Source: a virus
Virus record (IMG/VR): IMGVR_UViG_3300017698_000036
Coordinates: 32,001-96,000 of that record
Reading direction: 5' to 3' (one strand)
Length of the DNA stretch: 64,000 nt
The first letter of the stretch is position 1. Every line of letters begins with the position of its first letter. Positions 1-64,000 of the stretch are shown here, piece by piece. Below the pieces are notes generated by a model that was given only the letters and a program-made list of their open reading frames with translations, was not told where the DNA came from and searched no databases. The translations under genes were made by a program, and so were the position numbers.

Positions 1-11
1 TGTATGACTTT

Positions 12-1352
12 ATGGAATGGGTCGATAGGGTTGTAGATGTGAGTAATGGTGTAGATGAGGAGACCCAAAGACAGATATATCACGATTTAACAATGTTTGA
101 TGTGTATGATAATGGATTGGAGGTTATTGACGGAGTGGATGAACTAGAAGATTCCGACTCACTACAGATGTATTTTGTAACAGCCTTACTATCCATGTTC
201 AAGTCAAAAATAAATAACCTTGTCAACGAAACAAGACGTGGATATGATGACATTTTCTCAGGTGATACAGCCTATCAGGAGACGTTATTATATGTTGTAT
301 CTAAAATAAACACAAGAAATGATCAGGTTATACAGAATTATATATTCTTTAATAATAATGATAATGAAATAATAAAATATGTAGACTCTCAGGTGAAGTA
401 TAGTAAAGAGTATAGATACGAGGTAAAAGCCCATAAGGTTGTATTTGGTACCGATTACAGTTACAGTGACGTTGTTAGACAAAGTAATTCTGTGAAGTTT
501 AAAGTAACGACAACACCAAATGTAAAAATAATGGAAGTACCGTTCTATGAAAAGTCGATATCGATATTTGACAGTCCTCCAATATATCCAGAAGTTCAAA
601 TTCATGCGTATAGAGATAGGAATGATAGAGTGTTGATTGAACTCAATCGTGGAATAGGTGAGATCTTCACGGCCCCCATATCTATAACTGAGGATGATGA
701 GTTGATGTTTGAGCAGTTACAGACATCTAAAAACTCGGTAGACGGTCTTATCAAGTTCAAGTCAGATGATGTACCTGAGTATTTTGAGATATATAGGATA
801 GATTTTGAACCTAAGACATACAAGGATTTCGATGGTCACCTTCTGACACGTGTGAATACTAAGGTACAAACAGGTCACAATGAGTTTTTGACATCGGCCA
901 GCGGATCTTTTGTGGATGTTGTGGGTGAGAACAAAACCCACTATTACACCTTCAGGACGGTCGATAATCATGGTAATGTGTCTAATCCCACTAATATTTA
1001 TCTTGTTAGACTGATAACACATGGTGACAGAGTTAAACCGGTTATAAAGGTTTATGATATAGACTATTTTATAAATCAATTGGATGATTATAAGACCAGG
1101 GAGTTGGGTCTTCGAAGATTTATTATGATAAAACCTACCATACAACAGGAGATAATAGATCCTGAATTGTCTGGTTTCGAAGATGCTTTAAGTGTTGACG
1201 AGATAGACCAAGATACGGGGTATAGATTTGGTGTTGCAAAACAGTCGGTTTGGGGTAAGAGCTACAAACTGAGGGTTAAGTCTAAATCCACCGGCCGCTT
1301 CATAGATGTTGGATTTAGATTTATTAATAAACCAAAAGAAGAAAATCAATAA
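12..1352 (+). CDS. Putative virion structural protein, probably 5'-truncated by the window edge
   Basis: 446-aa ORF whose frame stays open upstream of the ATG to the window edge; precedes other putative virion genes; no recognisable catalytic motif. Confidence 0.5.
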   Translation: MEWVDRVVDVSNGVDEETQRQIYHDLTMFDVYDNGLEVIDGVDELEDSDSLQMYFVTALLSMFKSKINNLVNETRRGYDDIFSGDTAYQETLLYVVSKINTRNDQVIQNYIFFNNNDNEIIKYVDSQVKYSKEYRYEVKAHKVVFGTDYSYSDVVRQSNSVKFKVTTTPNVKIMEVPFYEKSISIFDSPPIYPEVQIHAYRDRNDRVLIELNRGIGEIFTAPISITEDDELMFEQLQTSKNSVDGLIKFKSDDVPEYFEIYRIDFEPKTYKDFDGHLLTRVNTKVQTGHNEFLTSASGSFVDVVGENKTHYYTFRTVDNHGNVSNPTNIYLVRLITHGDRVKPVIKVYDIDYFINQLDDYKTRELGLRRFIMIKPTIQQEIIDPELSGFEDALSVDEIDQDTGYRFGVAKQSVWGKSYKLRVKSKSTGRFIDVGFRFINKPKEENQ

Positions 1353-1436
1353 TTAACGTAAAGAAATATTGTTAAGTAAGCTTAACAAAAAGAAAAATAT
1401 TATACAGGTACCCACCTGTAGAAGGAGATAAATAAT

Positions 1437-2366
1437 ATGGCATGGCTAGATAACAGCGGTGATATAATCATTGACGTAGTTCTAACTGATTTGGGAAGAA
1501 AGATTTTGGCCAAAGGTGACGGATCTTTCAGGATAGACAAGTTTTCGGTTTCTGATGACGAGATTGACTATACATTGTACGACAGTAGCGATTCTCGCGG
1601 TTCTGCATATTATGATTTAGAAATAATGCAAACACCCATCTTTGAGGCGTTTACCAATAACGCGGCTACTATGAAATCTAAATTGATATCTATTCCTAGA
1701 AACAATCTTCTGTATCTACCTGAAATCAGAATCAATGATATATTCGACGCATCCACCGACATGTATAGTACATATGATTTGTTTGTGGTGTGTGTGGATG
1801 AAGACACTGAAACGTCATTTGGTGGTTTGGGTAATGGTATTTTGTTAGGTGAAAATCCAACTGGTGGTGGTGGTAAAGTTAGAGTAGATCAGGGTTTAAA
1901 CACAACAGAACTTTCACCAACATATCAACTCGATCCAGACTTGGTAGAAACTCAATATGTTATAGAGATGGATAGTAGATTTGGAAGTGTTGTAGAGGTA
2001 CAAAGTGGAAATCCTGCAGTACCAAGTAGTGTAGATGATGATTATATAGCCTTTTATAATTTGACTTTAAACACAGATGTAAATTATGTTAAGAAAAATA
2101 CAGACACCACTACTAATACTACAAAACAGATTATTTCCGGCCCTCGTGGAACTTACATGGAGATGAAGTTAAAAGCGTCTATCGACTTAAACAGTTCTAC
2201 ACATCTATTCACTACACTTGGTACACTGATAACTGCAGGTTCTTCTGGTGATATCTTTGGTACAGCCCCTTCCAACTATTACTTTATTGACAGTGTAGTT
2301 AGAGTCAGCGGCGGAACAACAGGACAGGTTTTAGATATTCCAGTAAGATGGATCAAGGCTGCCTAA
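1437..2366 (+). CDS. Putative virion/baseplate structural protein
   Basis: AAGGAG SD; beta-rich Thr/Gly/Ser composition; MAWLDNSGDIIIDVVLTDLGRKILAKG N-terminus resembles large-phage virion proteins (recalled, not searched). Confidence 0.55.
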   Translation: MAWLDNSGDIIIDVVLTDLGRKILAKGDGSFRIDKFSVSDDEIDYTLYDSSDSRGSAYYDLEIMQTPIFEAFTNNAATMKSKLISIPRNNLLYLPEIRINDIFDASTDMYSTYDLFVVCVDEDTETSFGGLGNGILLGENPTGGGGKVRVDQGLNTTELSPTYQLDPDLVETQYVIEMDSRFGSVVEVQSGNPAVPSSVDDDYIAFYNLTLNTDVNYVKKNTDTTTNTTKQIISGPRGTYMEMKLKASIDLNSSTHLFTTLGTLITAGSSGDIFGTAPSNYYFIDSVVRVSGGTTGQVLDIPVRWIKAA

Positions 2367-2396
2367 TTAATTGAACAAAATGAAGGAATATAAATA

Positions 2397-3791
2397 ATGG
2401 CTAATACATTTAAGACTTTATCTGCGTCCGATAGAACGACCGTCACTTCTAATATAAATGAATCAGTGCCACTTGACGGTGTTGTATGGGATCACAATGA
2501 CACCTATGGAACATACCCGGCCAACACTAACGTGGAGGATATGAGTAGTGGTATGTTCCAAAGGGTCTATGACTATATCTACACTAACAGTAGCGCCAAT
2601 CATCTTTTTGATATAACGTTTGGTGTTGCAAGTGATAGTTTTGTATACGACACTGGTACACTGCCGGTTACTAATCCTTATAACGATTGGAATGCCTCAT
2701 ATCAGTCATATGATTCGACAAAAGATTCGTTTAAAAATAAGAAGAATAATATATATAACGGCTTAGCCCAAATGCTTGTTGGATATGATGAGGATGGTAA
2801 TATTCGTAAATTTGACAAGGATGGTGACTTCTTTGGAACTACTGGTGATAAGTATAACGAGGTATTCGCATTAAACTTCTCTAGACTGACTTGGAAGGAT
2901 AGTTTCAAAAAGGGATCCTTTGAGATGATAATGGCTATGAATCCAACTGGGTTTACAACCACTACAGACCCAACCGATAACTATGCATGGGGTGGAGCAG
3001 CCTCTACATCCTATATTAAAATAACAGACTATGATGGTGCCAACTCTTACAAGGTAAACTCCCCCGTGGGTGAATTCGGTATATTGTACGCTCAGAACTG
3101 TACTAGTACCGGTGTCGTGATTGCATCTGGTTCAAACCTAAACGCCCTTGAGGAGGGTTTCTTCGATACGGATGACAAATTAGCCTGTGGACTTATATAC
3201 TATCAGGCAGGTACGGTAATATTGACTCCCGAATTGTTTGTTTCTGATAACTCCACTTATACGGACATGAGGGGATTCTTAAACTCTACTGCCGCACTTA
3301 GTTCATCGAAGGACTTTTTCTTACTGTATGATTCTACTGGAACATACAATGGTGGTGCATCTACCGATCCTACGGATAACAATGGTGGTGCAAATCCTGA
3401 GTGGGGTTATTATGATATCTTCGAAATGATGAGAGGGTATGAGGAACCGGTAGGAGCTGTTAATGATGAGGATCTAAGTATCAATAACTTCTGTGATGCA
3501 TTAAGACAGAGGATAGTTAGTATCCAATACTCTAATGTTATTGAGTTGAACTCGACTGTATACTTTTGTAGATTAAATCACAATGACTTTAACTACAGTG
3601 CCAATCCAACGTATACTACTGATAGTAGAATAAACGTCAAAGACACCTCCAATGACGAACCAGTAACGTATGTTACCGGAGTTGGATTGTATTCGGCCAA
3701 TAACGAACTACTGGCAGTGGCAAAACTGTCAGAGGCTATTAAGAAGACTCCCTCTACAGAACTTACATTAAGAGTTCGTATCGACGTATAA
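2397..3791 (+). CDS. Putative baseplate/tail-associated structural protein
   Basis: C-terminal NFNYSANPTY...VTGVGLYSANNELLAVAKLSEAIKK...LRVRIDV domain shared with the next ORF. Confidence 0.55.
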   Translation: MANTFKTLSASDRTTVTSNINESVPLDGVVWDHNDTYGTYPANTNVEDMSSGMFQRVYDYIYTNSSANHLFDITFGVASDSFVYDTGTLPVTNPYNDWNASYQSYDSTKDSFKNKKNNIYNGLAQMLVGYDEDGNIRKFDKDGDFFGTTGDKYNEVFALNFSRLTWKDSFKKGSFEMIMAMNPTGFTTTTDPTDNYAWGGAASTSYIKITDYDGANSYKVNSPVGEFGILYAQNCTSTGVVIASGSNLNALEEGFFDTDDKLACGLIYYQAGTVILTPELFVSDNSTYTDMRGFLNSTAALSSSKDFFLLYDSTGTYNGGASTDPTDNNGGANPEWGYYDIFEMMRGYEEPVGAVNDEDLSINNFCDALRQRIVSIQYSNVIELNSTVYFCRLNHNDFNYSANPTYTTDSRINVKDTSNDEPVTYVTGVGLYSANNELLAVAKLSEAIKKTPSTELTLRVRIDV

Positions 3792-3983
3792 AATATCCAT
3801 AAAATTAATTCAAGGGGCTATTTGGGACATCTATCGGTGTAGACGTACAAAATCCCCTCTTCTGATGATTAAGCTCATAGAACGTTAAATTTGACACTCT
3901 AACATGGACATTCTTTAAAGTCTTGAAAAACAAAAAATGAATAATTAAGGGATAGAACAAATAACCTCATAAGGAACATAATC

Positions 3984-5207
3984 GTGACCTTTTTTAAATT
4001 TGATGATACAAATATTATAAGAAGTACTTTAAAAACTCATCCGGATAATAGTTTTTTTATCTATCTCGGTAAGACATACTATAATAATAACTCTTTGGAG
4101 CCTGGTACATATGGTAACGTAATCAATCATTATGATGTAGATGGGTCTGACGATAGAAGTGAGTCATTGTATGAATACAATGTTGACAGAAATGCAGCTG
4201 CCCACAATCCTCCAACGGTGGAGACTGTGATATATCCCTACATAACCAAAAGTTCTGACGGTAACAGTATACGTGGGGTATCTACTATAGGTTATGATTT
4301 CGGAGATGACATGATAGGATCTTACCCTTTACTGTCTAATATAAGTCAGGATTTCTATGTACCATCTACGGACGCGACATATGATACCGTAAGTGCATAC
4401 GACCCTGCAGGTACAGAAAACTATGACTCCAAACGCAGAAGAGTTAAGAGTTTGAGGAATGTACTCAATTATTATAAAAGGTTTAATCCACTGTATGCAT
4501 ATGATTACGATGACAAGTATATAAGGCTCATAAGTGTTCCAGAGGTATTTTATGGGTCCAATATCAAAAAAGGTAGTGTTGAGTTGAATATATATTACGA
4601 CGGTGTTGTTGTTGGTACTCTGACAGACACAAACGCCGACGGAATACTCTATCAGTCGAATGGTCAAGTTAGTACTGAGGATGGGGACGTTGCGGGTCTG
4701 GTACTGTATTCTGAGGGCGTAATAGCTTTGACGGGAGACTGGAGTGTTACCACCTCCACAGACAAGTACAGGGCCGATAGAAACGACGCCGCATTAACTA
4801 CGTTTAAGTGGTTTAATTTCGGAGTTGAGGATTCTACCGTAACCAATACCATGTTCGATATAAAGTTCCAGGGTTCTCTTGATATAAATGTGTTGCAAAT
4901 GTTGGCCCCCGTAGATGGTAAGGATATCAACTTTTCTAATAATCCAACATATACAGATAAGGTCAATACTAGTAGATCTTATGTAAAGTCCGACTACGAG
5001 TTTGTAGAAGAGGGCAATTTGCAAATTAAGAATACTGTTAAGTCCGAATATGACAACATAGAAGAAGAGTTCGGACCTCAGGTGTTTGTAAATAAGATTG
5101 GTGTATATGATGAGAATAAAAGATTGATTGGCGTTGCAGAACTGGCCAAGCCCGTTAAAGTCAATCCTCAAAGAAAGCTTCTTTTTAAAATCAAAGTAGA
5201 TTATTAA
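3984..5207 (+). CDS. Putative baseplate/tail-associated structural protein, paralog of 2397..3791 (GTG start)
   Basis: C-terminal INFSNNPTY...VNKIGVYDENKRLIGVAELAKPVK...KIKVDY aligns by eye with the previous ORF. Confidence 0.55.
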   Translation: MTFFKFDDTNIIRSTLKTHPDNSFFIYLGKTYYNNNSLEPGTYGNVINHYDVDGSDDRSESLYEYNVDRNAAAHNPPTVETVIYPYITKSSDGNSIRGVSTIGYDFGDDMIGSYPLLSNISQDFYVPSTDATYDTVSAYDPAGTENYDSKRRRVKSLRNVLNYYKRFNPLYAYDYDDKYIRLISVPEVFYGSNIKKGSVELNIYYDGVVVGTLTDTNADGILYQSNGQVSTEDGDVAGLVLYSEGVIALTGDWSVTTSTDKYRADRNDAALTTFKWFNFGVEDSTVTNTMFDIKFQGSLDINVLQMLAPVDGKDINFSNNPTYTDKVNTSRSYVKSDYEFVEEGNLQIKNTVKSEYDNIEEEFGPQVFVNKIGVYDENKRLIGVAELAKPVKVNPQRKLLFKIKVDY

Positions 5208-5224
5208 ATTATTAAAGGTGAAAA

Positions 5225-5824
5225 ATGAGTGCAATACTTGGGTTAGATATCAGTACTAGTTGTGTAGGTATAGCTATTTTAGATGACTATACGGGAGATT
5301 TATTGTCTACCAAACATATAGAGTTGAATAAAAAGGTAAAGAAGGTGCCGGAGTATAAGGATTTGTGGGACAAGGCGGATAAGATGTACGATGTTTTAAA
5401 GGAGATATCTGAAAATGAAAACATCAGTATGGTGTATATTGAAGCTCCAGCAAAGGGTGGTTTTGGTGGTAAAACTAATGCCAACACCATTACCAACTTG
5501 ATACAGTTCAACAGTATGATCAGTTGGATGGTTCGTAGGTTATTTAATCACAAACCAGAGTATATTAATGTAAGATCTGCCAGGAAGATATGTGGTATTG
5601 GAGGTCTCAAAGGTACCCCCAAGGAGAACAAGACAAAGGTTTGTGAGTTTTTTATTGACGAGTATCCACAGTTTGTGGTAGAGTATACTAGATATGGTAA
5701 TATAAAGACTCAATGTTTGGATGAGAGTGATGCCATCTGTATTGCAAAGGCTGGATATATAGGTAAAATTAAAATAGTGAAAAATAAACGAAAAAAAGGA
5801 CAAATAAGTCATTTCTTCTCTTGA
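5225..5824 (+). CDS. RuvC-like Holliday junction resolvase
   Basis: RNase H-fold motifs ILGLDISTSCVG, VYIEAP and DESDAICIA. Confidence 0.85.
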   Translation: MSAILGLDISTSCVGIAILDDYTGDLLSTKHIELNKKVKKVPEYKDLWDKADKMYDVLKEISENENISMVYIEAPAKGGFGGKTNANTITNLIQFNSMISWMVRRLFNHKPEYINVRSARKICGIGGLKGTPKENKTKVCEFFIDEYPQFVVEYTRYGNIKTQCLDESDAICIAKAGYIGKIKIVKNKRKKGQISHFFS

Positions 5825-5849
5825 CACGAGACCGGTTTTACACTATAAT
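5821..5849 (+). promoter_or_regulatory. Consensus sigma70 promoter upstream of primase
   Basis: TTGACA (5821-5826), 17 nt, TATAAT (5844-5849). Confidence 0.85.
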
Positions 5850-5899
5850 ATATATAGTAGTAATAAAATCAAGTTAAAAAGTCAATTTCAAAAGAGGTT

Positions 5900-6910
5900 A
5901 TGTTGTCTACAGAATACATAGAACAAAAGAAGGTAATAATAGGGGATATATTGGGAGACCATATTAGACATGGTGACGAACATATGTACTATTGTCCTAA
6001 TTCTGGTTGTAACCATCATAAAAAGAAGTTATCTATAAATTTTAAAAAGAACTCCTTTAAGTGTTGGATCTGTGGGTATAGGGGGAATAGTCTATATAGA
6101 TTGGTATCTTTCTTTGGTTCTGAGTCTCAAAAAAACCGTTGGGCAGAATACGATTCAATTGGTGATTTTGTGTCTGATTATAAGGATATAAAAAATCTCA
6201 TAGTCAACACCATTGATAAGATCAAAAAGACGGAATTGTATATCCCATCTGTGGACAAGACAGTTGTAAGACAGTTCCCAGGTAAGACATGTATCTCCCT
6301 AGCCAATTCAAGTAATATGGTTGTATCTGCTGCAGCCAAGAATTATCTATATGAACGTGGTTTAAGTCGATATGATATCCTAAAGTGGCAGATAGGTTTC
6401 TGTTTAATGGGCAAATACCAGTATAGAATAGTGGTACCGTCCTATAACGTAAATGGTAATATGAATTATTTCATAACCAGGACCTATCTTCCATTCGGAG
6501 AGTACAGATATTGGAATCCCAAAGCCAACAAGGATGATATTATTTTTAATGAATATTGGGTTGATTGGAGTAAGGATGTGGTGTTGGTAGAGGGTGTATT
6601 CGACGCGATGAAGGTGGAGTCAAACGCGGTACCCATTCTAGGATCTTCAATAACTGAAAGGTCCTTAATATTCAAAAGAATAGTAGACAATGGAAGTACT
6701 GTAGTGTTGGCTCTCGATGCCGATGCAAAGAAGAAGTCAGAGAAGATATATAATCTGTTGACTAGATACGGGATAGAGGTCTACAGGATGGATATGTCCG
6801 GATATGAGGACGTAGGACAAATGCCTAAGGATGTTGTTAGAGTCAGGTTGGATAGTGTAAAAGAAGACAATTCTTTTTCTTATCTTAGAAGTATGATAGA
6901 GGGAATATAG
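5900..6910 (+). CDS. DNA primase (Zn-finger + TOPRIM)
   Basis: CPNSGC..HH...CWICG zinc-binding domain; VLVEGVFDA and LALDAD TOPRIM motifs. Confidence 0.9.
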   Translation: MLSTEYIEQKKVIIGDILGDHIRHGDEHMYYCPNSGCNHHKKKLSINFKKNSFKCWICGYRGNSLYRLVSFFGSESQKNRWAEYDSIGDFVSDYKDIKNLIVNTIDKIKKTELYIPSVDKTVVRQFPGKTCISLANSSNMVVSAAAKNYLYERGLSRYDILKWQIGFCLMGKYQYRIVVPSYNVNGNMNYFITRTYLPFGEYRYWNPKANKDDIIFNEYWVDWSKDVVLVEGVFDAMKVESNAVPILGSSITERSLIFKRIVDNGSTVVLALDADAKKKSEKIYNLLTRYGIEVYRMDMSGYEDVGQMPKDVVRVRLDSVKEDNSFSYLRSMIEGI

Positions 6911-6911
6911 T

Positions 6912-9900
6912 ATGAAAATAGCGCATGTATCCGATACACATATACATAACTTACGATACCATCACGAATTCAGAGAAGTGTTTGAGGAGCTGTTTCAGAC
7001 TTTAAGGATGGAGAACGTGGATTATATCGTGCATACAGGTGATATAGTACACGGTAAAACAGTCATCAGTCCGGAATTGGTACGTTTAACTGGTTATTTT
7101 TTAAATGAACTAGGTAAGATAGCCCCGCTGTATGTCTTATTGGGCAATCATGACGGCTTGGTTAAGAATAAGAGCAGGGATAACGCTATCTCTTCTATTG
7201 TTTCAAATCTAGATAATAACAGTATATATGTATTCGACGGATCGGAGACGGTTGAGGTGGGTGATAATCTGACACTTACATCTTTTTCCATATTCGAGTC
7301 TAAGGATAATTGGATATTGAATCCAGAGAATAATGATAGAGTTAATATTGCATTATATCATGGGTCTGTGGGTAGAGAGTTGGACGGAAATCTAATGTAT
7401 GACAACGGACACGTAATGTCTTCGGACGATGTGTTAAGTATAGATACATTCAGTGAGTATGATTATACAATGCTGGGACATATTCACACATGTCAAGAAT
7501 TGAATGAAGATGGTACCATAGCTTATGCCGGCTCCACTGTACAGACCAATTTCGGAGAATCTCAGGAAAAGGGTTTCTATATATGGAATATTGACAGTGA
7601 TACTGAGTTTAGTAAAGAATTTATAGCATTGAACAATCCACATCCGTTCGTTACGTTAGATGTTGATGTAAAGAAGCCAACGTTCGTAAAGAATTTAAAG
7701 GCTGGGAAGTATAATTTACCTGAGGGTTGCAGACTTAGACTTGTTATAAAGAATGACGATGTTGGATATCGTGATGTAGAGGATATGTTCCGTGCGGTAA
7801 AACGAGAGATGAAGGTACACTCCACTCAGTGGATTCGAAAGCGAGTATCAAAGGTAAATACCAGTAAGGATAGTAACAGTAAGTCGTTATCTATCAGTCT
7901 GGATATGGAGACCCAAAATAGTCTTATAAAGGATAATTTACAGAATAGATTGAATATGAAGGATGATCAGTTGATAGCTGATATCGTTAAACTGAATCAG
8001 GACTATTTTAATGATGAAGAACGACGGGAAGATACAGAGTTAAACCGTAACTCTGTGTGGGAACTAAAGTCGATGGCGTGGAATAACCTATTCAGCTATG
8101 GCGAGAATAATGAATTCGATTTTGCAAAATATGATGATGGTGAAGTGGTTGGTATATTTGGATCTAACAGGTCTGGTAAGTCCAGTATTATAGACACTCT
8201 TCTTTTTGGTCTTTTTGGTAAGACGTCTAAGAAGGTTGGCCCCAATTCGAATATTATTAATAAACGTAGAAATGGTGGTGATGTAGTAGTAGAACTGGAA
8301 ATAGACGGTGTTACATATATCGTAGACAGAAGGTTGAAGCGTGCCATCAATAAGTATAATAAGGACGGATCCTTAAAGATTAAGGATCCTAAAAATCCCA
8401 GAGCTAACTTATCCAACTCTTCAGTCGAGTTCTATACCGTGGATAATAACGGAGTTATGGATACTAATCTGATAGATACCACTAGATTCAGTTCAGATCA
8501 TGTAATACAAAGTCGTATTGGTGATCTGGATGATTTTACACTTGGTTCACTCTCAACTCAGTTTAACTCTCTACAGTTTGTTGATAATACCAAGTCTGAA
8601 CGTAGAGATATCTTAAAACGTGTACTTAATTTGGATGTATTGGATGATAGGTATGAACGAGCACTTTCTGAGTTTAACTATATAAAAAAGAAATTAAAAC
8701 GAGAGTCCAAGGGTGGTTATACTAAGTTGATCAAAAAGGCCAAGTCGAATATAGAAGTATCAACGGCCAAGTTGGAGGACGAAAAAACACGTCTTGTTAA
8801 TATTAAAGAAGAGATTTCACAACTTAGAGATATGATAAAGACTCAAGAGTATGTCGTTATTGACTTTGAGAGGAATGGTGTTGAGGATATAGATATAGAG
8901 TCCGAGAAGCACGAGTTTAATAAGTTTAAATCTTACCTAAAAAGTACTATGGACGAGATAGTGGCTCTGGAGAGTTCTATAGTTGAGAGTAAAGATAGGA
9001 TCGAGAGGGGTGACGACTTGTTATCCACCTTCGATCGAGAGGAGTATGAGGGGAGAATTTCGGAAATAGAAAATATGGAAACTGATATCTCCGAAAAAGA
9101 GAGTAGTATTGAGATCCTATTGGCCGACATTAAACGTGACAACACTCAGTTAGAGACTGGAGCGGATGTTCCATGTAGGGGTACTGATTATTTTTATAAT
9201 TGTAACTATATACATGAGGCCGTGGAGATAATGAAGGGCCTCGACGAAAAGAAAGATAACAGGGAGAGGTTACAGGAAGATATTAAGACACTCAGAGAGG
9301 ACCTAGAGGGGAGATTGGGAACGAGAGATGAGTATAATAAATTTATAAAGGTATCGGATGTAATAAAGACAGAGAGACAGAAACTGCAGCTACTAAAAAG
9401 TAATCTAGAAAAGAAGATCTTATTTAAGACCGACGTTGAGCGTAAATTAAAACAGTGCGAAGAAAACATGACCAGTTATAATAACTCTAAGGTCAAGATA
9501 GACAATTATCAAAACACCAAAAACACCTTGGAGAAAATCAAACAAGATCTTATACGTCGTGAAAGAGAGAGCCAGGATGTTAATGATGATATTATATCGG
9601 ACTCTAAAGAGTTGGGTGTATTAGAGAACGTGCCCACGGAATTGGAGGGTAAGTTGCAGGAGAAGATTAACCTGGAGTATAGGTATGATCTATATGAGGC
9701 GTACACCAAAACTATAGGTGGTAAGACGGGTATATCTTTTGATATCCTGAAACAGTATATTCCGGTTATTAATAGAGAGATAGAGTCGGTGTTGAAGGGT
9801 ATCGTGGGTTTTATAGTGTATTTTCAAGTGTCGGACAGTGGTAGTATAGAAATTAGAATAGCTGATTCCCACGGAGACACTCCTATAGAGACGGGATCCG

Positions 9901-10169
9901 GAATGGAAAAACAGATGGCCTCCATCGCGATTCGGTTGGCGATTGTTAATATAACTTCTGTACCACACTCGAATGTGTTTTTACTCGATGAACCAATGGG
10001 AGCGTTGGATGATAATGCATTACAGGATTTTGTTAAGATACTGGAGGTTTTAAAACATAAATTTGATACGGTATTTTTGATAACACATAACATTTTACTT
10101 AAAGACGTGGTGGATAGAGTTATTGATGTTGAGAGAGATGAGGATGATATTAGTATCATTAGGGAGTAG
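6912..10169 (+). CDS. Fused SbcD/Mre11 nuclease - SbcC/Rad50 ATPase (T4 gp47+gp46-like)
   Basis: Metallophosphoesterase motifs DTH, GD, GNHD and GHIH; Walker A GSNRSGKS; coiled coil with central Cys pair; signature GSGMEKQ; Walker B/D-loop LLDEPMGALD. Confidence 0.9.
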   Translation: MKIAHVSDTHIHNLRYHHEFREVFEELFQTLRMENVDYIVHTGDIVHGKTVISPELVRLTGYFLNELGKIAPLYVLLGNHDGLVKNKSRDNAISSIVSNLDNNSIYVFDGSETVEVGDNLTLTSFSIFESKDNWILNPENNDRVNIALYHGSVGRELDGNLMYDNGHVMSSDDVLSIDTFSEYDYTMLGHIHTCQELNEDGTIAYAGSTVQTNFGESQEKGFYIWNIDSDTEFSKEFIALNNPHPFVTLDVDVKKPTFVKNLKAGKYNLPEGCRLRLVIKNDDVGYRDVEDMFRAVKREMKVHSTQWIRKRVSKVNTSKDSNSKSLSISLDMETQNSLIKDNLQNRLNMKDDQLIADIVKLNQDYFNDEERREDTELNRNSVWELKSMAWNNLFSYGENNEFDFAKYDDGEVVGIFGSNRSGKSSIIDTLLFGLFGKTSKKVGPNSNIINKRRNGGDVVVELEIDGVTYIVDRRLKRAINKYNKDGSLKIKDPKNPRANLSNSSVEFYTVDNNGVMDTNLIDTTRFSSDHVIQSRIGDLDDFTLGSLSTQFNSLQFVDNTKSERRDILKRVLNLDVLDDRYERALSEFNYIKKKLKRESKGGYTKLIKKAKSNIEVSTAKLEDEKTRLVNIKEEISQLRDMIKTQEYVVIDFERNGVEDIDIESEKHEFNKFKSYLKSTMDEIVALESSIVESKDRIERGDDLLSTFDREEYEGRISEIENMETDISEKESSIEILLADIKRDNTQLETGADVPCRGTDYFYNCNYIHEAVEIMKGLDEKKDNRERLQEDIKTLREDLEGRLGTRDEYNKFIKVSDVIKTERQKLQLLKSNLEKKILFKTDVERKLKQCEENMTSYNNSKVKIDNYQNTKNTLEKIKQDLIRRERESQDVNDDIISDSKELGVLENVPTELEGKLQEKINLEYRYDLYEAYTKTIGGKTGISFDILKQYIPVINREIESVLKGIVGFIVYFQVSDSGSIEIRIADSHGDTPIETGSGMEKQMASIAIRLAIVNITSVPHSNVFLLDEPMGALDDNALQDFVKILEVLKHKFDTVFLITHNILLKDVVDRVIDVERDEDDISIIRE

Positions 10170-10175
10170 TCTGTT

Positions 10176-10805
10176 GTGGAAATAAAGTTTAGAAGACCGG
10201 CATTGTCTTGTGTTTGTAGCTACATAGAAAGAGGTAGTGGTGTACGTTTATATGATTGGCAGAGAGGTTATGTCGATATGTTGGTTGATGAACGTACTAT
10301 ATTTGTTTTAAAACCTAGACAGGTGGGCATGTCGTATATAAATTTATGGTATGTAGACTATCTCGTTAGTAATTTCGAAAATGTTAATGTATGTATGGGA
10401 TATCTGTCTAAAAACAGGGCCACTATGGAACAGAGTCTTATTCGCTCACGTGGTAACGGATATCCCGACTTTTTATGTAAACAGAATAGTAGAGTAAGAG
10501 TCGATGCTGCATCGCGCGCACTTCGTCACTATTCACGTGATCACACGAATTATCTGTTTCTAGATGAGTATATGTTCATACAGAGTATGCCGGATATAAG
10601 AGCATTGATGACTAAGTACGATTATATATTTGCCAGTTCTACTCCAAATGGGAGTTCTACATACTACAAGGTGTTCAAGTTGCCCAATGATGATTATGTC
10701 ATCGATATAGGTGGGGTTATATATAAAGTTTATGATACAGATGAGTTGGCTCAGTTTTCCAATTCACGTCTAAATGTTAATTCGCACACATTTAGTCTAT
10801 TTTAA
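10176..10805 (+). CDS. Stand-alone terminase-large-subunit-like ATPase domain (GTG start)
   Basis: LYDWQ, LKPRQVGMS, LFLDEYMFI and ASSTPNG mirror LYDYQ, LKGRQLGIS, LIIDEAAFI and VLSTPFG of TerL at 15137; no nuclease domain. Confidence 0.7.
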   Translation: MEIKFRRPALSCVCSYIERGSGVRLYDWQRGYVDMLVDERTIFVLKPRQVGMSYINLWYVDYLVSNFENVNVCMGYLSKNRATMEQSLIRSRGNGYPDFLCKQNSRVRVDAASRALRHYSRDHTNYLFLDEYMFIQSMPDIRALMTKYDYIFASSTPNGSSTYYKVFKLPNDDYVIDIGGVIYKVYDTDELAQFSNSRLNVNSHTFSLF

Positions 10806-10844
10806 AAGCTATTACTATTTCAAAAAAAGGAGGATTAAGTAGAC

Positions 10845-11660
10845 ATGATTTATAAAAAAGGAGTACAGAGACCTATGGTTATGGGAATTCAGGAGGTTAT
10901 TAGAGCCTCTATTGATGGATTCTTTGGTTCTATAACAGAGCAAAAGGTGAAGGACTACCAAGCAGATAATGGTTTTGAACAAACTGGTGAAGTGGATCAG
11001 GATTTGTTGGACCACATGTTTAAAGATGGAATGCAGGTAACCTATAGGGTACTTGAGGTTATCGCGTGTTTTGAGATCGGGTTCAAGAGACAAGCCTGGG
11101 GCGCAACAAGTGTTGTACCTGGTGATGGAGCCGGTACGAACTATGGTGTTATGCAGGTCAATAAGTACGGTTCGATGCAACTGATGAAGAAGTATTACAT
11201 GCCAGCTGGAGAGGACTTTACAGATTGGATTGGTTCTATCAATGGTGCAAAGGCTCAATACCGATACTTCCTGGATCGTATATGGTCAGGAGCTACGGCA
11301 TTTGCTTATAAGGTTGGGGATACGTCTCCACGGGCAGTAGCCTTGTTCTGTGACGCGATTGTTCAAGGGGGTCACACTATGCCGTCAAAGGCTCCTAAAA
11401 CTTGGAGAGATTGGCAACTGGATGGAAATTATCTTGAGTTGGTAAAGCACAACTATGAAGAGGATACCGTACGTAGGGCATTTATTAAGTCTGTCATGAG
11501 CTATAGCCCTCCTGGAAGGGCCTTTGCCGAGATACATCCTAGATCGGGTAATTTGAAGTTTTTAGATGATCAACTTAGTAGACGTAGAACAGTTATCACT
11601 GGTCAAGGAATTGTACATGGTGATAGATACGATATGGACCTGTTTGGTTTGTTTGATTAG
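10845..11660 (+). CDS. Putative endolysin (peptidoglycan-binding domain + lysozyme-fold glycosidase)
   Basis: FFGSITEQKVKDYQADNGFEQTGEVD is PG_binding_1-like; FE...GDGAGTNYGVMQ resembles the lysozyme/chitosanase-fold catalytic signature. Confidence 0.7.
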   Translation: MIYKKGVQRPMVMGIQEVIRASIDGFFGSITEQKVKDYQADNGFEQTGEVDQDLLDHMFKDGMQVTYRVLEVIACFEIGFKRQAWGATSVVPGDGAGTNYGVMQVNKYGSMQLMKKYYMPAGEDFTDWIGSINGAKAQYRYFLDRIWSGATAFAYKVGDTSPRAVALFCDAIVQGGHTMPSKAPKTWRDWQLDGNYLELVKHNYEEDTVRRAFIKSVMSYSPPGRAFAEIHPRSGNLKFLDDQLSRRRTVITGQGIVHGDRYDMDLFGLFD

Positions 11661-11672
11661 GGGAGTCTTATA

Positions 11673-12005
11673 ATGACGCTTATCGACAGTATTAAGGGAA
11701 AGTACGATAGGGGTAAGTCTGCGTTTGATGTGTGGGAGGAGAGTGGACTTCTCGAAGGTCTACTTCTGGAGCATCAAAAGATAGTGGTCGAGTTTTTAGA
11801 TTTATGGTATATTGAGATATTGAAGATGAGAGACCCTACAACTGACAGCAGTTTTTACACTAAAGATGAGGTTGAGAGTTTTGCGTATATAGGGTTTCCT
11901 ATCGTAAGAAGAATTCTACAACCACTTTTAGAAAAATATGAATTGGTTTTGAGGACGGATGATGATGGTAAACATTCACTATTTTCGAAAACGTATAAGG
12001 AGTAA
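11673..12005 (+). CDS. Mini-protein homologous to major capsid N-terminus, with C-terminal DDGKHSLFS tag
   Basis: WEESGLLEGL and VESFAYIGFPIVRRIL match MCP WTKTGLLKGI and VEGFASVAFPLVRRIF; GGGAG SD. Confidence 0.75.
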   Translation: MTLIDSIKGKYDRGKSAFDVWEESGLLEGLLLEHQKIVVEFLDLWYIEILKMRDPTTDSSFYTKDEVESFAYIGFPIVRRILQPLLEKYELVLRTDDDGKHSLFSKTYKE

Positions 12006-12011
12006 AGATAA

Positions 12012-12329
12012 ATGAAGAAGGATATATTAAGTCAGCTTAAAGGAAGACAGTGTGAAATTACAACAATACCTACTGATGAGGAAAAACTCCGATTAGTAGA
12101 CAAGTGGACATTCGCCGGTCTTCTCGACGGGTTAGAGATTTCCGATAAAACTAAGTTGGCTATGATGTTAGAACTGACATCAATGTCACTTATTGAGTGT
12201 ATTAAGATAGAGGAGGAGATAGGTAGTGAGGTAGATATTGATCAATCGGCCGCCATAGTTTTTCCTATGATTGTGCGTACCTTCCACAGTATGAACGACT
12301 ATGGTCTTAAAATAGAACATAAGGAGTAA
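12012..12329 (+). CDS. Second mini-protein homologous to major capsid N-terminus
   Basis: KWTFAGLLDGL...KLAMMLE...SLIE...AAIVFPMIVRTF matches MCP KWTKTGLLKGI...NLAVLLE...SLITE...ASVAFPLVRRIF; AAGGAG SD. Confidence 0.75.
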   Translation: MKKDILSQLKGRQCEITTIPTDEEKLRLVDKWTFAGLLDGLEISDKTKLAMMLELTSMSLIECIKIEEEIGSEVDIDQSAAIVFPMIVRTFHSMNDYGLKIEHKE

Positions 12330-12335
12330 GTATAA

Positions 12336-13178
12336 ATGAAAAAAGAAGATAAAAAAGATGTACTGGTTGATGAGTGTACAAACGGTCTGCCCATCACCAT
12401 CGGGGTACCTGATGAGAGTGGAGATCTTAAGGCTGTAACCAATCCCAAACTAAAGGAGACGATTGAGTTGGGTAAAAAGATGCAGGCCGATGAAAGAAGT
12501 CATCAGAGTGAGGAAGACCGTGCACGCGGTGAGGCTATTGTAACCAACATTATAGATACCGTCTCTACAGAACTCTTGGGAGAAGAACCTGAAGAAAAAT
12601 GGCCTCCCAAGATGGATACTGATACGACGGTTAAGGGTGATCCACCCACTACAGAAGAGGCCAAGATTAATAAGGAGTTTGCAATCAAGAGAATTTCAGG
12701 TGAGTTGGATCTATCTGACGAACCTCCAGAGTGTAAATGTGGGGGAGAATGTACGTCACACAACACTCTGGCTGAGGCGGTGGGTATGAAACCTGGTGAT
12801 TTCGATAAGTTGGATCACTATGATGAGCTGGTCAAGGAGAATGGGAAGTTGAAGGAAGAAAAAACTAGATCCGATTTGTGGCAGGCCGATAAAAGAGGGT
12901 TTATGGATAGAGCCCTTGGCAAATTCGCGAGTAGAAAACTGTTAGCTTTTGCAGTTACCACCATAGCCTTCTTCATGGGTCTACTAGTGTCACAGTACTA
13001 TATGGCCATCGTTATGTGTTATATTGGTTCACAAACTGCAGTAGACATCTTTAATCGCGTTAAGCTACCAAGTGTAACCGACGCAGCCTGGGAATCACTG
13101 TCTCGTCGTAATAACACTGTTCCACAAAAACAGTCAGTCGAAAGTAAACCGACGTTAAAAAATAAAACATTTAACTGA
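12336..13178 (+). CDS. Putative holin-like membrane protein with long acidic N-terminal region
   Basis: Two short hydrophobic helices after SRKLL near the C-terminus; lies between the endolysin and spanin-like genes. Confidence 0.45.
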   Translation: MKKEDKKDVLVDECTNGLPITIGVPDESGDLKAVTNPKLKETIELGKKMQADERSHQSEEDRARGEAIVTNIIDTVSTELLGEEPEEKWPPKMDTDTTVKGDPPTTEEAKINKEFAIKRISGELDLSDEPPECKCGGECTSHNTLAEAVGMKPGDFDKLDHYDELVKENGKLKEEKTRSDLWQADKRGFMDRALGKFASRKLLAFAVTTIAFFMGLLVSQYYMAIVMCYIGSQTAVDIFNRVKLPSVTDAAWESLSRRNNTVPQKQSVESKPTLKNKTFN

Positions 13179-13283
13179 TTGATTTACTTATAGAAACTCC
13201 CACCTATCCCACCTCTCGAAATTTAAGTCTCACACAAAACTCACAAATCAAATAATTACATACATAACAAAGGGGAATATGAC

Positions 13284-13667
13284 ATGATGAATTCTATTAT
13301 ATATTTTGTAAAAGACTACTACCCTATTATGATCATTTGGGTTGTTATTACACTTGCCATTACGGGTCTGGTAAATAGTTGTAACAAGCGAGAGATTCGT
13401 AGATTGGAGAGTATCGTTAAGATCGACAAAGAGTACCACACCAAAGAAGTTAAAATACTCAAAGACACCCACGATAAACAACTTCAGGCTGTTATAGATA
13501 TACGTGATAAGTATGATGTCGAAATAAAGAAGGTTACAGAACAGTACCGCGACAACCTACAGACCATAAAAGAACAACAAGGTGTGGTGTATGATAAGTA
13601 TCTCAAAAACCAGGAACTTATGAGTCAGATGTTGACTAAATATTTCGGAATAAAACTTAGGAGATAG
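13284..13667 (+). CDS. Putative spanin-like protein (N-terminal TM + coiled coil)
   Basis: Hydrophobic IMIIWVVITLAITGLV followed by a charged helical region. Confidence 0.45.
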   Translation: MMNSIIYFVKDYYPIMIIWVVITLAITGLVNSCNKREIRRLESIVKIDKEYHTKEVKILKDTHDKQLQAVIDIRDKYDVEIKKVTEQYRDNLQTIKEQQGVVYDKYLKNQELMSQMLTKYFGIKLRR

Positions 13668-13671
13668 TTCT

Positions 13672-14145
13672 ATGAAATATATATTATTTATTTTGTTAAT
13701 GTTGACCTCTTCAGCGGTATGCGCCCAAACGAAAGATGCTAGTTCGATGGCCTTGGGTTTACAAAAGGGTGAGTTTTCTATAGTAATGAAGGGAGAGACT
13801 AATTTATTTTCTGGTTATCTGATATCGTTCGAAGGAGTGGCCAATATAATCAGTACCTTTGATACTATGAAAAAAGAGTTTGAACTAAAATTACAAAATA
13901 CAGTAGACTATCATACGCTTCAATCTAAGAAGAAGGAAGACATTTGTTTAAAACTGAGAGAGACGGATAGGGACAAGTATGAGTCTTTGTTGGCACTCAA
14001 GGAAGAACAGATAGCGAAGCTTAAGAAAAACTATAATCCTGTTAAGAAACCATTTTTCGGTACTTCATTTTGGACAGGAGTGGCCATCGGAGTCGTAACC
14101 AGTGTGGTGATAGTATACGGTGGTTTATATTTATACAACAAATAG
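13672..14145 (+). CDS. Putative spanin-like exported membrane protein
   Basis: Signal peptide MKYILFILLMLTSSAVCA, coiled coil and C-terminal TM FWTGVAIGVVTSVVIVYGGLYLY. Confidence 0.45.
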   Translation: MKYILFILLMLTSSAVCAQTKDASSMALGLQKGEFSIVMKGETNLFSGYLISFEGVANIISTFDTMKKEFELKLQNTVDYHTLQSKKKEDICLKLRETDRDKYESLLALKEEQIAKLKKNYNPVKKPFFGTSFWTGVAIGVVTSVVIVYGGLYLYNK

Positions 14146-14153
14146 GTGGTAGT

Positions 14154-14486
14154 ATGATCAAGAGTAAAGAAGAACAAGCCAGAATAAATTCAGTCTTAAA
14201 ACAGTTGTATGGTGACGATGTACTTAAAAGTCTAGATCCGACTGAATACGAGAAATTAGATGAGTATTTTGAGGACGTGAAAACTTCAGAGAAGGTCATA
14301 GAACATAGAAAACCAGAAAAGTATACGGATAATGTTGATATTATAGATGATAAGAGAAATGAAGTTATTAGAGATAAAACGTGTGCTAAGTGTAATAAAC
14401 AGGAAGTGTTTTTCACAGGTAAAGACATGTTCCACATAATTAAGCATAACGTTTGTGAGAAATGTTATTTTAAATACGTTCAATAG
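14154..14486 (+). CDS. Hypothetical protein with two CxxC motifs
   Basis: ATG 14154 after AGGTGG SD, in frame with track ORF 14070; CAKC and CEKC. Confidence 0.6.
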   Translation: MIKSKEEQARINSVLKQLYGDDVLKSLDPTEYEKLDEYFEDVKTSEKVIEHRKPEKYTDNVDIIDDKRNEVIRDKTCAKCNKQEVFFTGKDMFHIIKHNVCEKCYFKYVQ

Positions 14487-14497
14487 ACAGTGAGGTA

Positions 14498-15133
14498 TTG
14501 TTAATGGAAAATAAAGAAAAGAGACCCGCGAGTCCAAGACCCGAACTTAAGCACAACAATGAAACGTTAGAGGTACTTAAGGCTCTCGGACAGATCAGTG
14601 GTAATAACCATCATGGTGCAATTGACAAACAGTATGATAAACTTGATCGAGGTCTAAGATCTGACAGCGGTGACATGCCTACAGGATATCAAGGTAAGGA
14701 ATTAATCGACGCATTCGACTTCAGAGTATTTTCTGACATACTGGTTTTGAACTACCATACAGAGGCAACCACGAAAGACGTGCACAAGAATGGTAAGGGT
14801 AAATATGAAGAAGAGATTAAGGGAGTTATGCAGGCCAATATTGACTTCATAAAAAAACGTTTCAAAGAGATTACAGGAAAAGAATTACAGTTAACCTCCA
14901 TGGGTGAACCCAATATGCTGTTCGATTATATGAACACACATCGTAGTTGGTTAAGAGCTCAGTGGAAGTTTAAGATAGGAAATCTAAAATCCATATCTTC
15001 AGAAGAATTAACCGGTGAATATCATGACGATATTAGAGGTATAACAGGACAGGGACTGGAAGAGTCTTTTGATTTGGGAGCCTGGATTAATTCTACAAGA
15101 GAAGATAGATATAAAAATCTACTGGACGATTAA
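14498..15133 (+). CDS. Hypothetical protein directly upstream of TerL
   Basis: 211-aa ORF with GAGGT SD, tightly packed; no motif recognised. Confidence 0.6.
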   Translation: MLMENKEKRPASPRPELKHNNETLEVLKALGQISGNNHHGAIDKQYDKLDRGLRSDSGDMPTGYQGKELIDAFDFRVFSDILVLNYHTEATTKDVHKNGKGKYEEEIKGVMQANIDFIKKRFKEITGKELQLTSMGEPNMLFDYMNTHRSWLRAQWKFKIGNLKSISSEELTGEYHDDIRGITGQGLEESFDLGAWINSTREDRYKNLLDD

Positions 15134-15136
15134 TAA

Positions 15137-16840
15137 ATGCCCCCAAGAAAACGAAGGAAGAATAAAAACGGACTAACCTCGGCTCAAGTTAAGGAAGTTA
15201 GAAGGTGTGCAGCCGATCCAGAATATTTCATAATGAACTATTGTAAGATCAGAACACACAAGGGCGCCGTATTATTCAAACTCTATGACTATCAGAGAGA
15301 GTTACTTGGTAAATTTCATAAAAATAGAAATAATATTATACTGAAAGGAAGACAGCTGGGGATATCTGAGTTATCGGCCGCATTTTCGAACTGGTTAATA
15401 GTGTTTCATAAGCATAAAACTGTGTCTATATTGGCTACTGACATGAAACAAGCCATTCACCTTATGGACAAGGTTAAACTTTCGTATGATAATTTACCGG
15501 ACTGGATAAAAGCTCAAAACCCCAAAGAGAACGATAATCAACAGATGATTAAGTTGAAGAATGGGTCTAGTGTAATGTCCTATTCTTCTAGTGTCGATGC
15601 GGTACGTGGAACTACACCATCATTGTTGATTATTGATGAGGCAGCATTCATTGATGATATCGACGGTATATGGTCTGCAGCTAAACCGGCCCTAACGACG
15701 GGAGGGGCCTGTATCGTTCTTAGTACACCATTTGGAGCTGGTACTTGGTATCATAAACAGTGGTTGAACGCTATTGAGGGACTGAGTACTTTTGTACCCA
15801 CTCTTCTTATGTGGGATGTACATCCAGACCGGGATCAAGACTGGTATGCGCAGGAACTGTTGGACTTGGGTGAAAGAAAAATGGCCCAAGAGTATGAGTG
15901 CTCTTTCAACGCGTCCGGAGATACTGTAGTACATCCAGACATATTAAAGTATATAGAAGACAACTATATGTTAGATCCGGTGCACAAGATCGGTATCGAT
16001 GGTCAGTTGTGGATATGGGAAGAGTATAAAGACGGTCATGGGTACTGTATGTCGGTCGACTGTGCGCGGGGAGACGCAGAGGATTATCATGGTGCACACA
16101 TTATTGATACCACTACGATGGAACAGGTGGCAGAGTACCGAGGTAAGGTACCACTAGATGATTACTCTGAGTTTCTGTACAACCTGGCTCAACAGTATGA
16201 CAACCCGTTGATGGTAGTTGAGAATAATACGTATGGATATACTGTATTGAAGTCTTTACTCAAGAAGGGATATAAAAATCTTTATTACTCTAAAAGAAAA
16301 ACTAAGTATGATGAAGAAAAGATAGATTCCAAAAGAGGTATGTTACAAGACAATATGATCCCTGGATTTAATACCAGTGCATCCACAAGACCTATGATAG
16401 TGACCATTATGGAGAACTTCCTGAGAAACAAGACGATCAAAATACGTTCAAGTAGATTACTGAACGAACTCAGGTCGTTTATCTGGAAGGGACATAAACC
16501 TCAGGCCGCAAAAGGGTCACATGACGACCTGGTTATGTCTCTTTGTATAGGTTGCTTTATCGTCAACAATGTGTTTATTGAGGGCGGAGACAAAAGAAAG
16601 ATTAACATGGCCATTATGAACTCATTCAGAAAAAACAGTACTGTATTTAATACTGATACTGGACACTTAGCCGGTGTTGTTTATAGTGGGTCATCAATGA
16701 ATACACAACGTCAACAGTACATGGATACACATGGTAGATATGCTCGTATGTTGGATGATAGTGGTGGTCGAAAGAAAAGAAAAGTGGTAGACGATAATAA
16801 AAAGAAGAATGCATTCTTTTTACCGATCTATAAAGGATAG
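15137..16840 (+). CDS. terL: Terminase large subunit (T4 gp17-like)
   Basis: LKGRQLGIS Walker A, IIDEAAF Walker B, LSTPFG coupling motif; RNase H nuclease motifs SVDCARG, VVENN and HDDLVMS. Confidence 0.95.
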   Translation: MPPRKRRKNKNGLTSAQVKEVRRCAADPEYFIMNYCKIRTHKGAVLFKLYDYQRELLGKFHKNRNNIILKGRQLGISELSAAFSNWLIVFHKHKTVSILATDMKQAIHLMDKVKLSYDNLPDWIKAQNPKENDNQQMIKLKNGSSVMSYSSSVDAVRGTTPSLLIIDEAAFIDDIDGIWSAAKPALTTGGACIVLSTPFGAGTWYHKQWLNAIEGLSTFVPTLLMWDVHPDRDQDWYAQELLDLGERKMAQEYECSFNASGDTVVHPDILKYIEDNYMLDPVHKIGIDGQLWIWEEYKDGHGYCMSVDCARGDAEDYHGAHIIDTTTMEQVAEYRGKVPLDDYSEFLYNLAQQYDNPLMVVENNTYGYTVLKSLLKKGYKNLYYSKRKTKYDEEKIDSKRGMLQDNMIPGFNTSASTRPMIVTIMENFLRNKTIKIRSSRLLNELRSFIWKGHKPQAAKGSHDDLVMSLCIGCFIVNNVFIEGGDKRKINMAIMNSFRKNSTVFNTDTGHLAGVVYSGSSMNTQRQQYMDTHGRYARMLDDSGGRKKRKVVDDNKKKNAFFLPIYKG

Positions 16841-16845
16841 TTGAT

Positions 16846-18651
16846 ATGGGTAAAATAAGAGACGAACTGATTTTTAAAAAATTGAACAGACTTATGAACG
16901 GTCCTCTTGCCACGAGACGAACACAGGGAGCTCATAAACTAAAGAGAAGGTATCATAACAAGTACAACTATCAACAGGCCTCATGGAATAAGAATCAGGG
17001 TATTACCCGTGATGATTATCAATTATTCAAGGCCCTCAATCTAGAGGCCTTGGCAGACAGAAATAGAACTGCCAGATATATTGAGTTCGACAGTATGGAT
17101 TTCGTACCAGAGTTACATAGTGCACTTGATATATACGCAGATGAGATTACAACCTGCTCAGAACTAACTCCACTCCTACATATAGAGACTAAGAACGAAT
17201 CCATTAAGCAAATATTGGAAGAGCTGTTTTATGATGTGCTAAATTTGGAATCTAATCTGTTTGGTTGGGTTAGAAATATGGTAAAGTATGGTGATTACTT
17301 TATGTATCTAGATCTGGATGATACATACGGAGTTGTAGGTACAGCCCCATTACCCTTAAGGGAGATACGTAGATTTGAAGGGTTGGATCCGTTGAATCCA
17401 AACTATGTGAAGTTTAGTTGGGATTCAACGAAAAGAGAGTTTGAGAGTACACAGATCGCCCACTTTAGAATATACTCCGATGAAAAGTATGCTCCATACG
17501 GTGTTAGTGTTTTAGAGGGTGGAAGAAGGATATTTAGACAGTTGACTCTTATGGAAGACGCGATGATGGCCTACAGGGTCGTACGTTCTGCAGAAAGAAG
17601 AGTGTTCTATTTGGACGTTGGTGGTATTCCTCACGAATCTATTGAACCATATGTGGAGCAAGTAAGGTCTAGTATTAGACGTAATCAGATAGTGGACGAA
17701 GATACAGGACAGGTTACACTTAGATATAATGCTATGAGTATCGAGGATGATTACGTTGTACCAGTGCATGGAAGAGATTCTGCTACTAGAATAGAGACAC
17801 TTCCAGGTGGTCAATTTACAGGTGACATAGAAGACGTACAATATCTGAGAGACAAACTCTTCAGTGCTATAAAGATACCCCAAGAGTATCTCACTGCAGG
17901 ACGAGAGGCGGTAGATCAAGGTACTCTATCTCAGAAGGATATTCGCTTTGCAAGAACCGTACAAAGGTTACAACGCTATGTAATAGAGACTCTGCAAAGA
18001 ATAGCTTATACACATTTATATCTTTTAAAGTATCAAGGTAATGACTTGGTAGACTTCAAACTTAGACTCAATAATCCAAGTAGAATAGCCGAGTTACAGG
18101 AACTGGAACATTGGAAAACTAAATTGGATGTAGCGGTGGGTGCAGGTTTAGATGCCAGTTCTATGTTTAGTCGTAGATATATATTTGAAAAGATTCTTGG
18201 TATATCACCAGAAGAGTTTGATCGTAACAACAAAGAACTTGATACCGATAAGAGAATGCAGGCCAAACATGGTGCGTTAGAACAAGGCGCGGATGCATCT
18301 GGTGGTGGTGCAGGTGGAGCTTTGGATGATATGGGATTCGGTGAAGAAGGAGTAGAGGGTGAGGGAGAAGTCCCAACCGAAACAGACGATGACAGTATGT
18401 TGATTACATCCCCAGGTCGACGAGAGGCCAATCAGGCTGAAGAGTATTTAAGAGGTCAGGCGGAGAGGCGACGTGGTATTCATACAACTTCTGGAGCAAA
18501 GGGTAAGAAGTACAAAAGTGTGAGTAGTGACAAGAGAGATTTAGGGGCTAACACTAGACATAATAAGTCTCTCTATGGAGATCAATATATAGGCCGCTCC
18601 GACAGAAGTAAAAAGATTAAAGAGTCGGAAGATAAAGCAGATAAAGAATAA
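16846..18651 (+). CDS. Portal protein (T4 gp20-like)
   Basis: EDAMMAYRVVRSAERRVFYLDVG and IETLPGG gp20 motifs; follows TerL. Confidence 0.92.
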   Translation: MGKIRDELIFKKLNRLMNGPLATRRTQGAHKLKRRYHNKYNYQQASWNKNQGITRDDYQLFKALNLEALADRNRTARYIEFDSMDFVPELHSALDIYADEITTCSELTPLLHIETKNESIKQILEELFYDVLNLESNLFGWVRNMVKYGDYFMYLDLDDTYGVVGTAPLPLREIRRFEGLDPLNPNYVKFSWDSTKREFESTQIAHFRIYSDEKYAPYGVSVLEGGRRIFRQLTLMEDAMMAYRVVRSAERRVFYLDVGGIPHESIEPYVEQVRSSIRRNQIVDEDTGQVTLRYNAMSIEDDYVVPVHGRDSATRIETLPGGQFTGDIEDVQYLRDKLFSAIKIPQEYLTAGREAVDQGTLSQKDIRFARTVQRLQRYVIETLQRIAYTHLYLLKYQGNDLVDFKLRLNNPSRIAELQELEHWKTKLDVAVGAGLDASSMFSRRYIFEKILGISPEEFDRNNKELDTDKRMQAKHGALEQGADASGGGAGGALDDMGFGEEGVEGEGEVPTETDDDSMLITSPGRREANQAEEYLRGQAERRRGIHTTSGAKGKKYKSVSSDKRDLGANTRHNKSLYGDQYIGRSDRSKKIKESEDKADKE

Positions 18652-18681
18652 TTAATTTCATAAATGTTTAAGGAGTAAAAT

Positions 18682-19536
18682 ATGACCAAATTTAAACATA
18701 ACGTAAAAAAGTGGAAGCATAACAAGAAGCGAAATACAGCCATCATTTACAATATACTCGTGAATGAGTTTATTGAGGGGTCTGTTAACAAGAGGAATTC
18801 CGCGGAAGCATCATTGAAATTAATAAAAGAGCACTTTGGTTCTTCTAGTATTCTGAAAACTGAATTACATTTGTATAATGACTTGCTTAAAGCGTATGGT
18901 AATGACGACTTTGGTGAGGTACAACTGGTTGAAAGGCTTGTCGAGTGTGTACGTAAGGAGCACGATAGTCTTGATTCTAGTAAAATAAATGAATCCAAGT
19001 CTAAGCTCATATCCATCATGAATAAGACATTCGGTAAAGATATATGGAGCAGATATAGTGTACCCAATTATAAGAATATGGCCACAATATTTCAGATTCT
19101 AGAGAATTCCATAGGTCAGTCAGATAGAGTTCTATTGGAAAAGAAGTACGTTGATGATGTGGTGTCTAATAAAGATGTACAAAGTGTGGTGTTGATGGAG
19201 GATGTGGAGTTGGTTTCTAGACTAGCTCAAAAGGAATTCAAGGAAGAGTACTCTGGAAAGTTATTAGAGGAACAGAATGTAACTTTAAACAAATATATCA
19301 ATTCATATAGGGATAATGGTATTGACTATAAACTACACATCGACAGTGAGTTGGGTAGGATAAAGAAGGCCTTGTATGAGTATTTATATAATGAAAAGGC
19401 CTTGAATGATGTGGATTTGAGAATACTAATTAAAGAGGCTCTCAAGAAGGTCAACTCTTTTAAAACCAGTGATGATGAGGAGTTGATATTAGAGACGGTA
19501 CTCAAGTGTCAACAGTTGTTGAAGGAAATCAAATAA
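18682..19536 (+). CDS. Hypothetical head-module protein
   Basis: AAGGAG SD; KHNKKRNTAIIYNILV N-terminus; position after portal. Confidence 0.6.
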   Translation: MTKFKHNVKKWKHNKKRNTAIIYNILVNEFIEGSVNKRNSAEASLKLIKEHFGSSSILKTELHLYNDLLKAYGNDDFGEVQLVERLVECVRKEHDSLDSSKINESKSKLISIMNKTFGKDIWSRYSVPNYKNMATIFQILENSIGQSDRVLLEKKYVDDVVSNKDVQSVVLMEDVELVSRLAQKEFKEEYSGKLLEEQNVTLNKYINSYRDNGIDYKLHIDSELGRIKKALYEYLYNEKALNDVDLRILIKEALKKVNSFKTSDDEELILETVLKCQQLLKEIK

Positions 19537-20313
19537 ATGTCTGAGAATCGTAAGTTAGTGGTTAAGGTAGATACCGGGTCAAAGGAAGAGTTTGATTTTG
19601 AAGATATCGACATGGATTTCGACGAGGCCTTAAACTCCATGGAAGATACCGATGTTACTACAAAACTACGTGTAAAGATAGATGTAGATGGGGACGTAAC
19701 GGAAGACCTACCAGGGGAAACTCCAGAGGAGACTACCAACTTACAAGTAACTTTTGACGTAACCGACCCCATTGCTCACCTTAGTAATGATATAGATGTT
19801 AGGTTGAAGATAAGAAAGACTTTTGATGATAATATAATGATTCTAGATCATGAGAATATAGACATTATCATTAAGCCGGTAGATCATAAAATAGTTACTT
19901 TTCCAAAAGATTCGTACGATGATATATCTTATAGAACTCAAGAAAGGTTTTTTGAGTATTTAACAAGGAAAGGTGCCATCGATCGAGAGGATATAGAGGG
20001 TGGTAATGTGTATGGCTCATTACAGTGTGCCTACGTTGATGTAAGTAACCCCAATCAATCCACCGTACAGATGTTAATATTCTTAATTTGGAAATGGATG
20101 GAAAAAGAGAAACCTAATTTCAAATTCAATAAAGAAATGAGTAAGGCCTATATAGATAGACTTACTGATATAGAAAACATAGAAGGTGATGACCCTGAAA
20201 ACATTGCCAAGAAAAACAAAACGTCCGACAGTCAAAGAATGGACGGTACGTATGGTGGTGTATATGATTATGGTCAATACGCTTTGGGTGGAATGTTTTA
20301 TTACGAGGAATAA
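19537..20313 (+). CDS. Hypothetical acidic head-module protein
   Basis: Coupled to the previous gene by TAAATG; acidic. Confidence 0.6.
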   Translation: MSENRKLVVKVDTGSKEEFDFEDIDMDFDEALNSMEDTDVTTKLRVKIDVDGDVTEDLPGETPEETTNLQVTFDVTDPIAHLSNDIDVRLKIRKTFDDNIMILDHENIDIIIKPVDHKIVTFPKDSYDDISYRTQERFFEYLTRKGAIDREDIEGGNVYGSLQCAYVDVSNPNQSTVQMLIFLIWKWMEKEKPNFKFNKEMSKAYIDRLTDIENIEGDDPENIAKKNKTSDSQRMDGTYGGVYDYGQYALGGMFYYEE

Positions 20314-20341
20314 CTGATCATCAGTCAGGAGATAGTAAAGT

Positions 20342-21298
20342 ATGTTGAATAAGAAAGAACTCAAGCAGCTCAAAGAATCTGGAAAGTTAAAAGAGTTTTG
20401 CAAAACTGTTGTGGAAAGACTTATATCTGAGGGCTCCGAAGAGAAGCTTGCTAGGTTTAAGGACTTTTTGAGAAAACAAAGAAATCCATACAGTAAGGTA
20501 GATACAGGTAAAGAGACTCCATTAGATCTTGACTTAGATCCGGGAGCATTTAGTACCGAACAACCTGGAGACTATACTCCCGAAGAAGATCCTATGGATT
20601 TGGATGTCTTACGACAAAAGTATGCCCCTGCAAAAGTGTCAGAACCAGAAGATCTACCTTTCGAGTTGGATTCTAAATTAGACGCTGGTGTTTTCGATCC
20701 TTATAGTGAAGAAGATTATAACGATACGGTTGTTACAGGTCGACCATCCCCGGCCATCGCCACAGATGATGAAGAGGTAACTAAACCCGGTATTAAAAGA
20801 GGCCGTAGAGAGTTAGGTCCCGACTCATTCAGAACTATGGAGGAGTTGGACAATATGGAAAGACAGGATCTTAAAGGAAGAAGAGAGATGAGAGAGAGTG
20901 TATATAGAGTTTATGGTGATGAGATGATTGAGGTCGAGGCCTCCAACCTACAAGATGCCGCAGTACAGGCCAACGATTCTTTGGGAGAAGAGTACTGGGA
21001 GTATATTTCAGACGAGAATGAAACTGAGATTCTTACTGCAGATGACTATTATAACTCCATGGACAGTTATGATTACAACTCTGATGAAGAATTTGGTTTT
21101 GATAAAGAGGCGGCTACCTTTGATACAGAAGATGATTATGTATATTCAGAATCTGACGACTATGATAGTGAAGAGATATTCGAAGGTTTTTATAACAAAC
21201 GCCTAAGGGACGGAGTCGCATTGTGGGAAGTTCAAGAGAAGCAGACTCTGGATGACTGGGGTAAGTACTGGTCCGATAGAAAAGATAAAAAAAACTAA
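20342..21298 (+). CDS. Highly acidic protein, candidate internal head protein
   Basis: AGGAG SD; D/E-rich; several [LI]-x-E motifs near the N-terminus (LKE, ISE). Confidence 0.5.
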   Translation: MLNKKELKQLKESGKLKEFCKTVVERLISEGSEEKLARFKDFLRKQRNPYSKVDTGKETPLDLDLDPGAFSTEQPGDYTPEEDPMDLDVLRQKYAPAKVSEPEDLPFELDSKLDAGVFDPYSEEDYNDTVVTGRPSPAIATDDEEVTKPGIKRGRRELGPDSFRTMEELDNMERQDLKGRREMRESVYRVYGDEMIEVEASNLQDAAVQANDSLGEEYWEYISDENETEILTADDYYNSMDSYDYNSDEEFGFDKEAATFDTEDDYVYSESDDYDSEEIFEGFYNKRLRDGVALWEVQEKQTLDDWGKYWSDRKDKKN

Positions 21299-21338
21299 TC
21301 AATTAAAAAATAATGAAAAATAAAATCTAAATGGGTGC

Positions 21339-21653
21339 GTGATGAGTTTAATAGCCTTTATACTTGTATGTTATGGTATGACACAAATATTAACTGTAGG
21401 ATATATCTTTAATAAGATACGACCCGACTATAAGATGTTTCACTGCAGCATGTGTATGGGATATCATGTCGGTTGGATCGTTTATCTAAGTCTTTATATG
21501 TTTGCATCAATATCAATGTTCTCGGTACCATTATGGTTGGGTATGTTTTATAGTGGGTGCATAAGTTCAGGAACTTCATATTTTCTACAATCAACTATCA
21601 GTGATCTGGGAATTCGAATAATTAATAACATCGAGGAGAGGAAACATGATTAA
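21339..21653 (+). CDS. Small membrane protein, DUF1360-like
   Basis: Hydrophobic helices flanking CSMCMGYHVGW; the ORF-track start at 21339 is GTG and ATG at 21342 is an alternative. Confidence 0.55.
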   Translation: MMSLIAFILVCYGMTQILTVGYIFNKIRPDYKMFHCSMCMGYHVGWIVYLSLYMFASISMFSVPLWLGMFYSGCISSGTSYFLQSTISDLGIRIINNIEERKHD

Positions 21654-21702
21654 AAAAAGATGGATGATACAACCAGTACGTAGATGTTGTGGTGGTTCTT
21701 AA
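21646..21702 (+). CDS. 18-aa micro-ORF MIKKRWMIQPVRRCCGGS
   Basis: GAGGAGAGG SD upstream; ATG overlaps the end of the previous gene; below the ORF-track cutoff. Confidence 0.5.
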   Translation: MIKKRWMIQPVRRCCGGS

Positions 21703-21726
21703 CTTAAAATTGGTGGAAATATTATA

Positions 21727-24108
21727 ATGACTACAGACAATAAAGTACTTCTTAAAGAATATACTACAGGTGAGTTTAGGTTTGGGTTTGAACTGGAGGG
21801 TTTCCTTGAAGGTCTACTCGAAGGAGATGAGTACGGAACCCCAGAGTTCGATGAAGAGGCCTTTTTTGAGGTCTATGAAGAGTTAGAGGGTACGGTGTAT
21901 GTGGAGGATGTTATACCTGAGCTGGACGATGATGAGGTGACGAGAGCTTATTGGGACAATATCGATCTAGATGAGTCCAACTTTAAAATCGCCAAATATA
22001 GTCATGACGATATGGATAACTTGGAAGAGTTGGAATTTTATTGGGTAACCGATGAACACAAGAATGATTTCGTGGCAGAAGGAGCCGAATTTCTGGGAGA
22101 GTTCGAGGACAACTTGAATGAGTATGGCGAGTTATCCGAGTCTGTACAAGATTTGGTGCGTTCTGGGACTGTAGTTTTGTTCTCCGCCTCCAGAAGTACT
22201 TCGTACAAGGATGGTACATGGTCTCAGGATAAGGATGGGTGGTATTGGTCCACTGAGACTCAAATAATGTGTTCTGAAGATGAACGCAATATGTTGGATG
22301 AACGAGGTAATGTCGATAGTGATTTCATGGAAGACATCCTTCAAGATCCAGATATGATGGGGCAACTATCTCAGGAGAATGGTCATATAATTGATCAAGG
22401 TGTAAGGGATAGGATTGGAGATAGTGGAACTTTGTATGATAGGGTTTATGTTACTCCTAGGGTTGATTATGAAGAGATGCAACCGACCGACTTCTATCAA
22501 ACACAAGAACTGAAAGACTCATTGGAGGATTTGTTTGATTCTGATGAGGTGTACAAGGGAGAGCCTGAGGTAACTACCGACTCATCTTTGGAACCAAACA
22601 ACCCCACGGATATGCCATTCGAACTTAATTCACAAGTTCTGTATTTTAAACCTTCTACATTGTCAAAACTTGGTAATTGGTTGTATGGTATTCAAAGAGA
22701 GTATGATTTTTATGTAAATGAAACATGTGGATTTCATACTCACCTCTCATGGCCAGACATAAACAGAATTGATATGTTGTGGATTTTAATGAATTTGTAT
22801 AATGATGAAAAAACTATGAGTTATATAGAGGGCATTAAGAATGAAGAAGGGGGAATCCGCGGAATAGATTTCTTGAATAGAGTCTACGCCAATAAACGAC
22901 ATTTATACAAGATAGAAAGTATGTTTAGTAATCAAGATTTAACTCCAGAACAAAGACTACAGTATTTATATGATCAAACGGACACAGAGAAGTATGATTT
23001 TATGAATATTCATAATCAGGGTACTTTGGAGTGGAGGGGCCCCCGCGGGTTCATCAAACCAAACGACGTAGAGGATATTGTAGAGTATTTAAAACGTCTA
23101 TATGTACTTGTTATGAAGATGGGCCAATATCTTAAGAATGATGAGCTCAATGGTATTGGTAAACGTGAATTTTATATATTCATGTATGACAAAATTAAAA
23201 GTACACGTGGAGATGTCCCAGCAGAACCAGACAGAAAGTGGACAACAACAGGTCACAAAAGATTAAGTAGAAGTAGACTCGATAGATACCTCACTGATAT
23301 TACAAAATTAGGTCTTAAGTCCACTGATAATCCTGAGAAGATGATCAGTTTGTATAATAAGATGTATGATATTGTGGCTAAGAAAGGTCTTTGGAAGTTT
23401 AATAGAGCTTTCGAGAAGGGGGTAATGCAAAAGGGGGATATGTCCGACGATGCAAAGGCCGATTTTGTATTAAACGCACACAATAAGGGTTCTCGTTACT
23501 TATACGTAACAGAGTTCTTAAAATATATAGCCGGTCTCAATATTGATTGGCGTAAACATGATAAGTTATTTAACGTTATCATGGATGAGTTTTTGAAATC
23601 CAAAGAGAGTAACTATGACGTAGTACTCAATGCGGTGAATTCATTTATGCACTCGGACACAACAACTCCTAAACAGAAAAAGAAGGCCTTCGACAATGTC
23701 ATGCATGCTGTTAAGGGGTGGAATAGATATAACATAGAGCCAATTGATGTAATAAACTCATGGGGCAAGTTCGTTGGCGTAAGTCCAGAACAGGCAGAAG
23801 CTCCCGTTGAAGATCCCCACAGACGTACGAACTCCAGGATTATTCCCCCCCTTAGAGAAAACATTCAACCTTCGGACTTACAACATAAGTTAGACGAGTT
23901 GGAGACTTTCTACAGTGTACACTTGGACGAGATGGATGATGTAGACGATCAGATGATGTATGAGTTTATCGAGTCTGTGGAAAAAAACGATCAAGAAACA
24001 TTTGAAAGGCTGAGGGGAAATGTCGCAGATATAATTAAAGAATATGCTGAATCAACTTGGGAGTTTGACTTAAGGTTGAGTGTAATACCGGACATTTTGG
24101 AGAACTAA
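21727..24108 (+). CDS. Putative amidoligase (COOH-NH2 ligase type 2) with a large acidic insertion
   Basis: FGFELEG, TDSSL, FELNS, TCGFHTHLS and KY..MN...GTLEWRG motifs. Confidence 0.7.
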   Translation: MTTDNKVLLKEYTTGEFRFGFELEGFLEGLLEGDEYGTPEFDEEAFFEVYEELEGTVYVEDVIPELDDDEVTRAYWDNIDLDESNFKIAKYSHDDMDNLEELEFYWVTDEHKNDFVAEGAEFLGEFEDNLNEYGELSESVQDLVRSGTVVLFSASRSTSYKDGTWSQDKDGWYWSTETQIMCSEDERNMLDERGNVDSDFMEDILQDPDMMGQLSQENGHIIDQGVRDRIGDSGTLYDRVYVTPRVDYEEMQPTDFYQTQELKDSLEDLFDSDEVYKGEPEVTTDSSLEPNNPTDMPFELNSQVLYFKPSTLSKLGNWLYGIQREYDFYVNETCGFHTHLSWPDINRIDMLWILMNLYNDEKTMSYIEGIKNEEGGIRGIDFLNRVYANKRHLYKIESMFSNQDLTPEQRLQYLYDQTDTEKYDFMNIHNQGTLEWRGPRGFIKPNDVEDIVEYLKRLYVLVMKMGQYLKNDELNGIGKREFYIFMYDKIKSTRGDVPAEPDRKWTTTGHKRLSRSRLDRYLTDITKLGLKSTDNPEKMISLYNKMYDIVAKKGLWKFNRAFEKGVMQKGDMSDDAKADFVLNAHNKGSRYLYVTEFLKYIAGLNIDWRKHDKLFNVIMDEFLKSKESNYDVVLNAVNSFMHSDTTTPKQKKKAFDNVMHAVKGWNRYNIEPIDVINSWGKFVGVSPEQAEAPVEDPHRRTNSRIIPPLRENIQPSDLQHKLDELETFYSVHLDEMDDVDDQMMYEFIESVEKNDQETFERLRGNVADIIKEYAESTWEFDLRLSVIPDILEN

Positions 24109-24110
24109 AT

Positions 24111-25898
24111 ATGAAAAATAGAAAAAGTGGACAACTTCTTATTGAACACATGGGTAGAATGAAACCTATCCATAAGGGTAATTTAGAATCCAAAAACCTA
24201 CAAGAGAGTATCAAGGTAGAGAACTTTTTAACAGAGTCAGAAATGAAGGGCGTAAGGGAGAATGGAGATCTCTATTTGGTAGGTATCATACAGGCTGCAG
24301 ACACCCTTAACGGTAACGGTAGGATATATCCCAGACCCATTCTAGAAAAAGAAGTCGCCAGATTTAAAAAGCAGGTTATAGGGGAGAACGGTGGATACGG
24401 TCATAATCAACATCCAGATTGTATAATTGAGACTGACAAACCAGAAATTCTTACAAAATATGGTTGGAAGAGAATTTCAGAAGTTAATGTTGGTGATTCC
24501 GTATATACATACAATACAAAGTCCGACAGTATGGAGTTGCAGAATACTACCAAGGTTGTGAATGAGTTTTATTCTGGGGATGTATATAACATCAAGGGTA
24601 AGAATATAGATCTAACAGTAACCCCTAATCATAGGTTTTATATGAAGGATAGAAAGGGTGAGGGTTATTTCGTAACGGCTGAAGATTTATATGATAATCA
24701 GACACGTCATGGTCATTCTAGTATACCAAAATTGGCCAACTGGGAAGGCGAACATCCAGAGTATTATGAAATACCGGCTCTAGATGATTCTTTTTACAAA
24801 CATAATCATCATATGTTCAAGCCGGAGTATAGAAGTCCACTGAAAATAAAGACGTCTATATTTACCAAGTTTTTAGGTATATGGTTGGCGGAAGGTCATG
24901 TTGGTAAAGATCATACAAGTAACAATAGTGTGACCATTACTCAAAATGAAGGAACCACGGCCAACAGGATAAGGGATCTGTTTAAAGAGTTGCCTTTTAG
25001 TGTGACGGAAAGGGTTAGGATGAATGAGTTTGGTAGTAAAAACATTCAATTTACATTCAATTCCCCACAATTGGCCAACTACTTAAGAGGTTTGGGGGAC
25101 GTGTATAGTAAGTATATACCTCATGATGTTAAACAATTGTCAACCAGTCTGTTAAGTGATTTATATGAATGGTACCATATGGGGGACGGAAGAACGGCAA
25201 ACGGTCAAAAGAACATATTCAGTATATCAGAAAAGATGATGGATGATTTTCAAGAAGTCCAACTTAAGATTCAAAAGACTGGTAATATAGTTAAAAGAAA
25301 GCCGGTTGATAGATATATAGGAAATAGGTTGATAGAGGCCAAAAATTCTAGATCATTACATATATTATATCATAATGTAACCAAGGGTATGTATTTACGT
25401 CCCGGAGTGGTTACCATAAGAAAGAAACGGTATGAGGGCAATGTTAGCTGTGTATCTGTTCCCAATTCCACCTTTTATTCCAGAGTAAATGGAAAGGTAG
25501 TGTTGACGGGAAATTCAGAAGATATCGACATAAGAGAAATATCTCACAGGATGGTTGATGTATGGTGGGACGGTAACAATGTGATGGGTAAGATTCAGGT
25601 ACTACATAACACCCCTGGCCAGGATCTAAGAAACCTAATTACTATGGATGGTATGAATCCCGGTATCTCTAGCAGGGCCGTCGGTTCTATTCATGAAGAT
25701 TATAATGGTAATACGATCGTAGAGGAAGATCTTAATATTATATGTTGGGATATGGTGGTTACCCCCTCTACTCCATCAGCATATATGATGCAAGAAACAT
25801 ATAACTCTAAGATGTATGAGTCCACAAATACAAAAACCGACGATCGCACCAAAGACGTGAGAGTTAAGTCACTTTTAGAGGACATAGTACGAGGTTAA
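24111..25898 (+). CDS. Prohead core protease (T4 gp21-like) interrupted by an intein
   Basis: IIQAADTLNGNGRIYPRPILEKEV, HPD, ISH and GISSRAVGS gp21 motifs. Confidence 0.92.
   Translation: MKNRKSGQLLIEHMGRMKPIHKGNLESKNLQESIKVENFLTESEMKGVRENGDLYLVGIIQAADTLNGNGRIYPRPILEKEVARFKKQVIGENGGYGHNQHPDCIIETDKPEILTKYGWKRISEVNVGDSVYTYNTKSDSMELQNTTKVVNEFYSGDVYNIKGKNIDLTVTPNHRFYMKDRKGEGYFVTAEDLYDNQTRHGHSSIPKLANWEGEHPEYYEIPALDDSFYKHNHHMFKPEYRSPLKIKTSIFTKFLGIWLAEGHVGKDHTSNNSVTITQNEGTTANRIRDLFKELPFSVTERVRMNEFGSKNIQFTFNSPQLANYLRGLGDVYSKYIPHDVKQLSTSLLSDLYEWYHMGDGRTANGQKNIFSISEKMMDDFQEVQLKIQKTGNIVKRKPVDRYIGNRLIEAKNSRSLHILYHNVTKGMYLRPGVVTIRKKRYEGNVSCVSVPNSTFYSRVNGKVVLTGNSEDIDIREISHRMVDVWWDGNNVMGKIQVLHNTPGQDLRNLITMDGMNPGISSRAVGSIHEDYNGNTIVEEDLNIICWDMVVTPSTPSAYMMQETYNSKMYESTNTKTDDRTKDVRVKSLLEDIVRG
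24420..25514 (+). mobile_element. Full-length intein with LAGLIDADG homing endonuclease (365 aa)
   Basis: Begins Cys (HPD|CIIET), ends VVLTGN|SEDI with +1 Ser; FLGIWLAEG and WYHMGDG LAGLIDADG motifs. Confidence 0.9.
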
Positions 25899-25899
25899 A

Positions 25900-26544
25900 A
25901 TGAGTAAATTGAGAAAGACGAAACCCGGCAGTAATCAAAACGACAAATTGAAGAAGGTTGTCAAAGAGGCCCTCACCGAAGTGTTGCTGGACAATGATGC
26001 TTTAGTAGAGATTATAAACTCCGTCACAAACCATGCGTTACAAAAACAGGCCGCCCTGCTGAAAGAGGCCATTGAGATAATTGATGAACGACTGGATGAG
26101 ATGAATGAGTCTGTAGACCGTAAGCTGGAAAAACAAACTGAAATGTTGTCTGAGTCTATTAGTGTGGGTCCCACAGGTGGATATGTAGGTGGAAATAGTG
26201 ATGAGGAAGTACATAAACAGTTTTTAATCAATGAACTAAAAGCTAAAGGTGTACCAGTGCAGGATGAGAGTGGTTACAGTCTCCGCGCCTCTACTGGTCG
26301 ACAGTCCAAACAACACGCTGGTAGTAAACAACAGAAAGCGGCCAGTTTGGTTAAACAGTCCTTAGGGGTCGATGTTTTTGCAGATATAGACGTAGGTAGA
26401 GTTGCGGGCAATCATCACATAGATGAGTCAGAAATAGCCCAAGCATATGGCGACACCACTCCTTATACACCAGAAGACGTGGAACAGATGAGTGGTGAGG
26501 GTGCATCGTACAGTATATCACCAGAAGAATTCGCACAGTTATAA
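25900..26544 (+). CDS. Hypothetical head-module protein
   Basis: 214-aa ORF between protease and bS21; helical N-half with LxE motifs. Confidence 0.6.
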   Translation: MSKLRKTKPGSNQNDKLKKVVKEALTEVLLDNDALVEIINSVTNHALQKQAALLKEAIEIIDERLDEMNESVDRKLEKQTEMLSESISVGPTGGYVGGNSDEEVHKQFLINELKAKGVPVQDESGYSLRASTGRQSKQHAGSKQQKAASLVKQSLGVDVFADIDVGRVAGNHHIDESEIAQAYGDTTPYTPEDVEQMSGEGASYSISPEEFAQL

Positions 26545-26559
26545 AAAAGGAAAATAGGT

Positions 26560-26787
26560 ATGAATAAACATCCAGTAACGGTTTCGGTAGAGAGAAGAAA
26601 AGACGAAGACAATGAAAGACTTATTCGTAGGTTTATGAAGAAGTTTAAACGAGAAGGAGTTCTTCAAGAGGTGATGGATAAACGATATCATGTTAAGCCA
26701 TCCATGAAGCGTAGACGTAAAAAGGAACGCGCCGAAAGAAGAAGAAAGTCAGAACAAAGAAAACGTGAGAAGGAGTCTCGTAGATAA
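26560..26787 (+). CDS. rpsU: Phage-encoded 30S ribosomal protein bS21
   Basis: ERLIRRFMKKFKREGVLQEVMDKRYHVKPSMKRRRKK is a bS21 signature; basic C-terminal helix. Confidence 0.88.
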   Translation: MNKHPVTVSVERRKDEDNERLIRRFMKKFKREGVLQEVMDKRYHVKPSMKRRRKKERAERRRKSEQRKREKESRR

Positions 26788-26889
26788 TATTTATTACCTG
26801 TATTTAATTTAAGATATGAAATATCAAATAGTCGATATTTAATATTAGTAATTCTACAGTAATATTATGTATTATGGAGAAAATAAAAT

Positions 26890-28071
26890 ATGATGAGTCT
26901 TATAGATAAAGCCATAGTCGACGCGAAAAACATTAAAGAGCTGGCTAATAAAAGTGCTGAGTTGAAGTTGTTGGAAAAGTTAGAACCGGTAAAAAAGACT
27001 ATCGCTCAAAAACTATTAGAACAGGAAGATTTTGGTTTAGACGATGAAGAGATGGAAGAGCTCCCTATGGACGATATCATGGGTGATATCGAAGGAGAGA
27101 TGGGTGGTCTAAATCCCGAAGAAGAAGGCTTTGTTGGAGAGATTCCTCAAGCTGCAACAGACGGAGAGAAGCTTTGTACCTGTGCTGGTGAAGATGAAAC
27201 CGGCAAGGGTGAAGAGGTTACTGTTACGTTGGATAAACTAGTTGACTTGGCTGAACAGGAACTTAAGAAATCCCTAAAAGCCGAAAAGGATCTTTTAGAG
27301 ACTATGACTGGTGGAGAAGTAGATACCGATGAAGAGGTAGACGTAGATCCAGTAGACGAGACCCTAAAGGAAGAGGATGAGGTGGTCTCATTGACGTTGG
27401 GTAAACTCACAGAGATCGTTTCAGCTATCACCGAAGAGCTCGTCTTCAATTACAAGTTTCAACCCACTGGCCATATAGGACGACCCAATGATATAGAGGT
27501 TGGAGAGTTTGAAGAACTTCAAAAAGTAATGGCCGCACTAGAAGAGTCTGTTGAAAGATTGAATGGTGAAAAATCAGGTTTGGTAGAAAAATATAATTCT
27601 TTAAAAGAGAAATATAATAAACTACATACTAAGGCTACTGAGAAACTTAAAGAGGCCACAGAGGAGCTTAAAGAATCCCGCGGCACAATCAAAAGAGAGA
27701 CACGTGAAGTGGAAGAGTTAAAACTGGAAAATGTTAAACTTACCGCAATCAATAAAGTGTTAACTAATAAAAAATTAAACGAAAAACAGAAAGGTAACAT
27801 AGTTAGTGTAATAAAAGACTCTATGACCGTTAGAGAGGTCAAGATGAACTTTAATACGGCAATGAAGCTCGTAGAAAATGTGGACGCAAAACGTAACTTA
27901 TCTAATAGACGTGGTCGAGTAAGTAAAGCCACTCTGAGTGAAATTAAAGCAACCATGAGCAAGAAAGGAAATATTGTTGAAAGTTCGAACACTAAAAAAG
28001 AGTCTTCTAATAGTATTTTAGGTCCTAATGAAAGAACATTACGTATGGCCGGAATACAGTTGGACGATTAA
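26890..28071 (+). CDS. Prohead core/scaffold protein (gp22-like)
   Basis: Acidic, long coiled coil, many [LI]xE sites; immediately upstream of MCP. Confidence 0.8.
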   Translation: MMSLIDKAIVDAKNIKELANKSAELKLLEKLEPVKKTIAQKLLEQEDFGLDDEEMEELPMDDIMGDIEGEMGGLNPEEEGFVGEIPQAATDGEKLCTCAGEDETGKGEEVTVTLDKLVDLAEQELKKSLKAEKDLLETMTGGEVDTDEEVDVDPVDETLKEEDEVVSLTLGKLTEIVSAITEELVFNYKFQPTGHIGRPNDIEVGEFEELQKVMAALEESVERLNGEKSGLVEKYNSLKEKYNKLHTKATEKLKEATEELKESRGTIKRETREVEELKLENVKLTAINKVLTNKKLNEKQKGNIVSVIKDSMTVREVKMNFNTAMKLVENVDAKRNLSNRRGRVSKATLSEIKATMSKKGNIVESSNTKKESSNSILGPNERTLRMAGIQLDD

Positions 28072-28119
28072 TAATAGTATTTAAAATTTAACTTTTTTTG
28101 TTTATGGAGAATAAAAAAT

Positions 28120-29898
28120 ATGTCTATTGTAAAACAACTTATGGAAAACAGAGTATCTCCGGTCAAAAGAAATGATCGTGAAACTGCTCGTAAAATGAAA
28201 AAATGGACCAAGACTGGTCTTTTAAAAGGTATTAAGGATGAGCAAGCTGTAAAGAATCTCGCTGTTCTCTTGGAGAATCAAGCCGAGTCTCTTATTACAG
28301 AAGCTTCCACAATGTCTGATGGTGCTGTTGAAGGTTTTGCCTCTGTAGCATTCCCCCTTGTACGAAGAATCTTTGGAGCTCTCATTGCTGACAGTATCGT
28401 ATCTGTTCAACCTATGAGCCTCCCCGCAGGTCTGGTATTCTTCCTTGACTTTACTTATACTGATACTAAACTTGGATATACCGCAGGTAAATCCGTGTAT
28501 GGTGGTGAAGTAGTTGGTGCAGGAATCGCCGGTGGTGTTGACCTCGATAATGATAATGGTTTCTATAACCTTAATACTGGTTACAGTTCTCCTGAATGGG
28601 TAGCTGAAAACGTAGCCGATATCGTATCCGCAGGTACTCTTGCTGACGATCAATTCCAAAATGTAGACTTCACCAACGGTGGAGCCGGCCCTTTCACAAG
28701 AGCCCAAATTATCACCAACGCTGATCAAGCTGACGTAGATTACGACGAAGACATTCTCACTGATGACGGTACTTGGTACTACAACAAATATGCTATTAGA
28801 CTTGCTACCACTGAGTGGGATAGAGTACAGTTTGATAATCTCGTATCTATGTTGTTTGCAGATCCTACCGCAGGAGCAAGTCTCTTTGGTGCAACAGCTG
28901 AAGTAGTTAGACGACTTAGTGACGTTACTAGTACTACTAACAGAACTATTAAGTTCTTAGTAAGAGCTACTAACATTGCTCATGTACCTATCTCTACAGC
29001 CAGTACAAAAGCTATTAACTGGGAATTCACAGTTAACGACAAGTATAAAGAAGGTACAAGTCTCGGTACAATCCTCGGTGAAGATTGGCACTTAGAGGGT
29101 CCAGATACCAGAACATCTGGTGCTGGATATGAAGATATGGCAGAGCTTGACATTAAGATCAACTCCCTGCCTATCGTAGCTCAAACCAAAAAACTTAAAG
29201 CTAAGTGGACCCCTGAATTGGGACAAGACCTCAACGCTTATCATAATGTAGATGCAGAAGTAGAACTTACTGGTATCCTCTCCGAACATATCGCTCTTGA
29301 GATCGATAGAGAGATTATCCTTGACTTAGTTAAGGGTGCAACAGCAGGTACTTATTTCTGGAACCGTAATCCTGGTAACTTTGTTAACAAGACTACTGGT
29401 GTTCTCATTACTGGCGCAACTGCTCCTGACTTTACCGGTAACGTATCTGAATGGTACGAAACTTTGCTTGAAACCATTAATGACCTCTCTGCAGTTATCT
29501 ACAGAAAGACTCTTAAGGGTGGGGCTAACTTCCTCGTATGTGGTCCCGAAGTATGTTCCTTGCTTGAAATGACCAACGGATTCCGCGCACAACCCATGGG
29601 TCCAGATGTAGCTACTACTTCTGCTGGTGTTGTTAAAGCTGGTTCTATTACTAAAAAATGGGATATCTATGTTGATGTATACTTCCCCAGAAACCTTATC
29701 CTTGTAGGAAGAAAAGGAAATTCTTTCTTAGAATCAGGTTATGTGTATTCTCCATATGTACCTCTTCAAGTCACCCCCACAATCTTTGGTACCGAGGATA
29801 TGACACCTAGGAAAGGTGTGATGACTCGATATGCTAAGAAAATGGTCAAGCCTGACATGTACGGTCTCGTTCGTGTAATCAACCTTATCCAAAAGTAA
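28120..29898 (+). CDS. Major capsid protein (T4 gp23-like)
   Basis: FPLVRRIF...SVQPMSLPAGLVFFLD, KKLKAKWTPELGQDL...EIDREI, YSPYVPL and PRKGVMTRY; probable maturation site LITE/AS. Confidence 0.95.
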   Translation: MSIVKQLMENRVSPVKRNDRETARKMKKWTKTGLLKGIKDEQAVKNLAVLLENQAESLITEASTMSDGAVEGFASVAFPLVRRIFGALIADSIVSVQPMSLPAGLVFFLDFTYTDTKLGYTAGKSVYGGEVVGAGIAGGVDLDNDNGFYNLNTGYSSPEWVAENVADIVSAGTLADDQFQNVDFTNGGAGPFTRAQIITNADQADVDYDEDILTDDGTWYYNKYAIRLATTEWDRVQFDNLVSMLFADPTAGASLFGATAEVVRRLSDVTSTTNRTIKFLVRATNIAHVPISTASTKAINWEFTVNDKYKEGTSLGTILGEDWHLEGPDTRTSGAGYEDMAELDIKINSLPIVAQTKKLKAKWTPELGQDLNAYHNVDAEVELTGILSEHIALEIDREIILDLVKGATAGTYFWNRNPGNFVNKTTGVLITGATAPDFTGNVSEWYETLLETINDLSAVIYRKTLKGGANFLVCGPEVCSLLEMTNGFRAQPMGPDVATTSAGVVKAGSITKKWDIYVDVYFPRNLILVGRKGNSFLESGYVYSPYVPLQVTPTIFGTEDMTPRKGVMTRYAKKMVKPDMYGLVRVINLIQK

Positions 29899-29915
29899 TC
29901 ATTAGAATTTAGATT

Positions 29916-29940
29916 GTGGGAGGTTTCCTCCCACTTCTAT
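29916..29940 (+). terminator. Intrinsic terminator after MCP
   Basis: GTGGGAGG-TTT-CCTCCCAC 8-bp hairpin followed by TTCTAT. Confidence 0.7.
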
Positions 29941-30011
29941 CTCCATCCTTTCAATATAACAATACAGTATAATTTACATGGGGTTTAAACGATGTATAGG
30001 TCTATTTGTCA

Positions 30012-30040
30012 TTGACTTTATCCAATAAATGTGCTATAAC
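30012..30040 (+). promoter_or_regulatory. sigma70-type promoter for the homing endonuclease
   Basis: TTGACT, 17 nt, TATAAC with TGn extended -10. Confidence 0.7.
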
Positions 30041-30080
30041 CACTATATAGGATATTAATTTTTTGATTAAGGAGTTATAA

Positions 30081-31787
30081 ATGCCGGCAAAGATAAAAAA
30101 AGAAGATTATGATATATTGTGTGAAGGTTTTAAGGGTGGTAACAAGATAGAGGTACTGTCTGGGTTCGATGAATATAAAAATCTAAAAACCAAACTTCGT
30201 TGTAGGTGCACCGTTTGTGGAAAAGAGCAGTTAAAAACCTTAGGCAAGTTGAAGATGGGTCAAGGTTGTGGTGAGAGGGTGTGTAAGGGAAAGAAGGTAG
30301 GGCTAAAAGGAAGACTGTCCAAAGGGAAGTATGACGAACGTTGTAGACAACATCGTGAACAGTTTGACATGTTAACACTTACGGAGTATAAAGATTTTAA
30401 ATCTGCAACGTCCAAAATACGATTAAGGTGTGAGGTGTGTGGGGAAGAACAGGATAAGAGATTCGCAGACTTAACCAGATACGGATGTAATAGTAAAGCC
30501 TGTCGAAATAAAGACAAAATGGGCCCACTACGTTCAGAGGGGAAGTTCGATGAGTGGAAAAATCAGCTTGAACTGAAGGAGGCCCTACGTATTCAGACTC
30601 CCTTTTCTGACGTCACCAAGACAACAGATAGGGTGGAGGTGTATTGTGGTGAATGTAAAAAGACTTCCATCAAGACAATAAAGTTATTACGTAGTGGGGC
30701 GGGCTGTATGTACTGTGCTAATATACGTAGGGGTAATCATGGAAGAAAAACTAAGTCTGAATTTATGGAAGAAGTTCGTAAGGCACAGAGAGATTTGGGT
30801 ATAAGTATTTTAACGAAATATAGTGAATATACCACCAAGGCCTCCAACGTTAATGTTGAGTGTATTAAGTGTGGTAGAGTTCATAAAAAGAGTATGGACA
30901 GTATATGTAGAGGACACGGATGTCGTTATTGTTCAACTTCAGGGCCCAGTAAGGGTGAAACAGAAATATATGACTTGGTACATGGTTTGTTTCCAGACAC
31001 AGTCCAGGGTGATCGCACTGTATTAAGTGGTAAGGAGATCGACGTTTATGTACCAAGTAAAAACATCGGTATAGAATATAACGGTCTGTATTGGCACAGT
31101 GAAGAATACAGGGACAAGAAATACCATATTGATAAGTGGAAAAAGACTTCAGATAATAACATACACTTGATTCAAATATTCGAGGACCAATGGCGAGACA
31201 GACGAGATATAGTGGAATCTATTATAAAGAATAAGTTAGGTTTAACCGAAAATAGTATATATGCTAGAAAAACTAAAGTTAGATTATTGGAATCGAAAGA
31301 AGAACGATCTTTGGCCAAAATATTTATGAATGATAACCATCTCGACGGTCACACTAACTTCCACTTCGCGATTGGTCTATTCTTAAACGACGAAATGGTA
31401 CAGTGTATCACCGTCAGGAAGCCGTTTACGTCAAGGTATAGTGGTTATTATGAGATTGCACGTCTGGCCAGTAGGTTGGATACGGTGGTGATAGGTGGGT
31501 TTAGTAGGTTAATGAAATATGTTAAGGAGAGGGCTATAGACGAACAATCTAATGGTCTTTTGACGTACGCCGATTTAAAGTTAGGTACTGGTAAAGTATA
31601 TTTAGACTATGGCTTTGAGTATATTGGTGATACACTTGGTGAGTATTGGTATACCGATAGTTTCGTGAGATACAATAGGTTTAAATACAGGGCCACAAAG
31701 GAACTTACAGAAAAACAAGTTGCAGAAAAGAATAATGTAAAGAAAATATATGGCGTAGGCTCCTCAAGATATATTTTAAACTTCTAA
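30081..31787 (+). CDS. Free-standing homing-endonuclease-like protein (four Zn-ribbon repeats + PD-(D/E)xK nuclease + C-terminal GNAT-like domain)
   Basis: Repeated CxxC...GC units; SKGE...EIDVYVPSKNIGIEYNGLYWHS; YEIARLAS...GGFSRLMKY...TYADL. Confidence 0.75.
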   Translation: MPAKIKKEDYDILCEGFKGGNKIEVLSGFDEYKNLKTKLRCRCTVCGKEQLKTLGKLKMGQGCGERVCKGKKVGLKGRLSKGKYDERCRQHREQFDMLTLTEYKDFKSATSKIRLRCEVCGEEQDKRFADLTRYGCNSKACRNKDKMGPLRSEGKFDEWKNQLELKEALRIQTPFSDVTKTTDRVEVYCGECKKTSIKTIKLLRSGAGCMYCANIRRGNHGRKTKSEFMEEVRKAQRDLGISILTKYSEYTTKASNVNVECIKCGRVHKKSMDSICRGHGCRYCSTSGPSKGETEIYDLVHGLFPDTVQGDRTVLSGKEIDVYVPSKNIGIEYNGLYWHSEEYRDKKYHIDKWKKTSDNNIHLIQIFEDQWRDRRDIVESIIKNKLGLTENSIYARKTKVRLLESKEERSLAKIFMNDNHLDGHTNFHFAIGLFLNDEMVQCITVRKPFTSRYSGYYEIARLASRLDTVVIGGFSRLMKYVKERAIDEQSNGLLTYADLKLGTGKVYLDYGFEYIGDTLGEYWYTDSFVRYNRFKYRATKELTEKQVAEKNNVKKIYGVGSSRYILNF

Positions 31788-31916
31788 TAAGAAAATCATA
31801 GTACATATATATAGGGGTTTTAGTCACTTACTGTATGACTGTATATATCGATCTATAATAAAACTCACAGAATACAAAAAACGAATAATTAGGGGATGTA
31901 TATAGGAGAAGTGTGT

Positions 31917-33092
31917 ATGACTAAATTTCATAAACTGTGGGAAAATCATAAATTCGAATCTACCGAAAACGACAGTGACTGTCCATGTAAGATAGATACC
32001 GACAACCTGTTTGAACGTAAGAAGTCGCCTACCGAGATAATGTACCACGGTACCAGTAGCAATTTCTTGGATAGTGTATTATCACAAGGTCTAATTCCTA
32101 ATCCACCTAAGAGGTATTGGGATGATGGTGGAGATAAACCAGATCATCTCCCCGCAAATGTGATGCCAGACACTACGGTGGGAGGGGTGTATTTCTCCAG
32201 TTCCATATCAGCTGCAAATAACGCCGCAGAAGACTCGGCTGAAAAATTCGGTGGTACACCCATGATCGTAATAGCCCAGATTCAGAGAAAGAGTGCATAT
32301 GCAGATGAGGATGATATGTCTTTTGGACTTTTAAGTTTGATAGACGAGTTAAAGAGGGATGTTAAGATTTTACGTGGTGGAAGTGAAGTAAGTCAGAACA
32401 ACTATCTGTTTGGTTATATAACGGCTCTTGGACAAGATGCCTCATATATATATGATACGTATGCTAAGTTAATCAATGATAAGTATGGTAATGAGAAAAC
32501 ACCACCCGATCTAGATGGTGCATCCCTGGCCCTCAACGCCATACTCTATTCAATGTTTTCAAAATCTGGTAACTACGAAAAGAGACTGTTTGATGACGGT
32601 TTCAGTGATGGTTACCACAGGTTGAACAAAGAGGATCCTACGCGTAGACAGTTGAGAAAGGCGAGACCTGAGATTGACACTCGGTCAGCCTACCAGCTGT
32701 GGATAAAGGCTCAAGATAGGCTGACTAGAAGGTACAAAAATATAGCTACCAATTATGCAGACCATGGGGGATCGTCCACTCTAAGGTTGATGGAACCCGT
32801 TGATTATAGTGGTTCAAACAAGATTATCGGCATTATAACGATACCTGAACGTGGTAAACTACAATTGGAGTATGGAGCCGTACCAGATTCCATGAGTAAT
32901 GAACTTAGAAGAACGTTCGGTGAGTATGAGATAGTGTCAGATGAACAGTTAGATGAGTTTAGTGCTGCCGGAGCTGGGGCAGTATCCGGAACACCAGGAC
33001 CGTTAGGAAGTCCTGGAAAGTGGGTGACTAAGAAAGAACGTGATGAATATAATAAAAAGGTAACCAATTCCAAACTTATTAAGGGGAAGTAA
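31917..33092 (+). CDS. Putative ADP-ribosyltransferase-fold protein
   Basis: MYHGTSSNFLDSVLSQGL and GVYFSSS ART motifs; start at ATG 31917 after AGGAG, in frame with track ORF 31896. Confidence 0.6.
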   Translation: MTKFHKLWENHKFESTENDSDCPCKIDTDNLFERKKSPTEIMYHGTSSNFLDSVLSQGLIPNPPKRYWDDGGDKPDHLPANVMPDTTVGGVYFSSSISAANNAAEDSAEKFGGTPMIVIAQIQRKSAYADEDDMSFGLLSLIDELKRDVKILRGGSEVSQNNYLFGYITALGQDASYIYDTYAKLINDKYGNEKTPPDLDGASLALNAILYSMFSKSGNYEKRLFDDGFSDGYHRLNKEDPTRRQLRKARPEIDTRSAYQLWIKAQDRLTRRYKNIATNYADHGGSSTLRLMEPVDYSGSNKIIGIITIPERGKLQLEYGAVPDSMSNELRRTFGEYEIVSDEQLDEFSAAGAGAVSGTPGPLGSPGKWVTKKERDEYNKKVTNSKLIKGK

Positions 33093-33095
33093 TAG

Positions 33096-34394
33096 ATGTC
33101 ATATGTAGATACAGTACCAAGCAGTAATATCCCGAAAATAGTATTACCGAGTCAAGGAGTGCTCGTTAATGTTAATAAGGTTTCTGACCCTCTACCCTTC
33201 TCTCTTTATACGGACGATCAATACTTTCTAGAGGGTTGTGTAGATCAGGTATCATACACGTTTGATAGATTGGGTGGTAGAACGTTGGATATAGAAATCA
33301 GTGAACATGATGTATATTCTCACTACCAAGCTGCATGTATGAGATACTCCTACCTGGTAAACTATCATCATGCAAAAAGTATATTGGGAAATGTATTGGG
33401 TACGACACAGGGATCCTTTGATGAAGAAGGTAATCTGACCCCTGATAGTGATATTCCCGCTGGAAGTCATGTAGAACTTACGTACCCAAAGAACACTCTA
33501 AACGCCGCTAGAAGGATAGGTGAAGCTCTTGCAACCGAGGCCATGGTTGGTGGGTATACTGAAGTATATCGTACTGGCTTTGAGTTGGTTGGAGGACAGC
33601 AGGACTACGATCTCCAGGCTATAATCAAAGAACAGTCAGAGACCGACGATACGACTTCTTTCTATGGTAAAATAACCGACGGTGTAAACAACAAGATAAT
33701 CATTCGTAAAATATATTATAAGTCACCAATGGCCAGCTGGAGATTCTATGGTTATTTTGGTGCAGGACTAACTGTAATGGGAAACCTGTCTACCTACGGT
33801 CAATGGGCCGACGACTCACAGTTCCAGGTAATACCGGTATGGCAGAATAGATTACAAGCGATGGCCTACGAAGACAGCTTACATGTACGTCTAAGTCACT
33901 ATTCGTACGAGATAAAAAATAACAAAGTTCGTCTTTATCCTATTCCAGGAGGTTTGGCACCAACCAAGATGTATGTAGAGTTTACAATATCGGAAAGTCC
34001 ATGGGGTGAATCTGGTGATGAAGATACCGACGGTACTAGTGGTGTAGGTGGAATCAATAACGTCAACACTCTACCCTTCGAGAATATACCATTCCAGAGT
34101 ATCAACTCGATGGGTAAGGAGTGGATTCGTAGATTCGCCTTAGCATTGTCTAAAGAGGATCTTGGGTATGTACGTACCAAGTTTAATCAGATTCCATTCC
34201 CCAATCAGCCTTTGGTGCTCAATGGTGAAAGGATGTTGTCTGATGCTAAAGATGAACAACGAGAACTGACAGACGAACTTATACAGGTACTGGAAGATAC
34301 TCAATACGATTCTTTGTTGGAGAGAGAGAAAAACGCGACTGATAACGCTCAAAGTATTATGAGTCGTATTCCCATCCCAATATTTGTAGGATAA
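33096..34394 (+). CDS. Neck/head-completion protein (gp13-like)
   Basis: Position before the gp14/gp15-like genes; WIRRFALALSKEDLG..R.KF...LNGE pattern. Confidence 0.7.
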   Translation: MSYVDTVPSSNIPKIVLPSQGVLVNVNKVSDPLPFSLYTDDQYFLEGCVDQVSYTFDRLGGRTLDIEISEHDVYSHYQAACMRYSYLVNYHHAKSILGNVLGTTQGSFDEEGNLTPDSDIPAGSHVELTYPKNTLNAARRIGEALATEAMVGGYTEVYRTGFELVGGQQDYDLQAIIKEQSETDDTTSFYGKITDGVNNKIIIRKIYYKSPMASWRFYGYFGAGLTVMGNLSTYGQWADDSQFQVIPVWQNRLQAMAYEDSLHVRLSHYSYEIKNNKVRLYPIPGGLAPTKMYVEFTISESPWGESGDEDTDGTSGVGGINNVNTLPFENIPFQSINSMGKEWIRRFALALSKEDLGYVRTKFNQIPFPNQPLVLNGERMLSDAKDEQRELTDELIQVLEDTQYDSLLEREKNATDNAQSIMSRIPIPIFVG

Positions 34395-34400
34395 TAAGTC

Positions 34401-34904
34401 ATGACTGATGAAAATAAGTGGGTTTTACCTGACAATAATGAAGTCAATTCCCCAATGTTTGCAGGGGAGAAAGAAAGAAACTTTCAGAAACAAGTAAACG
34501 AGGAAATGGTCGAAACGGTCATGAATCAATTGGTTATATATTATCCAATAGACCATGACGCGACCAACTATCATCCGGTATATGGTGAATCCATCAATAA
34601 GACCTTTTTTCCACCCGTGAGAGTTATGTGTGTGGTTGAGTGGATGGGTGAAGAGACCACCACGGACGTTTTCAATATAGACAAAATACCAAAGGTACGT
34701 ATATATTTCGCTCATAGGAGATTAACTGAAGATCAGGGGTTGATGGTTCGCGAAGGTGATTTTGTTAAATATGGTCGCGACTTTTATGAGATCGTAAAGT
34801 TGAATGAAGACCAGGAACTGTATGGTACGTTTAAATATAAGGTTGAGATTGTGGCAGATTGTGTGAAGGCAAGAAATGGTGTCTTTGACGTAGAAGAGGT
34901 TTAA
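34401..34904 (+). CDS. Neck protein (gp14-like head-tail connector)
   Basis: NEEMVE...YYPID...HPVYGES; VREGDFVKYG..FYEI; synteny. Confidence 0.65.
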   Translation: MTDENKWVLPDNNEVNSPMFAGEKERNFQKQVNEEMVETVMNQLVIYYPIDHDATNYHPVYGESINKTFFPPVRVMCVVEWMGEETTTDVFNIDKIPKVRIYFAHRRLTEDQGLMVREGDFVKYGRDFYEIVKLNEDQELYGTFKYKVEIVADCVKARNGVFDVEEV

Positions 34905-34905
34905 T

Positions 34906-35766
34906 ATGACATATTCGAATGATATAGAGTACAATAGACGAGTGGTCCCTACGGAGGGGGATGATGTAGTTGATAATCTACCAATGAAAAAGACGGATAT
35001 GCCCTCCTTCGAATACTTTGATGGGGCTATGCTGAACTGGGTTAGGGATTTACACATATTCAGTGATACAAACAGGGGTTTTAAAGAGGTCCCAGTTATG
35101 TGGTATGGGTCCGAGAGAGCTTTTCAGATTAAGAAGGAAAAACAGTTACGAGATCGTTCTGGTTCCCTGATATTACCCATCATAACTGTAGGTAGGACTG
35201 GTTATAAGAAGAATCCATCCGTCAAGGGTATATATTGGGCCAACATCCCTGCAGTTCGTGACTTTATGGGTGGTACCATCACCGTGGGTAAGAAGATTAA
35301 ACAAAAGAAAACGTCTGAGTTCAACAATAATAAGACTCTTCAAAAGACAGGACAGTTAAATTATAAGTTCACAGATCCAGACGAAAAACCACTGTATGTA
35401 TACGAGACTCAGAATATACATATACCGGTGTATGTGGAAACTTATTATGAGATAAACATCTGGACTAGTTATCAACAACAGATGAATGAGATTGTACGAC
35501 CTTTCCTTACTAATGCTCAAGTGGGAAACTTGAACTATTTCACTATTGAGAATATGGGCTATAGATTCGAAGCGTTTATGGATGGTGATTTTGTTGAGGA
35601 TAATAATGTTGCTTCGTTGAATGAAGAGGATAGAAGGTATAAGACGAAGATCAAGGTTAACGTATTGGGTTACATAATTGGTGAAGGTAAGAATGAAGAT
35701 CAACAACATGTACCAAAAAGAGAGAGTATTACAAAAGTAAAGTTTGGTTTTGAATCAATAGAGTAA
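34906..35766 (+). CDS. Tail terminator/completion protein (gp15-like)
   Basis: VPVMWYGSER...LILPIITV...YEINIWTSYQQQMNEIV; directly before the sheath gene. Confidence 0.7.
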   Translation: MTYSNDIEYNRRVVPTEGDDVVDNLPMKKTDMPSFEYFDGAMLNWVRDLHIFSDTNRGFKEVPVMWYGSERAFQIKKEKQLRDRSGSLILPIITVGRTGYKKNPSVKGIYWANIPAVRDFMGGTITVGKKIKQKKTSEFNNNKTLQKTGQLNYKFTDPDEKPLYVYETQNIHIPVYVETYYEINIWTSYQQQMNEIVRPFLTNAQVGNLNYFTIENMGYRFEAFMDGDFVEDNNVASLNEEDRRYKTKIKVNVLGYIIGEGKNEDQQHVPKRESITKVKFGFESIE

Positions 35767-35852
35767 TTAATAATTAAACATCGAAAAACATAAAGATGTG
35801 TAATTATAGAAGAGATTGAAAAGACGTATTTACTATTAAGGAGATATAATAA

Positions 35853-38800
35853 ATGAGTGTAGATAAATTTAAATTTATATCACCCGGTGTTCAAACAGCT
35901 GAGATTGATAACAGTGCTTCACCTACCATTGGTGACGGTGTAGGCCCTCTAATTATCGGTAGAGCCAAGCGTGGTCCTGTTATGACACCCATCAAACTAA
36001 GATCACAATCTGAGTTTGTGGAGATATTTGGAGAACCCGTTTCTGGAACAGCCAGTGGTGATGTATGGAGAGAGGGAGATATCCTTTCACCTATGTATGG
36101 AGCGTACGCCGCATATGCATACCTCAAAAACGTATCTCCGGTAACGTATGTAAGATTGGCAGGTTGGGAACATCCTGACAGAACAGACTCTTTCGGAGAG
36201 GCCGGTTTTAAAACCACATACACTGAATTATCGGAAAACACTGTAGCTTCCTTAGCCGCAGACGATACTAATGGTGGGGCCTACGGTTTGTTCGTAATGG
36301 ACAAATTTTCAACTCCAGTATCGAGTTCATTTGCAGACGTTACGGTAACTGCAACACCTACAGCTCCAGCCCTTACTGGTACCAACATTAGTATCGTAGA
36401 GGCCTCATCTGGTGTCGTTGCAAATAGTATCTTACAAGTTAAGATTGAAACCGCGGTAACCTCATTTGTATATTCTACCGATGGTGGGTCAACGTTTACA
36501 GGCGTGGCAGTTCCCTTTGTGGCAGATACACCCATACAGATAGGGACTACGGGTCTGTATGTTACATTTACTGGTAGTTATACTCTTGCTGACACCTTTG
36601 GTGTACATATGCAGAACAGTGACATGGTTCTGGCTGCAAAATTCTACTGTAATGATGGAGCAATGGCCCTTAAGGGTGATCTGATTGGTGGAACTACCCC
36701 TACCGACAGTACAAGCGCTGCAGGTCTTATTGACTCTGTTGGTTCTAACTATGAATTTGATCTTAAAGTATATGACTCTGACTGGAACAATGCTGGTACA
36801 GAGGACACTGATGCTGAGTTAGAAACTATTAGATTTAACTTTAACAGATCTTCAAGTAGATATATTAGAAAAGTATTCAGTACTAATCCCACTCTTACTA
36901 ACTCTGAAATTACTACGGCCTCTAATGTTAAGTCCTACTGGTTGGGAGAGTCATATGACCAATTCCTAACTGACTCTCTTACCGGTTCCACTGGTGTAGG
37001 TAGTCAAGTGGCCACCCTTCTTAAGATCGAATCTGATACTGATATCGTAGGAAGCGGAGCGGATTATAGATTCGCCGCTCAAGATGCAGAGTCCGGTTGG
37101 GTATTTGCACAGGACTTCAGTGCTGACTACACCCTGTACAATCCAGACAGTATGCAAAAACTCTTTAAGATTTATTCTAGAGGAGACGGTGACTGGGCAG
37201 GTAAAAACATTAAGGTTTCTTTTGATAACATCAGATACTCTTCATTCTCCAGTGATCCATACGGCAAGTTCGATGTATTGGTAAGAGATGCAAGCGACAC
37301 TGACAAGAAGATGAAAGTACTAGAGACTTTCGCTCAATGTACATTAAACCCCAACGACCCTAACTACGTAGCTAGAAAGATTGGTAATAGATACATGACT
37401 TGGGACTCTACTAACCTTAGATACAAACCCTTTGGTAGGTTTGAGAATAGATCTAAGTTTATTCGTCTTGAGATGGATCAAGATGTTGACACTGGTGCTC
37501 ATAACCAATACTGTCTCCCATGGGGATATTATGGTAAGCCAGTATATGCCAACATTACTATTGATACTACCGCCGCAGGTACTATTAACTTTACAGGTAA
37601 TCACTTTGTTAGAGGTGGTAACACCACTACATCGTATCTACCATTCGCCACTGAAACTACTCCCGGTACTTTGGACGTCGACAGTGTAGAGATTCTCTCC
37701 ACTCTTAAAGACGCCGTAGTTAAACTTAGAGATGACAGTGTTGATGGTAATATAATCAACTATAAAAAGGCCTTCTGGGGTCTGTATACTAATAGAGACA
37801 GTAGCGATAAGTTCGATACATCCTATTATGATTTGGTAAGAAGTAAGTCCACCATGGCTAACGCTACAGGCGGTACTGCTTCCGGTATGAAGTTCTCTCA
37901 CAAGTTTACTTTGGATGATACTAGATATTATAATCCTGGAGTATCTGGAAGTGCGATTAGAGCTACATACGCTTCTGGAAACAGGGTAGCCGGTGATTCC
38001 ATTTCCGCGGGTGAGAATGCAGATGGTACTACATCTTCACCAACATACACAAGAGTGGTAGACGCAGGATACGCAAGGTTTACAGTTGAACTCTACGGCG
38101 GTTTCGACGGTAGAGACGTTAAAGAAAAAGATCCATTTAGAAATGAAAGACTTTCTAAAAATGGTGGTTCTGAACAACTCAACTATGCAATGTACTCTGT
38201 TAACACTGCGTTAAATATTGTATCAGATTCAGACTTGGTAGAATTCAACCTGTTGGCCGTTAACGGAATTACCAACAATGAAGTAAATACTAAGATGATC
38301 GACATCTCAGAGACTAGAGCCGACTGTTTTGCAGTTATCGATACTGAAGGACAGTACGTACCTTCCCATGAGAATAACTCGGCCGAGACCAGTAGGGTTG
38401 GTTCCGTGTCTGGGGCCGTGAATGCTCACCTGGCCAACGATATTGATACTTCGTATGCCGGAGCATATTTCAACTGGCCACAGATTGTTGATGGTAACAA
38501 CAACAGTGCGTTAATCTATATGCCACCTAGTGTAGCTGCAGTTGATACATATGCGATGTCTCAAAGGTTAACCGAGATCTGGATGGCCCCTGCAGGATTT
38601 ACTAGAGGTAACCTGACTAGTGGAAATACTGGTTTGAATTATGTAGACCTTCTGTTCACTCTCAACAAGGATGATCGAGATGAATTGTACGAGGCCAACT
38701 TAAACCCCATCACTAAGAGATCCGACGGAATTCAAGTGTATGGTAATAAGACCTTAGAACAATCTCAGACCGTTCTGTCTAGAGTTAACGTACGAAGGAT

Positions 38801-39095
38801 GTTAATTTATATCAAGAAAGAGATTTCTAAAATGGCTAATACGGTTCTGTTTGATCCCAATGTGGATGTTACATGGAACAGATTCACCAGTAAGGTAGAA
38901 CCTTTCTTGGCGGGTGTTAGAACCGGTTTAGGTATAGAGAATTATAAAGTAACTCTTAACAGAAGTACAACCACTCCCGATCTAGTTGATAGAAATATCA
39001 TTTATGGAATAATTAAAGTTAAACCTGTACAGGTAGTAGAGTATATCGCTCTCGATTTCGTAATTACCAATGCCGGTGCAGCCTTTGATGATTAA
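35853..39095 (+). CDS. Tail sheath protein (gp18-like)
   Basis: FISPGVQTAEID N-terminus; WMAPAGFTRG, YGNKTL...SRVNVRRMLIYIKK and EYIALDFVIT sheath motifs. Confidence 0.93.
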   Translation: MSVDKFKFISPGVQTAEIDNSASPTIGDGVGPLIIGRAKRGPVMTPIKLRSQSEFVEIFGEPVSGTASGDVWREGDILSPMYGAYAAYAYLKNVSPVTYVRLAGWEHPDRTDSFGEAGFKTTYTELSENTVASLAADDTNGGAYGLFVMDKFSTPVSSSFADVTVTATPTAPALTGTNISIVEASSGVVANSILQVKIETAVTSFVYSTDGGSTFTGVAVPFVADTPIQIGTTGLYVTFTGSYTLADTFGVHMQNSDMVLAAKFYCNDGAMALKGDLIGGTTPTDSTSAAGLIDSVGSNYEFDLKVYDSDWNNAGTEDTDAELETIRFNFNRSSSRYIRKVFSTNPTLTNSEITTASNVKSYWLGESYDQFLTDSLTGSTGVGSQVATLLKIESDTDIVGSGADYRFAAQDAESGWVFAQDFSADYTLYNPDSMQKLFKIYSRGDGDWAGKNIKVSFDNIRYSSFSSDPYGKFDVLVRDASDTDKKMKVLETFAQCTLNPNDPNYVARKIGNRYMTWDSTNLRYKPFGRFENRSKFIRLEMDQDVDTGAHNQYCLPWGYYGKPVYANITIDTTAAGTINFTGNHFVRGGNTTTSYLPFATETTPGTLDVDSVEILSTLKDAVVKLRDDSVDGNIINYKKAFWGLYTNRDSSDKFDTSYYDLVRSKSTMANATGGTASGMKFSHKFTLDDTRYYNPGVSGSAIRATYASGNRVAGDSISAGENADGTTSSPTYTRVVDAGYARFTVELYGGFDGRDVKEKDPFRNERLSKNGGSEQLNYAMYSVNTALNIVSDSDLVEFNLLAVNGITNNEVNTKMIDISETRADCFAVIDTEGQYVPSHENNSAETSRVGSVSGAVNAHLANDIDTSYAGAYFNWPQIVDGNNNSALIYMPPSVAAVDTYAMSQRLTEIWMAPAGFTRGNLTSGNTGLNYVDLLFTLNKDDRDELYEANLNPITKRSDGIQVYGNKTLEQSQTVLSRVNVRRMLIYIKKEISKMANTVLFDPNVDVTWNRFTSKVEPFLAGVRTGLGIENYKVTLNRSTTTPDLVDRNIIYGIIKVKPVQVVEYIALDFVITNAGAAFDD

Positions 39096-39103
39096 GATTT
39101 GAT

Positions 39104-39130
39104 GGGGGGTCTTTGACCCCCCTCTTCTTA
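39104..39130 (+). terminator. Intrinsic terminator after the sheath gene
   Basis: GGGGGGTC-TTT-GACCCCCC hairpin followed by TCTTCTTA. Confidence 0.7.
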
Positions 39131-39151
39131 TACAATATATTATAGTAGAAT

Positions 39152-39802
39152 ATGCATATACATAAAATCTGTTCAACATGTAAGGAAGATAAACCAGCCA
39201 GCGAGTTTGGTAAAGATAAAAGACTCAAAAGTGGTTTAACCTCTCAATGTTACACCTGTAAAAGATTGTCTGAGAAAAAATACAGGGTCTCTGAAAAGGG
39301 TCAAAAAAGTAAAGCTGAGTATCGTACAAAAAATAGAGAACGAATAACTAGAAAGAACAAAGAGTGGTATATCGCTAATAGAGAACATGTAATATATAGA
39401 GTTACAGAGTATGAAAGGAATAACATTCAGGTTAGACTAAGACACAATATTTCGAAAAGAATCTCTATGGGATTAAAGAAAGACGGTTTTAAAAAAGACA
39501 AGTCTGTTATTGAGTATGTTGATTATAGTATGAATCAATTGGTTGAACATCTTGAGTTTCAATTTGAAGATTGGATGAATTGGGATAATTACGGTAATGG
39601 TGATGGATGTTGGTCGTTGGATCATATTATTCCTCAATCACGTTATGACTTCACGAACGATTTAGAGATTAGTTTATGTTGGAATCTTAGAAACTTAAGA
39701 CCTTTGAGTCATAAAGAGAATATTACTAAGAATGCCAAGTTTGATTTATTATTAATAGAAAAGTATGGTATTAGTGATTTACTACCAGGTAGGGATCGTT
39801 AA
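39152..39802 (+). CDS. HNH homing endonuclease with N-terminal Zn finger, between sheath and tube
   Basis: KICSTCKEDK...QCYTC; WSLDHIIP...NLRNLRPLSHKENITK. Confidence 0.85.
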   Translation: MHIHKICSTCKEDKPASEFGKDKRLKSGLTSQCYTCKRLSEKKYRVSEKGQKSKAEYRTKNRERITRKNKEWYIANREHVIYRVTEYERNNIQVRLRHNISKRISMGLKKDGFKKDKSVIEYVDYSMNQLVEHLEFQFEDWMNWDNYGNGDGCWSLDHIIPQSRYDFTNDLEISLCWNLRNLRPLSHKENITKNAKFDLLLIEKYGISDLLPGRDR

Positions 39803-39826
39803 AAAGTCCTGAAGAAGGAGAACGTT

Positions 39827-40390
39827 TTGAGTTTCTGGACAGACGAAAGAAATATAATTGAACCAAAAAGAAAAAATAGATGGGTTCTTATTATCAATAA
39901 TATCAAAGCCTACACATGTCTTAAGGCTGGTAAGCCGAAATATGAACAAGGTAAGGCCGAGCATAACTATATGGGTCACACCTACTACTTCCCCGGATCT
40001 ATCAAGTGGCAGCCCTCCGAGGTTACTGTTGTAGACCCTGTTGATGATCCTGCAACAAAAAAGTTGGTAGAGATTATAGAGAGATCCGGTTATCATCCAC
40101 TTAAAGACGTTAATGACTATGGTTTTGTATCTAAGAAAAAAGCCGTTGAAGAGTTGGGTCTCGTTAGATTGATGCAGATTGACGCAGTGGGTAATCCCGT
40201 TGAAACTTGGACGTTACATAATGCCTGGATTGAGAATGTTGACTTTGGTGACCTGGACTACGAAGATGATGGTTTAGTACAAATTACATTTACCATCTCT
40301 TTCGATTGGCCAACCCTTGAGAACGGTGACGGAACTAGAAACTTCGACTTAGGTGGAAGTAATCCCGCAGATACAACCCTTACTTTATAA
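39827..40390 (+). CDS. Tail tube protein (gp19-like), TTG start
   Basis: EPKRKNRW, YFPGSIKWQP, ETWTLHNAWI..VDFGDLDY; AAGGAG SD before TTG. Confidence 0.88.
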   Translation: MSFWTDERNIIEPKRKNRWVLIINNIKAYTCLKAGKPKYEQGKAEHNYMGHTYYFPGSIKWQPSEVTVVDPVDDPATKKLVEIIERSGYHPLKDVNDYGFVSKKKAVEELGLVRLMQIDAVGNPVETWTLHNAWIENVDFGDLDYEDDGLVQITFTISFDWPTLENGDGTRNFDLGGSNPADTTLTL

Positions 40391-40421
40391 AATCCCACAG
40401 AATCCTTAAAACGAGGTTAAA

Positions 40422-41414
40422 ATGAGTAGAAATGATGAAGAAAGATTGGGGATCACGAACGCACCAGTGTCGTCTCGTGAACAATTTAACTCAACGATGA
40501 AAGAGGCCGAAGTGATACAGGCTCCCAAACCCGTATCGTCCAACATCTCTCAACCTGTAGTGGACAGGGGGTTGGTGTTTGTAAACCCAACAAAACCAGT
40601 TGTACTACCTTCGAAGGGTGAAAAGTATCCCGAAGATCATCCACTGTATTGTGTAGAGGAGATCGAGATTAAACAGATGACCACAAATGAGGAAAACATC
40701 CTAACCAACCACGAATTGATAAGATCTGGTATGGCCATTGATGAGTTTCTCAGAAGTGTTATAGTTGATCGACGTATTGACCCTCAATCTCTATTAACCG
40801 GTGATAGGACTGCAATTCTCGTAGCTAGTAGAATATACGGTTACGGTTCAAACTATGTTGCCAAAGTACGATGTCCCATTTGTGGATCTATTATGGAGAG
40901 TGCTTTTGACCTAAAAGATGCGGTAGAGAACGGTTTAGAGGCCTTAGAACAGATTGAAGAAGTAGAGGCTGAATTTGGCGTTGTGTGGACTGGTAAAAAG
41001 ACCTTTAAGTTACATCTAGACACCACAGGGTGGGATGTAGAGTGTAAGTTGACAGACGGAAGAGACGAAAAGATTAACTTTGATATTAAACGAAAACGTG
41101 ATATCCAACAGAAACGTCTTCGTAAAAAGAACAAAGACATCATCGAGGTGGAAGACACCAAACATATGTCTGAATTTCTAAGATCCATTATTGTTTCTAT
41201 TGATGGAAATGATGGTGTAGGACCCAGAAAAGATAAGGGTCAGTTGAATAGGGCGATTGATTCCATGCCTACGATGGATATCGTTGTAATAAAAGATGTA
41301 TATAAACTTATTAATCCTAGAATCGCATTACTACAGGAATTATATTGTGAGAAATGCAATTACGAGGGGGTGATAGACGTTCCGATTAACGAAAACTTTT
41401 TTCGGGTTATCTGA
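40422..41414 (+). CDS. Baseplate hub / tail assembly chaperone (gp26-like)
   Basis: LPSKG..Y, MTTNEENIL, LLTGDRTAILVASRIYGYG and two CxxC; between tube and tape measure. Confidence 0.7.
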   Translation: MSRNDEERLGITNAPVSSREQFNSTMKEAEVIQAPKPVSSNISQPVVDRGLVFVNPTKPVVLPSKGEKYPEDHPLYCVEEIEIKQMTTNEENILTNHELIRSGMAIDEFLRSVIVDRRIDPQSLLTGDRTAILVASRIYGYGSNYVAKVRCPICGSIMESAFDLKDAVENGLEALEQIEEVEAEFGVVWTGKKTFKLHLDTTGWDVECKLTDGRDEKINFDIKRKRDIQQKRLRKKNKDIIEVEDTKHMSEFLRSIIVSIDGNDGVGPRKDKGQLNRAIDSMPTMDIVVIKDVYKLINPRIALLQELYCEKCNYEGVIDVPINENFFRVI

Positions 41415-41655
41415 TAACTACGCGAAGAATATATTCGAACAGTTCCATTTTATGATGTATTATGGTAACTGGTCTTCACTTGCAGAGTTGGTCAACCTCC
41501 CCGTAGGTCTCCGTGACTTTTTCTTTAAAAAGCTTATTGAAACAAAGGAACGTGAGAAGGAGGCCAACTCAAACAAGGGAAATGCGAAAGAGGCTACTGC
41601 CGCCATTGCCAATCAAAACGCGGCTTATCAACATTATTCCAAAAGAACACAATAA
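41398..41655 (+). CDS. +1-frame extension of the tail chaperone; alternatively a stand-alone ORF from ATG 41452
   Basis: Frame is open from TTT TTC GGG at 41398 (FFGLSDNYAKNIFEQFHFMMYYG...); no SD before 41452. Confidence 0.6.
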   Translation, partial: FFGLSDNYAKNIFEQFHFMMYYGNWSSLAELVNLPVGLRDFFFKKLIETKEREKEANSNKGNAKEATAAIANQNAAYQHYSKRTQ

Positions 41656-41853
41656 ATAAAAACGTAAAGGGGTCAAAAATCGATTCTGAGACACTTTATC
41701 TCATTTGACGATGTGTTGGTGTATCTTGGGTAGGAAACGTCAAAATGGTACCCAAATTTAAGTCTAATGACCTATCCCCTTTCTATAATCATTTGAGTGG
41801 TTGAACCTAAAAATGATAATTATAGGTAGTTCAAATGACGAGGAGTCTAGGAT

Positions 41854-42210
41854 ATGCATAAGATAGAGATAGATTTAAACAAGTTAAAAAGACAATCTGT
41901 TGACACGGAACGAGAAGATTTGGAGGAGGAACTGTTGAATGAGGGTGAGTTGGAACAGTTCGGTGCACAAATACAGCTTCTCCTGCAGAGAATGTTTGGT
42001 ATGAACAGTCTACCGGTTGAGATTACCGGTAATAAATCAGACGTAAGATCCTTTGCTCAGTTGGTTGGAAGAGAGAAGAACTATATTCAAAAGATAGCCG
42101 ACTATGGTCTTAATGATCCATCCGTTGTAAAGGACAAGTATAAGTTAAAACAGGCTATACATAAGTTCGAAAGAGAGACGGGCATAAAATATCCCTTTAA
42201 AACACGATAA
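41854..42210 (+). CDS. Hypothetical protein upstream of tape measure
   Basis: GAGGAG SD; 118 aa; LxE motifs. Confidence 0.6.
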   Translation: MHKIEIDLNKLKRQSVDTEREDLEEELLNEGELEQFGAQIQLLLQRMFGMNSLPVEITGNKSDVRSFAQLVGREKNYIQKIADYGLNDPSVVKDKYKLKQAIHKFERETGIKYPFKTR

Positions 42211-42225
42211 TAGGAAAACTCTGAT

Positions 42226-44697
42226 ATGGCAACTAAAATAGAAGAAGATCTTAGGAATCTAGAGTTAATAAAACAAAGTTACAGGGAATTACTAAGATTA
42301 GAAGAGGAGTTGGGGGAGGAACATCTTCAGACCAAGTTACACAGAGATACGATGTTGCAACAGGCTAAGTTTATACTTGATACGGAAGTAAAGACGGTAG
42401 AACAGTATAAGATTTTAGAAGAACATCTCGAAGGTATTAAAGACTCTCAGGAAGAGTATAACGAGATGCAACAACACAATTATCGTTTAAGTAGATTTAT
42501 GCGTAATGAAGTTGAGAAGGTATATGAGATAAAGGCCAAAGAGTATAAGTTGGAAGAAGATAAACTGGAGTACATGAGAGTTTCGGAAAAGATAACGAAA
42601 CAGGAGTATGAGGTTCGTCGTGATATACTAAACGATACGGCTAAGATGTATCAAAATCAAATTGATATAACTAAACAGACTAAACTGATGGTAACTGCCA
42701 GTACTGGACTTAGATCTCAGTACGGTGGTTTGGTAGAGGCCGCAAGACTGATAGGAAAGACTAGGGGCGGTTTTAGAGCTATGGGTGCTGGTATAGCCAG
42801 TGTATTAAACCCTATGAGTCTTTTATTGAACCTATTCCAAATGCATGTTGATAGAATAAAGGAGTTGGACGTAGCCAGAACTTCATTCAACCTACAGACC
42901 GGTGCGGTTAATAGATATAAAGAGCAGCTGGAGGATGCGTATCGTTCCAACATAAGGTACAATGTGAGTCTTCAAGAGATGAGCGGTTCATTTGCCTCTC
43001 TACATAAGGAGATGACAACGTTCTCTGGTATGTCTCAAAAAGCTCAAATGGATATTGCCGGATTCACTGCCAAACTTAGAAAGAACTTAGGGGTGGATGC
43101 TGTTGGAGGGTTGGAGACTTTAAGTAGGGTCATGGGTCAGACGGGAGACCAGGCAAAAGACACATTTACATCTATGATCGAGGAGGCAGACCAATTCAAT
43201 CTTAATATTCAGGAGGTTGGAAACGGTTTAATATCCAATGCCAACAATATAGCACTATACGGTAAACGTGGTGTTAAGGTGTATATGGAATTGGCTAAGA
43301 GATCTAAGACATTGGGTATCGAGATGGGTAAACTTCATGCGATGTCAGAACAGTTCTTAGACTTTGGTGCCGCTGCTCGAATGTCTGCAACCCTTGCTCA
43401 ATATGCGGGTAAACAGGTACTATCTGCCAGTAAGTTGATTACAGCCGATGCCGAAGAGCGTGTAGATATGATAACTGGAGCGGTTAGAAAGTTGGGTAAT
43501 TTCGAGAAGATGACTGCCCAAGAGCGAATGGATATTGCCCGCTCCATGGGTGTATCTACTGCAGATCTGGCCAAGATGATGAGGGGTGAAAAGACGGAGG
43601 CCCAAGAAAGACAGGAGACACAGAGAAATCTAAATACCATACTGAAACAGAGTATTACCGTCGCGGATAATATGACAAACGCGTGGAAGAATATGGTTCA
43701 AGCGTTAGGTCCTTTGTTGGATATTATGAGATGGGTTGTGGGAGTGTTTGCCGACTTTATGGCACTAGGAGGAGGTCTTATGGGTAAGATTATTCTTATT
43801 GGTGGTGCACTTATATGGTTAGCCTCTAAGATACTGGCCCTTGTTCCACCCATTAAGATATTAGGGGCCACTGTATCATTATCGACGTTACCGTTCACTC
43901 TATTCCTGGCTGCGATACTAGCCATTGCAGTAGCGGCGATATACTTTAGAGAAGAGATATTGGGGGCTTTCACGTATGTATTCGAAAGTCTAGGAGATAT
44001 GTTCTCAGATGCATATGAGTGGATGAAAGATGCAGGTTACAATATGGTTAAGTTCTTAGCGGACGGTATATGGTCTGCAGTAACATTACCAGTAAGAGCG
44101 ATAAAGAGTGTCGTGGGTAAGATAAGGGGTTTCCTACCCTTCTCTCCTGCTAAAGAAGGGCCCCTGAAGGATATTATGGATGTCGGTCCTAATATCGTAC
44201 GATTTATAGGTAATGGGATTGATGCAAACCAGGATATGGTAACTGAACCAATGAATAGATTGGCGGGTGATATAATGCATTCATCAATAACAAGTCCAAC
44301 ATCCATGGATGTCGGTCCTAATATCGTACGATTTATAGGTAATGGGATTGATGCAAACCAGGATATGGTAACTGGACCAATGAATAGATTGGCTGGTGAT
44401 ATAATGCATTCATCAATAACAAGTCCAACATCCATTACTAAGGCCATGGAGTCGACCACTTCTGATATTAAAAATAGGGAGGTTAATGACTTTAGAAAGG
44501 CTATTACCACATCTTCTAACGTGGACAATTCCAGTAGTTCATCCACCGCAGGAGATACCAACGTGGTTAATGGGGGAGCCCCCGGTCAACCTGTTATTAT
44601 TCAACTTAAGATTGATAGCAAGGTAATTAAAGAGATCGCCTTGGACGAAATAATGAAACAGACTAAATTAAGTAACGTATTTAGTACGTATAACTAA
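42226..44697 (+). CDS. Tape measure protein
   Basis: Long helical Ala/Gly/Met-rich protein with hydrophobic segments and FLPFSPAKEGPL motif; synteny. Confidence 0.85.
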   Translation: MATKIEEDLRNLELIKQSYRELLRLEEELGEEHLQTKLHRDTMLQQAKFILDTEVKTVEQYKILEEHLEGIKDSQEEYNEMQQHNYRLSRFMRNEVEKVYEIKAKEYKLEEDKLEYMRVSEKITKQEYEVRRDILNDTAKMYQNQIDITKQTKLMVTASTGLRSQYGGLVEAARLIGKTRGGFRAMGAGIASVLNPMSLLLNLFQMHVDRIKELDVARTSFNLQTGAVNRYKEQLEDAYRSNIRYNVSLQEMSGSFASLHKEMTTFSGMSQKAQMDIAGFTAKLRKNLGVDAVGGLETLSRVMGQTGDQAKDTFTSMIEEADQFNLNIQEVGNGLISNANNIALYGKRGVKVYMELAKRSKTLGIEMGKLHAMSEQFLDFGAAARMSATLAQYAGKQVLSASKLITADAEERVDMITGAVRKLGNFEKMTAQERMDIARSMGVSTADLAKMMRGEKTEAQERQETQRNLNTILKQSITVADNMTNAWKNMVQALGPLLDIMRWVVGVFADFMALGGGLMGKIILIGGALIWLASKILALVPPIKILGATVSLSTLPFTLFLAAILAIAVAAIYFREEILGAFTYVFESLGDMFSDAYEWMKDAGYNMVKFLADGIWSAVTLPVRAIKSVVGKIRGFLPFSPAKEGPLKDIMDVGPNIVRFIGNGIDANQDMVTEPMNRLAGDIMHSSITSPTSMDVGPNIVRFIGNGIDANQDMVTGPMNRLAGDIMHSSITSPTSITKAMESTTSDIKNREVNDFRKAITTSSNVDNSSSSSTAGDTNVVNGGAPGQPVIIQLKIDSKVIKEIALDEIMKQTKLSNVFSTYN
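44176..44433 (+). repeat. 129-bp (43-codon) tandem duplication inside tape measure
   Basis: 44176-44304 and 44305-44433 differ at 2 positions by eye (GAA/GGA, GCG/GCT). Confidence 0.92.
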
Positions 44698-44713
44698 TAG
44701 ATAGGAGAAGGTC

Positions 44714-45331
44714 ATGCCCAATGATACAGTTATATTAGGAAAACGACAGGAAGTGTGGATCAGGTCCATACCTTCAAAGGCCGAAGTCACACTTCTATCT
44801 TTCTTAGACTCCTTCAATGACACCTATCAGGCTCATTGGGACAGAGAAGCGGTATACGGTCGACAGGATCCTATTTCGACATTTAAAAATACTGATAGGA
44901 TTATAACGTTTTCTTTAACCATTCCATCCAGTTCGGTTGATGAGGCCGTAGAGAACGCTCAAAAGATATGGCTTTTACAAAGAATGCTGTATCCTAGATA
45001 CAAAACATTAGACACTACAGGAGACAGAGTTATATCCACACCTCCTCTTATAGGGGTGTTTTTCTATCCACTTATAACCGAATACAGTCAGGAAAAAGGA
45101 GCTCATGACTATCTGTATGGTACTGTTGATACTGTATCTATGGATCCTAACTTAGCCGAGGGTTGGCTATTTACGGACAAGCGTACGCCGTTTCCTAAGT
45201 CATACAGTTTTAGTATGACATTAAATGTTATACATCAAAATCCCGTTGGTTGGAGTGAAAACGGTGGAAGAGACTTAGTAACAAAGAAATTAGGTAATAA
45301 ATACAGTATTCAGAAACACTTTAAAGGGTAA
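44714..45331 (+). CDS. Putative baseplate/tail-tube initiator protein
   Basis: WDREAVYGRQDPISTFKNTDR...LQRMLYP..PPLI; follows TMP. Confidence 0.6.
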   Translation: MPNDTVILGKRQEVWIRSIPSKAEVTLLSFLDSFNDTYQAHWDREAVYGRQDPISTFKNTDRIITFSLTIPSSSVDEAVENAQKIWLLQRMLYPRYKTLDTTGDRVISTPPLIGVFFYPLITEYSQEKGAHDYLYGTVDTVSMDPNLAEGWLFTDKRTPFPKSYSFSMTLNVIHQNPVGWSENGGRDLVTKKLGNKYSIQKHFKG

Positions 45332-45336
45332 TTGAT

Positions 45337-45672
45337 ATGGGTAGATTTGGTAACACGGAAACGTTCAATAATAGTAATGATTTGTATAGAGATAAGTTTA
45401 AAGACAAACAACTTAAGTACATAGAACAATATAAAACTACCACCTTTAATCAAATCACCGAAGAGATGTTAGAGGACGTACGTTTTTTTAACTATGCCTG
45501 GTCTGTGGGGGATACATGGCAGTATGTCGCTGATCAGTTTTATGACTCTCCAAAAGAGTGGAAAGTACTAGCATTGTTCAATAAGTTACCAACTGAACTT
45601 CACATTTCTGTTGGTGATATTATCAGACTTCCATACTCACTTGACGAACTTAAAAGCGCTATACTAGGATAA
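45337..45672 (+). CDS. LysM-like baseplate wedge protein (gp53-like)
   Basis: WSVGDTWQYVADQFYDSPKEWKVLALFN...ISVGDIIRLP. Confidence 0.75.
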   Translation: MGRFGNTETFNNSNDLYRDKFKDKQLKYIEQYKTTTFNQITEEMLEDVRFFNYAWSVGDTWQYVADQFYDSPKEWKVLALFNKLPTELHISVGDIIRLPYSLDELKSAILG

Positions 45673-45677
45673 CCATT

Positions 45678-48164
45678 ATGGTAGATAAAAATAAACAAAA
45701 ACCAGCTAAACCTGTCAGTTGGATGTCTGATGATGATGTAAAGGAACGACTAAGTCAACAGTGCGTTCTTATGTTGTATTCTGACATACTTAAGGGTTAT
45801 AGTGATCCTAAGGGTTTTTATGAACGTCGAGGTCCATATGTGGTGAATGATAAGTTCCCCGTATACAACTTTAAGAATAAAAATGTTGAATATAGTAAGA
45901 TAGAGGGATTCTCTACCTTAAAAAGAAATGTTGCTAAGTTACCCAACAACCACTCCATCAATCTGGACTATGTATATGATCAGTCTTCCGATGTAGACCC
46001 TAAACTCATCATACAGAAGTATTACAGTTCAGAAAATAAGTCATATGATAGTGAAATAGTCGAGTTTCTAGAATCACTATCTACTATTCAGTTATCTACC
46101 CTCATGGCCAACATTAGAGTGGATAAATTTGTGAAGGGATCAAATAGTGCAGAGATACCAGATGGCGTATATACGTTAGACCTTCATGGGGACAACAAGA
46201 GTACTCTTAAGGACTTTTTTGATGGTAAGAGGGAGAGTATAGGTGGGTATGGTATAAAAAGTCTAGGTATTAAGCAGGAGACATCTAGGAAGACCAACTA
46301 TTCAAGTGCTAGATATCATTTGGAATTAAAGATGGTGTTTAATTCTATGAAGGACCTACTCTATGAATACACACACAAGAATGGTTCGACCTATACCGCC
46401 ACTGATGTACTTATAGGATTCTCTAATTCGGTATTAAATGAACAACAGGGCCCTCTAACGTATACCACTAGATTTCATGTTGGATACGATTCGAGCTCTT
46501 TGGATCCTGAGATATTCCCTAGAACTGTTAATGGTAAAGACGTCGATTGGAAAAGAATATTGCAAGAGATAAGCTTAGAGCTCTTTGCTACAGCCTATCA
46601 GTGGGATATCAACATTACAGAAGAGGGTAAGATAGAGGTAGTCATCAACTATGTTGGCTATACATCTATGCAGGAGACCTCTAGAGCCACGAATATACTA
46701 TTTCTGGATGATGAACTCCTGGCTTTGAATCATATCAATGAGTCGAAGAAGACAGCCAAAGAGGATAAGAAGATATCCCAGTCGGAGAGTAAGAAGCGTC
46801 AAGAATGGGCAAACGAAGACTATAAGAATTTCCTGAAGTCTGGATATACTAGATTTGTAAAGGACCTGTTTGACAGTGGTAAGATAAACTTTGCCTATGT
46901 TGATTCTACAGATGTTGAAAACATAGAACGTGGTATTGATTATATAGAACAGAATGGAGATATAACATCTAGTGAATTCGCCAACATTAGAGTACCCGAC
47001 ACGGTTAGGGATAGTCTTAGACGTAACAAAATAATAGTGTCGGAATATGACGGTAGATATAATATTACATCTGACCAATCTATCAATGCCTCCAATCAAC
47101 TGTCTGGAAAGGGTCACGAAGGTAATAAGGTGTCACAGAGTAAGAGAAAACTGAGTTTAAGTGATCTGACTGTGGTAAATGGTACCGGTAAACGTGGAAA
47201 GGTGTTATTGGATAGAGATGATTTCCTGCAGATTAACGAATCGGGCAGTGGGGAGATTGTGTCGATACCCTATTTTTATTTCAAAGATCTGGTTGCAACC
47301 GCTATGGTTATATACTATGAAAATATGAAAACCCACTTTCAGAAAGTTGCTAAAGTCAATTTAACTATGGACTTTGGTGAGATAGACATCTATGATCCAG
47401 TGTTCCCCGATAAAACGTTTAGGATGAGTATAGGTGATATACCGATATCGTACGATCTATTTACTGTATGGTTTAATCACTATGTAGTTAAACCCAAAAA
47501 GATACAGTACTCCCTGAAAGAGTTTATCCGTGATTGTATAAGATATCTTATATTACCATCCATAAAGGCAGATCAGTGTTTCTATAAGGGTAACAATCCA
47601 TGGAAAAAGGGTGGTAATGCCGATACCGATATCGATCTATATATGAATTCAGATGTTAGTAAGGATTTCAAAAATGTATGGAATCAGTTTTATATATTCT
47701 CGTATGCCAAAAAAGATAGAAAGTTCAAGAGTAAAGAACAGGATGGTAGGGATGGTATAATCTGGTTGGCCCCCGGTAGAGATAAGGGGATCGTGAAGAG
47801 TATTAATTTCGGTAAGAATACATCCAGTATGCTTAAATCTCATCTCATGGTCAGAGCTTTAGAGAAAACTACGGATGCAGACAAAAAGTCTAAGGTGACA
47901 CAGTTACGAGAGGTTTATGATGTAACTGTACGTACTATAGGAAACTCATTCATCCAGACTGGTTCAACCGTGTGCGTTCAGCCGTCACTCCTAGATTTGG
48001 GTAATATATTAGACGGCGAGAATGAATCGTGGAAGATATTGGGTATGGGTGGATACTATTCTATCGTATCGGCCGAACTGAATTTCGAAGACGGCAAGTA
48101 TGATGGTGTATATAAAGGCGTTTGGCAAGGAACCCCCTTGTCTAGAAAGAAGAACGATAAATAG
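45678..48164 (+). CDS. Putative baseplate hub protein
   Basis: Follows the LysM wedge gene; GIVKSINF...YDVTVRTIGN...GGYYSIV C-terminal pattern. Confidence 0.55.
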   Translation: MVDKNKQKPAKPVSWMSDDDVKERLSQQCVLMLYSDILKGYSDPKGFYERRGPYVVNDKFPVYNFKNKNVEYSKIEGFSTLKRNVAKLPNNHSINLDYVYDQSSDVDPKLIIQKYYSSENKSYDSEIVEFLESLSTIQLSTLMANIRVDKFVKGSNSAEIPDGVYTLDLHGDNKSTLKDFFDGKRESIGGYGIKSLGIKQETSRKTNYSSARYHLELKMVFNSMKDLLYEYTHKNGSTYTATDVLIGFSNSVLNEQQGPLTYTTRFHVGYDSSSLDPEIFPRTVNGKDVDWKRILQEISLELFATAYQWDINITEEGKIEVVINYVGYTSMQETSRATNILFLDDELLALNHINESKKTAKEDKKISQSESKKRQEWANEDYKNFLKSGYTRFVKDLFDSGKINFAYVDSTDVENIERGIDYIEQNGDITSSEFANIRVPDTVRDSLRRNKIIVSEYDGRYNITSDQSINASNQLSGKGHEGNKVSQSKRKLSLSDLTVVNGTGKRGKVLLDRDDFLQINESGSGEIVSIPYFYFKDLVATAMVIYYENMKTHFQKVAKVNLTMDFGEIDIYDPVFPDKTFRMSIGDIPISYDLFTVWFNHYVVKPKKIQYSLKEFIRDCIRYLILPSIKADQCFYKGNNPWKKGGNADTDIDLYMNSDVSKDFKNVWNQFYIFSYAKKDRKFKSKEQDGRDGIIWLAPGRDKGIVKSINFGKNTSSMLKSHLMVRALEKTTDADKKSKVTQLREVYDVTVRTIGNSFIQTGSTVCVQPSLLDLGNILDGENESWKILGMGGYYSIVSAELNFEDGKYDGVYKGVWQGTPLSRKKNDK

Positions 48165-48175
48165 GGGGATATAAT

Positions 48176-49471
48176 ATGGATTTTGTTAAGCTTAATAATC
48201 TACATCCTAGAAAAATGTTTGAGTATAGAAAAAATTATGATACATACATAAAGCAGTATATAGAGTGGATTACATTTAATAGACCAGATCTGGATCACAA
48301 CTTTATTGATGTTTGGTATAACAAGTATCTGTACGGTAAAGTAGATAACAATTTCATACCTGTATATCCAAAAGAGAGGTATATAAGGGTTGTAGAGTCA
48401 GAAAACAAAGAGGATATGTACCTTTTACAGTTTGTATATGATGCATATAGTGACTTTAAAGACTACTTCTTTACATCGTGCAATAAACAGGGCATAGTGG
48501 TTGGTGACTTTATAGATGGTGAAATTCACCGCGGTTATGAGAGTGCCTTTGAGTCGTATACTGAGCATGTACAGGGTATCGTAAATTCTTATTGGGATGT
48601 TTTTTATTTTAACAAGAAAGAGAACAACGTCGCCAATTTTACTGAGTTTGCAAAAGAGTTTATAGACTATTTAACCAACCAGACGGTCGACGTCTTTACA
48701 TTCAGTGGTTACGTAGAGTCGGGATACAATTCCATATACAGTACCGCCCTAGCCTTGGATATGGTGGATGGTGAGTATTTCAATGACGAGGACAAAATAA
48801 CAACCTATTTCGACTCAGACATATATACTGTCTTCGTCGAAGCCGCACGTCGTTTTGGTTTTTTGGTAGATCGTAATATTCCATGGAGGATAGTGGCTGA
48901 CCTGAATAGTAAGGCTATGCAGTATTACATTCATCGTATGTTAGACTTGGATTTTATTGAGAATGTTAGAGATGAGACTGGTGATTTTGAAAACTTTACA
49001 GAATATATGGTTGACTTTATCGACGAATACACTACATTAGATGAGTACATGTTGGACAAGAATCGTATCCCTTTAACCGCCATCTTCGACATCTTCTTCG
49101 AGAAGACATATAATGTATCGTTAGAGGGTGAGGATGACATGTTGAGATCCTTGGTCATATCCATGTATAACGACTTGGTTGAGGTAGAAAAGAGAAGAAT
49201 GACCGCCACAATCGACCAGTACACCGGCATGATCCGAGTTAGTACCATATGTAGGACGGTTAAGGATATCCTGTCTCACTATAATGAACCAAATTGGCTG
49301 AAGGAATACACCAAGATAAGATTGGTTGAGTCTGGTTTTTCTAAAAATGATAGTAATTTCAAGATACTGTTAAGAAAAACTAGTATGATGAAAAAAATAC
49401 TTGACAATGAGAAGAATTTAAACTATATTTCTAATAGACTTGCTTTTTACAGATACAAGTTGAAAAATTAA
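48176..49471 (+). CDS. Hypothetical, probably virion-associated protein
   Basis: Last gene of the tail block; LYGKVD..F.PVYP and FGFLVDRNIPWRIVADLNS. Confidence 0.5.
   Translation: MDFVKLNNLHPRKMFEYRKNYDTYIKQYIEWITFNRPDLDHNFIDVWYNKYLYGKVDNNFIPVYPKERYIRVVESENKEDMYLLQFVYDAYSDFKDYFFTSCNKQGIVVGDFIDGEIHRGYESAFESYTEHVQGIVNSYWDVFYFNKKENNVANFTEFAKEFIDYLTNQTVDVFTFSGYVESGYNSIYSTALALDMVDGEYFNDEDKITTYFDSDIYTVFVEAARRFGFLVDRNIPWRIVADLNSKAMQYYIHRMLDLDFIENVRDETGDFENFTEYMVDFIDEYTTLDEYMLDKNRIPLTAIFDIFFEKTYNVSLEGEDDMLRSLVISMYNDLVEVEKRRMTATIDQYTGMIRVSTICRTVKDILSHYNEPNWLKEYTKIRLVESGFSKNDSNFKILLRKTSMMKKILDNEKNLNYISNRLAFYRYKLKN
49401..49429 (+). promoter_or_regulatory. sigma70-type promoter for the PolA-like gene
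   Basis: TTGACA, 17 nt, TATATT inside the 3' end of the upstream gene. Confidence 0.65.
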
Positions 49472-49514
49472 TCAAAACTAATAAAACTCTAAACAATTTC
49501 AAAACGGTGTTGAG

Positions 49515-50813
49515 TTGACTAACAAAAGTGAATATTTCCAGTTAATAAAATTGAGTGATTTTGGTGACAATGATTACCGCTCTATAGGTGTATTTGATCC
49601 AGATACATTCACCATAAACTATGATATGAGCTTAGATAACTGTAAGTCTAAAACCTACGATTACGATGAACTCCTGTCAGCTAAAACAATAGACTATGGT
49701 GGGTTATACTGTGGTGGTAAGACGATTCTTGATATGTTTAAGGAAAATCCAGAGTTAAATAACTTATTTTATGATCAATATATAAGCACATTGGATGAAA
49801 TTAAAAAATATCTTAAGATATACAGTAAGGTGCGTGATAAGAGGGAGTTGGTGGTAAACAATATTATACCCAACAAACTACTAGTATTGTATTATAATAT
49901 AAAAAATAGTATAACCAGATATATATTTGAAAACTACAATAAACCTCAGAATTATGATCTACTACAACAGTCCAACATCTTATTAGGTGATATTAGAAAT
50001 AGGGAATTGAAGTTAGATCAGGTTCGAACTGTGAGACATAAAATTAAAGGTCAGAATTTACATAAGTTGAACAGTATTGGTGAATATGGGGATAGTACCA
50101 ACTTACACTATAACCTATTTGGTACTGTAACCGGTAGATTGAAGACGGCTCCGAAGACCTTTCCTATAATGGGTTTAAATAAGGAGTATCGCGATATAGT
50201 TGTTCCGTCAAATGATATGTTCGTAGAGTTGGACTACAAGGGAGCCGATGTACAGACGTTTCTTTACCTGTTCGATTCAGAGCATAGTGACGTGTATGAA
50301 AAGTATGAAGATATATACGATTTTTTCAGAGATAAGTTCTTTGGAGATGCAAAAAATCGCGATGAGGTAAAACAGAAAACCTTTGAGTTATTATATGATA
50401 AGAGAGACAACTATTTTCTAACACACCTGCCCATAAATAAAATACTGCGGGGCATGAGTGTGTTAGAAAATGATACCGAAGTGATTTTGAGAAATCCCTA
50501 CGGTCATGAAATGGAGTTGTCTAAAGAGGGGGATTTTGTTAAGCACAAGAAGATTAGCTATATGATTCAGTCTACAACAAACTGTAATATGCTACAGTCG
50601 GCAATTAACATAAATGACTATCTAAAGTCTAACTGTGTGAAGTCGAAAGTGGCTTTTATGATTCACGACAGTGTTATTGTGGATTGGGACGAGGGAGAGT
50701 TCGTTAATCATTTTGATGTAGTGCAGAGTATATTTGAAAGTACTAAATTGGGTAAGTATAATTTTAATGTTTCCATGGGTAAGAATTTTAAAGACATGGA
50801 GAAGGTGGAATAG
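49515..50813 (+). CDS. Short family A DNA polymerase-like protein (TTG start uncertain)
   Basis: TVTGRL, motif A ELDYKGAD, motif B RDEVKQKTFELLY, IQST, motif C IHDS. Confidence 0.75.
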   Translation: MTNKSEYFQLIKLSDFGDNDYRSIGVFDPDTFTINYDMSLDNCKSKTYDYDELLSAKTIDYGGLYCGGKTILDMFKENPELNNLFYDQYISTLDEIKKYLKIYSKVRDKRELVVNNIIPNKLLVLYYNIKNSITRYIFENYNKPQNYDLLQQSNILLGDIRNRELKLDQVRTVRHKIKGQNLHKLNSIGEYGDSTNLHYNLFGTVTGRLKTAPKTFPIMGLNKEYRDIVVPSNDMFVELDYKGADVQTFLYLFDSEHSDVYEKYEDIYDFFRDKFFGDAKNRDEVKQKTFELLYDKRDNYFLTHLPINKILRGMSVLENDTEVILRNPYGHEMELSKEGDFVKHKKISYMIQSTTNCNMLQSAININDYLKSNCVKSKVAFMIHDSVIVDWDEGEFVNHFDVVQSIFESTKLGKYNFNVSMGKNFKDMEKVE

Positions 50814-50814
50814 T

Positions 50815-51114
50815 ATGTTGTATGTTATTTTATTTGTTTTAGGTTTTATCATGGGGTACGGTGTTCGTTCTTTCTATGGAAAACAGACAGAGAAGGGCCC
50901 GTCTCACAAATGGGAATGTAAGGGCGCAATTAATATGTGTATACGGACATATAGTGGTGACACCCCCTTAGGAGAGTTTCGTTACCCCCTATATAGGGTC
51001 TGTAAGGTTTGTGGTCAGGTAGATAAAAACTGGAGAAATAGTGAGAATGACAAACATGAGACTTGGATATGCTCCGAGGTCGGTGATGGTAAGTGTGACA
51101 AGGATAAGGTGTAG
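50815..51114 (+). CDS. Small membrane-anchored Cys-containing protein
   Basis: ATG 50815 in frame with track ORF 50734; N-terminal TM; CKVC. Confidence 0.5.
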   Translation: MLYVILFVLGFIMGYGVRSFYGKQTEKGPSHKWECKGAINMCIRTYSGDTPLGEFRYPLYRVCKVCGQVDKNWRNSENDKHETWICSEVGDGKCDKDKV

Positions 51115-51116
51115 AT

Positions 51117-51701
51117 ATGCAGGTACACTCTGTTCAAAGTTCAGTTGTAGAGGACTTGGAGATCAACGTACGACTGTATATACTCTACCTGATAACTCAC
51201 TCGAATCGATTCATAATAGATCACCAGAAAGGTCATGTGGCTCCTTTTTTTAACCTTGTATATGATAATGTCAATAAGAGAAGTGTTAGAGAGAGTGTGT
51301 CAAAAAATATGATATTAAAGCTTGACGAAGCCCATGACTTTAATACTGGATATAATGATATTGTTAATGATATTATGAAAAACTATCGTGAATATGAAAA
51401 TGACTCTTATACCAGTCTTGATTATGAGTCCAAAATGGCCGGTATTTTTCATAAGTGTGGCACGTGTAAACATTGCCGACCTCATGATATCGTGCCAATG
51501 GCGGTGGAGTGTATGTTAAGACGTCAGTTTGATGGATCCATCGGCCAGCCACCACCAGATGTGTTTTTGTACGAGGCCTTTGGTGCACGGGGAACTTTAA
51601 GACCCCCCTACTGTGACTACGAGTTTTCAGACGATAGTGTTTTCAATAATATGTATAAGATGTACAATGAAGACATAAAACCCAAGTTTCAATTGTTTTA
51701 A
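51117..51701 (+). CDS. Hypothetical protein with CxxCxxC motif
   Basis: KCGTCKHC; tightly packed in the operon. Confidence 0.55.
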   Translation: MQVHSVQSSVVEDLEINVRLYILYLITHSNRFIIDHQKGHVAPFFNLVYDNVNKRSVRESVSKNMILKLDEAHDFNTGYNDIVNDIMKNYREYENDSYTSLDYESKMAGIFHKCGTCKHCRPHDIVPMAVECMLRRQFDGSIGQPPPDVFLYEAFGARGTLRPPYCDYEFSDDSVFNNMYKMYNEDIKPKFQLF

Positions 51702-51703
51702 GG

Positions 51704-52588
51704 ATGAGGTGTGATATGAATACCGTTATTAGTGTAGGTGAGACCAAACCATTTACAGACTATCTCAATAGTAGCCACAATGGTTTGTACGATTTAATTC
51801 ATATAGGGACCGAGGACTGTTTGTCGTATGGTTTTATAGATGTAGGTGGTATTGAGAAAAGTCATGAACGTTATGAGTCAGATTTTTTATCTACAGCAGG
51901 TGATTATTTGGATAAACTGTCTGGAGATAAGCTCACGTGTGTTGTAACATCTGAAAAACTGGCCGGTCTAGTTATGGTACTGTTGGACACTTTGAGGTCT
52001 AAGTTCAAAAATGTAACTGTGTATTTGGTCTTAAAGGAATCTCGTACGACAGATTACGAGGAGATATTGATAGAAAGACTCAATAAGGGAGTCTTATCTA
52101 ATGTCACAAAGGGAAAAAGACAGTTGGTCGATGAGTTGATGGTTATGTCCCTTGATAGAATGATAGGTGGATCATACTCATTCAGTAAACAGATAGAACA
52201 TTGTGCCAAAGACTTTCACACTATTAATGTATTCAGTCATCATAAACCAGAATACGTTAAGTCCAATATGATGAATTTAGATATGAAGTTGATTAAAAGG
52301 GCCAATGAATTGTCTAAGGTCTCGACAATATATGAGAATTCGTGTATAGGAGAAAAAAAGTTAGAAAATGCATTTTTTTCTCTTGACATGCCAACCAAGA
52401 TTTGCTATTATAGTAGTATAGGGTGTGAATCGGAATTAATCGATGAGGTTAATGAGATTGATAAACTGATGGACACTCTAGACAGTGATACATATTATGT
52501 TTTTGAGATATATAATCTTGGAAATAATACAAATATCTCTGTTATTTCTACTGATCAAGTTCTAGGAGATGATCCTAAGAAAGGTTAA
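51704..52588 (+). CDS. Hypothetical protein, possibly a degenerate tubulin/FtsZ-fold protein
   Basis: TVISVG first strand and alpha/beta pattern; no GGGTGSG motif; the likely start is the in-frame MNTVIS ATG. Confidence 0.3.
   Translation: MRCDMNTVISVGETKPFTDYLNSSHNGLYDLIHIGTEDCLSYGFIDVGGIEKSHERYESDFLSTAGDYLDKLSGDKLTCVVTSEKLAGLVMVLLDTLRSKFKNVTVYLVLKESRTTDYEEILIERLNKGVLSNVTKGKRQLVDELMVMSLDRMIGGSYSFSKQIEHCAKDFHTINVFSHHKPEYVKSNMMNLDMKLIKRANELSKVSTIYENSCIGEKKLENAFFSLDMPTKICYYSSIGCESELIDEVNEIDKLMDTLDSDTYYVFEIYNLGNNTNISVISTDQVLGDDPKKG
52383..52411 (+). promoter_or_regulatory. Internal sigma70-type promoter
   Basis: TTGACA, 17 nt, TATTAT with TGn extension. Confidence 0.55.
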
Positions 52589-52593
52589 CTACA

Positions 52594-52833
52594 ATGTCTA
52601 AATTCAATCATAAATCCGTAACCGATAGAGACTTCGAACCCAGAAAAGGTGAAGAGTTTGACCCTATGAATGCGATCGATCTTGCGATGGAATCTTATGA
52701 CGACCAGAGAGAGAGTGAAAACGCCTGTAGTGCCAAGAATCTCAACAGACATGCGAAAAAACTTCGTAACGTATTCACTGATGAGTATGGTATGATTTGT
52801 GATCCAACAGACGGAAAGTGGGTAGAATGTTAG
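52594..52833 (+). CDS. Small hypothetical protein
   Basis: 79 aa; AAGGT SD; downstream of the internal promoter. Confidence 0.55.
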   Translation: MSKFNHKSVTDRDFEPRKGEEFDPMNAIDLAMESYDDQRESENACSAKNLNRHAKKLRNVFTDEYGMICDPTDGKWVEC

Positions 52834-53240
52834 TAACAGCCAAACATATATTCGATGAACCCAAGATCTATCCATGGGATGTATTGGATTGGGCCGAGGA
52901 AGGACAGGTCGAATATGAAGTTGACTTGTATCTCAGAAATACCGATATAACCCACCTACCTGATAACATGACGGTCAATGGTTATTTAAATCTCTACAGT
53001 ACCAATATAACTCAACTACCTAAAGATCTACATGTTGGTGGCAACTTGTATCTCAATGATACCAACATAACTCAACTACCTAAAGATCTACATGTTGGAT
53101 ATCATTTAGTTCTCTACGGTACCAATATGGCTCAATTACCTGAAGGTCTGTATGTTGGTGGTAATTTACATCTTGGGCACGATGACAATATTAAGATTCC
53201 TGATTCTGTGGTCATAAAAGGTACAATTTGGCGTACTTGA
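52827..53240 (+). CDS. Leucine-rich-repeat-like protein (20-aa repeats)
   Basis: LxLxxTNITQLPxDLxVGGx repeated about 4 times; ATG 52827 overlaps the previous gene. Confidence 0.75.
   Translation: MLVTAKHIFDEPKIYPWDVLDWAEEGQVEYEVDLYLRNTDITHLPDNMTVNGYLNLYSTNITQLPKDLHVGGNLYLNDTNITQLPKDLHVGYHLVLYGTNMAQLPEGLYVGGNLHLGHDDNIKIPDSVVIKGTIWRT
53001..53158 (+). repeat. 60-bp-period coding repeats
   Basis: ACCAAyATAACTCAACTACCTAAAGATCTACATGTTGG at 53001 and 53061; diverged third copy at 53121. Confidence 0.85.
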
Positions 53241-53262
53241 AAAAATTAATTTAAAATAATCC

Positions 53263-53291
53263 TTGACAATAAGAAAAATATATGGTATAAC
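53263..53291 (+). promoter_or_regulatory. Strong sigma70 promoter for the SSB-recA block
   Basis: AT-rich UP region, TTGACA, 17 nt, TGnTATAAC. Confidence 0.85.
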
Positions 53292-53351
53292 TATAATAGA
53301 GGTAAAAACAGATTGTCTAACAATAAAGATAAAAAGGGAGAGCAAGAGGGG

Positions 53352-53483
53352 TTGAGTAATGTAAAATTCATTATTATAACGATTGTTTTCGTTATATTAG
53401 TGTTTTTATTGAATTATATTAATAAATTTAGTAACGAGGAATATGTGGTTAAACATGTTATTCCAGAAAGTGTAGGTAGATAA
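53352..53483 (+). CDS. Possible 43-aa membrane peptide (TTG start)
   Basis: Hand-translated LSNVKFIIITIVFVILVFLLNYINKFSNEEYVVKHVIPESVGR*; GAGGG upstream. Confidence 0.35.
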   Translation: MSNVKFIIITIVFVILVFLLNYINKFSNEEYVVKHVIPESVGR

Positions 53484-53502
53484 ACACATAAGGAGAAAAA
53501 AT

Positions 53503-54249
53503 ATGAAGATTGATATGGCTAAAATGAAGGCAGCTTTCAACAGACTTAATGGTAAAGGCGGATCTGGTGTTTGGTATAAGGCAACCGATGGAGATCAAAT
53601 TAGAATCTTACCAACCGATGATGGAGTACCCCTCAAAGAGTATTTCTTTCACTACAATGTTGGTGATAAGGGGTTTCTGTGTCCCAAGAGAAATTATCAT
53701 CAGGACTGTCCTGTGTGCGATTTCGTAAGTGAGTTATTCAATTCCGGTGAAGAGGACGAGAAGGAATTTGCAAAAAATATCATGGCCAAGCCCAGATATC
53801 ACAGTATCGTCGCCGTTAGAGGTAAGGAGGGTGACGGTCCCAAGATCTGGGCCTACTCTCCAACAGTATTCAAGTCCATCTTTGGTCTTATGTTGGATGA
53901 AGAGGATTTCGGGGATATAACAGCCGTAGAGTCCGGTAACGATCTTAAGGTTTCTGTTGGTAAACAAAAAGGTCAGAAATATGCAATGGCCACAGTAAGT
54001 CCTAAGCCTACTAAAACCCCATTATCTAAATCAACCAGTGGAAGCCTGAAGGATGACGTAATTGATGTCCTTCTACGGGAGCAACCAGTCGTTCTAGACT
54101 ATTTAGATAAACTTACTTCTGAAGAGGTAGGACTTAGACTCAAACAGTTGGTAGGTAAGGAAAAAGAGACTCAGGTTGAGGTTAATACCGCCAAATCTGG
54201 ATCCATTGATGAGAAGAAGAAAGAGATCGACGAGTTTCTAAATCAATAG
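53503..54249 (+). CDS. Single-stranded DNA-binding protein (gp32-like)
   Basis: IRILP, FHYNVG...CP...CPVC, KIWAYS..VF and DFGDIT...GNDL motifs. Confidence 0.85.
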   Translation: MKIDMAKMKAAFNRLNGKGGSGVWYKATDGDQIRILPTDDGVPLKEYFFHYNVGDKGFLCPKRNYHQDCPVCDFVSELFNSGEEDEKEFAKNIMAKPRYHSIVAVRGKEGDGPKIWAYSPTVFKSIFGLMLDEEDFGDITAVESGNDLKVSVGKQKGQKYAMATVSPKPTKTPLSKSTSGSLKDDVIDVLLREQPVVLDYLDKLTSEEVGLRLKQLVGKEKETQVEVNTAKSGSIDEKKKEIDEFLNQ

Positions 54250-54327
54250 TAGGATAATCGTTTCTTATATATTAACTTAGCTTAACATTTTTTTATTTCA
54301 ATATACAATTAGGAGAAAAGAGGGACG

Positions 54328-55497
54328 ATGGCTAGAAAGACTAAAACTAGTAGTAAGAATACGTCCGGTATGAGTTTTAGAGAGAAGTACGCAAAGAAAC
54401 ATGGTGCCCTCTCTACGTCTGAAAACAGTGCGGTTGATATGTGGATTCCAACTGGTTCAAGATGGTTGGATTCCATTATTAACGCAGGATCAATGGCCGG
54501 CATTCCCACAGGTAAGATTACCGAGCTGGCAGGGGAGGAGTCAACCGGTAAGTCGTATTTGGGTATGCAGATTGCAAAAAACGCTTTAGATATGGGCCTG
54601 ATGGTAGTATATCTGGACTCTGAGTCTACATATGATGACACTTTCATGGAAAAGGTTGGGATAGACCCAGAGAATGAAAGGTTTATTCACGCACCAGCCG
54701 GAACAGTAGAGAACGTGTTTGAGGTTATAGACGATATGACTAAGGAGGCTATCGAGGCCGAGACCAGGGTTGTTGTTATATGGGACTCAGTGGCCAATAC
54801 ACCTTCAAAGGTAGAGATGGCAGGAGACTTCAACCCCAACTCATCCGTGGCCGTAACCCCTAGAATTATTTCATTGGGGTTCAAAAAACTAACTCAGACG
54901 ATGGGACAGACTAAGACCACGTTGATTTGTTTGAATCAACTTAAAACTAAAATTCATACCGGACCCAATGCACATATTGCGGCAATGTTGGATCCATGGA
55001 GTGCCCCAGGGGGGAAAGGTATACCTTATAACGCTTCGATGAGAATATGGCTAACCAAGAGAAAGTCCAAATCTTCATTTGTTTATGACGACAATGGATA
55101 CAGGATTGGATCCGAGGTTAAATGTACTATCAAGAAGTCACGGTTTGGTAGTGAGGGACGTGTTTGTACGTTTAAGATCCTTTGGGGAGGGGATGAGGTC
55201 CGTGTTGCCGATGAAGAGAGTTGGTTTGAGGCTCTTAAGACATCTGATAGTCTTTCGGTTGGTGCATGGTGTAATCTTCTCGACACTGACGGTAATGTCA
55301 TTGGAGGTCAGTTTAGATCGAAAGATTGGTTAAAGAAGCTTGAGGATCCTGCGTTTAGAGCACGCGTGGAAGAGTTGATGGACGAGGAGGTTATATACAA
55401 ATTCCACTCTAGGAAAGGTAAGGCTAGTGATTATTATACATTGGAAGATGATCGGGAGGGGGAACATCCTATTGAACCGACCATAGAAGAGGATTAA
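54328..55497 (+). CDS. recA: RecA/UvsX-like recombinase
   Basis: GIPTGKITELAGEESTGKS Walker A; VIWDSVA Walker B; PGGKGIPYNASMRIWL. Confidence 0.92.
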   Translation: MARKTKTSSKNTSGMSFREKYAKKHGALSTSENSAVDMWIPTGSRWLDSIINAGSMAGIPTGKITELAGEESTGKSYLGMQIAKNALDMGLMVVYLDSESTYDDTFMEKVGIDPENERFIHAPAGTVENVFEVIDDMTKEAIEAETRVVVIWDSVANTPSKVEMAGDFNPNSSVAVTPRIISLGFKKLTQTMGQTKTTLICLNQLKTKIHTGPNAHIAAMLDPWSAPGGKGIPYNASMRIWLTKRKSKSSFVYDDNGYRIGSEVKCTIKKSRFGSEGRVCTFKILWGGDEVRVADEESWFEALKTSDSLSVGAWCNLLDTDGNVIGGQFRSKDWLKKLEDPAFRARVEELMDEEVIYKFHSRKGKASDYYTLEDDREGEHPIEPTIEED

Positions 55498-55508
55498 TTT
55501 TTTAAACT

Positions 55509-55533
55509 AAGGGTCCGTAAGGGCCCTTCTTTA
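55509..55533 (+). terminator. Intrinsic terminator after recA
   Basis: AAGGGTCC-GTAA-GGGCCCTT hairpin (GNRA loop, one G-U pair) followed by CTTTA. Confidence 0.7.
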
Positions 55534-55534
55534 T

Positions 55535-56521
55535 ATGGAGAGTAGATATAGGATGAGAAAGTTATATATAGATGGAAATAACACTTTTATTCGTCATTAC
55601 ACAGTCAATCCTGGTTTGAATGTTGATGGGTACCCTGTAGGCGGTATATTCGGTTTTCTTAGAGACGTGGGGAACCTTATGCACCTTAGTAGTCCGGATG
55701 AGGTGGTGATAGTCTGGGATGGTGAGGGTGGATCGGTAAAGAAACGTAAGATAATGAAGGAGTATAAGGAGGGACGTAAAGCTGTTTCTGGACCTAAACT
55801 AAATCGGGAGTATGAACTAGATCCGGGTGATGAAAAGTTAAACAGGTTCTTTCAAATGGATAAGTTGAAAGAGTATTTGGATTACACACCTATTAAACAG
55901 GTGGAGTTGGATGGTATAGAGGCTGATGATATCTTGGCTTATTTAGTTCAAAGGGACGCACGTAAGGGTCATAAGTGTGTGATCGTAAGTATGGATAAGG
56001 ACTTCTTACAGTTGGTTGACAGTAATGTTGTCATTTATAGACCTGTGAAAAAGGATGTATATACCGTTGATAAATTAGTAGAAGACTACGGTATCAGACC
56101 CAGAAACTTCGCTCTATATCGTTCTATGTTGGGTAAGGGAGATAAGAGCGACAATATAAAAGGAATTCAGGGAGTGGGAGAAAAGACATTTCTTAAGTTC
56201 TTTCCTATGTTCTCGGAAGATCGTGATGTGAATATAAATGAGGTGGTTGATTTCTGTCGTACTAATAGAAAGAAGTCTGTAAAATACGAAAGATGTGTAC
56301 AGGGATCGAATATTATAACACGTAATTATAGATTATCACAACTTTATTCCCCAATGATAGGGTCTGATAAGGTTTTAGAGTTAGAGTCTCAACTAGATGA
56401 CAATGATGGTAATTTTCAACATCACAATCTTATAATGTTGTTTAGAAAGGACGGGTTTCCCTTTATTGATGGTTTAGATAAGGCTTTTAGATACTTGAAG
56501 GGAATCGCGAAGAATTATTGA
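55535..56521 (+). CDS. 5'-3' exonuclease / T4 RNase H-like flap endonuclease
   Basis: IDGNN, VWDG, YKEGR, IEADDILA, SMDKDFLQL and DKSDNIKGIQGVGEKT; the start may be the downstream MRKLY ATG. Confidence 0.9.
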   Translation: MESRYRMRKLYIDGNNTFIRHYTVNPGLNVDGYPVGGIFGFLRDVGNLMHLSSPDEVVIVWDGEGGSVKKRKIMKEYKEGRKAVSGPKLNREYELDPGDEKLNRFFQMDKLKEYLDYTPIKQVELDGIEADDILAYLVQRDARKGHKCVIVSMDKDFLQLVDSNVVIYRPVKKDVYTVDKLVEDYGIRPRNFALYRSMLGKGDKSDNIKGIQGVGEKTFLKFFPMFSEDRDVNINEVVDFCRTNRKKSVKYERCVQGSNIITRNYRLSQLYSPMIGSDKVLELESQLDDNDGNFQHHNLIMLFRKDGFPFIDGLDKAFRYLKGIAKNY

Positions 56522-56533
56522 TGGAGTAGTATT

Positions 56534-56758
56534 ATGGAGTCTAGATGTCCCTACTGTAGAGAGATATATTGGAAGATATTTGTACAACGACCCTTTAAGG
56601 TTATTATAGATGGAGTACTTGAGACTGTGAATTTTGACAATGTACCTTATTGTCGATTTTGTAAGAGAGATGTACTGGAGATTAAACATATCATAATGGT
56701 AGAGAACTATCTGGATAAGAAATATAACGGTAAGGCTATATGGAGGAGAGATGAGTAA
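56534..56758 (+). CDS. Small Zn-ribbon protein
   Basis: CPYC and CRFC; GGAG SD. Confidence 0.55.
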   Translation: MESRCPYCREIYWKIFVQRPFKVIIDGVLETVNFDNVPYCRFCKRDVLEIKHIIMVENYLDKKYNGKAIWRRDE

Positions 56759-58592
56759 CGCAAACGGTGGTATGGTAAACTTTGCCAATTTCGGTACTAA
56801 GTTTCAAAGAAAATTAGGACAGGTTATGTTTGAGGAACATCTCTTCGCAGATCAGATGTTTGAGGTACTGGAGAATGAGTTCTTTACCGTTGGTTACGTT
56901 AGAGAGTTTATTAGATCCATAAAGGACTACAAGGAGAAATATGGAGTATTTCCCTCGTATGATATAATGGATACCGTTATAACAACTCAGATGGATGATA
57001 TGTCTGACATTGTTAAAAAACAGGTAATGGAATATTTCACCGATATGAAGAGTTCTGTTGTACAGGATAAGGAGTTCATAAAGGGAAATAGTTTAGACTT
57101 CTGTAAAAGACAAGCCTTAAAAAGGGCCCTCCTAGAGGTGGTGGGTTCGGTTGAGTCTGGTTCGTATGAAGATGCAGCCCGTACAATTGAATCCGCCCTG
57201 GCCTTGGGATCGAACAGAGATATGGGTCATACCATTATTGATGACTTCGAGGCCAGATATATGTTACAGCCAAGAGTACCAATACCCACAGGACAGAAGG
57301 CCTTGGATGATCTTATCGGTGGTGGATTGGCTAAGAAGGAGTTCGGTATTTTCGTTGGTGGAACAGGATGCCACGCTAGGGGGGCGGAGATCATGTTGTA
57401 TAGTGGTGATACACTATTGGTGGAGGATGTTAGGGTCGGTGAACTCCTCATGGGCCCTGATGGAAGAAGTAGGGTGGTTACGAGATTGTATAGAGGTACC
57501 TCTGACATGTATAGAATTACACCTGATGTAGGTAAATCTTTTGTGGTCAACGGAGAACATATACTGTCCTTAAAACACTATAAGACTGGTAAGGTGGTGA
57601 ATTTAAGTGTCAATGCTTACCGTGATAGGAACGATGAGTTTAAGTCTATTTATAAATTGTACAAGGTTATAATTGATAGGGATTTGGGAGACGAATTTAT
57701 TGATCGTCAACCAAGTAAGGATTCTCTATTATCAGATTTCAGACTAAGCTCAGAGGGGAGGGATGACTTTTTTGGGTTTAATCTTTCTGGTGATCATCTA
57801 TATTTGATGTCTGATTTCACAGTCACACACAACTCAGGCAAGAGTATTCAAATGGTTAATTTCGCTACTGATGCTATTTTGAACGGATATAATGTAATTT
57901 ATTATACCTTAGAACTTCAAGACAGTGTGGTGGGTAAAAGGTTTGATAGTTGTATAACTGGATTCCCTATGAGTGAGTTAGACAGCAACAAGGAGTTTGT
58001 ATATCAGGGTTTATCGGACAAGGTAACCGGTAAATTGATAATCAAAGAGTATCCGCCTGGTTACTGTACTGTGGCTATGATGAAGAATCATATTGAGAAA
58101 ACGTCTAGAACCCTGTTCAAGCCGGATTTAATCATTGTGGATTATGCTGATATTATGAAGGTGGTGGTCAGTAAGGGAGATTCGCGATATGATGCATTGG
58201 GATCCCTATATACTGAATTGAGGGGAATCGCCTCTCATTACAATGTGGCTTTATGGACAGTATCTCAGGTTAACAGAACCGGGTACTCTTCTGAGTTAGT
58301 ATCGGTTGATAATTTAAGCGACGCGTTCAATAAGGCCTTCATTGCCGATTTAATTGTGACTCTACAGAGAAGCCCTGCACAAAAACAAAAGAATGAGGCG
58401 ACATTCTTCTTGGCTAAAAATCGTAATGGTCCTGACGGTATAATACTTAAGGGACGGGTTAATCCTGGATGTATGCAGGTTAATATTGATGGTGAGAAGT
58501 CGTTTGAGGAACATAGTACTGACCAGAAGGACCTACAGAAGGACCTTAAGGATAGGATATTCAATAAATTCTCCAATCTCAAGAATTCTTAA
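56751..58592 (+). CDS. dnaB: Replicative DnaB-like helicase (gp41-like) with intein
   Basis: Split Walker A GGTG|...|SGKS; YTLEL; IIVDYADIM; WTVSQVNR; KNRNGPDG. Confidence 0.92.
   Translation: MSNANGGMVNFANFGTKFQRKLGQVMFEEHLFADQMFEVLENEFFTVGYVREFIRSIKDYKEKYGVFPSYDIMDTVITTQMDDMSDIVKKQVMEYFTDMKSSVVQDKEFIKGNSLDFCKRQALKRALLEVVGSVESGSYEDAARTIESALALGSNRDMGHTIIDDFEARYMLQPRVPIPTGQKALDDLIGGGLAKKEFGIFVGGTGCHARGAEIMLYSGDTLLVEDVRVGELLMGPDGRSRVVTRLYRGTSDMYRITPDVGKSFVVNGEHILSLKHYKTGKVVNLSVNAYRDRNDEFKSIYKLYKVIIDRDLGDEFIDRQPSKDSLLSDFRLSSEGRDDFFGFNLSGDHLYLMSDFTVTHNSGKSIQMVNFATDAILNGYNVIYYTLELQDSVVGKRFDSCITGFPMSELDSNKEFVYQGLSDKVTGKLIIKEYPPGYCTVAMMKNHIEKTSRTLFKPDLIIVDYADIMKVVVSKGDSRYDALGSLYTELRGIASHYNVALWTVSQVNRTGYSSELVSVDNLSDAFNKAFIADLIVTLQRSPAQKQKNEATFFLAKNRNGPDGIILKGRVNPGCMQVNIDGEKSFEEHSTDQKDLQKDLKDRIFNKFSNLKNS
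57369..57833 (+). mobile_element. Mini-intein (155 aa, no endonuclease) in the helicase P-loop
   Basis: Starts CHARGAEI, ends FTVTHN, +1 Ser; block B VNGEHILSL. Confidence 0.92.
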
Positions 58593-58836
58593 GTCGATCT
58601 CCGTAGAGGTACCAAATTTACATTCTGACGTACTTTTACCATCATTGATGTAAAGACACTAGTCATAGAAATAAACGTCAAAATGACCACTAAAAATTAG
58701 TTTAAAGGGTGTATTGATATTAATTCGGATAAATGGTTTGGTTTCGGAAATTTACCAACATATGTCATAATTAATTGTTACGCGGAGGCCGAATTGTTAA
58801 CAGACTATAATAAGTTTTTATAAAATAGGAGATATA

Positions 58837-61248
58837 ATGGGAATGATCTATACGGAAGAACGGGTACGTGAGGCTACATTAAGTTACTTTGACGGAGATG
58901 AGTTGGCAACTAACGTCTTTATGTCAAAGTATTGTTTGAGAGATAGAGTGGGTAATTTTTTAGAGTTAACCCCTGATGATATGCATCGGAGAATGGCGAA
59001 GGAGTTTTACAAGGCGGAGAGTGTCTACGGATCCTACATGACCGAGGAAGAGATCTATAACCTATTTAAGGACTTTAGATATATAGTGCCGGGAGGTTCT
59101 ATCATGTCTGGGTTGGGTGATGACGGTAGGTTGGTTAGTTTGAGTAACTGTACGGTTATTAAACCCCCCGAAGACAGTATAACCAGTATTATGGACACTG
59201 GTAGAGACATGGCCAATCTATTTAAGGCAAGGTGTGGAGTTGGAACTGACTTATCTCAATTAAGACCACATGGATATAGGGTTAATAATAGTGCGAAGTC
59301 ATCTACGGGTGCTTGGTCTTTTGCAAACTACTATTCTGAGGTCACCAAGTCTATCGGACAATCTGGTCGCCGTGGAGCTCTTATGGTGTCCATGGATGTG
59401 TCTCATCCGGATATATTCAAGTTTGTTACATGTAAGAAGGATCTGTCTAAAGTAACTGGTGCCAATATAAGTGTTAAGATTGATGACGAGTTTATGATGG
59501 CTGTCATGAATGATGATAAATATATGTTGAGGTGGAAAGAGTGCGAGGTCGAGATAGACGCTCTGGAACTTTGGAACACGATCGTCTCTACGGCTACCAC
59601 GACGGCCGAACCCGGTATTCTGTTTTGGGATCATCATCTAGATTATAACCCAACTAGTGTATACGATGAGTTAAGGCCTTGCGGAACCAACCCCTGCGGC
59701 GAACTTCCTCTGTCCGATGGTGATGCCTGTAGGTTAATGGCCTGTAATCTGGTTCATTTTGTCGAAAACCCATTTACCGACAAAGCCAGATTTAATTATG
59801 AAGAACTTAGAGACAGATTCACGAAGTTGACACGTCTAGGTGATGACTTGGTCGATCTTGAGTTGGATAAAATAAAATTGATCATGGATAAGGCTCGAGC
59901 CGAAGGTGACGTCGGAGTATTGTCTTTGTGGGACAAGTTCTTAAAGAAAGGTGAGCAGGGAAGACGACTGGGACTGGGTGTATTGGGTTTGGCCGACACC
60001 CTAGCCAGTCTGAAATTGAGATACGATTCAAATCTGGCCATAACGGAGGTCGATAAGATATTTAAGACAATCTTAGAGACCACCTATGAGACATCTATCC
60101 AGTTGGCCAAGGAAAGAGGTCCGTTCCCCCTGTTCGATTGGGAAAAAGAAAAGGATAATGAGTTTATAAAGTCGTTACCTCAAAAGATAAGACACGATAT
60201 GGCTCAATACGGTAGAAGGAACAGTACTTTGTTAACATGTGCACCCACCGGTTCTGGAAGTCTACTGGCCAAAGTATCATCGGGAATCGAACCAGTATTT
60301 CAAAATGATTATAAGAGAAGAAGAAAACTGGACAGTTCGGTAACCGGAGAGGGTATCATTACAATGGCCGATGGACAGAAGTTCGAGGAGTACGTGGTAT
60401 ATCATCACAACGTTCAGGACTTTATCAATAATCATAACAACGGTGATAAGGAACTCCCAGACTACTTTGTAACATCTGCGGATATAGATTGGCGTCAAAG
60501 AGTTAAGATTCAAGCTACAATTCAAAGATATATTGACAGTTCCATCAGTTCTACTATAAATCTCCCTAGAGGTACTTCGTCCAGTGTTGTGGGTGATATT
60601 TACCTAGAGGCCTGGAAGCAAAAACTGAAAGGTGTCACTGTGTATGTGGAAGGATCCAGAGAGGGAGTCCTAGTTGCTACTGATACAGAGGAAGAACGAA
60701 AATACCACGATCCCATCAGACGACCAGATGAGTTGGAGTGTGAGATACATCATACGTCTGTTAAGGGTGAGAAGTGGGTAGTGTTCGTGGGAATGTTGAA
60801 TGACAAACCCTATGAGGTATTTGGTGGTTTAAGTGAGTATATTGATTTGAGTAAGAAGTACACAAGCGGCCATATCGTGAAGAGAACCTACAAGACTAAA
60901 CACAACAGGTACGACTTGATAATCAATAAGGATCGAGAGGACGAAATTACTATTAAGAATATTGTTAAAATGTTTGAAAACCCCAACCATGGTGTTCTGG
61001 GAAGATTAATCAGTCTGTCTCTGAGACATGGTGCTCGTTCTGCATACGTAACCGATCAACTATTCAAGGATACTGAATTTGACTTTACAACCTATAGTAA
61101 AGTGATGGGTCGAATTCTGAAGAAGTATATCGGTGACGGAGAGGAGCCGGAGACGGAAGAGCACTGTAAAGATTGTGGTGGTAAGATGATATTCCAGGGA
61201 GGCTGTAAAGAGTGCGAGGGTTGTGGAAATTCGTACTGTTCCGGTTAA
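58837..61248 (+). CDS. nrdJ: Class II (adenosylcobalamin-dependent) ribonucleotide reductase
   Basis: PGGSIM, SLSNC, TNPCGEL, RRLGLGVLGLAD, APTGSGS..SSGIEP, SSISSTIN; C-terminal CxxC...CxxC tail; no NrdB gene nearby. Confidence 0.85.
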   Translation: MGMIYTEERVREATLSYFDGDELATNVFMSKYCLRDRVGNFLELTPDDMHRRMAKEFYKAESVYGSYMTEEEIYNLFKDFRYIVPGGSIMSGLGDDGRLVSLSNCTVIKPPEDSITSIMDTGRDMANLFKARCGVGTDLSQLRPHGYRVNNSAKSSTGAWSFANYYSEVTKSIGQSGRRGALMVSMDVSHPDIFKFVTCKKDLSKVTGANISVKIDDEFMMAVMNDDKYMLRWKECEVEIDALELWNTIVSTATTTAEPGILFWDHHLDYNPTSVYDELRPCGTNPCGELPLSDGDACRLMACNLVHFVENPFTDKARFNYEELRDRFTKLTRLGDDLVDLELDKIKLIMDKARAEGDVGVLSLWDKFLKKGEQGRRLGLGVLGLADTLASLKLRYDSNLAITEVDKIFKTILETTYETSIQLAKERGPFPLFDWEKEKDNEFIKSLPQKIRHDMAQYGRRNSTLLTCAPTGSGSLLAKVSSGIEPVFQNDYKRRRKLDSSVTGEGIITMADGQKFEEYVVYHHNVQDFINNHNNGDKELPDYFVTSADIDWRQRVKIQATIQRYIDSSISSTINLPRGTSSSVVGDIYLEAWKQKLKGVTVYVEGSREGVLVATDTEEERKYHDPIRRPDELECEIHHTSVKGEKWVVFVGMLNDKPYEVFGGLSEYIDLSKKYTSGHIVKRTYKTKHNRYDLIINKDREDEITIKNIVKMFENPNHGVLGRLISLSLRHGARSAYVTDQLFKDTEFDFTTYSKVMGRILKKYIGDGEEPETEEHCKDCGGKMIFQGGCKECEGCGNSYCSG

Positions 61249-61291
61249 TATCCCCACTTTCTTTCCTTTCTAATAATTCTTAAAATAATAC

Positions 61292-61319
61292 TTGACAATT
61301 GAATAAAATGGGGTATAAC
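61292..61319 (+). promoter_or_regulatory. sigma70 promoter for the downstream small-gene cluster
   Basis: TTAAAATAATAC UP region, TTGACA, 16 nt, TATAAC; near copy of the 53263 promoter. Confidence 0.75.
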
Positions 61320-61373
61320 TAAGGTATTGGTGGACTAACAATTTTCACCGTTAACATAGGAAGGATTTAAAAT

Positions 61374-61961
61374 ATGACATGTATTATTGGTTTAGTAGAT
61401 AAAGACGGAAAGACTTACTTGGCTGGTGACAGTATGGGATATGCCAATGTTTCATGGGGAACCCCGGTATCCAATCCCAAGGTTTTCAAGGTAAAAGATA
61501 AACCCATTGTGTTGGGATACACTACAAGTTTTAGGATGGGCCAATTGTTGGAATTTCATCCTGAGATATTTCCAGATCTACATAGAGACAAAACTGAATA
61601 CACACGTGAATATATTATCAGGGAGGTAATTCCTAGATTACAGGGACTCTATAGAGAGTCTGGATGGGGTAAGAAAGATGGTGATGGGGCCGCAGATGGA
61701 GGAACTTTCCTAATTGGTGTCCCCGGAGCCGTTTATACCGTACAGGACAATTTTGCAGTACTGGAACATATCCATGGTTATGAGGCCTGTGGGTGTGGTT
61801 GTTACGCCGCCTGTGCCTCGGTAGCTACATCTTGTAAAAATGGTGTAGAGGATCCAAAAACGATCCTCAAGGCCGCCATGGAAGTTACCGTACAGTACTC
61901 TCCTGGGGTTCAACCTCCATTTCACTATGTAACAACAGATGGTGAGGCTGGAGAGTTGTAA
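61374..61961 (+). CDS. HslV/proteasome-beta-like Ntn-hydrolase protease
   Basis: M-TCIIGL...LAGDS, KVF, GY..SFRMGQLL and ACGCG..AA; N-terminal Thr nucleophile. Confidence 0.8.
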   Translation: MTCIIGLVDKDGKTYLAGDSMGYANVSWGTPVSNPKVFKVKDKPIVLGYTTSFRMGQLLEFHPEIFPDLHRDKTEYTREYIIREVIPRLQGLYRESGWGKKDGDGAADGGTFLIGVPGAVYTVQDNFAVLEHIHGYEACGCGCYAACASVATSCKNGVEDPKTILKAAMEVTVQYSPGVQPPFHYVTTDGEAGEL

Positions 61962-62149
61962 TGGGGTTTATCAAATATTTACTAAAATCCATTTGGCGAT
62001 GGTTTAAGCAGTTGGGTTTCATTATTATAATATTTCCGTTCTTTCCAATATTGTGGGTTTATCTAATGCTGGCCGACAAGAAGGAGGAGTATGACAACCA
62101 TATTGCAAACGAGAAATTACACAAAAAAGATAAGTCTGGAGATTTGTGA
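61961..62149 (+). CDS. Small membrane protein
   Basis: Single hydrophobic segment; overlaps flanking genes. Confidence 0.55.
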   Translation: MGFIKYLLKSIWRWFKQLGFIIIIFPFFPILWVYLMLADKKEEYDNHIANEKLHKKDKSGDL

Positions 62150-62505
62150 TGATTATCAGGTTGCGTGAGTATGACAAGAAGGGCTTTAGAATGTTTACCA
62201 TTTTTGATACGGAGGGTATGGACTTGTATGTCTTCTTGGTTCAATTAAAGGCTCACTTAACGTCCAATTTGGTTACTTGGAGCGATTCAGAAGATAAGTG
62301 TCGTGTGTCAAAGATAGATTTTGATTATTTTGATCAAATAGCCGAAGAGTATGGTATGCGTGTTGATGAGCTAATTTGTGAGATAGAGGATATGGACTTT
62401 TGTGTATCTATCGACAACGTCGCACAGTTTGTTGTGATAGGTTGTTCAAGACCAACGTACAATGATGGTAAGCGCTCGCTATTTTCAGAGGTGTATCATG
62501 AATAG
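62146..62505 (+). CDS. Small protein, tagged paralog family member 1
   Basis: Ends NDGKRSLFSEVYHE; FDYFDQIAEEY...VDELIC core. Confidence 0.7.
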   Translation: MMIIRLREYDKKGFRMFTIFDTEGMDLYVFLVQLKAHLTSNLVTWSDSEDKCRVSKIDFDYFDQIAEEYGMRVDELICEIEDMDFCVSIDNVAQFVVIGCSRPTYNDGKRSLFSEVYHE

Positions 62506-62845
62506 TTGGAGAGATAGATGTTTTATGTTGTATTACGAAGAAGAGCTCGGCCGAATGAACGCAGTAGTAAACATGACCAATTACAATGACTGGCCATTAA
62601 CTGAGGATAAGTTAATTAGGGATTGTCGATGGGCTTGGGATATGTTACAGTATTATAACGGGCCCGGTGTAAGATACCGTTCAGAGGCTCTAGATTATTT
62701 TAATTTAGAATTCAACTTCAACCTTTCAATTGAAGACCTGTTGGGTGATTCGTATTTTATAAAAGAACAAGATTCAGAGTTTTTGATTTATAAGATTGAA
62801 CCCAGTAATGACGGTAAACACTCACTATTTTCAGAGGTGTATTGA
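62498..62845 (+). CDS. Small protein, tagged family member 2
   Basis: ATG 62498 after GAGGTG, in frame with track ORF 62462; ends NDGKHSLFSEVY. Confidence 0.7.
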   Translation: MNSWRDRCFMLYYEEELGRMNAVVNMTNYNDWPLTEDKLIRDCRWAWDMLQYYNGPGVRYRSEALDYFNLEFNFNLSIEDLLGDSYFIKEQDSEFLIYKIEPSNDGKHSLFSEVY

Positions 62846-62846
62846 G

Positions 62847-63218
62847 ATGAACTTAGATAGGTATGGTATAGTGTTTAAAAGATACCAAGAGGAAACGCTC
62901 GAATGGACCTACTTCATATGTTCTAAGAGGGGTAGAGGTAGACGAAGATACTCTAAGCAAGGAGAGTGTTTGTGTGTTCTGAGAGAGATGATAAGAAATA
63001 TTTGTAAACGAAATGTATTGGAGGAGTTATACATTCCCTTTGACTGTTTTGATGCAATATGGGAAGAGTTTAATGAATATGAATTAAACGTTTCTGAGTT
63101 AATATGTGATGATATAGACATCAAACGTGACTGTTATGACGGTACTGGAATAACGTTTACGTATGGTGGATTCTTTATCCCCGATGATGGTAAACATTCA
63201 CTATTCTCTAAGTTTTAA
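62847..63218 (+). CDS. Small protein, tagged paralog family member 3
   Basis: ATG 62847 after GAGGTG, in frame with track ORF 62796; FDCFDAIWEEF...VSELIC core; ends DDGKHSLFSKF. Confidence 0.7.
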   Translation: MNLDRYGIVFKRYQEETLEWTYFICSKRGRGRRRYSKQGECLCVLREMIRNICKRNVLEELYIPFDCFDAIWEEFNEYELNVSELICDDIDIKRDCYDGTGITFTYGGFFIPDDGKHSLFSKF

Positions 63219-63295
63219 ACAATTTATTGATAATAAGTGATAATTAAAACCATATTGAATGAGATAACTTATTTTATTAAGGAGAAGATATAAAG

Positions 63296-64000
63296 ATGGA
63301 TCTTAAAATTTCTAGAAATGGCTCAAAACTTATTACGGAAAGTGAAAATAAAAGTATTAAGTTAGATCGTGGTTTTGCAAAAAAGATTATGAAGTACTCG
63401 AAAGAGTTTAATGATGTATACCAAAGAATCGCAGATGATATCGACGACGGTGTACCTGTGGACAAGGGAGAGATGAGGGAACTTATTTACGCTCTCAGAC
63501 ATACGGAAGGTGATCATGCCAAATCTGCAAAGTCTTTGGGAAATAAGCTCTATAAGATGCGCATGAGTGACGGTCAACCCGAACCTGCTTCCACACCCAA
63601 CGTTCAAACTCAATTTGACACCCTTACACCTCAATCCGCCACTCCTCCTGTACAGGATAATGGTGGTGTACCTCCAACCCCTCCAGAGACTCCAGTAGCT
63701 GCAGTAGCTCTAGAAGAGGATAGACTAAAAGAGATTTACAGTACTGCCCTTAATGAGTTCGACCCCAGTGGTATGTTTCATGATTATACCGACAAGGATC
63801 CTAAGTTAGCTCAAAAGATCAAGGCTCGTGATACCGCCGCGAAGAGTGCCAAGTTGAGACAGAAGAAAAAGTCTAAGAATGACTGGAAGGCCGGCACTGA
63901 GCTTAAAGGTGGACTTCCTGGTGGACAAGGTGGAATCGATTGGGGTAAATTTGCAGAAGCCATGAAGATGATTCGTGAACATGAAACCTCTACTGGTAAA
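63296..64000 (+). CDS. Partial ORF running off the window (MDLKISRNGSKLITESEN...), candidate head-associated protein
   Basis: AAGGAG SD; frame open to the window end; early LITE motif; Pro-rich linker; absent from the ORF track because it has no stop in the window. Confidence 0.65.
   Translation, partial: MDLKISRNGSKLITESENKSIKLDRGFAKKIMKYSKEFNDVYQRIADDIDDGVPVDKGEMRELIYALRHTEGDHAKSAKSLGNKLYKMRMSDGQPEPASTPNVQTQFDTLTPQSATPPVQDNGGVPPTPPETPVAAVALEEDRLKEIYSTALNEFDPSGMFHDYTDKDPKLAQKIKARDTAAKSAKLRQKKKSKNDWKAGTELKGGLPGGQGGIDWGKFAEAMKMIREHETSTGK

What the first reader, a model, noticed from the sequence alone, without database searches (positions are those of the whole stretch)
10176..12329. Cluster of truncated structural-protein mimics (terminase ATPase + two mini-capsids): candidate anti-defence decoy or assembly-control system
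Seen: within about 2.2 kb around the endolysin are three intact, tightly packed ORFs. Each is a diverged fragment of an essential morphogenesis protein that is present full-length nearby (TerL 15137, MCP 28120). Established: bacterial immune sensors recognise these protein classes. Avs1-3 sense terminase large subunit, CapRel(SJ46) senses major capsid, and Lit is activated by the T4 gp23 Gol peptide with EF-Tu. Inference: this may be a module of decoys that titrate such sensors, or dominant-negative regulators of head assembly and packaging. I know of no description of such a clustered module, but I could not search for one.
Basis: partly seen in the sequence, partly recalled or inferred. Interest (0 to 1): 0.85.

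Follow-up and report, generated by a model that had tools for sequence, protein, structure and literature searches.

The report
Stand-alone terminase-ATPase and capsid-propeptide copies
An uncultured T4-like phage keeps extra, domain-sized copies of its DNA-packaging ATPase and of the N-terminal propeptide domain of its capsid protein as real, fast-evolving genes on either side of its endolysin; their job is untested, but they are working genes that most likely act by imitating their parent proteins, not gene debris.

Summary
ORF 10176-10805 is a nuclease-less paralogue of the phage's own TerL ATPase domain, with the Q-motif, the clade's deviant Walker A, Walker B and the C-motif kept. ORFs 11673-12005 and 12012-12329 are tandem copies of the first ~90 residues of its gp23-type capsid protein. 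Genome-wide, these are the only fragment-versus-full-length paralogue pairs.

They are real genes. They have strong Shine-Dalgarno (ribosome-binding) sites and genome-typical codon use. A relative (L040; portal 76% identical) keeps them in the same order although synonymous sites are saturated. They evolve 2-5 times faster than core genes.

More distant relatives lack both. The "cluster" is therefore two insertions flanking an endolysin/holin-like pair in a variable spot.

Mini1 folds confidently: four helices plus a beta hairpin. The TerL copy and mini1 both carry a C-terminal SLF motif shared with about 17 other small proteins of this genome. Other first-stage notes of this scan recorded the same tags and the same stretch on this genome.

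Function is untested. My best reading (0.35) is accessory partner-mimics acting on head assembly and packaging. The Avs-type decoy idea is weak for the minis, which lack the capsid core fold. Interest is moderate to high.

The parts
5821..5849 (+). Perfect sigma-70-type promoter consensus (TTGACA-17-TATAAT) heading the unit primase-like / Mre11-Rad50 / cluster
   Evidence: It is the only perfect match in the window, against 0.04 expected. No strong + strand terminator and no AATAATTA motif lies between it and 13178. Co-transcription is inferred, not shown.
6912..10169 (+). Fused Mre11-Rad50 (SbcD-SbcC, T4 gp47/gp46-like) nuclease; upstream neighbour of the TerL copy
   Evidence: Pfam Metallophos, AAA_23 and SMC_N. 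It is syntenic in all relatives.
10176..10805 (+). Stand-alone TerL ATPase-domain paralogue (209 aa, GTG start, no nuclease domain), ending in FSLF
   Evidence: Homology. Motifs kept: YDWQR, KPRQVGMS, LFLDE, STP. A GGGAG ribosome-binding site lies 9 nt upstream. In-frame codon score 0.26 bits/codon against a genome mean of 0.32. Orthologue P0122 sits in L040. The AF2 model is a low-confidence alpha/beta fold (pLDDT 56, pTM 0.60); its weak matches include the T4 gp17 ATPase domain.
10794..10802 (+). C-terminal S-L-F of the TerL copy (docking-type tail)
   Evidence: It is conserved as CSLF at the end of the orthologue P0122. Twelve of 144 ORFs of the genome end in [QS]LF, and their Leu and Gln codons vary synonymously.
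10845..11660 (+). Endolysin (peptidoglycan-binding domain plus an unidentified catalytic domain)
   Evidence: PG_binding_1, E 2.4e-9. Homologues lie next to the same holin-like protein in relatives.
11673..12005 (+). Mini1: free-standing MCP N-terminal propeptide/N-arm domain plus a C-terminal beta-hairpin tag
   Evidence: AF2 gives pLDDT 86.7 and pTM 0.78: four helices plus hairpin 89-108. The orthologue is L040:3058-3423.
11961..11990 (+). DDGKHSLFSK tag inside the mini1 hairpin
   Evidence: The same (D/N)DG(K/R)xSLFS motif occurs near the C-terminus of six other small ORFs of the genome and in the L040 orthologue.
12012..12329 (+). Mini2: tandem duplicate of the mini, specific to this phage and without the tag
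   Evidence: L040 has a single mini. Both minis end in KE-stop, with the next gene's AAGGAG ribosome-binding site inside the last codons.
12336..13178 (+). Holin-like membrane protein; its conserved C-terminal transmembrane region is always beside the endolysin
   Evidence: Residues 174-244 are conserved in L040, L053, L054, L055 and L005. The holin role is inferred from position.
15137..16840 (+). Full-length TerL, parent of the ATPase copy
   Evidence: Terminase_6N and phrog_5989, E 6e-45.
28120..29898 (+). gp23-type major capsid protein, parent of the minis
   Evidence: 35% identical to the Microcystis phage Mel-JY01 capsid protein, and related to RM378 and T4-type MCPs. N-terminal alignments.

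Best explanation
The genes are domain-sized paralogues made inside this phage clade by partial duplication of the 5' parts of terL and of the capsid gene. They were inserted on either side of the endolysin and have been kept under selection.

I think they are accessory modulators of head assembly and DNA packaging that work by partner mimicry.
- The mini proteins are an autonomously folding copy of the MCP propeptide/N-arm domain. They would occupy the sites that normally bind that domain: scaffold core, prohead protease, neighbouring MCP subunits, and possibly chaperone or EF-Tu. They would then either be built into the prohead core or compete with MCP.
- The TerL copy is an ATPase domain with an intact catalytic centre and no nuclease domain. 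It would join or compete with TerL assemblies or their partners (TerS, portal, DNA ends).
- Both are linked by a C-terminal SLF motif to an unknown hub shared with about 17 other small proteins.

Shown: homology, gene reality, conservation with fast divergence, motif retention, and the mini1 fold (a prediction). Inferred: every binding partner, early co-transcription, and the effect on assembly.
For: - Homology to the parent domains.
- In-clade origin: the TerL copy and its orthologue share the clade's deviant Walker A (K-x-R-Q-x-G-x-S). A more distant TerL (L010) has the classical GKT form. The minis match MCP N-termini of this clade best.
- Selection: both ORFs are intact in L040 although dS is saturated. 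dN is 0.71-0.86, against 0.17-0.33 for portal and TerL and 0.29-0.52 for neighbouring genes. Codon use and ribosome-binding sites are normal.
- Mini1 is predicted with high confidence as a compact domain.
- In T4-type and giant phages, N-terminal propeptides sit inside the prohead, are removed by the protease and target proteins to the core (PMC9958956; PMC5694885).
- Non-essential, accessory nature: absent from G001, L053 and L055.
- Recurrence: the huge phage LR756508 has its own nuclease-less TerL-N paralogue and a probable mini.
Against: - There is no experimental or co-folding evidence for any partner.
- The cluster follows a sigma-70-type promoter and replication/repair genes, and it has no late-promoter-like motif. 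That fits early expression better than co-assembly with late head proteins.
- Mini1 and its orthologue lack the Glu of the MCP maturation site, L-x-x-E followed by A/S.
- The minis show no similarity to T4 core proteins gp67, gp68 or gp22.
- Fast divergence is odd for proteins that must fit conserved partners.
- The TerL copy overlaps or abuts the Mre11-Rad50 gene (a 4-nt overlap in L040), which could point to DNA-end metabolism instead.
Confidence: 0.35

Rival explanations
1. Anti-defence decoys. The copies are made early and bind host sensors of terminase or capsid protein (Avs-type STANDs, CapRel-like toxins, Lit-like proteases with EF-Tu) without triggering them, or they shield the sensed surface.
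For: - They are lineage-specific, sit in a variable spot, and evolve 2-5 times faster than core genes.
- They are probably transcribed from an early-type promoter, before the late proteins they imitate.
- They share a tail motif with many small ORFan genes of early-type operons.
- The N-terminal quarter of T4 gp23 does bind EF-Tu and is the Lit trigger (PMC3014915).
- The minis keep the first half of the stretch equivalent to T4 residues 93-122.
Against: - The minis have no HK97 core, whereas Avs sensors are reported to envelop the core fold of their targets (preprint 10.64898/2026.01.04.697583).
- The conserved VSVQPM half of the Gol-equivalent stretch is missing or replaced.
- The TerL copy keeps its catalytic residues and lacks the nuclease domain. 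From memory, not checked here, Avs3 also contacts that domain.
- No phage decoy of this type turned up in the literature searches.
- The host and its defence systems are unknown.
Confidence: 0.15
2. Neofunctionalised proteins with no remaining link to morphogenesis. The TerL-derived ATPase works on DNA ends with the Mre11-Rad50 nuclease it is translationally coupled to. The minis are simply two clients of a genome-wide C-terminal-tag system: a hub such as the 10-member LRR-like family, a protease or a clamp.
For: - The TerL copy starts 6 nt after the Mre11-Rad50 stop here and overlaps it by 4 nt in L040.
- Catalytic motifs are conserved while the rest diverges, and there are family-specific motifs (GG-x-IYK-x-Y, C-terminal SLF) absent from TerL.
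- 12 ORFs end in [QS]LF and 7 carry DG-x-x-SLFS; these are selected at protein level.
- LRR-like paralogues are interleaved with tagged genes.
Against: - Relatives with the same Mre11-Rad50 gene lack the ATPase copy.
- The most conserved columns of the minis are exactly those conserved in MCP N-termini: W, GLL-x-G, FP-x-VRR. That suggests the parental surface or fold is still what matters.
- The hub is unidentified. No clamp or DNA polymerase was found in the 70%-complete contig. The HslV-like idea from another note got no Pfam or PDB sequence support.
Confidence: 0.15
3. Decaying partial duplications or recombination scars with no function.
For: They are fragments of neighbouring essential genes. 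The genome carries mobile elements: a probable intein in the prohead protease and in a DnaB-like helicase, and a homing-endonuclease-like ORF after the MCP gene.
Against: - Frames of 105-209 codons are open in AT-rich DNA.
- They have strong ribosome-binding sites and genome-like codon use, with strongly negative off-frame scores.
- Orthologues are intact in L040 despite saturated synonymous sites.
- Catalytic and C-terminal motifs are conserved.
- Mini1 is predicted to fold confidently.
Confidence: 0.03

Closest known systems
T4 gp24 vertex protein and other whole-gene paralogues of head proteins (for example the diverged prohead-protease paralogue of SPN3US, PMC5694885)
   Same: They are duplicates of an essential morphogenesis gene kept in the same genome with a changed role.
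   Different: Those are full-length paralogues with the complete fold. Here only one N-terminal domain is copied, ~90 of 592 residues and ~200 of 567.
T4 prohead-core and internal proteins (gp67, gp68, IPI-III, Alt) and their capsid-targeting propeptides; long propeptides of giant-phage head proteins
   Same: They are small, non-essential, fast-evolving proteins that reach the prohead through an N-terminal segment which contacts the core and is handled by the gp21-type protease (PMC9958956, PMC5694885).
   Different: The minis show no sequence similarity to gp67, gp68 or gp22. They are encoded outside the head module, and they consist of the MCP's own propeptide domain with no cargo. Mini1 lacks the maturation-site Glu. 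Presence in the virion is untested.
HK97-type delta domain and separate scaffolding proteins
   Same: Both are N-terminal helical assembly domains of a capsid protein that can exist fused or free-standing.
   Different: This phage has a separate scaffold-like coiled-coil gene (26890-28071) and a full MCP propeptide. The minis are extra copies, absent from relatives, so they are not the scaffold.
Satellite and island proteins that redirect or block helper-phage assembly (P4 Sid, SaPI CpmB, PICI Ppi/Rpp acting on terminase); recalled from memory
   Same: They are small accessory proteins that bind capsid, scaffold or terminase components and change assembly or packaging.
   Different: Those are encoded by parasites of the phage and are not homologues of the proteins they target. 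Here the phage itself encodes homologues of its own proteins.
Nuclease-less packaging ATPases (phi29 gp16 type) and the isolated T4 gp17 ATPase domain (PDB 2O0H)
   Same: They share the ASCE ATPase core with Walker A, Walker B and C-motif. T4 gp17 is among the weak fold matches.
   Different: phi29 gp16 is the sole packaging motor of its phage. Here a complete TerL co-exists, and the copy lacks the last lid helices and carries a C-terminal SLF tail.
Shared C-terminal docking tails: gp43, gp55 and gp33 on the T4 gp45 clamp (PMC2988020); beta-clamp QL[SD]LF, HslU and HbYX/GQYL tails (from memory)
   Same: One short hydrophobic C-terminal motif appears on several unrelated proteins of one phage, selected at protein level.
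   Different: The T4 motif is hydrophobic and acidic and sits on three known proteins. Here the motif is x-[QS]-L-F at the very end, or DG-x-x-SLFS, on about 19 ORFans. No clamp, polymerase or confirmed protease partner was found.

Membership tests
Large terminase subunit (T4-type, Terminase_6N + nuclease) | N-terminal ASCE ATPase domain with adenine-binding Q-motif, Walker A, Walker B and C (coupling) motif | tested here: met
   YDWQR, KPRQVGMS, LFLDE and STP align with the TerLs of the clade, and D130, E131, R48, Q49 and G51 are invariant. phrog_2 gives E 1.2e-7. Pfam PF03237 itself does not reach any threshold.
Large terminase subunit (T4-type, Terminase_6N + nuclease) | C-terminal RNase H-like nuclease domain in the same polypeptide | tested here: not met
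   The protein ends at residue 209, about 50 residues after the C-motif. The next gene is the endolysin. It is therefore not a TerL but a TerL-ATPase-domain paralogue.
Large terminase subunit (T4-type, Terminase_6N + nuclease) | ATP hydrolysis and DNA translocation in complex with portal and TerS | not testable with these tools
   This needs biochemistry.
gp23-type major capsid protein (PF07068) | HK97-fold core (A and P domains, E-loop) | tested here: not met
   The minis are 105-110 aa. They stop at or before the VSVQPM motif that opens the core. There is no Pfam hit.
gp23-type major capsid protein (PF07068) | N-terminal propeptide/N-arm region (W-x-x-TGLL-x-G ... FP-x-VRR) | tested here: met
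   E 2e-6 and 3e-9 to the phage's own MCP. W, LL, G, L and P are invariant across the minis and seven MCPs.
Prohead-core / internal head proteins with capsid-targeting propeptide | Prohead-protease cleavage motif (L/I-x-E type) after the targeting segment | tested here: inconclusive
   All MCPs of the clade have L-x-x-E followed by A/S/T at the position of T4 LTE65. Mini2 has SLIE-C there. Mini1 and its L040 orthologue have no Glu.
Prohead-core / internal head proteins with capsid-targeting propeptide | Presence in proheads or virions; late expression | not testable with these tools
   Only promoter-like motifs are available, and they suggest an early-type unit.
Gol-type trigger of Lit (T4 gp23 region binding EF-Tu) | The 29-residue stretch equivalent to T4 gp23 93-122 (coordinates from memory; sequence read from the T4 record) | tested here: inconclusive
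   The first half (FP-x-VRR-x-x-x-L) is kept in all minis. The second, most conserved half (VSVQPM-x-x-P-x-G) is replaced in mini1 and absent in mini2.
Decoy of Avs-type sensors | Presents the core fold that the sensor envelops | tested here: not met
   This applies to the minis: they have no HK97 core, and the preprint text says sensors bind the conserved core folds. For the TerL copy only the ATPase half is present. Binding itself is not testable here.

The most novel reading that the evidence does not exclude
The MCP-propeptide and TerL-ATPase copies are two clients of a phage-encoded tag-and-receptor network. About 19 small proteins carry [QS]LF or DG-x-x-SLFS tails, and a 10-member LRR-like family is interleaved with them. 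Through this network, early-made mimics of late structural proteins would be positioned or timed to blunt host sensing of capsid and terminase, or to poison the assembly of competing phages or satellites. That would be a self-derived structural-protein mimicry system of a kind not yet described.
Probability: 0.12. Interest if true: 0.85.

Novelty: new variant of a known kind. Interest (0 to 1): 0.6.

Why it matters
Capsid protein and large terminase are the most widely sensed phage proteins and the heart of virion assembly. Here single domains of both were copied, kept and rapidly reshaped as separate genes, giving a natural set of competitors for their binding partners.

If they regulate or sabotage assembly, they offer handles on two poorly understood steps. 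One is how the gp23 propeptide meets the scaffolding core, whose structure is unresolved according to PMC9958956. The other is how TerL rings form. If they are decoys, they would be a new anti-defence principle.

The high-confidence mini1 model also gives a first structural hypothesis for a T4-type MCP propeptide domain. That domain is cleaved off during maturation, and no solved structure matched the model in the fold search.

Tried and rejected
- tblastn of the three ORFs against 50,697 phage records found nothing useful.
- Pattern scans for mini2 in viral contigs and for the TerL copy in metagenome contigs found no relatives.
- A profile of minis plus MCP N-termini searched against 5.8 billion proteins returned only truncated or frameshifted real MCPs that run on through VSVQPM...LDF. 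It was useless for finding minis.
- TerL-based scans found only relatives at or below 46% identity. The one close relative came from the exhaustive HMMER search.
- dN/dS is not estimable because dS is saturated.
- Foldseek of mini1 against PDB and BFVD gave no credible match. The Atlas search for mini2 gave none either.
- The TerL-copy model is low-confidence and its matches are generic RecA-like folds, including gp17.
- Clamp-binding idea for the SLF tail: no DNA polymerase B or gp45-type clamp was found in the 70%-complete contig, so it is untestable.
- The HslV-like protease suggested by another note has no Pfam or PDB sequence support.
- All ten [QS]LF-ended proteins tested have no PHROG family.
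- A tag HMM does not match MCP N-termini, so the hairpin tag is not detectably MCP-derived.
- A possible third mini (genome 137521-137958, with an FVRRVY motif) is not significant, E 0.11.
- The T4 late promoter TATAAATA is not enriched.
- Literature searches found no described stand-alone TerL-ATPase or MCP-propeptide paralogues or structural-protein decoys.
Full report
**Setting.** The window is bases 32001-96000 of a 138,656-bp IMG/VR viral contig, linear and about 70% complete. It belongs to a distant T4-like myovirus. Its MCP is 35% identical to that of Microcystis phage Mel-JY01 and is related to Rhodothermus phage RM378, two huge metagenomic phages and T4-type phages. Nearly all genes are on the + strand.

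**The observation.** ORFs 10176-10805 (209 aa), 10845-11660 (271 aa), 11673-12005 (110 aa) and 12012-12329 (105 aa) are packed 6-39 nt apart.
- The 209-aa protein aligns to residues 48-205 of the TerL at 15137-16840 (23% identity, E 1e-7). It hits the PHROG large-terminase families (E 1.2e-7). The ESM Atlas places it among Terminase_6N clusters at 0.97. Pfam gives no hit.
- The two small proteins align to residues ~19-89 of the MCP at 28120-29898 (E 2e-6 and 3e-9) and to each other.
- A search of the whole contig with the MCP N-terminus finds only these two extra places.
- In an all-against-all BLAST of 144 ORFs, these are the only cases of a short ORF matching part of a long protein.

**What the pieces are.**
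- A multiple alignment with T4 gp23 and MCPs of relatives shows that the minis correspond to the N-terminal propeptide plus the following helix: W-x-x-TGLL-x-G ... FP-x-VRR.
- T4 gp23 is cut after residue 65, and its residues 93-122 read PAVMGMVRRAIPNLIAFDICGVQPMNSPTG in the T4 record.
- The minis keep the first half of that stretch and none of the HK97 core.
- AlphaFold2 with a 22-row alignment gives mini1 a confident compact fold: pLDDT 86.7, pTM 0.78, four helices and a C-terminal beta hairpin. It has no credible match in PDB or BFVD. The lack of a PDB match fits the fact that the propeptide is cleaved off during maturation.
- The 209-aa protein is almost a whole ATPase domain. It has the Q-motif YDWQR, Walker A KPRQVGMS, an Arg about 9-10 residues before Walker B where TerLs have a near-invariant Arg, Walker B LFLDE and C-motif STP. 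It lacks the last lid helices and the nuclease domain.
- Its Walker A is the deviant K-x-R-Q-x-G-x-S form of this clade's TerLs, not the GKT form of a more distant TerL (L010). I read this as duplication inside the clade.
- Its AF2 model is poor (pLDDT 56, pTM 0.60) but alpha/beta. Weak Foldseek matches include the T4 gp17 ATPase domain.

**Are they genes?**
- All have Shine-Dalgarno (ribosome-binding) sites 8-9 nt from the start.
- In-frame codon scores are 0.24-0.30 bits/codon, against a genome mean of 0.32 with sd 0.14. Off-frame scores are strongly negative.
- The exhaustive HMMER search of 1.84 billion representatives returned one relative of the 209-aa protein: P0122, 220 aa, E 2e-4.
- Its 8.9-kb contig L040 is a closer relative of this phage: portal 76%, TerL 59%, endolysin 64% identical. 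Its gene order is the same: Mre11-Rad50 | TerL copy | endolysin | one mini | holin-like | ... | TerL.
- The orthologue keeps the Q-motif, Walker A (KRRQVGMS), Walker B (FDE) and the final SLF.
- Synonymous sites between the two phages are saturated.
- dN is 0.86 for the TerL copy and 0.71-0.84 for the minis, against 0.33 for TerL, 0.17 for portal and 0.29-0.52 for neighbours.
- These are therefore selected genes, evolving 2-5 times faster than core genes. The decay reading is close to excluded.
- Mini2 is a tandem duplicate specific to this phage. Both minis end in KE-stop, with the next gene's ribosome-binding site inside their last codons.

**Distribution and origin of the "cluster".**
- Relatives at 42-46% TerL identity keep the frame Mre11-Rad50 ... 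w127, w157, w138, w211 (putative TerS by position), TerL. They have neither copy. These are G001/L005, L053 and L055.
- In L055 the endolysin follows Mre11-Rad50 directly and is followed directly by the holin-like protein. In L053 the same pair is inverted.
- The conserved transmembrane C-terminus of ORF 12336-13178 always accompanies the endolysin.
- The TerL copy and the mini are therefore two insertions flanking an older endolysin/holin-like pair in a variable spot, shared only by the window phage and L040.
- Among five far-T4-like genomes, the 484-kb phage LR756508 independently has a 288-aa TerL-N paralogue without a nuclease domain. That protein has an N-terminal segment that reads like a ribbon-helix-helix; this was seen by eye and not tested. 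PF03237 gives E 2.9e-10.
- LR756508 also has a probable 114-aa mini, E 0.0015 for the one-genome search, but the two genes lie 115 kb apart.
- The Atlas also lists large clusters of 200-270-aa Terminase_6N-like proteins. Some of these may be fragments.
- Domain-sized copies of these two proteins thus recur. The clustering itself does not.

**Expression context (inferred).**
- The only perfect TTGACA-17-TATAAT in the window (0.04 expected) lies at 5821-5849. It sits ahead of a primase-like gene, the Mre11-Rad50 gene and the cluster.
- No strong + strand terminator intervenes.
- AATAATTA, a late-promoter candidate from another first-stage note, occurs on the + strand just upstream of many structural genes. 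Near the cluster it appears only at 13251, downstream of it.
- This suggests early or middle transcription, which fits conflict or regulatory roles better than co-assembly. It is motif evidence only.

**A shared tail.**
- The TerL copy ends in FSLF and its orthologue in CSLF.
- Mini1 carries DDGKHSLFSK in its hairpin, and its orthologue carries NDGMGSLFSE.
- Genome-wide, 12 of 144 ORFs end in [QS]LF. LF is by far the commonest C-terminal dipeptide. SLF is expected 0.0065 times per 15-residue tail.
- Seven ORFs carry (D/N)DG(K/R)xSLFS near the end.
- Their Gln, Leu and Phe codons vary synonymously, so selection is on the peptide.
- The ten [QS]LF-ended proteins tested have no PHROG family; three further tagged proteins gave no significant Pfam family.
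- Many sit at the ends of small operons followed by sigma-70-like promoters. They are interleaved with a 10-member family that has LRR-like 22-residue repeats.
- G001 has none.
- I found the tags independently. Other first-stage notes on this genome describe the same tags and propose protease or receptor hubs.
- The HslV-like assignment in one of those notes got no Pfam or PDB sequence support here.
- T4 offers a precedent for one C-terminal motif on several proteins: gp43, gp55 and gp33 on the gp45 clamp (PMC2988020). No clamp or polymerase was found in this incomplete contig.
- The hub is unknown. Still, the tail ties the TerL copy and mini1 to a larger system.

**How it most likely works.**
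- What is shown: two parental domains copied, kept, reshaped and tagged.
- What is established elsewhere: the gp23 propeptide lines the prohead interior, where shell-core contacts must occur, and is removed by gp21. Propeptides target proteins into proheads. The core contains small non-essential proteins. The N-terminal quarter of gp23 binds EF-Tu.
- My best reading (0.35): the copies are accessory partner-mimics acting on head assembly and packaging. The minis are taken into the core or compete with MCP for it. The ATPase copy joins or competes with TerL assemblies.
- Host-sensor decoys (0.15) remain possible but are weak for Avs-type sensors, which are reported to envelop target core folds.
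- Neofunctionalisation away from morphogenesis (0.15) is suggested by the tight coupling of the ATPase copy to Mre11-Rad50 (a 4-nt overlap in L040) and by the tag network.
- Decay (0.03) is nearly excluded.
- The rest of the probability is unassigned.

**Comparison and novelty.**
- The 209-aa protein fails TerL membership because it has no nuclease domain.
- The minis fail MCP membership because they have no HK97 core.
- The minis show no similarity to T4 gp67, gp68 or gp22.
- The nearest concepts are whole-gene head paralogues (gp24), propeptide-targeted core proteins, free-standing scaffold or delta domains, and satellite proteins that redirect assembly.
- I found no description of free-standing MCP-propeptide or TerL-ATPase paralogues, or of structural-protein decoys, in the searchable literature. 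That library is incomplete.
- I rate this a new variant of known kinds, real and testable, with function open.

Noticed in passing
whole contig; in the window 10794-10802, 51117-51701 (end), 62146-63218; beyond the window genome 97714-138626: A genome-wide C-terminal peptide tag. Twelve of 144 ORFs end in x-[QS]-L-F, and seven small ORFs carry (D/N)DG(K/R)xSLFS a few residues from the end. Codons vary synonymously, so the peptide is what is selected. All 13 tagged proteins tested are ORFans. The hub is unknown. Other first-stage notes on this genome record the same tags.
   Followed up: partly
window 52818-53240; genome 96315-97033, 118340-120842, 123807-124097, 126514-126810, 129935-130330: A ten-member family of 96-179-aa proteins. 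They share a conserved N-terminus and 22-residue LRR-like repeats (L-x-L-x-x-TNIT-x-LPD-x-L-x-V-x-G) and are interleaved with tagged genes. No Pfam hit. They are candidate receptors for the tags.
   Followed up: partly
window 24111-25898 and 56751-58592: The prohead protease (Peptidase_S77, E 1.8e-23) appears to be interrupted by an intein with a LAGLIDADG-like part (sub-threshold Pfam hits). The DnaB-like helicase carries a Hom_end-associated Hint domain (E 4.9e-17).
   Followed up: no
proteins P0100, P0083, P0121, P0052, P0039 (metagenome relatives of the MCP): Several MCP genes on long contigs (up to 194 kb) read normally to ...FFLDF and then run into unrelated sequence and a stop. This suggests an intron, a homing element or a recurrent frameshift at one conserved site of the capsid gene.
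   Followed up: no
L038:1216-2082 and L023:1486-1830 (phage LR756508): A 484-kb metagenomic phage has its own nuclease-less TerL-N paralogue. That protein has an N-terminal segment that looks like a ribbon-helix-helix DNA-binding motif. The phage also has a probable 114-aa MCP-N-terminal mini, 115 kb away.
   Followed up: partly
window 15137-16840 and relatives L004-L008, L026-L030, L040: The TerLs of this clade have a deviant Walker A, K-[AG]-R-Q-L-G-I-S, without the GK[ST] lysine. The lysine sits at the start of the loop, as I recall for lambda gpA.
   Followed up: partly
window 13672-14145 and 13284-13667: ORF 13672 has an N-terminal signal-like segment ending in AVC and a C-terminal transmembrane helix, like a unimolecular spanin. 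ORF 13284 has an N-terminal transmembrane helix plus a coiled coil. With the endolysin and the holin-like ORF 12336 they form a probable lysis cassette. This was read by eye only.
   Followed up: no
window 1348, 3940, 13251, 18647, 21617, 31884, 35769, 39008, 39584, 41815, 63239: RATAATTA is not over-represented in number. However, 11 of 12 copies are on the + strand and most lie just upstream of gene starts. That fits the late-promoter suggestion of another first-stage note.
   Followed up: partly
ESM Atlas result for window 10176-10805: The nearest clusters are large families of 200-270-aa Terminase_6N-like proteins. One has 323 members that are 94% archaeal (Nitrososphaerota) with no Pfam family. 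Stand-alone TerL-ATPase-like proteins may be widespread, or these may be fragments.
   Followed up: no

Follow-up and report, generated by a model that had tools for sequence, protein, structure and literature searches.

Tandem small genes of a distant T4-superfamily phage encode stand-alone paralogues of the N-terminal inner module of the major capsid protein

In phage T4, the N-terminal part of gp23, the major capsid protein, consisting of a 65-residue propeptide and an N-arm that extends to about Leu-106, is cut by the gp21 protease. In the unexpanded T4 head, order in gp23 begins at Leu-106, which points towards the interior; gp23 before Leu-106 is thought to be inside the immature shell, touching the scaffolding core (probably gp22), the head-length mutations A66D, A94V and G97S map to this region, and Met-98 contacts the portal whisker (Fang et al. 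2022, PMC9546572). The N-terminus of gp23 targets fusion proteins to GroEL (PMC3012670). The 29-residue Gol region of gp23, which has a 20-residue core and is the most conserved part of gp23, activates Lit, and the first ~100 residues of gp23 bind EF-Tu more stably (PMC3014915).

Several other described proteins offer partial parallels. The T4 vertex protein gp24 is a capsid-protein paralogue encoded in the same genome, and is itself a shell subunit with the complete HK97 fold. IPI-III, the internal proteins of T4, and other head proteins with a capsid-targeting sequence (CTS) are small, hypervariable, accessory and tied to the prohead interior; the CTS is a peptide of about ten residues ending in L/I-x-E, and IPI* is a counter-defence protein. 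T4 gp61.1 (54 aa) is a small ORF among the replication genes, adjoining the primase gene 61. In HK97 gp5 and T5 pb8, the delta domain and the N-terminal scaffolding domain, respectively, are helical assembly domains of an HK97-fold capsid protein that act in cis and are removed by the prohead protease. A description of stand-alone capsid N-terminal modules was not found in the literature searched.

Here we analysed a stretch of 64,000 nucleotides, referred to as the window (positions 32001-96000 of a 138.7-kb virus record; 38% G+C), from a record estimated to be about 70% complete. Judged by its genes, the phage belongs to the T4 superfamily as a distant member, since it encodes a Gp23 major capsid protein (MCP), a prohead protease of the gp21 type and recognisable portal and TerL proteins. 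Among cultured phages, Microcystis phage Mel-JY01 is the nearest, with an MCP identity of 35%. The head genes of the window include the following:

24111..25898, + strand: prohead protease (595 aa), with a gp21-type domain (phrog_207) at residues 470-592
26890..28071, + strand: candidate gp22-like scaffold (393 aa), directly 5' of the MCP gene, named from composition and position only
28120..29898, + strand: MCP (592 aa), Pfam Gp23 at E = 5e-68
28120..28389, + strand: parental module (MCP residues 1-90); it contains the propeptide helices, a putative cleavage site L-I-T-E↓A and the helix with F-P-L-V-R-R

The candidate scaffold is rich in Glu, Lys and Leu, has a net charge of -27 and has no family match. 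The long N-terminal part of the 595-aa protease protein had no confident assignment, and a large HNH/homing-endonuclease-like gene (30081-31787; phrog_559, E = 8e-83) is immediately 3' of the MCP gene. At this level of completeness, the genome yielded no Cpn10-type co-chaperonin.

Two short ORFs of the same strand, separated by a gap of 6 nt, encode the small proteins that are the subject of this work (hereafter the minis):

11673..12005, + strand: mini1 (P0002, 110 aa), which stands alone as a paralogue of the inner module at the MCP N-terminus and has a 25-residue tail, predicted to form a beta-hairpin
12012..12329, + strand: mini2 (P0003, 105 aa), a second, diverged tandem copy of the MCP inner module

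The first-pass annotation had claimed that these two tandem ORFs reproduce an N-terminal stretch of the MCP, and this was confirmed by BLASTP, residue shuffles and a profile built from MCPs only. BLASTP aligned mini1 residues 21-86 with MCP residues 29-89 (33% identity over 66 residues, E = 2e-6) and mini2 residues 22-94 with MCP residues 19-88 (34% identity over 74 residues, E = 3e-9), the matched part of the MCP being residues ~19-89, while mini1 and mini2 matched each other with an E value of 0.002. The Smith-Waterman scores were 70 for mini1-MCP, 90 for mini2-MCP and 54 for mini1-mini2, against shuffled means of 31.6±4.4, 31.3±4.7 and 27.7±5.0, respectively. None of 1000 residue shuffles reached the observed score for any of the three pairs, so that the alignments beat the shuffled control that had been set beforehand. 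The mini-free profile, for which eleven full-length MCPs were cut to their first 220 residues, picked up mini1 and mini2 at E = 1e-10. When all ORFs of the genome were compared, the best non-self match of both mini1 and mini2 was the MCP, which was also the sole paralogue of either mini in the all-against-all comparison, and a six-frame scan with a mini1/mini2/MCP profile found exactly three copies in the genome and no more.

The MCP-only profile also detected three proteins from other sequences, P0004, P0013 and P0015, with E values of 1e-10 to 1e-14 for the five members, and in all five the match ended at positions 83-93 of 217, a few residues past V-R-R-x-F. Comparison of the family profile with PDB sequences aligned it to T4 gp23 residues 5-44 and 84-133, with F-P-x-V-R-R falling on Gly-97 to Arg-101 and the end of the homology at about Leu-106/Ile-107 of T4. 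Since the homology ends where the ordered shell of T4 begins, the minis match the entire pre-shell inner module of the MCP (propeptide helices, cleavage loop and first mature helix) and nothing else. The minis are homologous to the T4 gp23 N-terminal region and share its W/G-L-L-x-G and V-R-R motifs, but they are separate genes without an HK97 fold behind the module. Lacking any shell-forming domain, the minis would be unable to polymerise and, with 105-110 residues and the pre-shell module only, could take no lattice position, unlike gp24. While the minis carry the N-terminal module of gp23-type MCPs (W-x3-G-L-L-x-G ... F-P-x-V-R-R), they lack the HK97 fold with its P, A and insertion domains (105-110 aa; four-helix prediction). 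They were therefore not classified as gp23-type MCPs (PF07068), as the profile match stops at 83-93 of 217 and neither PF07068 nor PHROG families matched.

The motifs W-x3-G-L-L-x-G and F-P-x-V/I-R/V-R quoted earlier were found in the minis, and the related proposal that conservation is focused in the motifs was borne out by an alignment of 55 sequences, in which W, G, G, A, P and R were invariant. On the other hand, E-N-Q (which also occurs in T4) and V-E-G-F, both near-invariant in the MCPs, were absent in all five minis, and so was the conserved I-A-x-D-x-x-x-V-Q-P-M continuation of the MCPs. By analogy with the L/I-x-E rule of T4, the putative maturation site of the MCP is L-I-T-E↓A; the aligned site reads L-I-E in mini2 and P0015, and no motif was present in mini1, P0004 or P0013. 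The first-pass annotation had also stated that both ORFs end soon after V-R-R and that they span the propeptide and the Gol-equivalent helix. The former holds for mini2, which runs 16 residues past R-R, but not for mini1, which runs 30 residues past it with a tail that is kept in its orthologue. The latter holds for the propeptide helices, the cleavage loop and the V-R-R helix, but the minis reach only from Ala-94 to about Ile-107 of T4, ~13 of the 29 Gol residues. With this coverage and with the I-A-x-D-x-x-x-V-Q-P-M continuation missing, the minis were rejected as full Gol equivalents.

An alignment of minis and MCP N-termini was used as input for AlphaFold2. The program predicted a compact domain for mini1 (pLDDT 86.7, pTM 0.79) with helices at residues 3-12, 17-24, 32-53 and 64-88 and a hairpin at residues 91-105, and the same four helices for mini2 (pLDDT 72). 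As modelled, the minis are free-standing, acidic domains of roughly four helices, and the prediction suggests that the inner module may fold autonomously. No match to the mini structure was found at E≤0.001 by Foldseek against PDB and BFVD, the wide VIA-align search gave generic helical matches only (best Z 5.5), and ESM Atlas gave no useful lead; thus, no solved or predicted viral structure in these searches resembled the predicted fold above background. In contrast to the HK97 delta and T5 pb8 domains, which act in cis, the mini module is a separate protein beside a separate candidate scaffold. T4 gp61.1 is, like the minis, a small ORF among replication genes and has the T-S-G-A-V found at gp23 residues 85-88 (the post-cleavage region), but not the helices or V-R-R; with an hhalign probability of 0.6% and no detectable similarity, it was rejected as a relative of the minis. 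The product of T4 gene 61.1 (L101, 4967-5131) starts with a CTS-like M-K-T-F-K-E-F-I-K-E.

Two large protein searches, one with HMMER that covered 1.84 billion representatives exhaustively, the other with a word-seeded profile against 5.8 billion clusters, added P0004, P0013 and P0015 as the only genuine members among the matches listed, which brings the family to at least five with mini1 and mini2. Almost all other short matches were truncated MCP gene calls that either ran into the V-Q-P-M shell or stopped at contig ends or frameshifts; P0007 (1003 aa) was a repeat artefact, and a word-based search with mini2 only returned mini2 alone. When the five members were compared by tblastn with 50,697 cultured-phage records, no mini was found and there were only weak matches to MCP N-termini. 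Scans of the five members against Pfam, PHROGs and PADLOC returned nothing, and no profile of a known defence or anti-defence family (PADLOC, Pfam) matched the minis.

P0004 (121 aa) is encoded on an 8.9-kb metagenomic contig (L018) that is gene-for-gene syntenic with the window, in the order SbcC, a terminase-ATPase-like gene, a PG-binding protein, P0004, a membrane protein, four small genes, TerL and portal. Identity to the counterparts in the window is 76% for the portal, 64% for the PG-binding protein and 59% for TerL. P0004 is only 31% identical to mini1, compared with 43-76% for the neighbouring genes, but aligns with mini1 from end to end, including the 25-residue non-MCP tail (D-G-x-x-S-L-F-S). 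Where the window has a tandem pair, L018 has one copy.

Outside these contigs the minis are sparse. They were missing in relatives with an MCP of ~50% identity, a complete 184-kb genome included, and in 80 more distant marine loci recovered via a portal scan, about 85 relatives in all; the flanking PG-binding protein and TerL, used as queries, retrieved no relative closer than L018. In a tree of the module, the branches of the minis were 5-10 substitutions per site, compared with 0.1-1 for MCP N-termini. Because these long branches are saturated, an origin of the minis from the resident MCP lineage and a single origin of all minis are not separable in the tree. By these comparisons the family is very rare and fast-evolving, and the rapid divergence and sporadic presence of the minis look like accessory, arms-race-like behaviour.

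The duplications that gave rise to the minis are ancient, as judged from the codon-aligned genes: nucleotide identity between the minis and the MCP gene is 47-48%, identity at third positions is 32-33% and essentially random, and the similarity still seen by blastn is limited to 44 nt at the V-R-R motif. From the base composition, stops would make up ~7.5% of random codons, and the calculated chance of 105-110 open codons is ~2-3e-4 per ORF. Both mini1 and mini2 start no more than 4 codons after an upstream stop, their in-frame codon bias is +0.23 and +0.28 (in the annotated frame only), and each has a Shine-Dalgarno sequence:

11660..11665, + strand: Shine-Dalgarno GGGGAG, 7 nt 5' of the mini1 ATG
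11997..12002, + strand: Shine-Dalgarno AAGGAG for mini2, overlapping the end of mini1

Since the frames are intact while the synonymous sites are saturated, a syntenic orthologue is present in L018 and the C-terminal homology boundary is common to five of five members, we consider mini1 and mini2 to be real, selected genes, in agreement with the selection suggested in the first-pass annotation. That annotation had set random-length pseudogene fragments against selection, and the five members instead share one homology end point. If the minis were partial copies of the 5' end of the MCP gene, decaying and without a function of their own, the missing family annotation, the sporadic distribution and the very long branches in the tree would be expected. 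We nevertheless hold this to be highly improbable, because both ORFs remained open at saturated synonymous sites, both have Shine-Dalgarno sites and in-frame codon bias, the positional orthologue P0004 has kept the extra tail, all five members end their homology at one boundary, the six MCP-invariant residues are retained, and the fold of mini1 is predicted with confidence.

The module is acidic in all five minis (net charge -3.4 to -8.1; -5.4 and -8.1 in the two of the window), whereas the N-terminus of the resident MCP has a net charge of +3.5, the most basic of 50 MCP N-termini with a mean of -1.4±1.6. In this respect, as in the loss of E-N-Q and the inconsistent cleavage motif, the minis differ from the gp23 region of T4, which is neutral or basic. 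The candidate scaffold and other head-core proteins have charges of -27 to -74. Because both the minis and the candidate scaffold are acidic, simple competition for scaffold binding is disfavoured, and the minis were marked down as simple competitors of this kind.

The charges would instead be complementary between the minis and the MCP itself, which brings in the possibility that the minis modulate head assembly. In one version, the acidic mini would pair with the basic propeptide of unassembled MCP and act in trans as a holdase or brake against premature polymerisation; in another, the mini would take scaffold or portal sites and so tune nucleation or head size, although repulsion from the acidic core proteins is expected for a scaffold competitor. 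If the minis have an assembly role, its most plausible form is that they pair with the N-terminus of the MCP and do not compete for the acidic scaffold. Such a role is in line with the T4 module, which is inside the immature shell with its probable gp22 contact, its length mutations and its portal-whisker contact, and with the retention of the whole module, including propeptide helices that are relevant only before maturation. However, the minis are dispensable in relatives with a 50%-identical MCP, they evolve far faster than the conserved MCP N-terminus that they would need to match, and E-N-Q and V-E-G-F, which are near-invariant in MCPs, have been lost in five of five. On balance we see head-assembly modulation as somewhat unlikely in absolute terms, and as nearly as likely as the host-directed mimicry discussed below.

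Two members of the family are longer than the others. P0013 (140 aa) has ~55 extra C-terminal residues, and P0015 (233 aa) has its module at residues 104-186 with ~100 extra residues on the N-terminal side and ~45 on the C-terminal side. Variable extra domains round a constant module could mean that the minis are capsid-targeted cargo, with the module directing a protein into the prohead core, the protease trimming it, and the remnant being packaged or injected like the T4 internal proteins. A gp21-type protease is encoded by the phage, L-I-E of mini2 and P0015 is at the position of the putative L-I-T-E↓A site of the MCP, and the T4 internal proteins are likewise hypervariable and counter host defences. 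But the site motif is missing in mini1, P0004 and P0013, mini1 and mini2 have almost nothing beyond the module, and an acidic module would meet an acidic core. Moreover, no L/I-x-E was found within the first 20 residues of mini1 or mini2 (of the two, only mini2 has an internal L-I-E), and with this N-terminal decapeptide absent the minis were rejected as CTS-type internal proteins. Thus, although small, hypervariable and accessory like the internal proteins, the minis are predicted to be a folded, MCP-derived domain of ~90 residues rather than the bearers of a short peptide, their packaging is hypothetical, and cargo is in our judgement a distinctly unlikely explanation.

P0013 is encoded in the accessory region of a contig (L019) from an unrelated phage, 2.6 kb from a homologue of the anti-Thoeris gene Tad3. 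This homologue of the type I Thoeris inhibitor (1276-1926, - strand; 46 bits against a cut-off of 27) is on the strand opposite P0013, and because of the opposite strand and the unrelated phage the link to Tad3 is weak. BspA-type LRR and DUF1281_C genes share the same accessory region.

To place the minis in their genetic context, we considered the surrounding genes and regulatory motifs. Both minis belong to a tight run of genes at 5900-13178 with gaps of ≤39 nt, in the order primase-like (5900), fused SbcD-SbcC (6912), terminase-ATPase-like (10176), PG-binding (10845), mini1, mini2 and a membrane protein (12336-13178). The first of these (5900-6910) is a weak Toprim/primase-like ORF 5' of the SbcD-SbcC fusion, in which SbcD (Metallophos) and SbcC (AAA_23/SMC) are joined in a single 1085-aa ORF (6912-10169). 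The run is framed by the following features, together with one gene within it:

5821..5849, + strand: perfect consensus sigma-70 promoter (TTGACA-17-TATAAT), with no other strong promoter-like site upstream of the run
10176..10805, + strand: stand-alone terminase-ATPase-like protein (209 aa), a truncated TerL paralogue two genes 5' of the minis
13190..13268, + strand: C-rich tract, a likely transcription-unit end, directly after 13178 and carrying ATCCCACC twice
13251-13258, + strand: octamer AATAATTA, a candidate late promoter following the C-rich tract

The other consensus sigma-70 sites are clustered in the presumed early region of the genome. A family of small paralogues, about ten in number (96-179 aa; identity 35-70%), is encoded in this region, at 52818-53240 and by nine further genes (genome 96.3-130.3 kb, mostly past the window); several of these genes are directly behind consensus sigma-70 promoters. 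The tract at 13190-13268 is the most C-rich and G-poor in the 64-kb window (C/G ratio 6, 99.98th percentile), is conserved at 4035-4100 of L018 with two ATCCCACC and the same gap, and may serve between two units as a terminator of the Rho-utilisation type or as a site where a regulator binds. Eight copies of the octamer AATAATTA are present in the window (1348, 3940, 13251, 18647, 21617, 31884, 35769 and 39008), a total no higher than in shuffles but conspicuous for its bias in strand and position, with all eight on the + strand and each just 5' of a gene start. In L018 the single exact AATAATTA, at 4101, is in the homologous intergenic gap behind two ATCCCACC. We consider AATAATTA a candidate late or middle promoter element; TATAAATA, the late promoter of T4, showed no enrichment. 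These motifs suggest a unit boundary and then a candidate late promoter downstream of 13178, which would put the minis in the earlier unit.

The position of the minis can be read in more than one way. They are 3 kb upstream of the TerL and portal genes and adjoin a membrane protein gene, which would also suit a modulator of head assembly. Since T4 has head-assembly helpers (gene 40 and gene 31) among its early or replication genes, of which gene 40 encodes a membrane head-initiation chaperone and is located among replication genes, the location of the minis is compatible with an assembly role. The terminase-ATPase-like protein encoded nearby (phrog_2, E = 1e-7) is 22% identical to the resident TerL and lacks the nuclease domain; its gene is kept at the same position in L018 with only 28% identity. 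TerL and the MCP are the only proteins with truncated paralogues in the genome, and these paralogues neighbour each other.

Because the minis have no shell fold, they could act only through binding. Rapid divergence, duplication and sporadic occurrence, together with the non-late context, the truncated-terminase neighbour and the Tad3 association, lead us to favour, tentatively, a mimic that faces the host, and we regard it as possible, though short of probable, that the minis are soluble mimics occupying a host recogniser of the nascent MCP N-terminus (of the EF-Tu/Lit type, GroEL or another sensor). In such a mechanism, the sigma-70-driven replication and recombination unit would probably yield the minis before the late burst of MCP, as soluble look-alikes of the newly made MCP N-terminus. 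The minis would then occupy a host protein that recognises this N-terminus; the counterpart region in T4 binds GroEL and, as the Gol-Lit trigger of abortive infection, EF-Tu, whose domains II/III are the target of the Gol peptide. A bound mimic without the rest of the MCP may blunt a Lit-like or other capsid-sensing defence, or may pre-condition the host factor. Against this, the timing is derived from promoter motifs only, the best-established role of the module is scaffold contact and head-length control, and the minis contain only about half of the Gol region. In addition, no precedent for a capsid-fragment decoy was found in the literature searched, PADLOC, Pfam and PHROG were all without a match, and the Tad3 neighbour is a weak association.

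The neighbouring truncated terminase ATPase may do likewise for sensors of terminase. The two phage proteins that the pattern-recognition immunity of bacteria senses most often are terminase (by Avs-type systems) and the capsid protein (by Lit-, CapRel- and CBASS-type systems). It is conceivable, if doubtful, that the capsid mimics and their neighbour, the truncated terminase ATPase, together serve as a pre-late 'decoy cassette' of soluble, non-assembling copies that bind sensors without activating them. If true, such self-mimicry would count as a new class of counter-defence.

Taken together, the minis are an undescribed small family and a new form of capsid-protein paralogy. In T4, the first ~100 residues of gp23 are a hub for scaffold, portal, head length, protease, GroEL and EF-Tu/Lit abortive infection. 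A natural free-standing module separates this hub from the shell-forming part, and would thus provide a handle on the true partners of the module and on its autonomy as a domain. Regardless of which partner the minis bind, they bear on whether phages employ duplicates of structural proteins to handle host sensors or to time assembly.

Follow-up and report, generated by a model that had tools for sequence, protein, structure and literature searches.

A recurring C-terminal peptide on small proteins of a T4-like phage and its possible role as a docking label

Background

Why do small and mostly unrelated proteins of one phage end in the same short peptide? The question is raised by the 138,656-bp (139-kb) record of an uncultured T4-like phage, which is ~70% complete by estimate. 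The window considered here is a stretch of 64,000 nucleotides from this record; feature coordinates are positions in the window unless marked as genome nt.

Results

Forms and number of the tag

An earlier note had described four ORFs with similar tails. All four are in frame and carry the tails as described; they are given here together with the tandem paralogue of the first:

11673..12005, + strand: carrier 1, 110 aa; ends RTDDDGKHSLFSKTYKE; tail DDGKHSLFSKTYKE; motif 11961-11987
12012..12329, + strand: second mini-capsid, tandem paralogue of carrier 1; ends SMNDYGLKIEHKE, no SLF core, untagged
62146..62505, + strand: carrier 2, 118-119 aa; ends YNDGKRSLFSEVYHE; tail NDGKRSLFSEVYHE; motif 62461-62487
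62498..62845, + strand: carrier 3, 115 aa from ATG 62498; ends SNDGKHSLFSEVY; tail NDGKHSLFSEVY; motif 62807-62833
62847..63218, + strand: carrier 4, 123 aa; ends PDDGKHSLFSKF; tail DDGKHSLFSKF; motif 63183-63209

The reading frames of carriers 3 and 4 are open from 62462 and 62796, respectively. Carrier 3 has no homologue among 5.8 billion clusters, and the AF2 model of carrier 4 is of low confidence (pLDDT 50).

A scan of the whole record finds [DN]DG[KR]xSLFS in eight ORFs, 3-13 residues ahead of the stop. Besides the four copies in the window there are four outside it, whose motifs begin at genome nt 98065, 99677, 126073 and 127110. Exact [SQ]LF-stop ends occur on 13 further + strand ORFs of the record, against an expectation of 0.05 from amino-acid composition and ~0.15 from stops in non-coding frames. 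Two of them are:

10176..10805, + strand: terminal-tag carrier, 209 aa; ends NSHTFSLF-stop
51117..51701, + strand: terminal-tag carrier, 194 aa, Cys-rich, no family; ends KPKFQLF-stop

The gene set as a whole contains 36 [SQ]LF where 15 are expected; the excess is found entirely within 13 residues of the C-termini, non-terminal [SQ]LF being at the expected level. Tags near ORF ends, for which the earlier note had proposed a genome-wide scan, are thus far above chance (8 long and 13 terminal), and the 21 small, mostly unrelated proteins that carry them make up ~14% of the genes, about one in seven.

In the long as in the terminal form, most tags have F, H or Y ahead of the S/Q, and we therefore read the two forms as one core motif. 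L-F is present in 21/21 tags, preceded by Ser in 11/21 and Gln in 10/21, while position -5 is K/R in 13/21 and Q in 0/21. Phe is the last residue in 13/21 tags and is followed by 3-13 residues in the other 8, so a free carboxylate is not needed by every tag. In most long copies a Pro and an alternating hydrophobic/aromatic stretch stand ahead of the DG turn, and the polar positions (D, G, K/R, S, S) vary no more than L and F do. The ten residues ahead of the terminal tags have a polar linker-type fraction of 0.67 against 0.59.

The scan of relatives, also proposed earlier, covered five records with 390 genes and returned no [SQ]LF-type ending. Moreover, the eight-member form [DN]DG[KR]xSLFS is absent from every other protein among 1.84 billion representatives. 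Across the database and the relatives the tag is seen in one genome only, and it is restricted to the lineage of this phage.

Selection at the peptide level

Between tags, 84% of codon positions 1+2 and 54% of third positions are identical, which bears out the claim that the copies differ mostly by synonymous changes. Leu is encoded by five different codons and Ser by four, and the Gln codons vary as well. The DNA 3' of the tags differs from copy to copy, and every copy of the motif is read in the frame of a long + strand ORF. The tag is under peptide-level selection.

The identity of 23 nt between the copies at 11961 and 63183 was confirmed. Given the same peptide and the codon usage of this genome its probability is 0.0015, and one DNA-level transfer of the tail has probably occurred. 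Codon evidence also shows that the eight long tags share descent: all Ser codons in them are TCN (16/16), though AGY accounts for 36% of Ser codons genome-wide, and the Leu codon CTA is over-used.

Bodies of the carriers

When the tag is left out, only one pair of bodies is detectably related, namely carriers 2 and 4 (Z 6.1; 62 aa aligned at 40% identity); a few further bodies are marginal cases. Two of the three bodies near 62 kb are thus related to each other. Outside the tag, the long-tag proteins have diverged beyond detection. None of the 62-kb bodies is related to the mini-capsid body (Z <= 1.6), in agreement with what had been noted earlier. Pfam and PHROG searches matched the bodies to no family, apart from the phrog_2 match of the terminase-like carrier. 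Nearly all carriers are ORFans of the early region.

The origin of two bodies can be traced to proteins encoded in the window:

28120..29898, + strand: major capsid protein (MCP), T4 gp23-like, untagged; parent of the carrier 1 body
15137..16840, + strand: large terminase (TerL), untagged; parent of the body of carrier 10176..10805

By alignment, the body of carrier 1 is a copy of the ~95 N-terminal residues of the MCP (33% identity to residues 29-89 of the phage's own MCP, E 5e-4; E 5e-8 against the MCP of the complete relative G001). The body of carrier 10176..10805 is a copy of the ATPase part of the large terminase (own TerL residues 48-205, E 4e-6) and matches phrog_2, terminase large subunit, at E 1e-7. 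Since bodies of different origin carry it, including these MCP-like and TerL-like fragments, the tag is portable, as the earlier note had supposed.

Discussion

A probable shared handle and its putative reader

On balance, the tail is probably an exposed docking or address handle with a single common partner as its putative reader. Among the roles suggested earlier, a docking or targeting motif fits the evidence best; that there is a single common reader, and which one, is what we infer. The handle looks like an undescribed docking label. It is a short linear peptide with the core (F/H/Y)-(S/Q)-L-F, usually with a basic residue ahead. Thirteen proteins close with the minimal form, of the K-F-Q-L-F-stop type. 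Eight carry the longer module P-x-[DN]-D-G-[KR]-x-S-L-F-S-x-x-Y, which goes back to one ancestor and has moved onto at least one foreign body. The invariant Leu-Phe may insert into a hydrophobic pocket of the reader, which could then deal collectively with ~21 small proteins that are otherwise unrelated, the variable body acting as bait or effector and the tail as common handle. In the proposed model most carriers are expressed from early, host-type promoters; two copy capsid or terminase pieces.

As to the identity of the reader, proteolytic or AAA+ machinery is a possibility that we put forward tentatively. It might be the phage proteasome homologue, the zincin-vWA and MoxR pair, a ClpP-like protein or a host Lon/Clp-type protease; the tail would then set turnover or deliver bound targets. 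The gene for the first of these lies upstream of carriers 2-4:

61374..61961, + strand: proteasome-family (HslV/BPH-like) Ntn peptidase, first gene of the carriers 2-4 operon
61961..62149, + strand: ORF of 62 aa that separates the peptidase gene from carrier 2; has a hydrophobic segment; start and stop overlap the adjoining genes

The catalytic residues of the peptidase are intact (T2, D19 and K36 invariant), and its model (pLDDT 94) finds BPH 5ovs with Foldseek at a TM of 0.71-0.75. A promoter-like site at genome nt 93292 is linked to the operon; carriers 2-4 belong to the same tightly packed unit, in which no terminator-like sites were found. The relative G001 has neither the proteasome-like gene nor the tags. 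The adjacency of carrier and peptidase genes is, by estimate, not above chance, and around a 66%-identical homologue in another phage contig all neighbours are untagged. The peptidase is a candidate reader only.

The genome also encodes ClpP-like, zincin-vWA and MoxR-like genes; a Clp/Hsp100-type unfoldase gene was not found in it. The DUF2201_N zincin and VWA-like protein adjoins a MoxR-type AAA_5 ATPase, one gene from a carrier. Of the 21 carriers, no more than one or two are near this gene, the rest being scattered, and the pair is kept in the untagged relative G001. A PDZ reader was sought with a single PDZ model, PF13180, which is unmatched in the genome. The host beta sliding clamp, taken up again below, is a second but unlikely candidate reader, and a reader outside both it and the proteolytic machinery is no more likely.

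It would be a further and rather speculative step to see in the carriers a library of 'bait plus handle' adaptors that the phage encodes, with a different host target for every body. Capsid-like and terminase-like fragments might mimic their parents and capture host immune sensors of such proteins. The handle would plug these baits into one machine, most attractively a protease like the phage proteasome homologue, and the host targets would be destroyed or sequestered, as a bacterial-virus counterpart of viral ubiquitin-ligase hijacking. Bacterial immune sensors recognise the capsid and terminase protein classes. Two carriers copy pieces of such proteins, so that a decoy or adaptor role is directly testable.

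To our knowledge, shared terminal docking peptides of phages are known only at very small scale, for instance on three clamp-binding proteins of T4 and on two of Mu, or as single degrons. If one reader exists here, finding it would place about twenty proteins without assigned function, nearly all of them early, in a common pathway at once, and would yield a portable tag whose cellular fate is defined.

Alternative explanations

It is unlikely, judging from sequence comparison, that the tails are variant host beta-clamp-binding peptides, by which carriers would be brought to DNA-loaded host clamps or the clamp would be blocked for host factors. The resemblance to the QL[SD]LF consensus, pointed out earlier, holds for the invariant L-F (21/21) and for S at the third position in 11/21, SLF being its last three residues. 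The delta-subunit MSLF and the UmuD TFPLF also resemble the tag. The tags are terminal, as is typical for clamp-binding motifs, and phage precedents exist in Mu MuC/Mor and in the T4 gp43/gp33/gp55 tails. Furthermore, the phage has a DnaE replicase and no clamp gene: PF02916 (gp45-type) and DnaN domains are unmatched in this ~70%-complete record and in the complete relative G001, so that the host clamp must serve the phage. However, Gln at position 1, the most conserved feature of QL[SD]LF, occurs in 0/21 tags, and Gln replaces S/D at position 3 in 10/21. No recognisable replication protein is tagged: DnaE, FEN, the PolA-like protein, RecA, DnaB and SSB have other C-termini, and the motif within DnaE that presumably binds the clamp has a different pattern (EELMF here, EEFLF in G001). 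G001 likewise needs the host clamp, yet has no such tails. KQLF or DQLF at residues 6-9 of two further proteins might seem to favour the clamp, but these cases are within chance (P ~0.1, estimate).

We also consider it improbable that there is no common reader at all, the long block forming the conserved structural end, as beta-hairpin or dimerisation strand, of a single paralogous family that evolves fast, and the [SQ]LF-stop ends an unrelated or coincidental habit of the genome. The co-descent of the eight long tags (TCN Ser, CTA Leu) would fit such a family, as would the two clearly homologous bodies and the few marginal ones; the alternating hydrophobic/aromatic stretch and Pro before the DG turn could form a hairpin with a patterned upstream strand. 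Nonetheless, one copy sits on the MCP-derived body, and the long block is therefore not tied to one fold. Its polar positions have stayed as invariant as L/F while the remaining protein diverged beyond detection, and the probability that a 9-residue block contains [SQ]LF just by chance is ~0.002 (estimate). The 13 exact [SQ]LF-stop ends are on unrelated bodies and hence cannot be a family trait.

A virion-loading signal, which would send carriers into the prohead for injection with the DNA in the manner of T4 capsid targeting or encapsulins, is highly doubtful. The late/structural region holds two carriers; one carrier copies the MCP N-terminus, which contacts the scaffold in T4-type heads, and encapsulins use C-terminal cargo-loading peptides. 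Against this, ~19/21 carriers are among sigma70-type promoters in the early region, the T4 capsid-targeting sequence is N-terminal and removed by the head protease, and such tails are missing in relatives that share the head genes. The packaging signal considered in the earlier note fits poorly because most carriers are in sigma70-type early operons.

Finally, a DNA or RNA element overlapping the ORF ends (recombination junction, terminator or promoter part, translation signal) is hardly credible and largely refuted by the codon data: despite one tag pair with 23 identical nt (P 0.0015) and a promoter-like site after several carriers, third codon positions vary freely, the downstream context differs between copies, the motif is always in frame in long + strand ORFs, and the peptidase-carrier operon showed no terminator-like sites. 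With codons free to vary and flanks that differ, the recombination junction proposed earlier is not the function of the tag.

Comparison with known systems

The tails of T4 gp43, gp33 and gp55 are an interchangeable common C-terminal clamp-docking peptide (PMC2988020). As with the handle proposed here, a short hydrophobic C-terminal peptide on functionally unrelated proteins leads to one hub. The present phage differs in having ~21 carriers instead of three, none of them recognisably a replication or transcription protein, in the sequence pattern, and in that no gp45-type clamp gene was found. Phage Mu MuC carries QHDLF and QPDLF, and Mor works with DLF alone (PMC12867686). These QL[SD]LF proteins, by which phages engage a host hub, share with our tags the L-F end, often with S before it, at protein termini; the defining Gln, however, is missing in 21/21 tags and half have Gln for S/D. 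Compared with the T4 capsid-targeting sequence the tag is C-terminal and mostly in an early (sigma70-type) context.

C-terminal degrons such as ssrA-type tags and ClpX C-motifs have the sequences LAA and RRKKAI. They too are short portable peptides that mark proteins for one machine; 13 of our tags form the very C-terminus, and several peptidase genes are present in the phage. The tag sequence nevertheless resembles neither LAA nor RRKKAI, 8 tags are followed by 3-13 residues, and no dedicated unfoldase was found. In vWA-MoxR conflict systems a zincin peptidase is accompanied by small proteins that diverge rapidly but conserve a C-terminal peptide (Kaur et al. 2020, PMC7159879). The likeness is that small fast-diverging proteins keep only a C-terminal peptide, and that the present genome has a zincin-vWA protein beside a MoxR-type ATPase; yet the tag is not FxSxx, RxD or acidic, and the carriers are mostly away from the peptidase gene. 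Poxvirus ankyrin proteins with a C-terminal PRANC/F-box-like domain, and the cellular F-box and SOCS-box adaptors, likewise combine a variable target-binding body with an invariant C-terminal handle, many adaptors serving one machine. Their handles fold into domains of ~40 residues whose readers are known, whereas here the handle would be a peptide of 4-14 residues.

Forms and frequency of the tag

A six-frame scan of the whole virus record for [DN]DG[KR]xSLFS finds eight in-frame copies, all on the plus strand, in ORFs of 87 to 135 residues, where the motif lies 3 to 13 residues before the stop. The four tagged ORFs that the earlier note had reported in the window (11673, 62146, 62498 and 62847; carriers 1 to 4) all exist and end as it stated, and the set is larger than these four.

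Window 11961, 62461, 62807 and 63183, plus strand: starts of the long-tag motif inside the window (six-frame scan)
Genome 98065, 99677, 126073 and 127110, plus strand: starts of the long-tag motif just outside the window (six-frame scan; genome coordinates refer to the whole record)

A shorter form makes up the exact end of 12 of the 145 ORFs in the gene set (QLF-stop in nine, SLF-stop in three), and a 31-residue ORF with a good ribosome-binding site, outside the 145-gene count, also ends in [SQ]LF-stop. Against the 13 observed, 0.05 are expected from amino-acid composition, and stops in non-coding frames, 17 of about 16,600 of which are preceded by such an end, predict about 0.15. Across the gene set [SQ]LF occurs 36 times versus 15 expected. 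Twenty of these occurrences lie at most 13 residues from the C-terminus, and the remainder corresponds to the expected level.

In both forms S/Q mostly follows F, H or Y, often with a basic residue one place further back, so we treat the two as sharing a single core, (K/R)-(F/H/Y)-(S/Q)-L-F. Examples are ...NPKDKFQLF for the short form, which follows polar, Pro/Lys-rich residues, and ...SNDGKHSLFSEVY for the long form. By our own estimate, the probability of a coincidental [SQ]LF inside a conserved 9-residue block is about 0.002. The tag is a real feature of the proteins, statistically overwhelming and more widespread than first reported. Two small proteins (genome 131495-131656 and 131923-132336, L005) have KQLF or DQLF at N-terminal residues 6-9; the handle may thus have N-terminal versions, though two such cases do not exceed chance (P about 0.1).

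Level of selection and history of the tag

Differences among the copies had been described as mostly synonymous and taken as a sign of peptide-level selection, and both points hold. Pairwise identity among the eight long tags is 84% at codon positions 1 and 2 versus 54% at position 3; Gln of the short form uses both codons and its Leu five, while Ser of the long form uses four. The DNA 3' of the carrier stops differs as well, with ribosome sites of the next gene in some cases and promoter-like sites in others. This codon variation and the differing downstream sequences place the constraint on the peptide rather than on DNA or RNA.

Every one of the 16 Ser codons in the long tags is TCN, against 36% AGY among Ser codons genome-wide, so the eight have a common ancestor. 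The copies at 11961 and 63183 indeed share 23 identical nt (P = 0.0015 given the same peptide and the genome's codon usage), so the capsid-like carrier (ORF 11673) probably acquired its tail by DNA-level copying from a gene resembling 62847.

Carrier bodies

After removal of the tags, relatedness is detectable only between the bodies of 62146 and 62847 (40% identity over 62 residues; Z 6.1), and every other pair has Z <= 2.4. The capsid-like body is unrelated to those near 62 kb (Z <= 1.6), as had been claimed. That the tail is purely a structural hairpin of one paralogue family is unlikely.

In two carriers the body copies part of a morphogenesis protein of this phage. ORF 11673 aligns to the N-terminal ~95 residues of the major capsid protein (MCP; KKW.K.GLL.G ... 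VEGFA.VAFP.VRR), with E 5e-4 to the MCP of this phage and 5e-8 to that of a relative; a tandem paralogue at 12012, without tag, likewise aligns to the MCP N-terminus. ORF 10176 aligns to the ATPase part of the large terminase (TerL; E 4e-6, and phrog_2 at E 1e-7) and ends in FSLF-stop.

Window 10176-12329: three small intact genes, one copy of the TerL ATPase part and two of the MCP N-terminus, two of the three tagged

These mini-genes adjoin an endolysin-like gene (named by eye). The parent proteins MCP and TerL are untagged, so the tail is portable between folds, as the earlier note had supposed. Capsid proteins and terminases are classes of recognised triggers of bacterial immune sensors.

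Searches of the carriers against Pfam, PHROG and NCBIfam gave no family beyond phrog_2 on ORF 10176, and an ESM Atlas search with a 252-aa carrier gave no usable match. An AF2 model of carrier 4 (8-row alignment) has pLDDT 50 and is uninformative on the tail. In pI and Cys content the carriers are no different from other small early proteins.

The phage and the setting of the carriers

The record is a single IMG/VR entry of 138,656 bp (estimated completeness 70%, G+C 38%) with almost every gene on the plus strand and no tRNA genes found; the window covers its bases 32001-96000. It encodes an MCP of the T4 gp23 type, with only 35-44% identity to the nearest cultured phages (hosts Microcystis, Rhodothermus and Flavobacterium), and a TerL. 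Replication genes comprise a DnaE-type replicase, a PolA-like protein, RecA, a FEN-type exonuclease, an intein-bearing DnaB and a gp32-like SSB; ThyX and a GMP-reductase-like enzyme serve nucleotide metabolism, and an 803-aa ORF with 48% identity to a protein of the complete relative G001 was named ribonucleotide reductase-like by eye. A GroEL-like chaperonin and a ClpP-like protein are also present. The replicase (genome 102991-106506, L003:12991-16506) has a probable clamp motif after its HhH domain, LEELMFGG (IEEFLFNE in G001), and the DnaB-like helicase (window 56751-58592) contains an interrupting Hint/intein domain. Sub-threshold matches concern an HSP20/alpha-crystallin domain (genome 115725-116372, L004:10725-11372), in a protein ending in ...TINIPVT, an IxI-like tail, and an SprT-like metallopeptidase (genome 122905-123321, L005:2905-3321), 2 nt upstream of an SLF-tagged gene.

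Promoter-like sites of the sigma70 type (TTGACA-N16-17-TATAAY, often with TAATCC in front) cluster at 81-138 kb, where about 20 near-consensus sites mark the early region (genome 81000-138600; window 49000-64000 and beyond); bar three within genes, the structural region has no site of comparable quality. About 19 of the 21 carriers sit at 81-138 kb among small ORFan genes, and the remaining two lie in the late region beside the endolysin-like gene. Carriers 2 to 4 follow the proteasome-family peptidase gene and an ORF of 62 residues in a unit of five overlapping or abutting genes, with a promoter-like site in front and no terminator-like site inside.

Window 61374-61961, plus strand: stand-alone proteasome-family (BPH/HslV-like) threonine peptidase (profile, AF2, Foldseek)
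Genome 127232-129911 (L005:7232-9911): putative zincin (DUF2201_N) and VWA-like protein, beside a MoxR-type AAA_5 ATPase
Window 52818-53240 and genome 96315, 96668, 118340 and 118876: LRR-like family, nine to ten small proteins
Genome 119932, 123807, 126514 and 129935: further members of the LRR-like family

The proteasome-family assignment is well supported by sequence and model: phrog_1040 matches at E 6e-14, 94 homologues were found, profile matches are to BPH and HslV, the invariant T2, D19 and K36 correspond to proteasome Thr1, Asp17 and Lys33, and the AF2 model (pLDDT 94) has its best Foldseek matches in BPH (TM 0.71-0.75). The peptidase has its closest homologue (66% identity) in a phage contig of 24% GC that is unrelated to this one (L029), so the gene seems to move between phages. 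The zincin-VWA/MoxR pair is one gene downstream of a tagged gene and also present in G001. In the LRR-like family 20-residue repeats (LxLxxTNITxLPDNLxVxG), variable in number, follow an N-terminal module that hardly varies, M(I/L)VTT(E/K)HIFDE..YPWD; this repeats the design of the tagged carriers, an invariant end with a variable binding body.

Distribution outside this phage

A HMMER search of 1.84 billion representatives with a profile of the eight long tails returned eight proteins at E <= 0.001; their lengths agree with those of this genome's own carriers, and nothing beyond these eight was found. Carrier 3, in a word-indexed search of 5.8 billion protein clusters, matches only itself. In IMG/VR, [DN]DGKxSLFS occurs in six stretches with no convincing C-terminal tag, and a motif scan of 241 million metagenome records gave 86 matches, none related and, by our own estimate, about as many as chance would give.

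In five relatives found via the MCP (G001 to G005; ~50% identity) the motif and LF ends are absent, and none of 390 ORFs ends in [SQ]LF. One of them, G001, is a complete 184-kb genome with 58 core genes in common with this phage; it has neither the proteasome homologue nor the LRR-like family, and both the capsid-like and the terminase-like mini-genes are missing. KVS ends occur in G001; they were rejected as a counterpart of the tag and belong to an ordinary paralogue family. Judged by these searches, the tag system is private to this lineage.

Proposed docking function and candidate readers

On balance we predict that the tail is a common docking or address handle. It would be a short linear peptide recognised by a partner protein, the reader, since it is tiny, terminal, invariant in L-F, tolerant of any body and selected at the protein level. 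The docking or targeting role proposed earlier thus fits the data; the proposed membership in the clamp-binding QL[SD]LF group fails on Gln.

Proteolytic or AAA+ machinery is the foremost candidate reader, if a tentative one. Three carriers share an operon with the proteasome homologue, which like the tags is absent from the relative; the tag is terminal, and the phage has an unusual load of peptidase and chaperone genes. However, the homologue in L029 has no tagged neighbours, and a peptidase-tag link is not supported by the neighbourhoods of the homologues. Adjacency of carrier and peptidase genes is not above chance (our own estimate), in eight carriers further residues follow the tag, and no Clp/Hsp100-type unfoldase was found, the sole AAA_2 match being weak and on the MoxR-like gene.

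The host beta clamp is a more doubtful candidate, on a par with readers of some other kind. SLF is the end of QL[SD]LF, Mu Mor functions with DLF alone (PMC12867686), and neither this record (estimated 70% complete) nor complete G001 shows a clamp or clamp-loader gene to go with DnaE. Yet none of the 21 tags has Gln at position 1, ten have it in place of S/D, no recognisable replication protein is tagged, and the probable internal clamp motif of DnaE is EELMF. Domain searches found no DnaN, gp45, PDZ (model PF13180) or VWA_2. A 372-aa protein upstream of DnaE resembles viral hypothetical proteins and nucleotidyltransferases and was rejected as a clamp.

A virion-loading signal is improbable as an account of the tail, which matches the T4 capsid-targeting sequence in neither position nor timing. 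With the constraint on the peptide, a nucleic-acid element is hardly credible.

Comparison with known systems

No description of the tag was found in the literature searched. The closest precedent is the clamp-binding tail at the C-terminus of T4 gp43, gp33 and gp55, which is interchangeable among them (PMC2988020), but the tag fails as a member of that family: no clamp was found here and its carriers are not proteins of that kind. From the QL[SD]LF family it is separated by that family's defining Gln. The tagged carriers also resemble the modules of Kaur et al. 2020 (PMC7159879), in which small diverging proteins with a conserved C-terminal peptide accompany a zincin, although the motif differs and peptidase adjacency is not consistent here. 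A shared terminal docking peptide, the role predicted for the tail, is a kind already known; what is new here is the scale of the set, the sequence of the tag and the derivation of carriers from capsid and terminase proteins.
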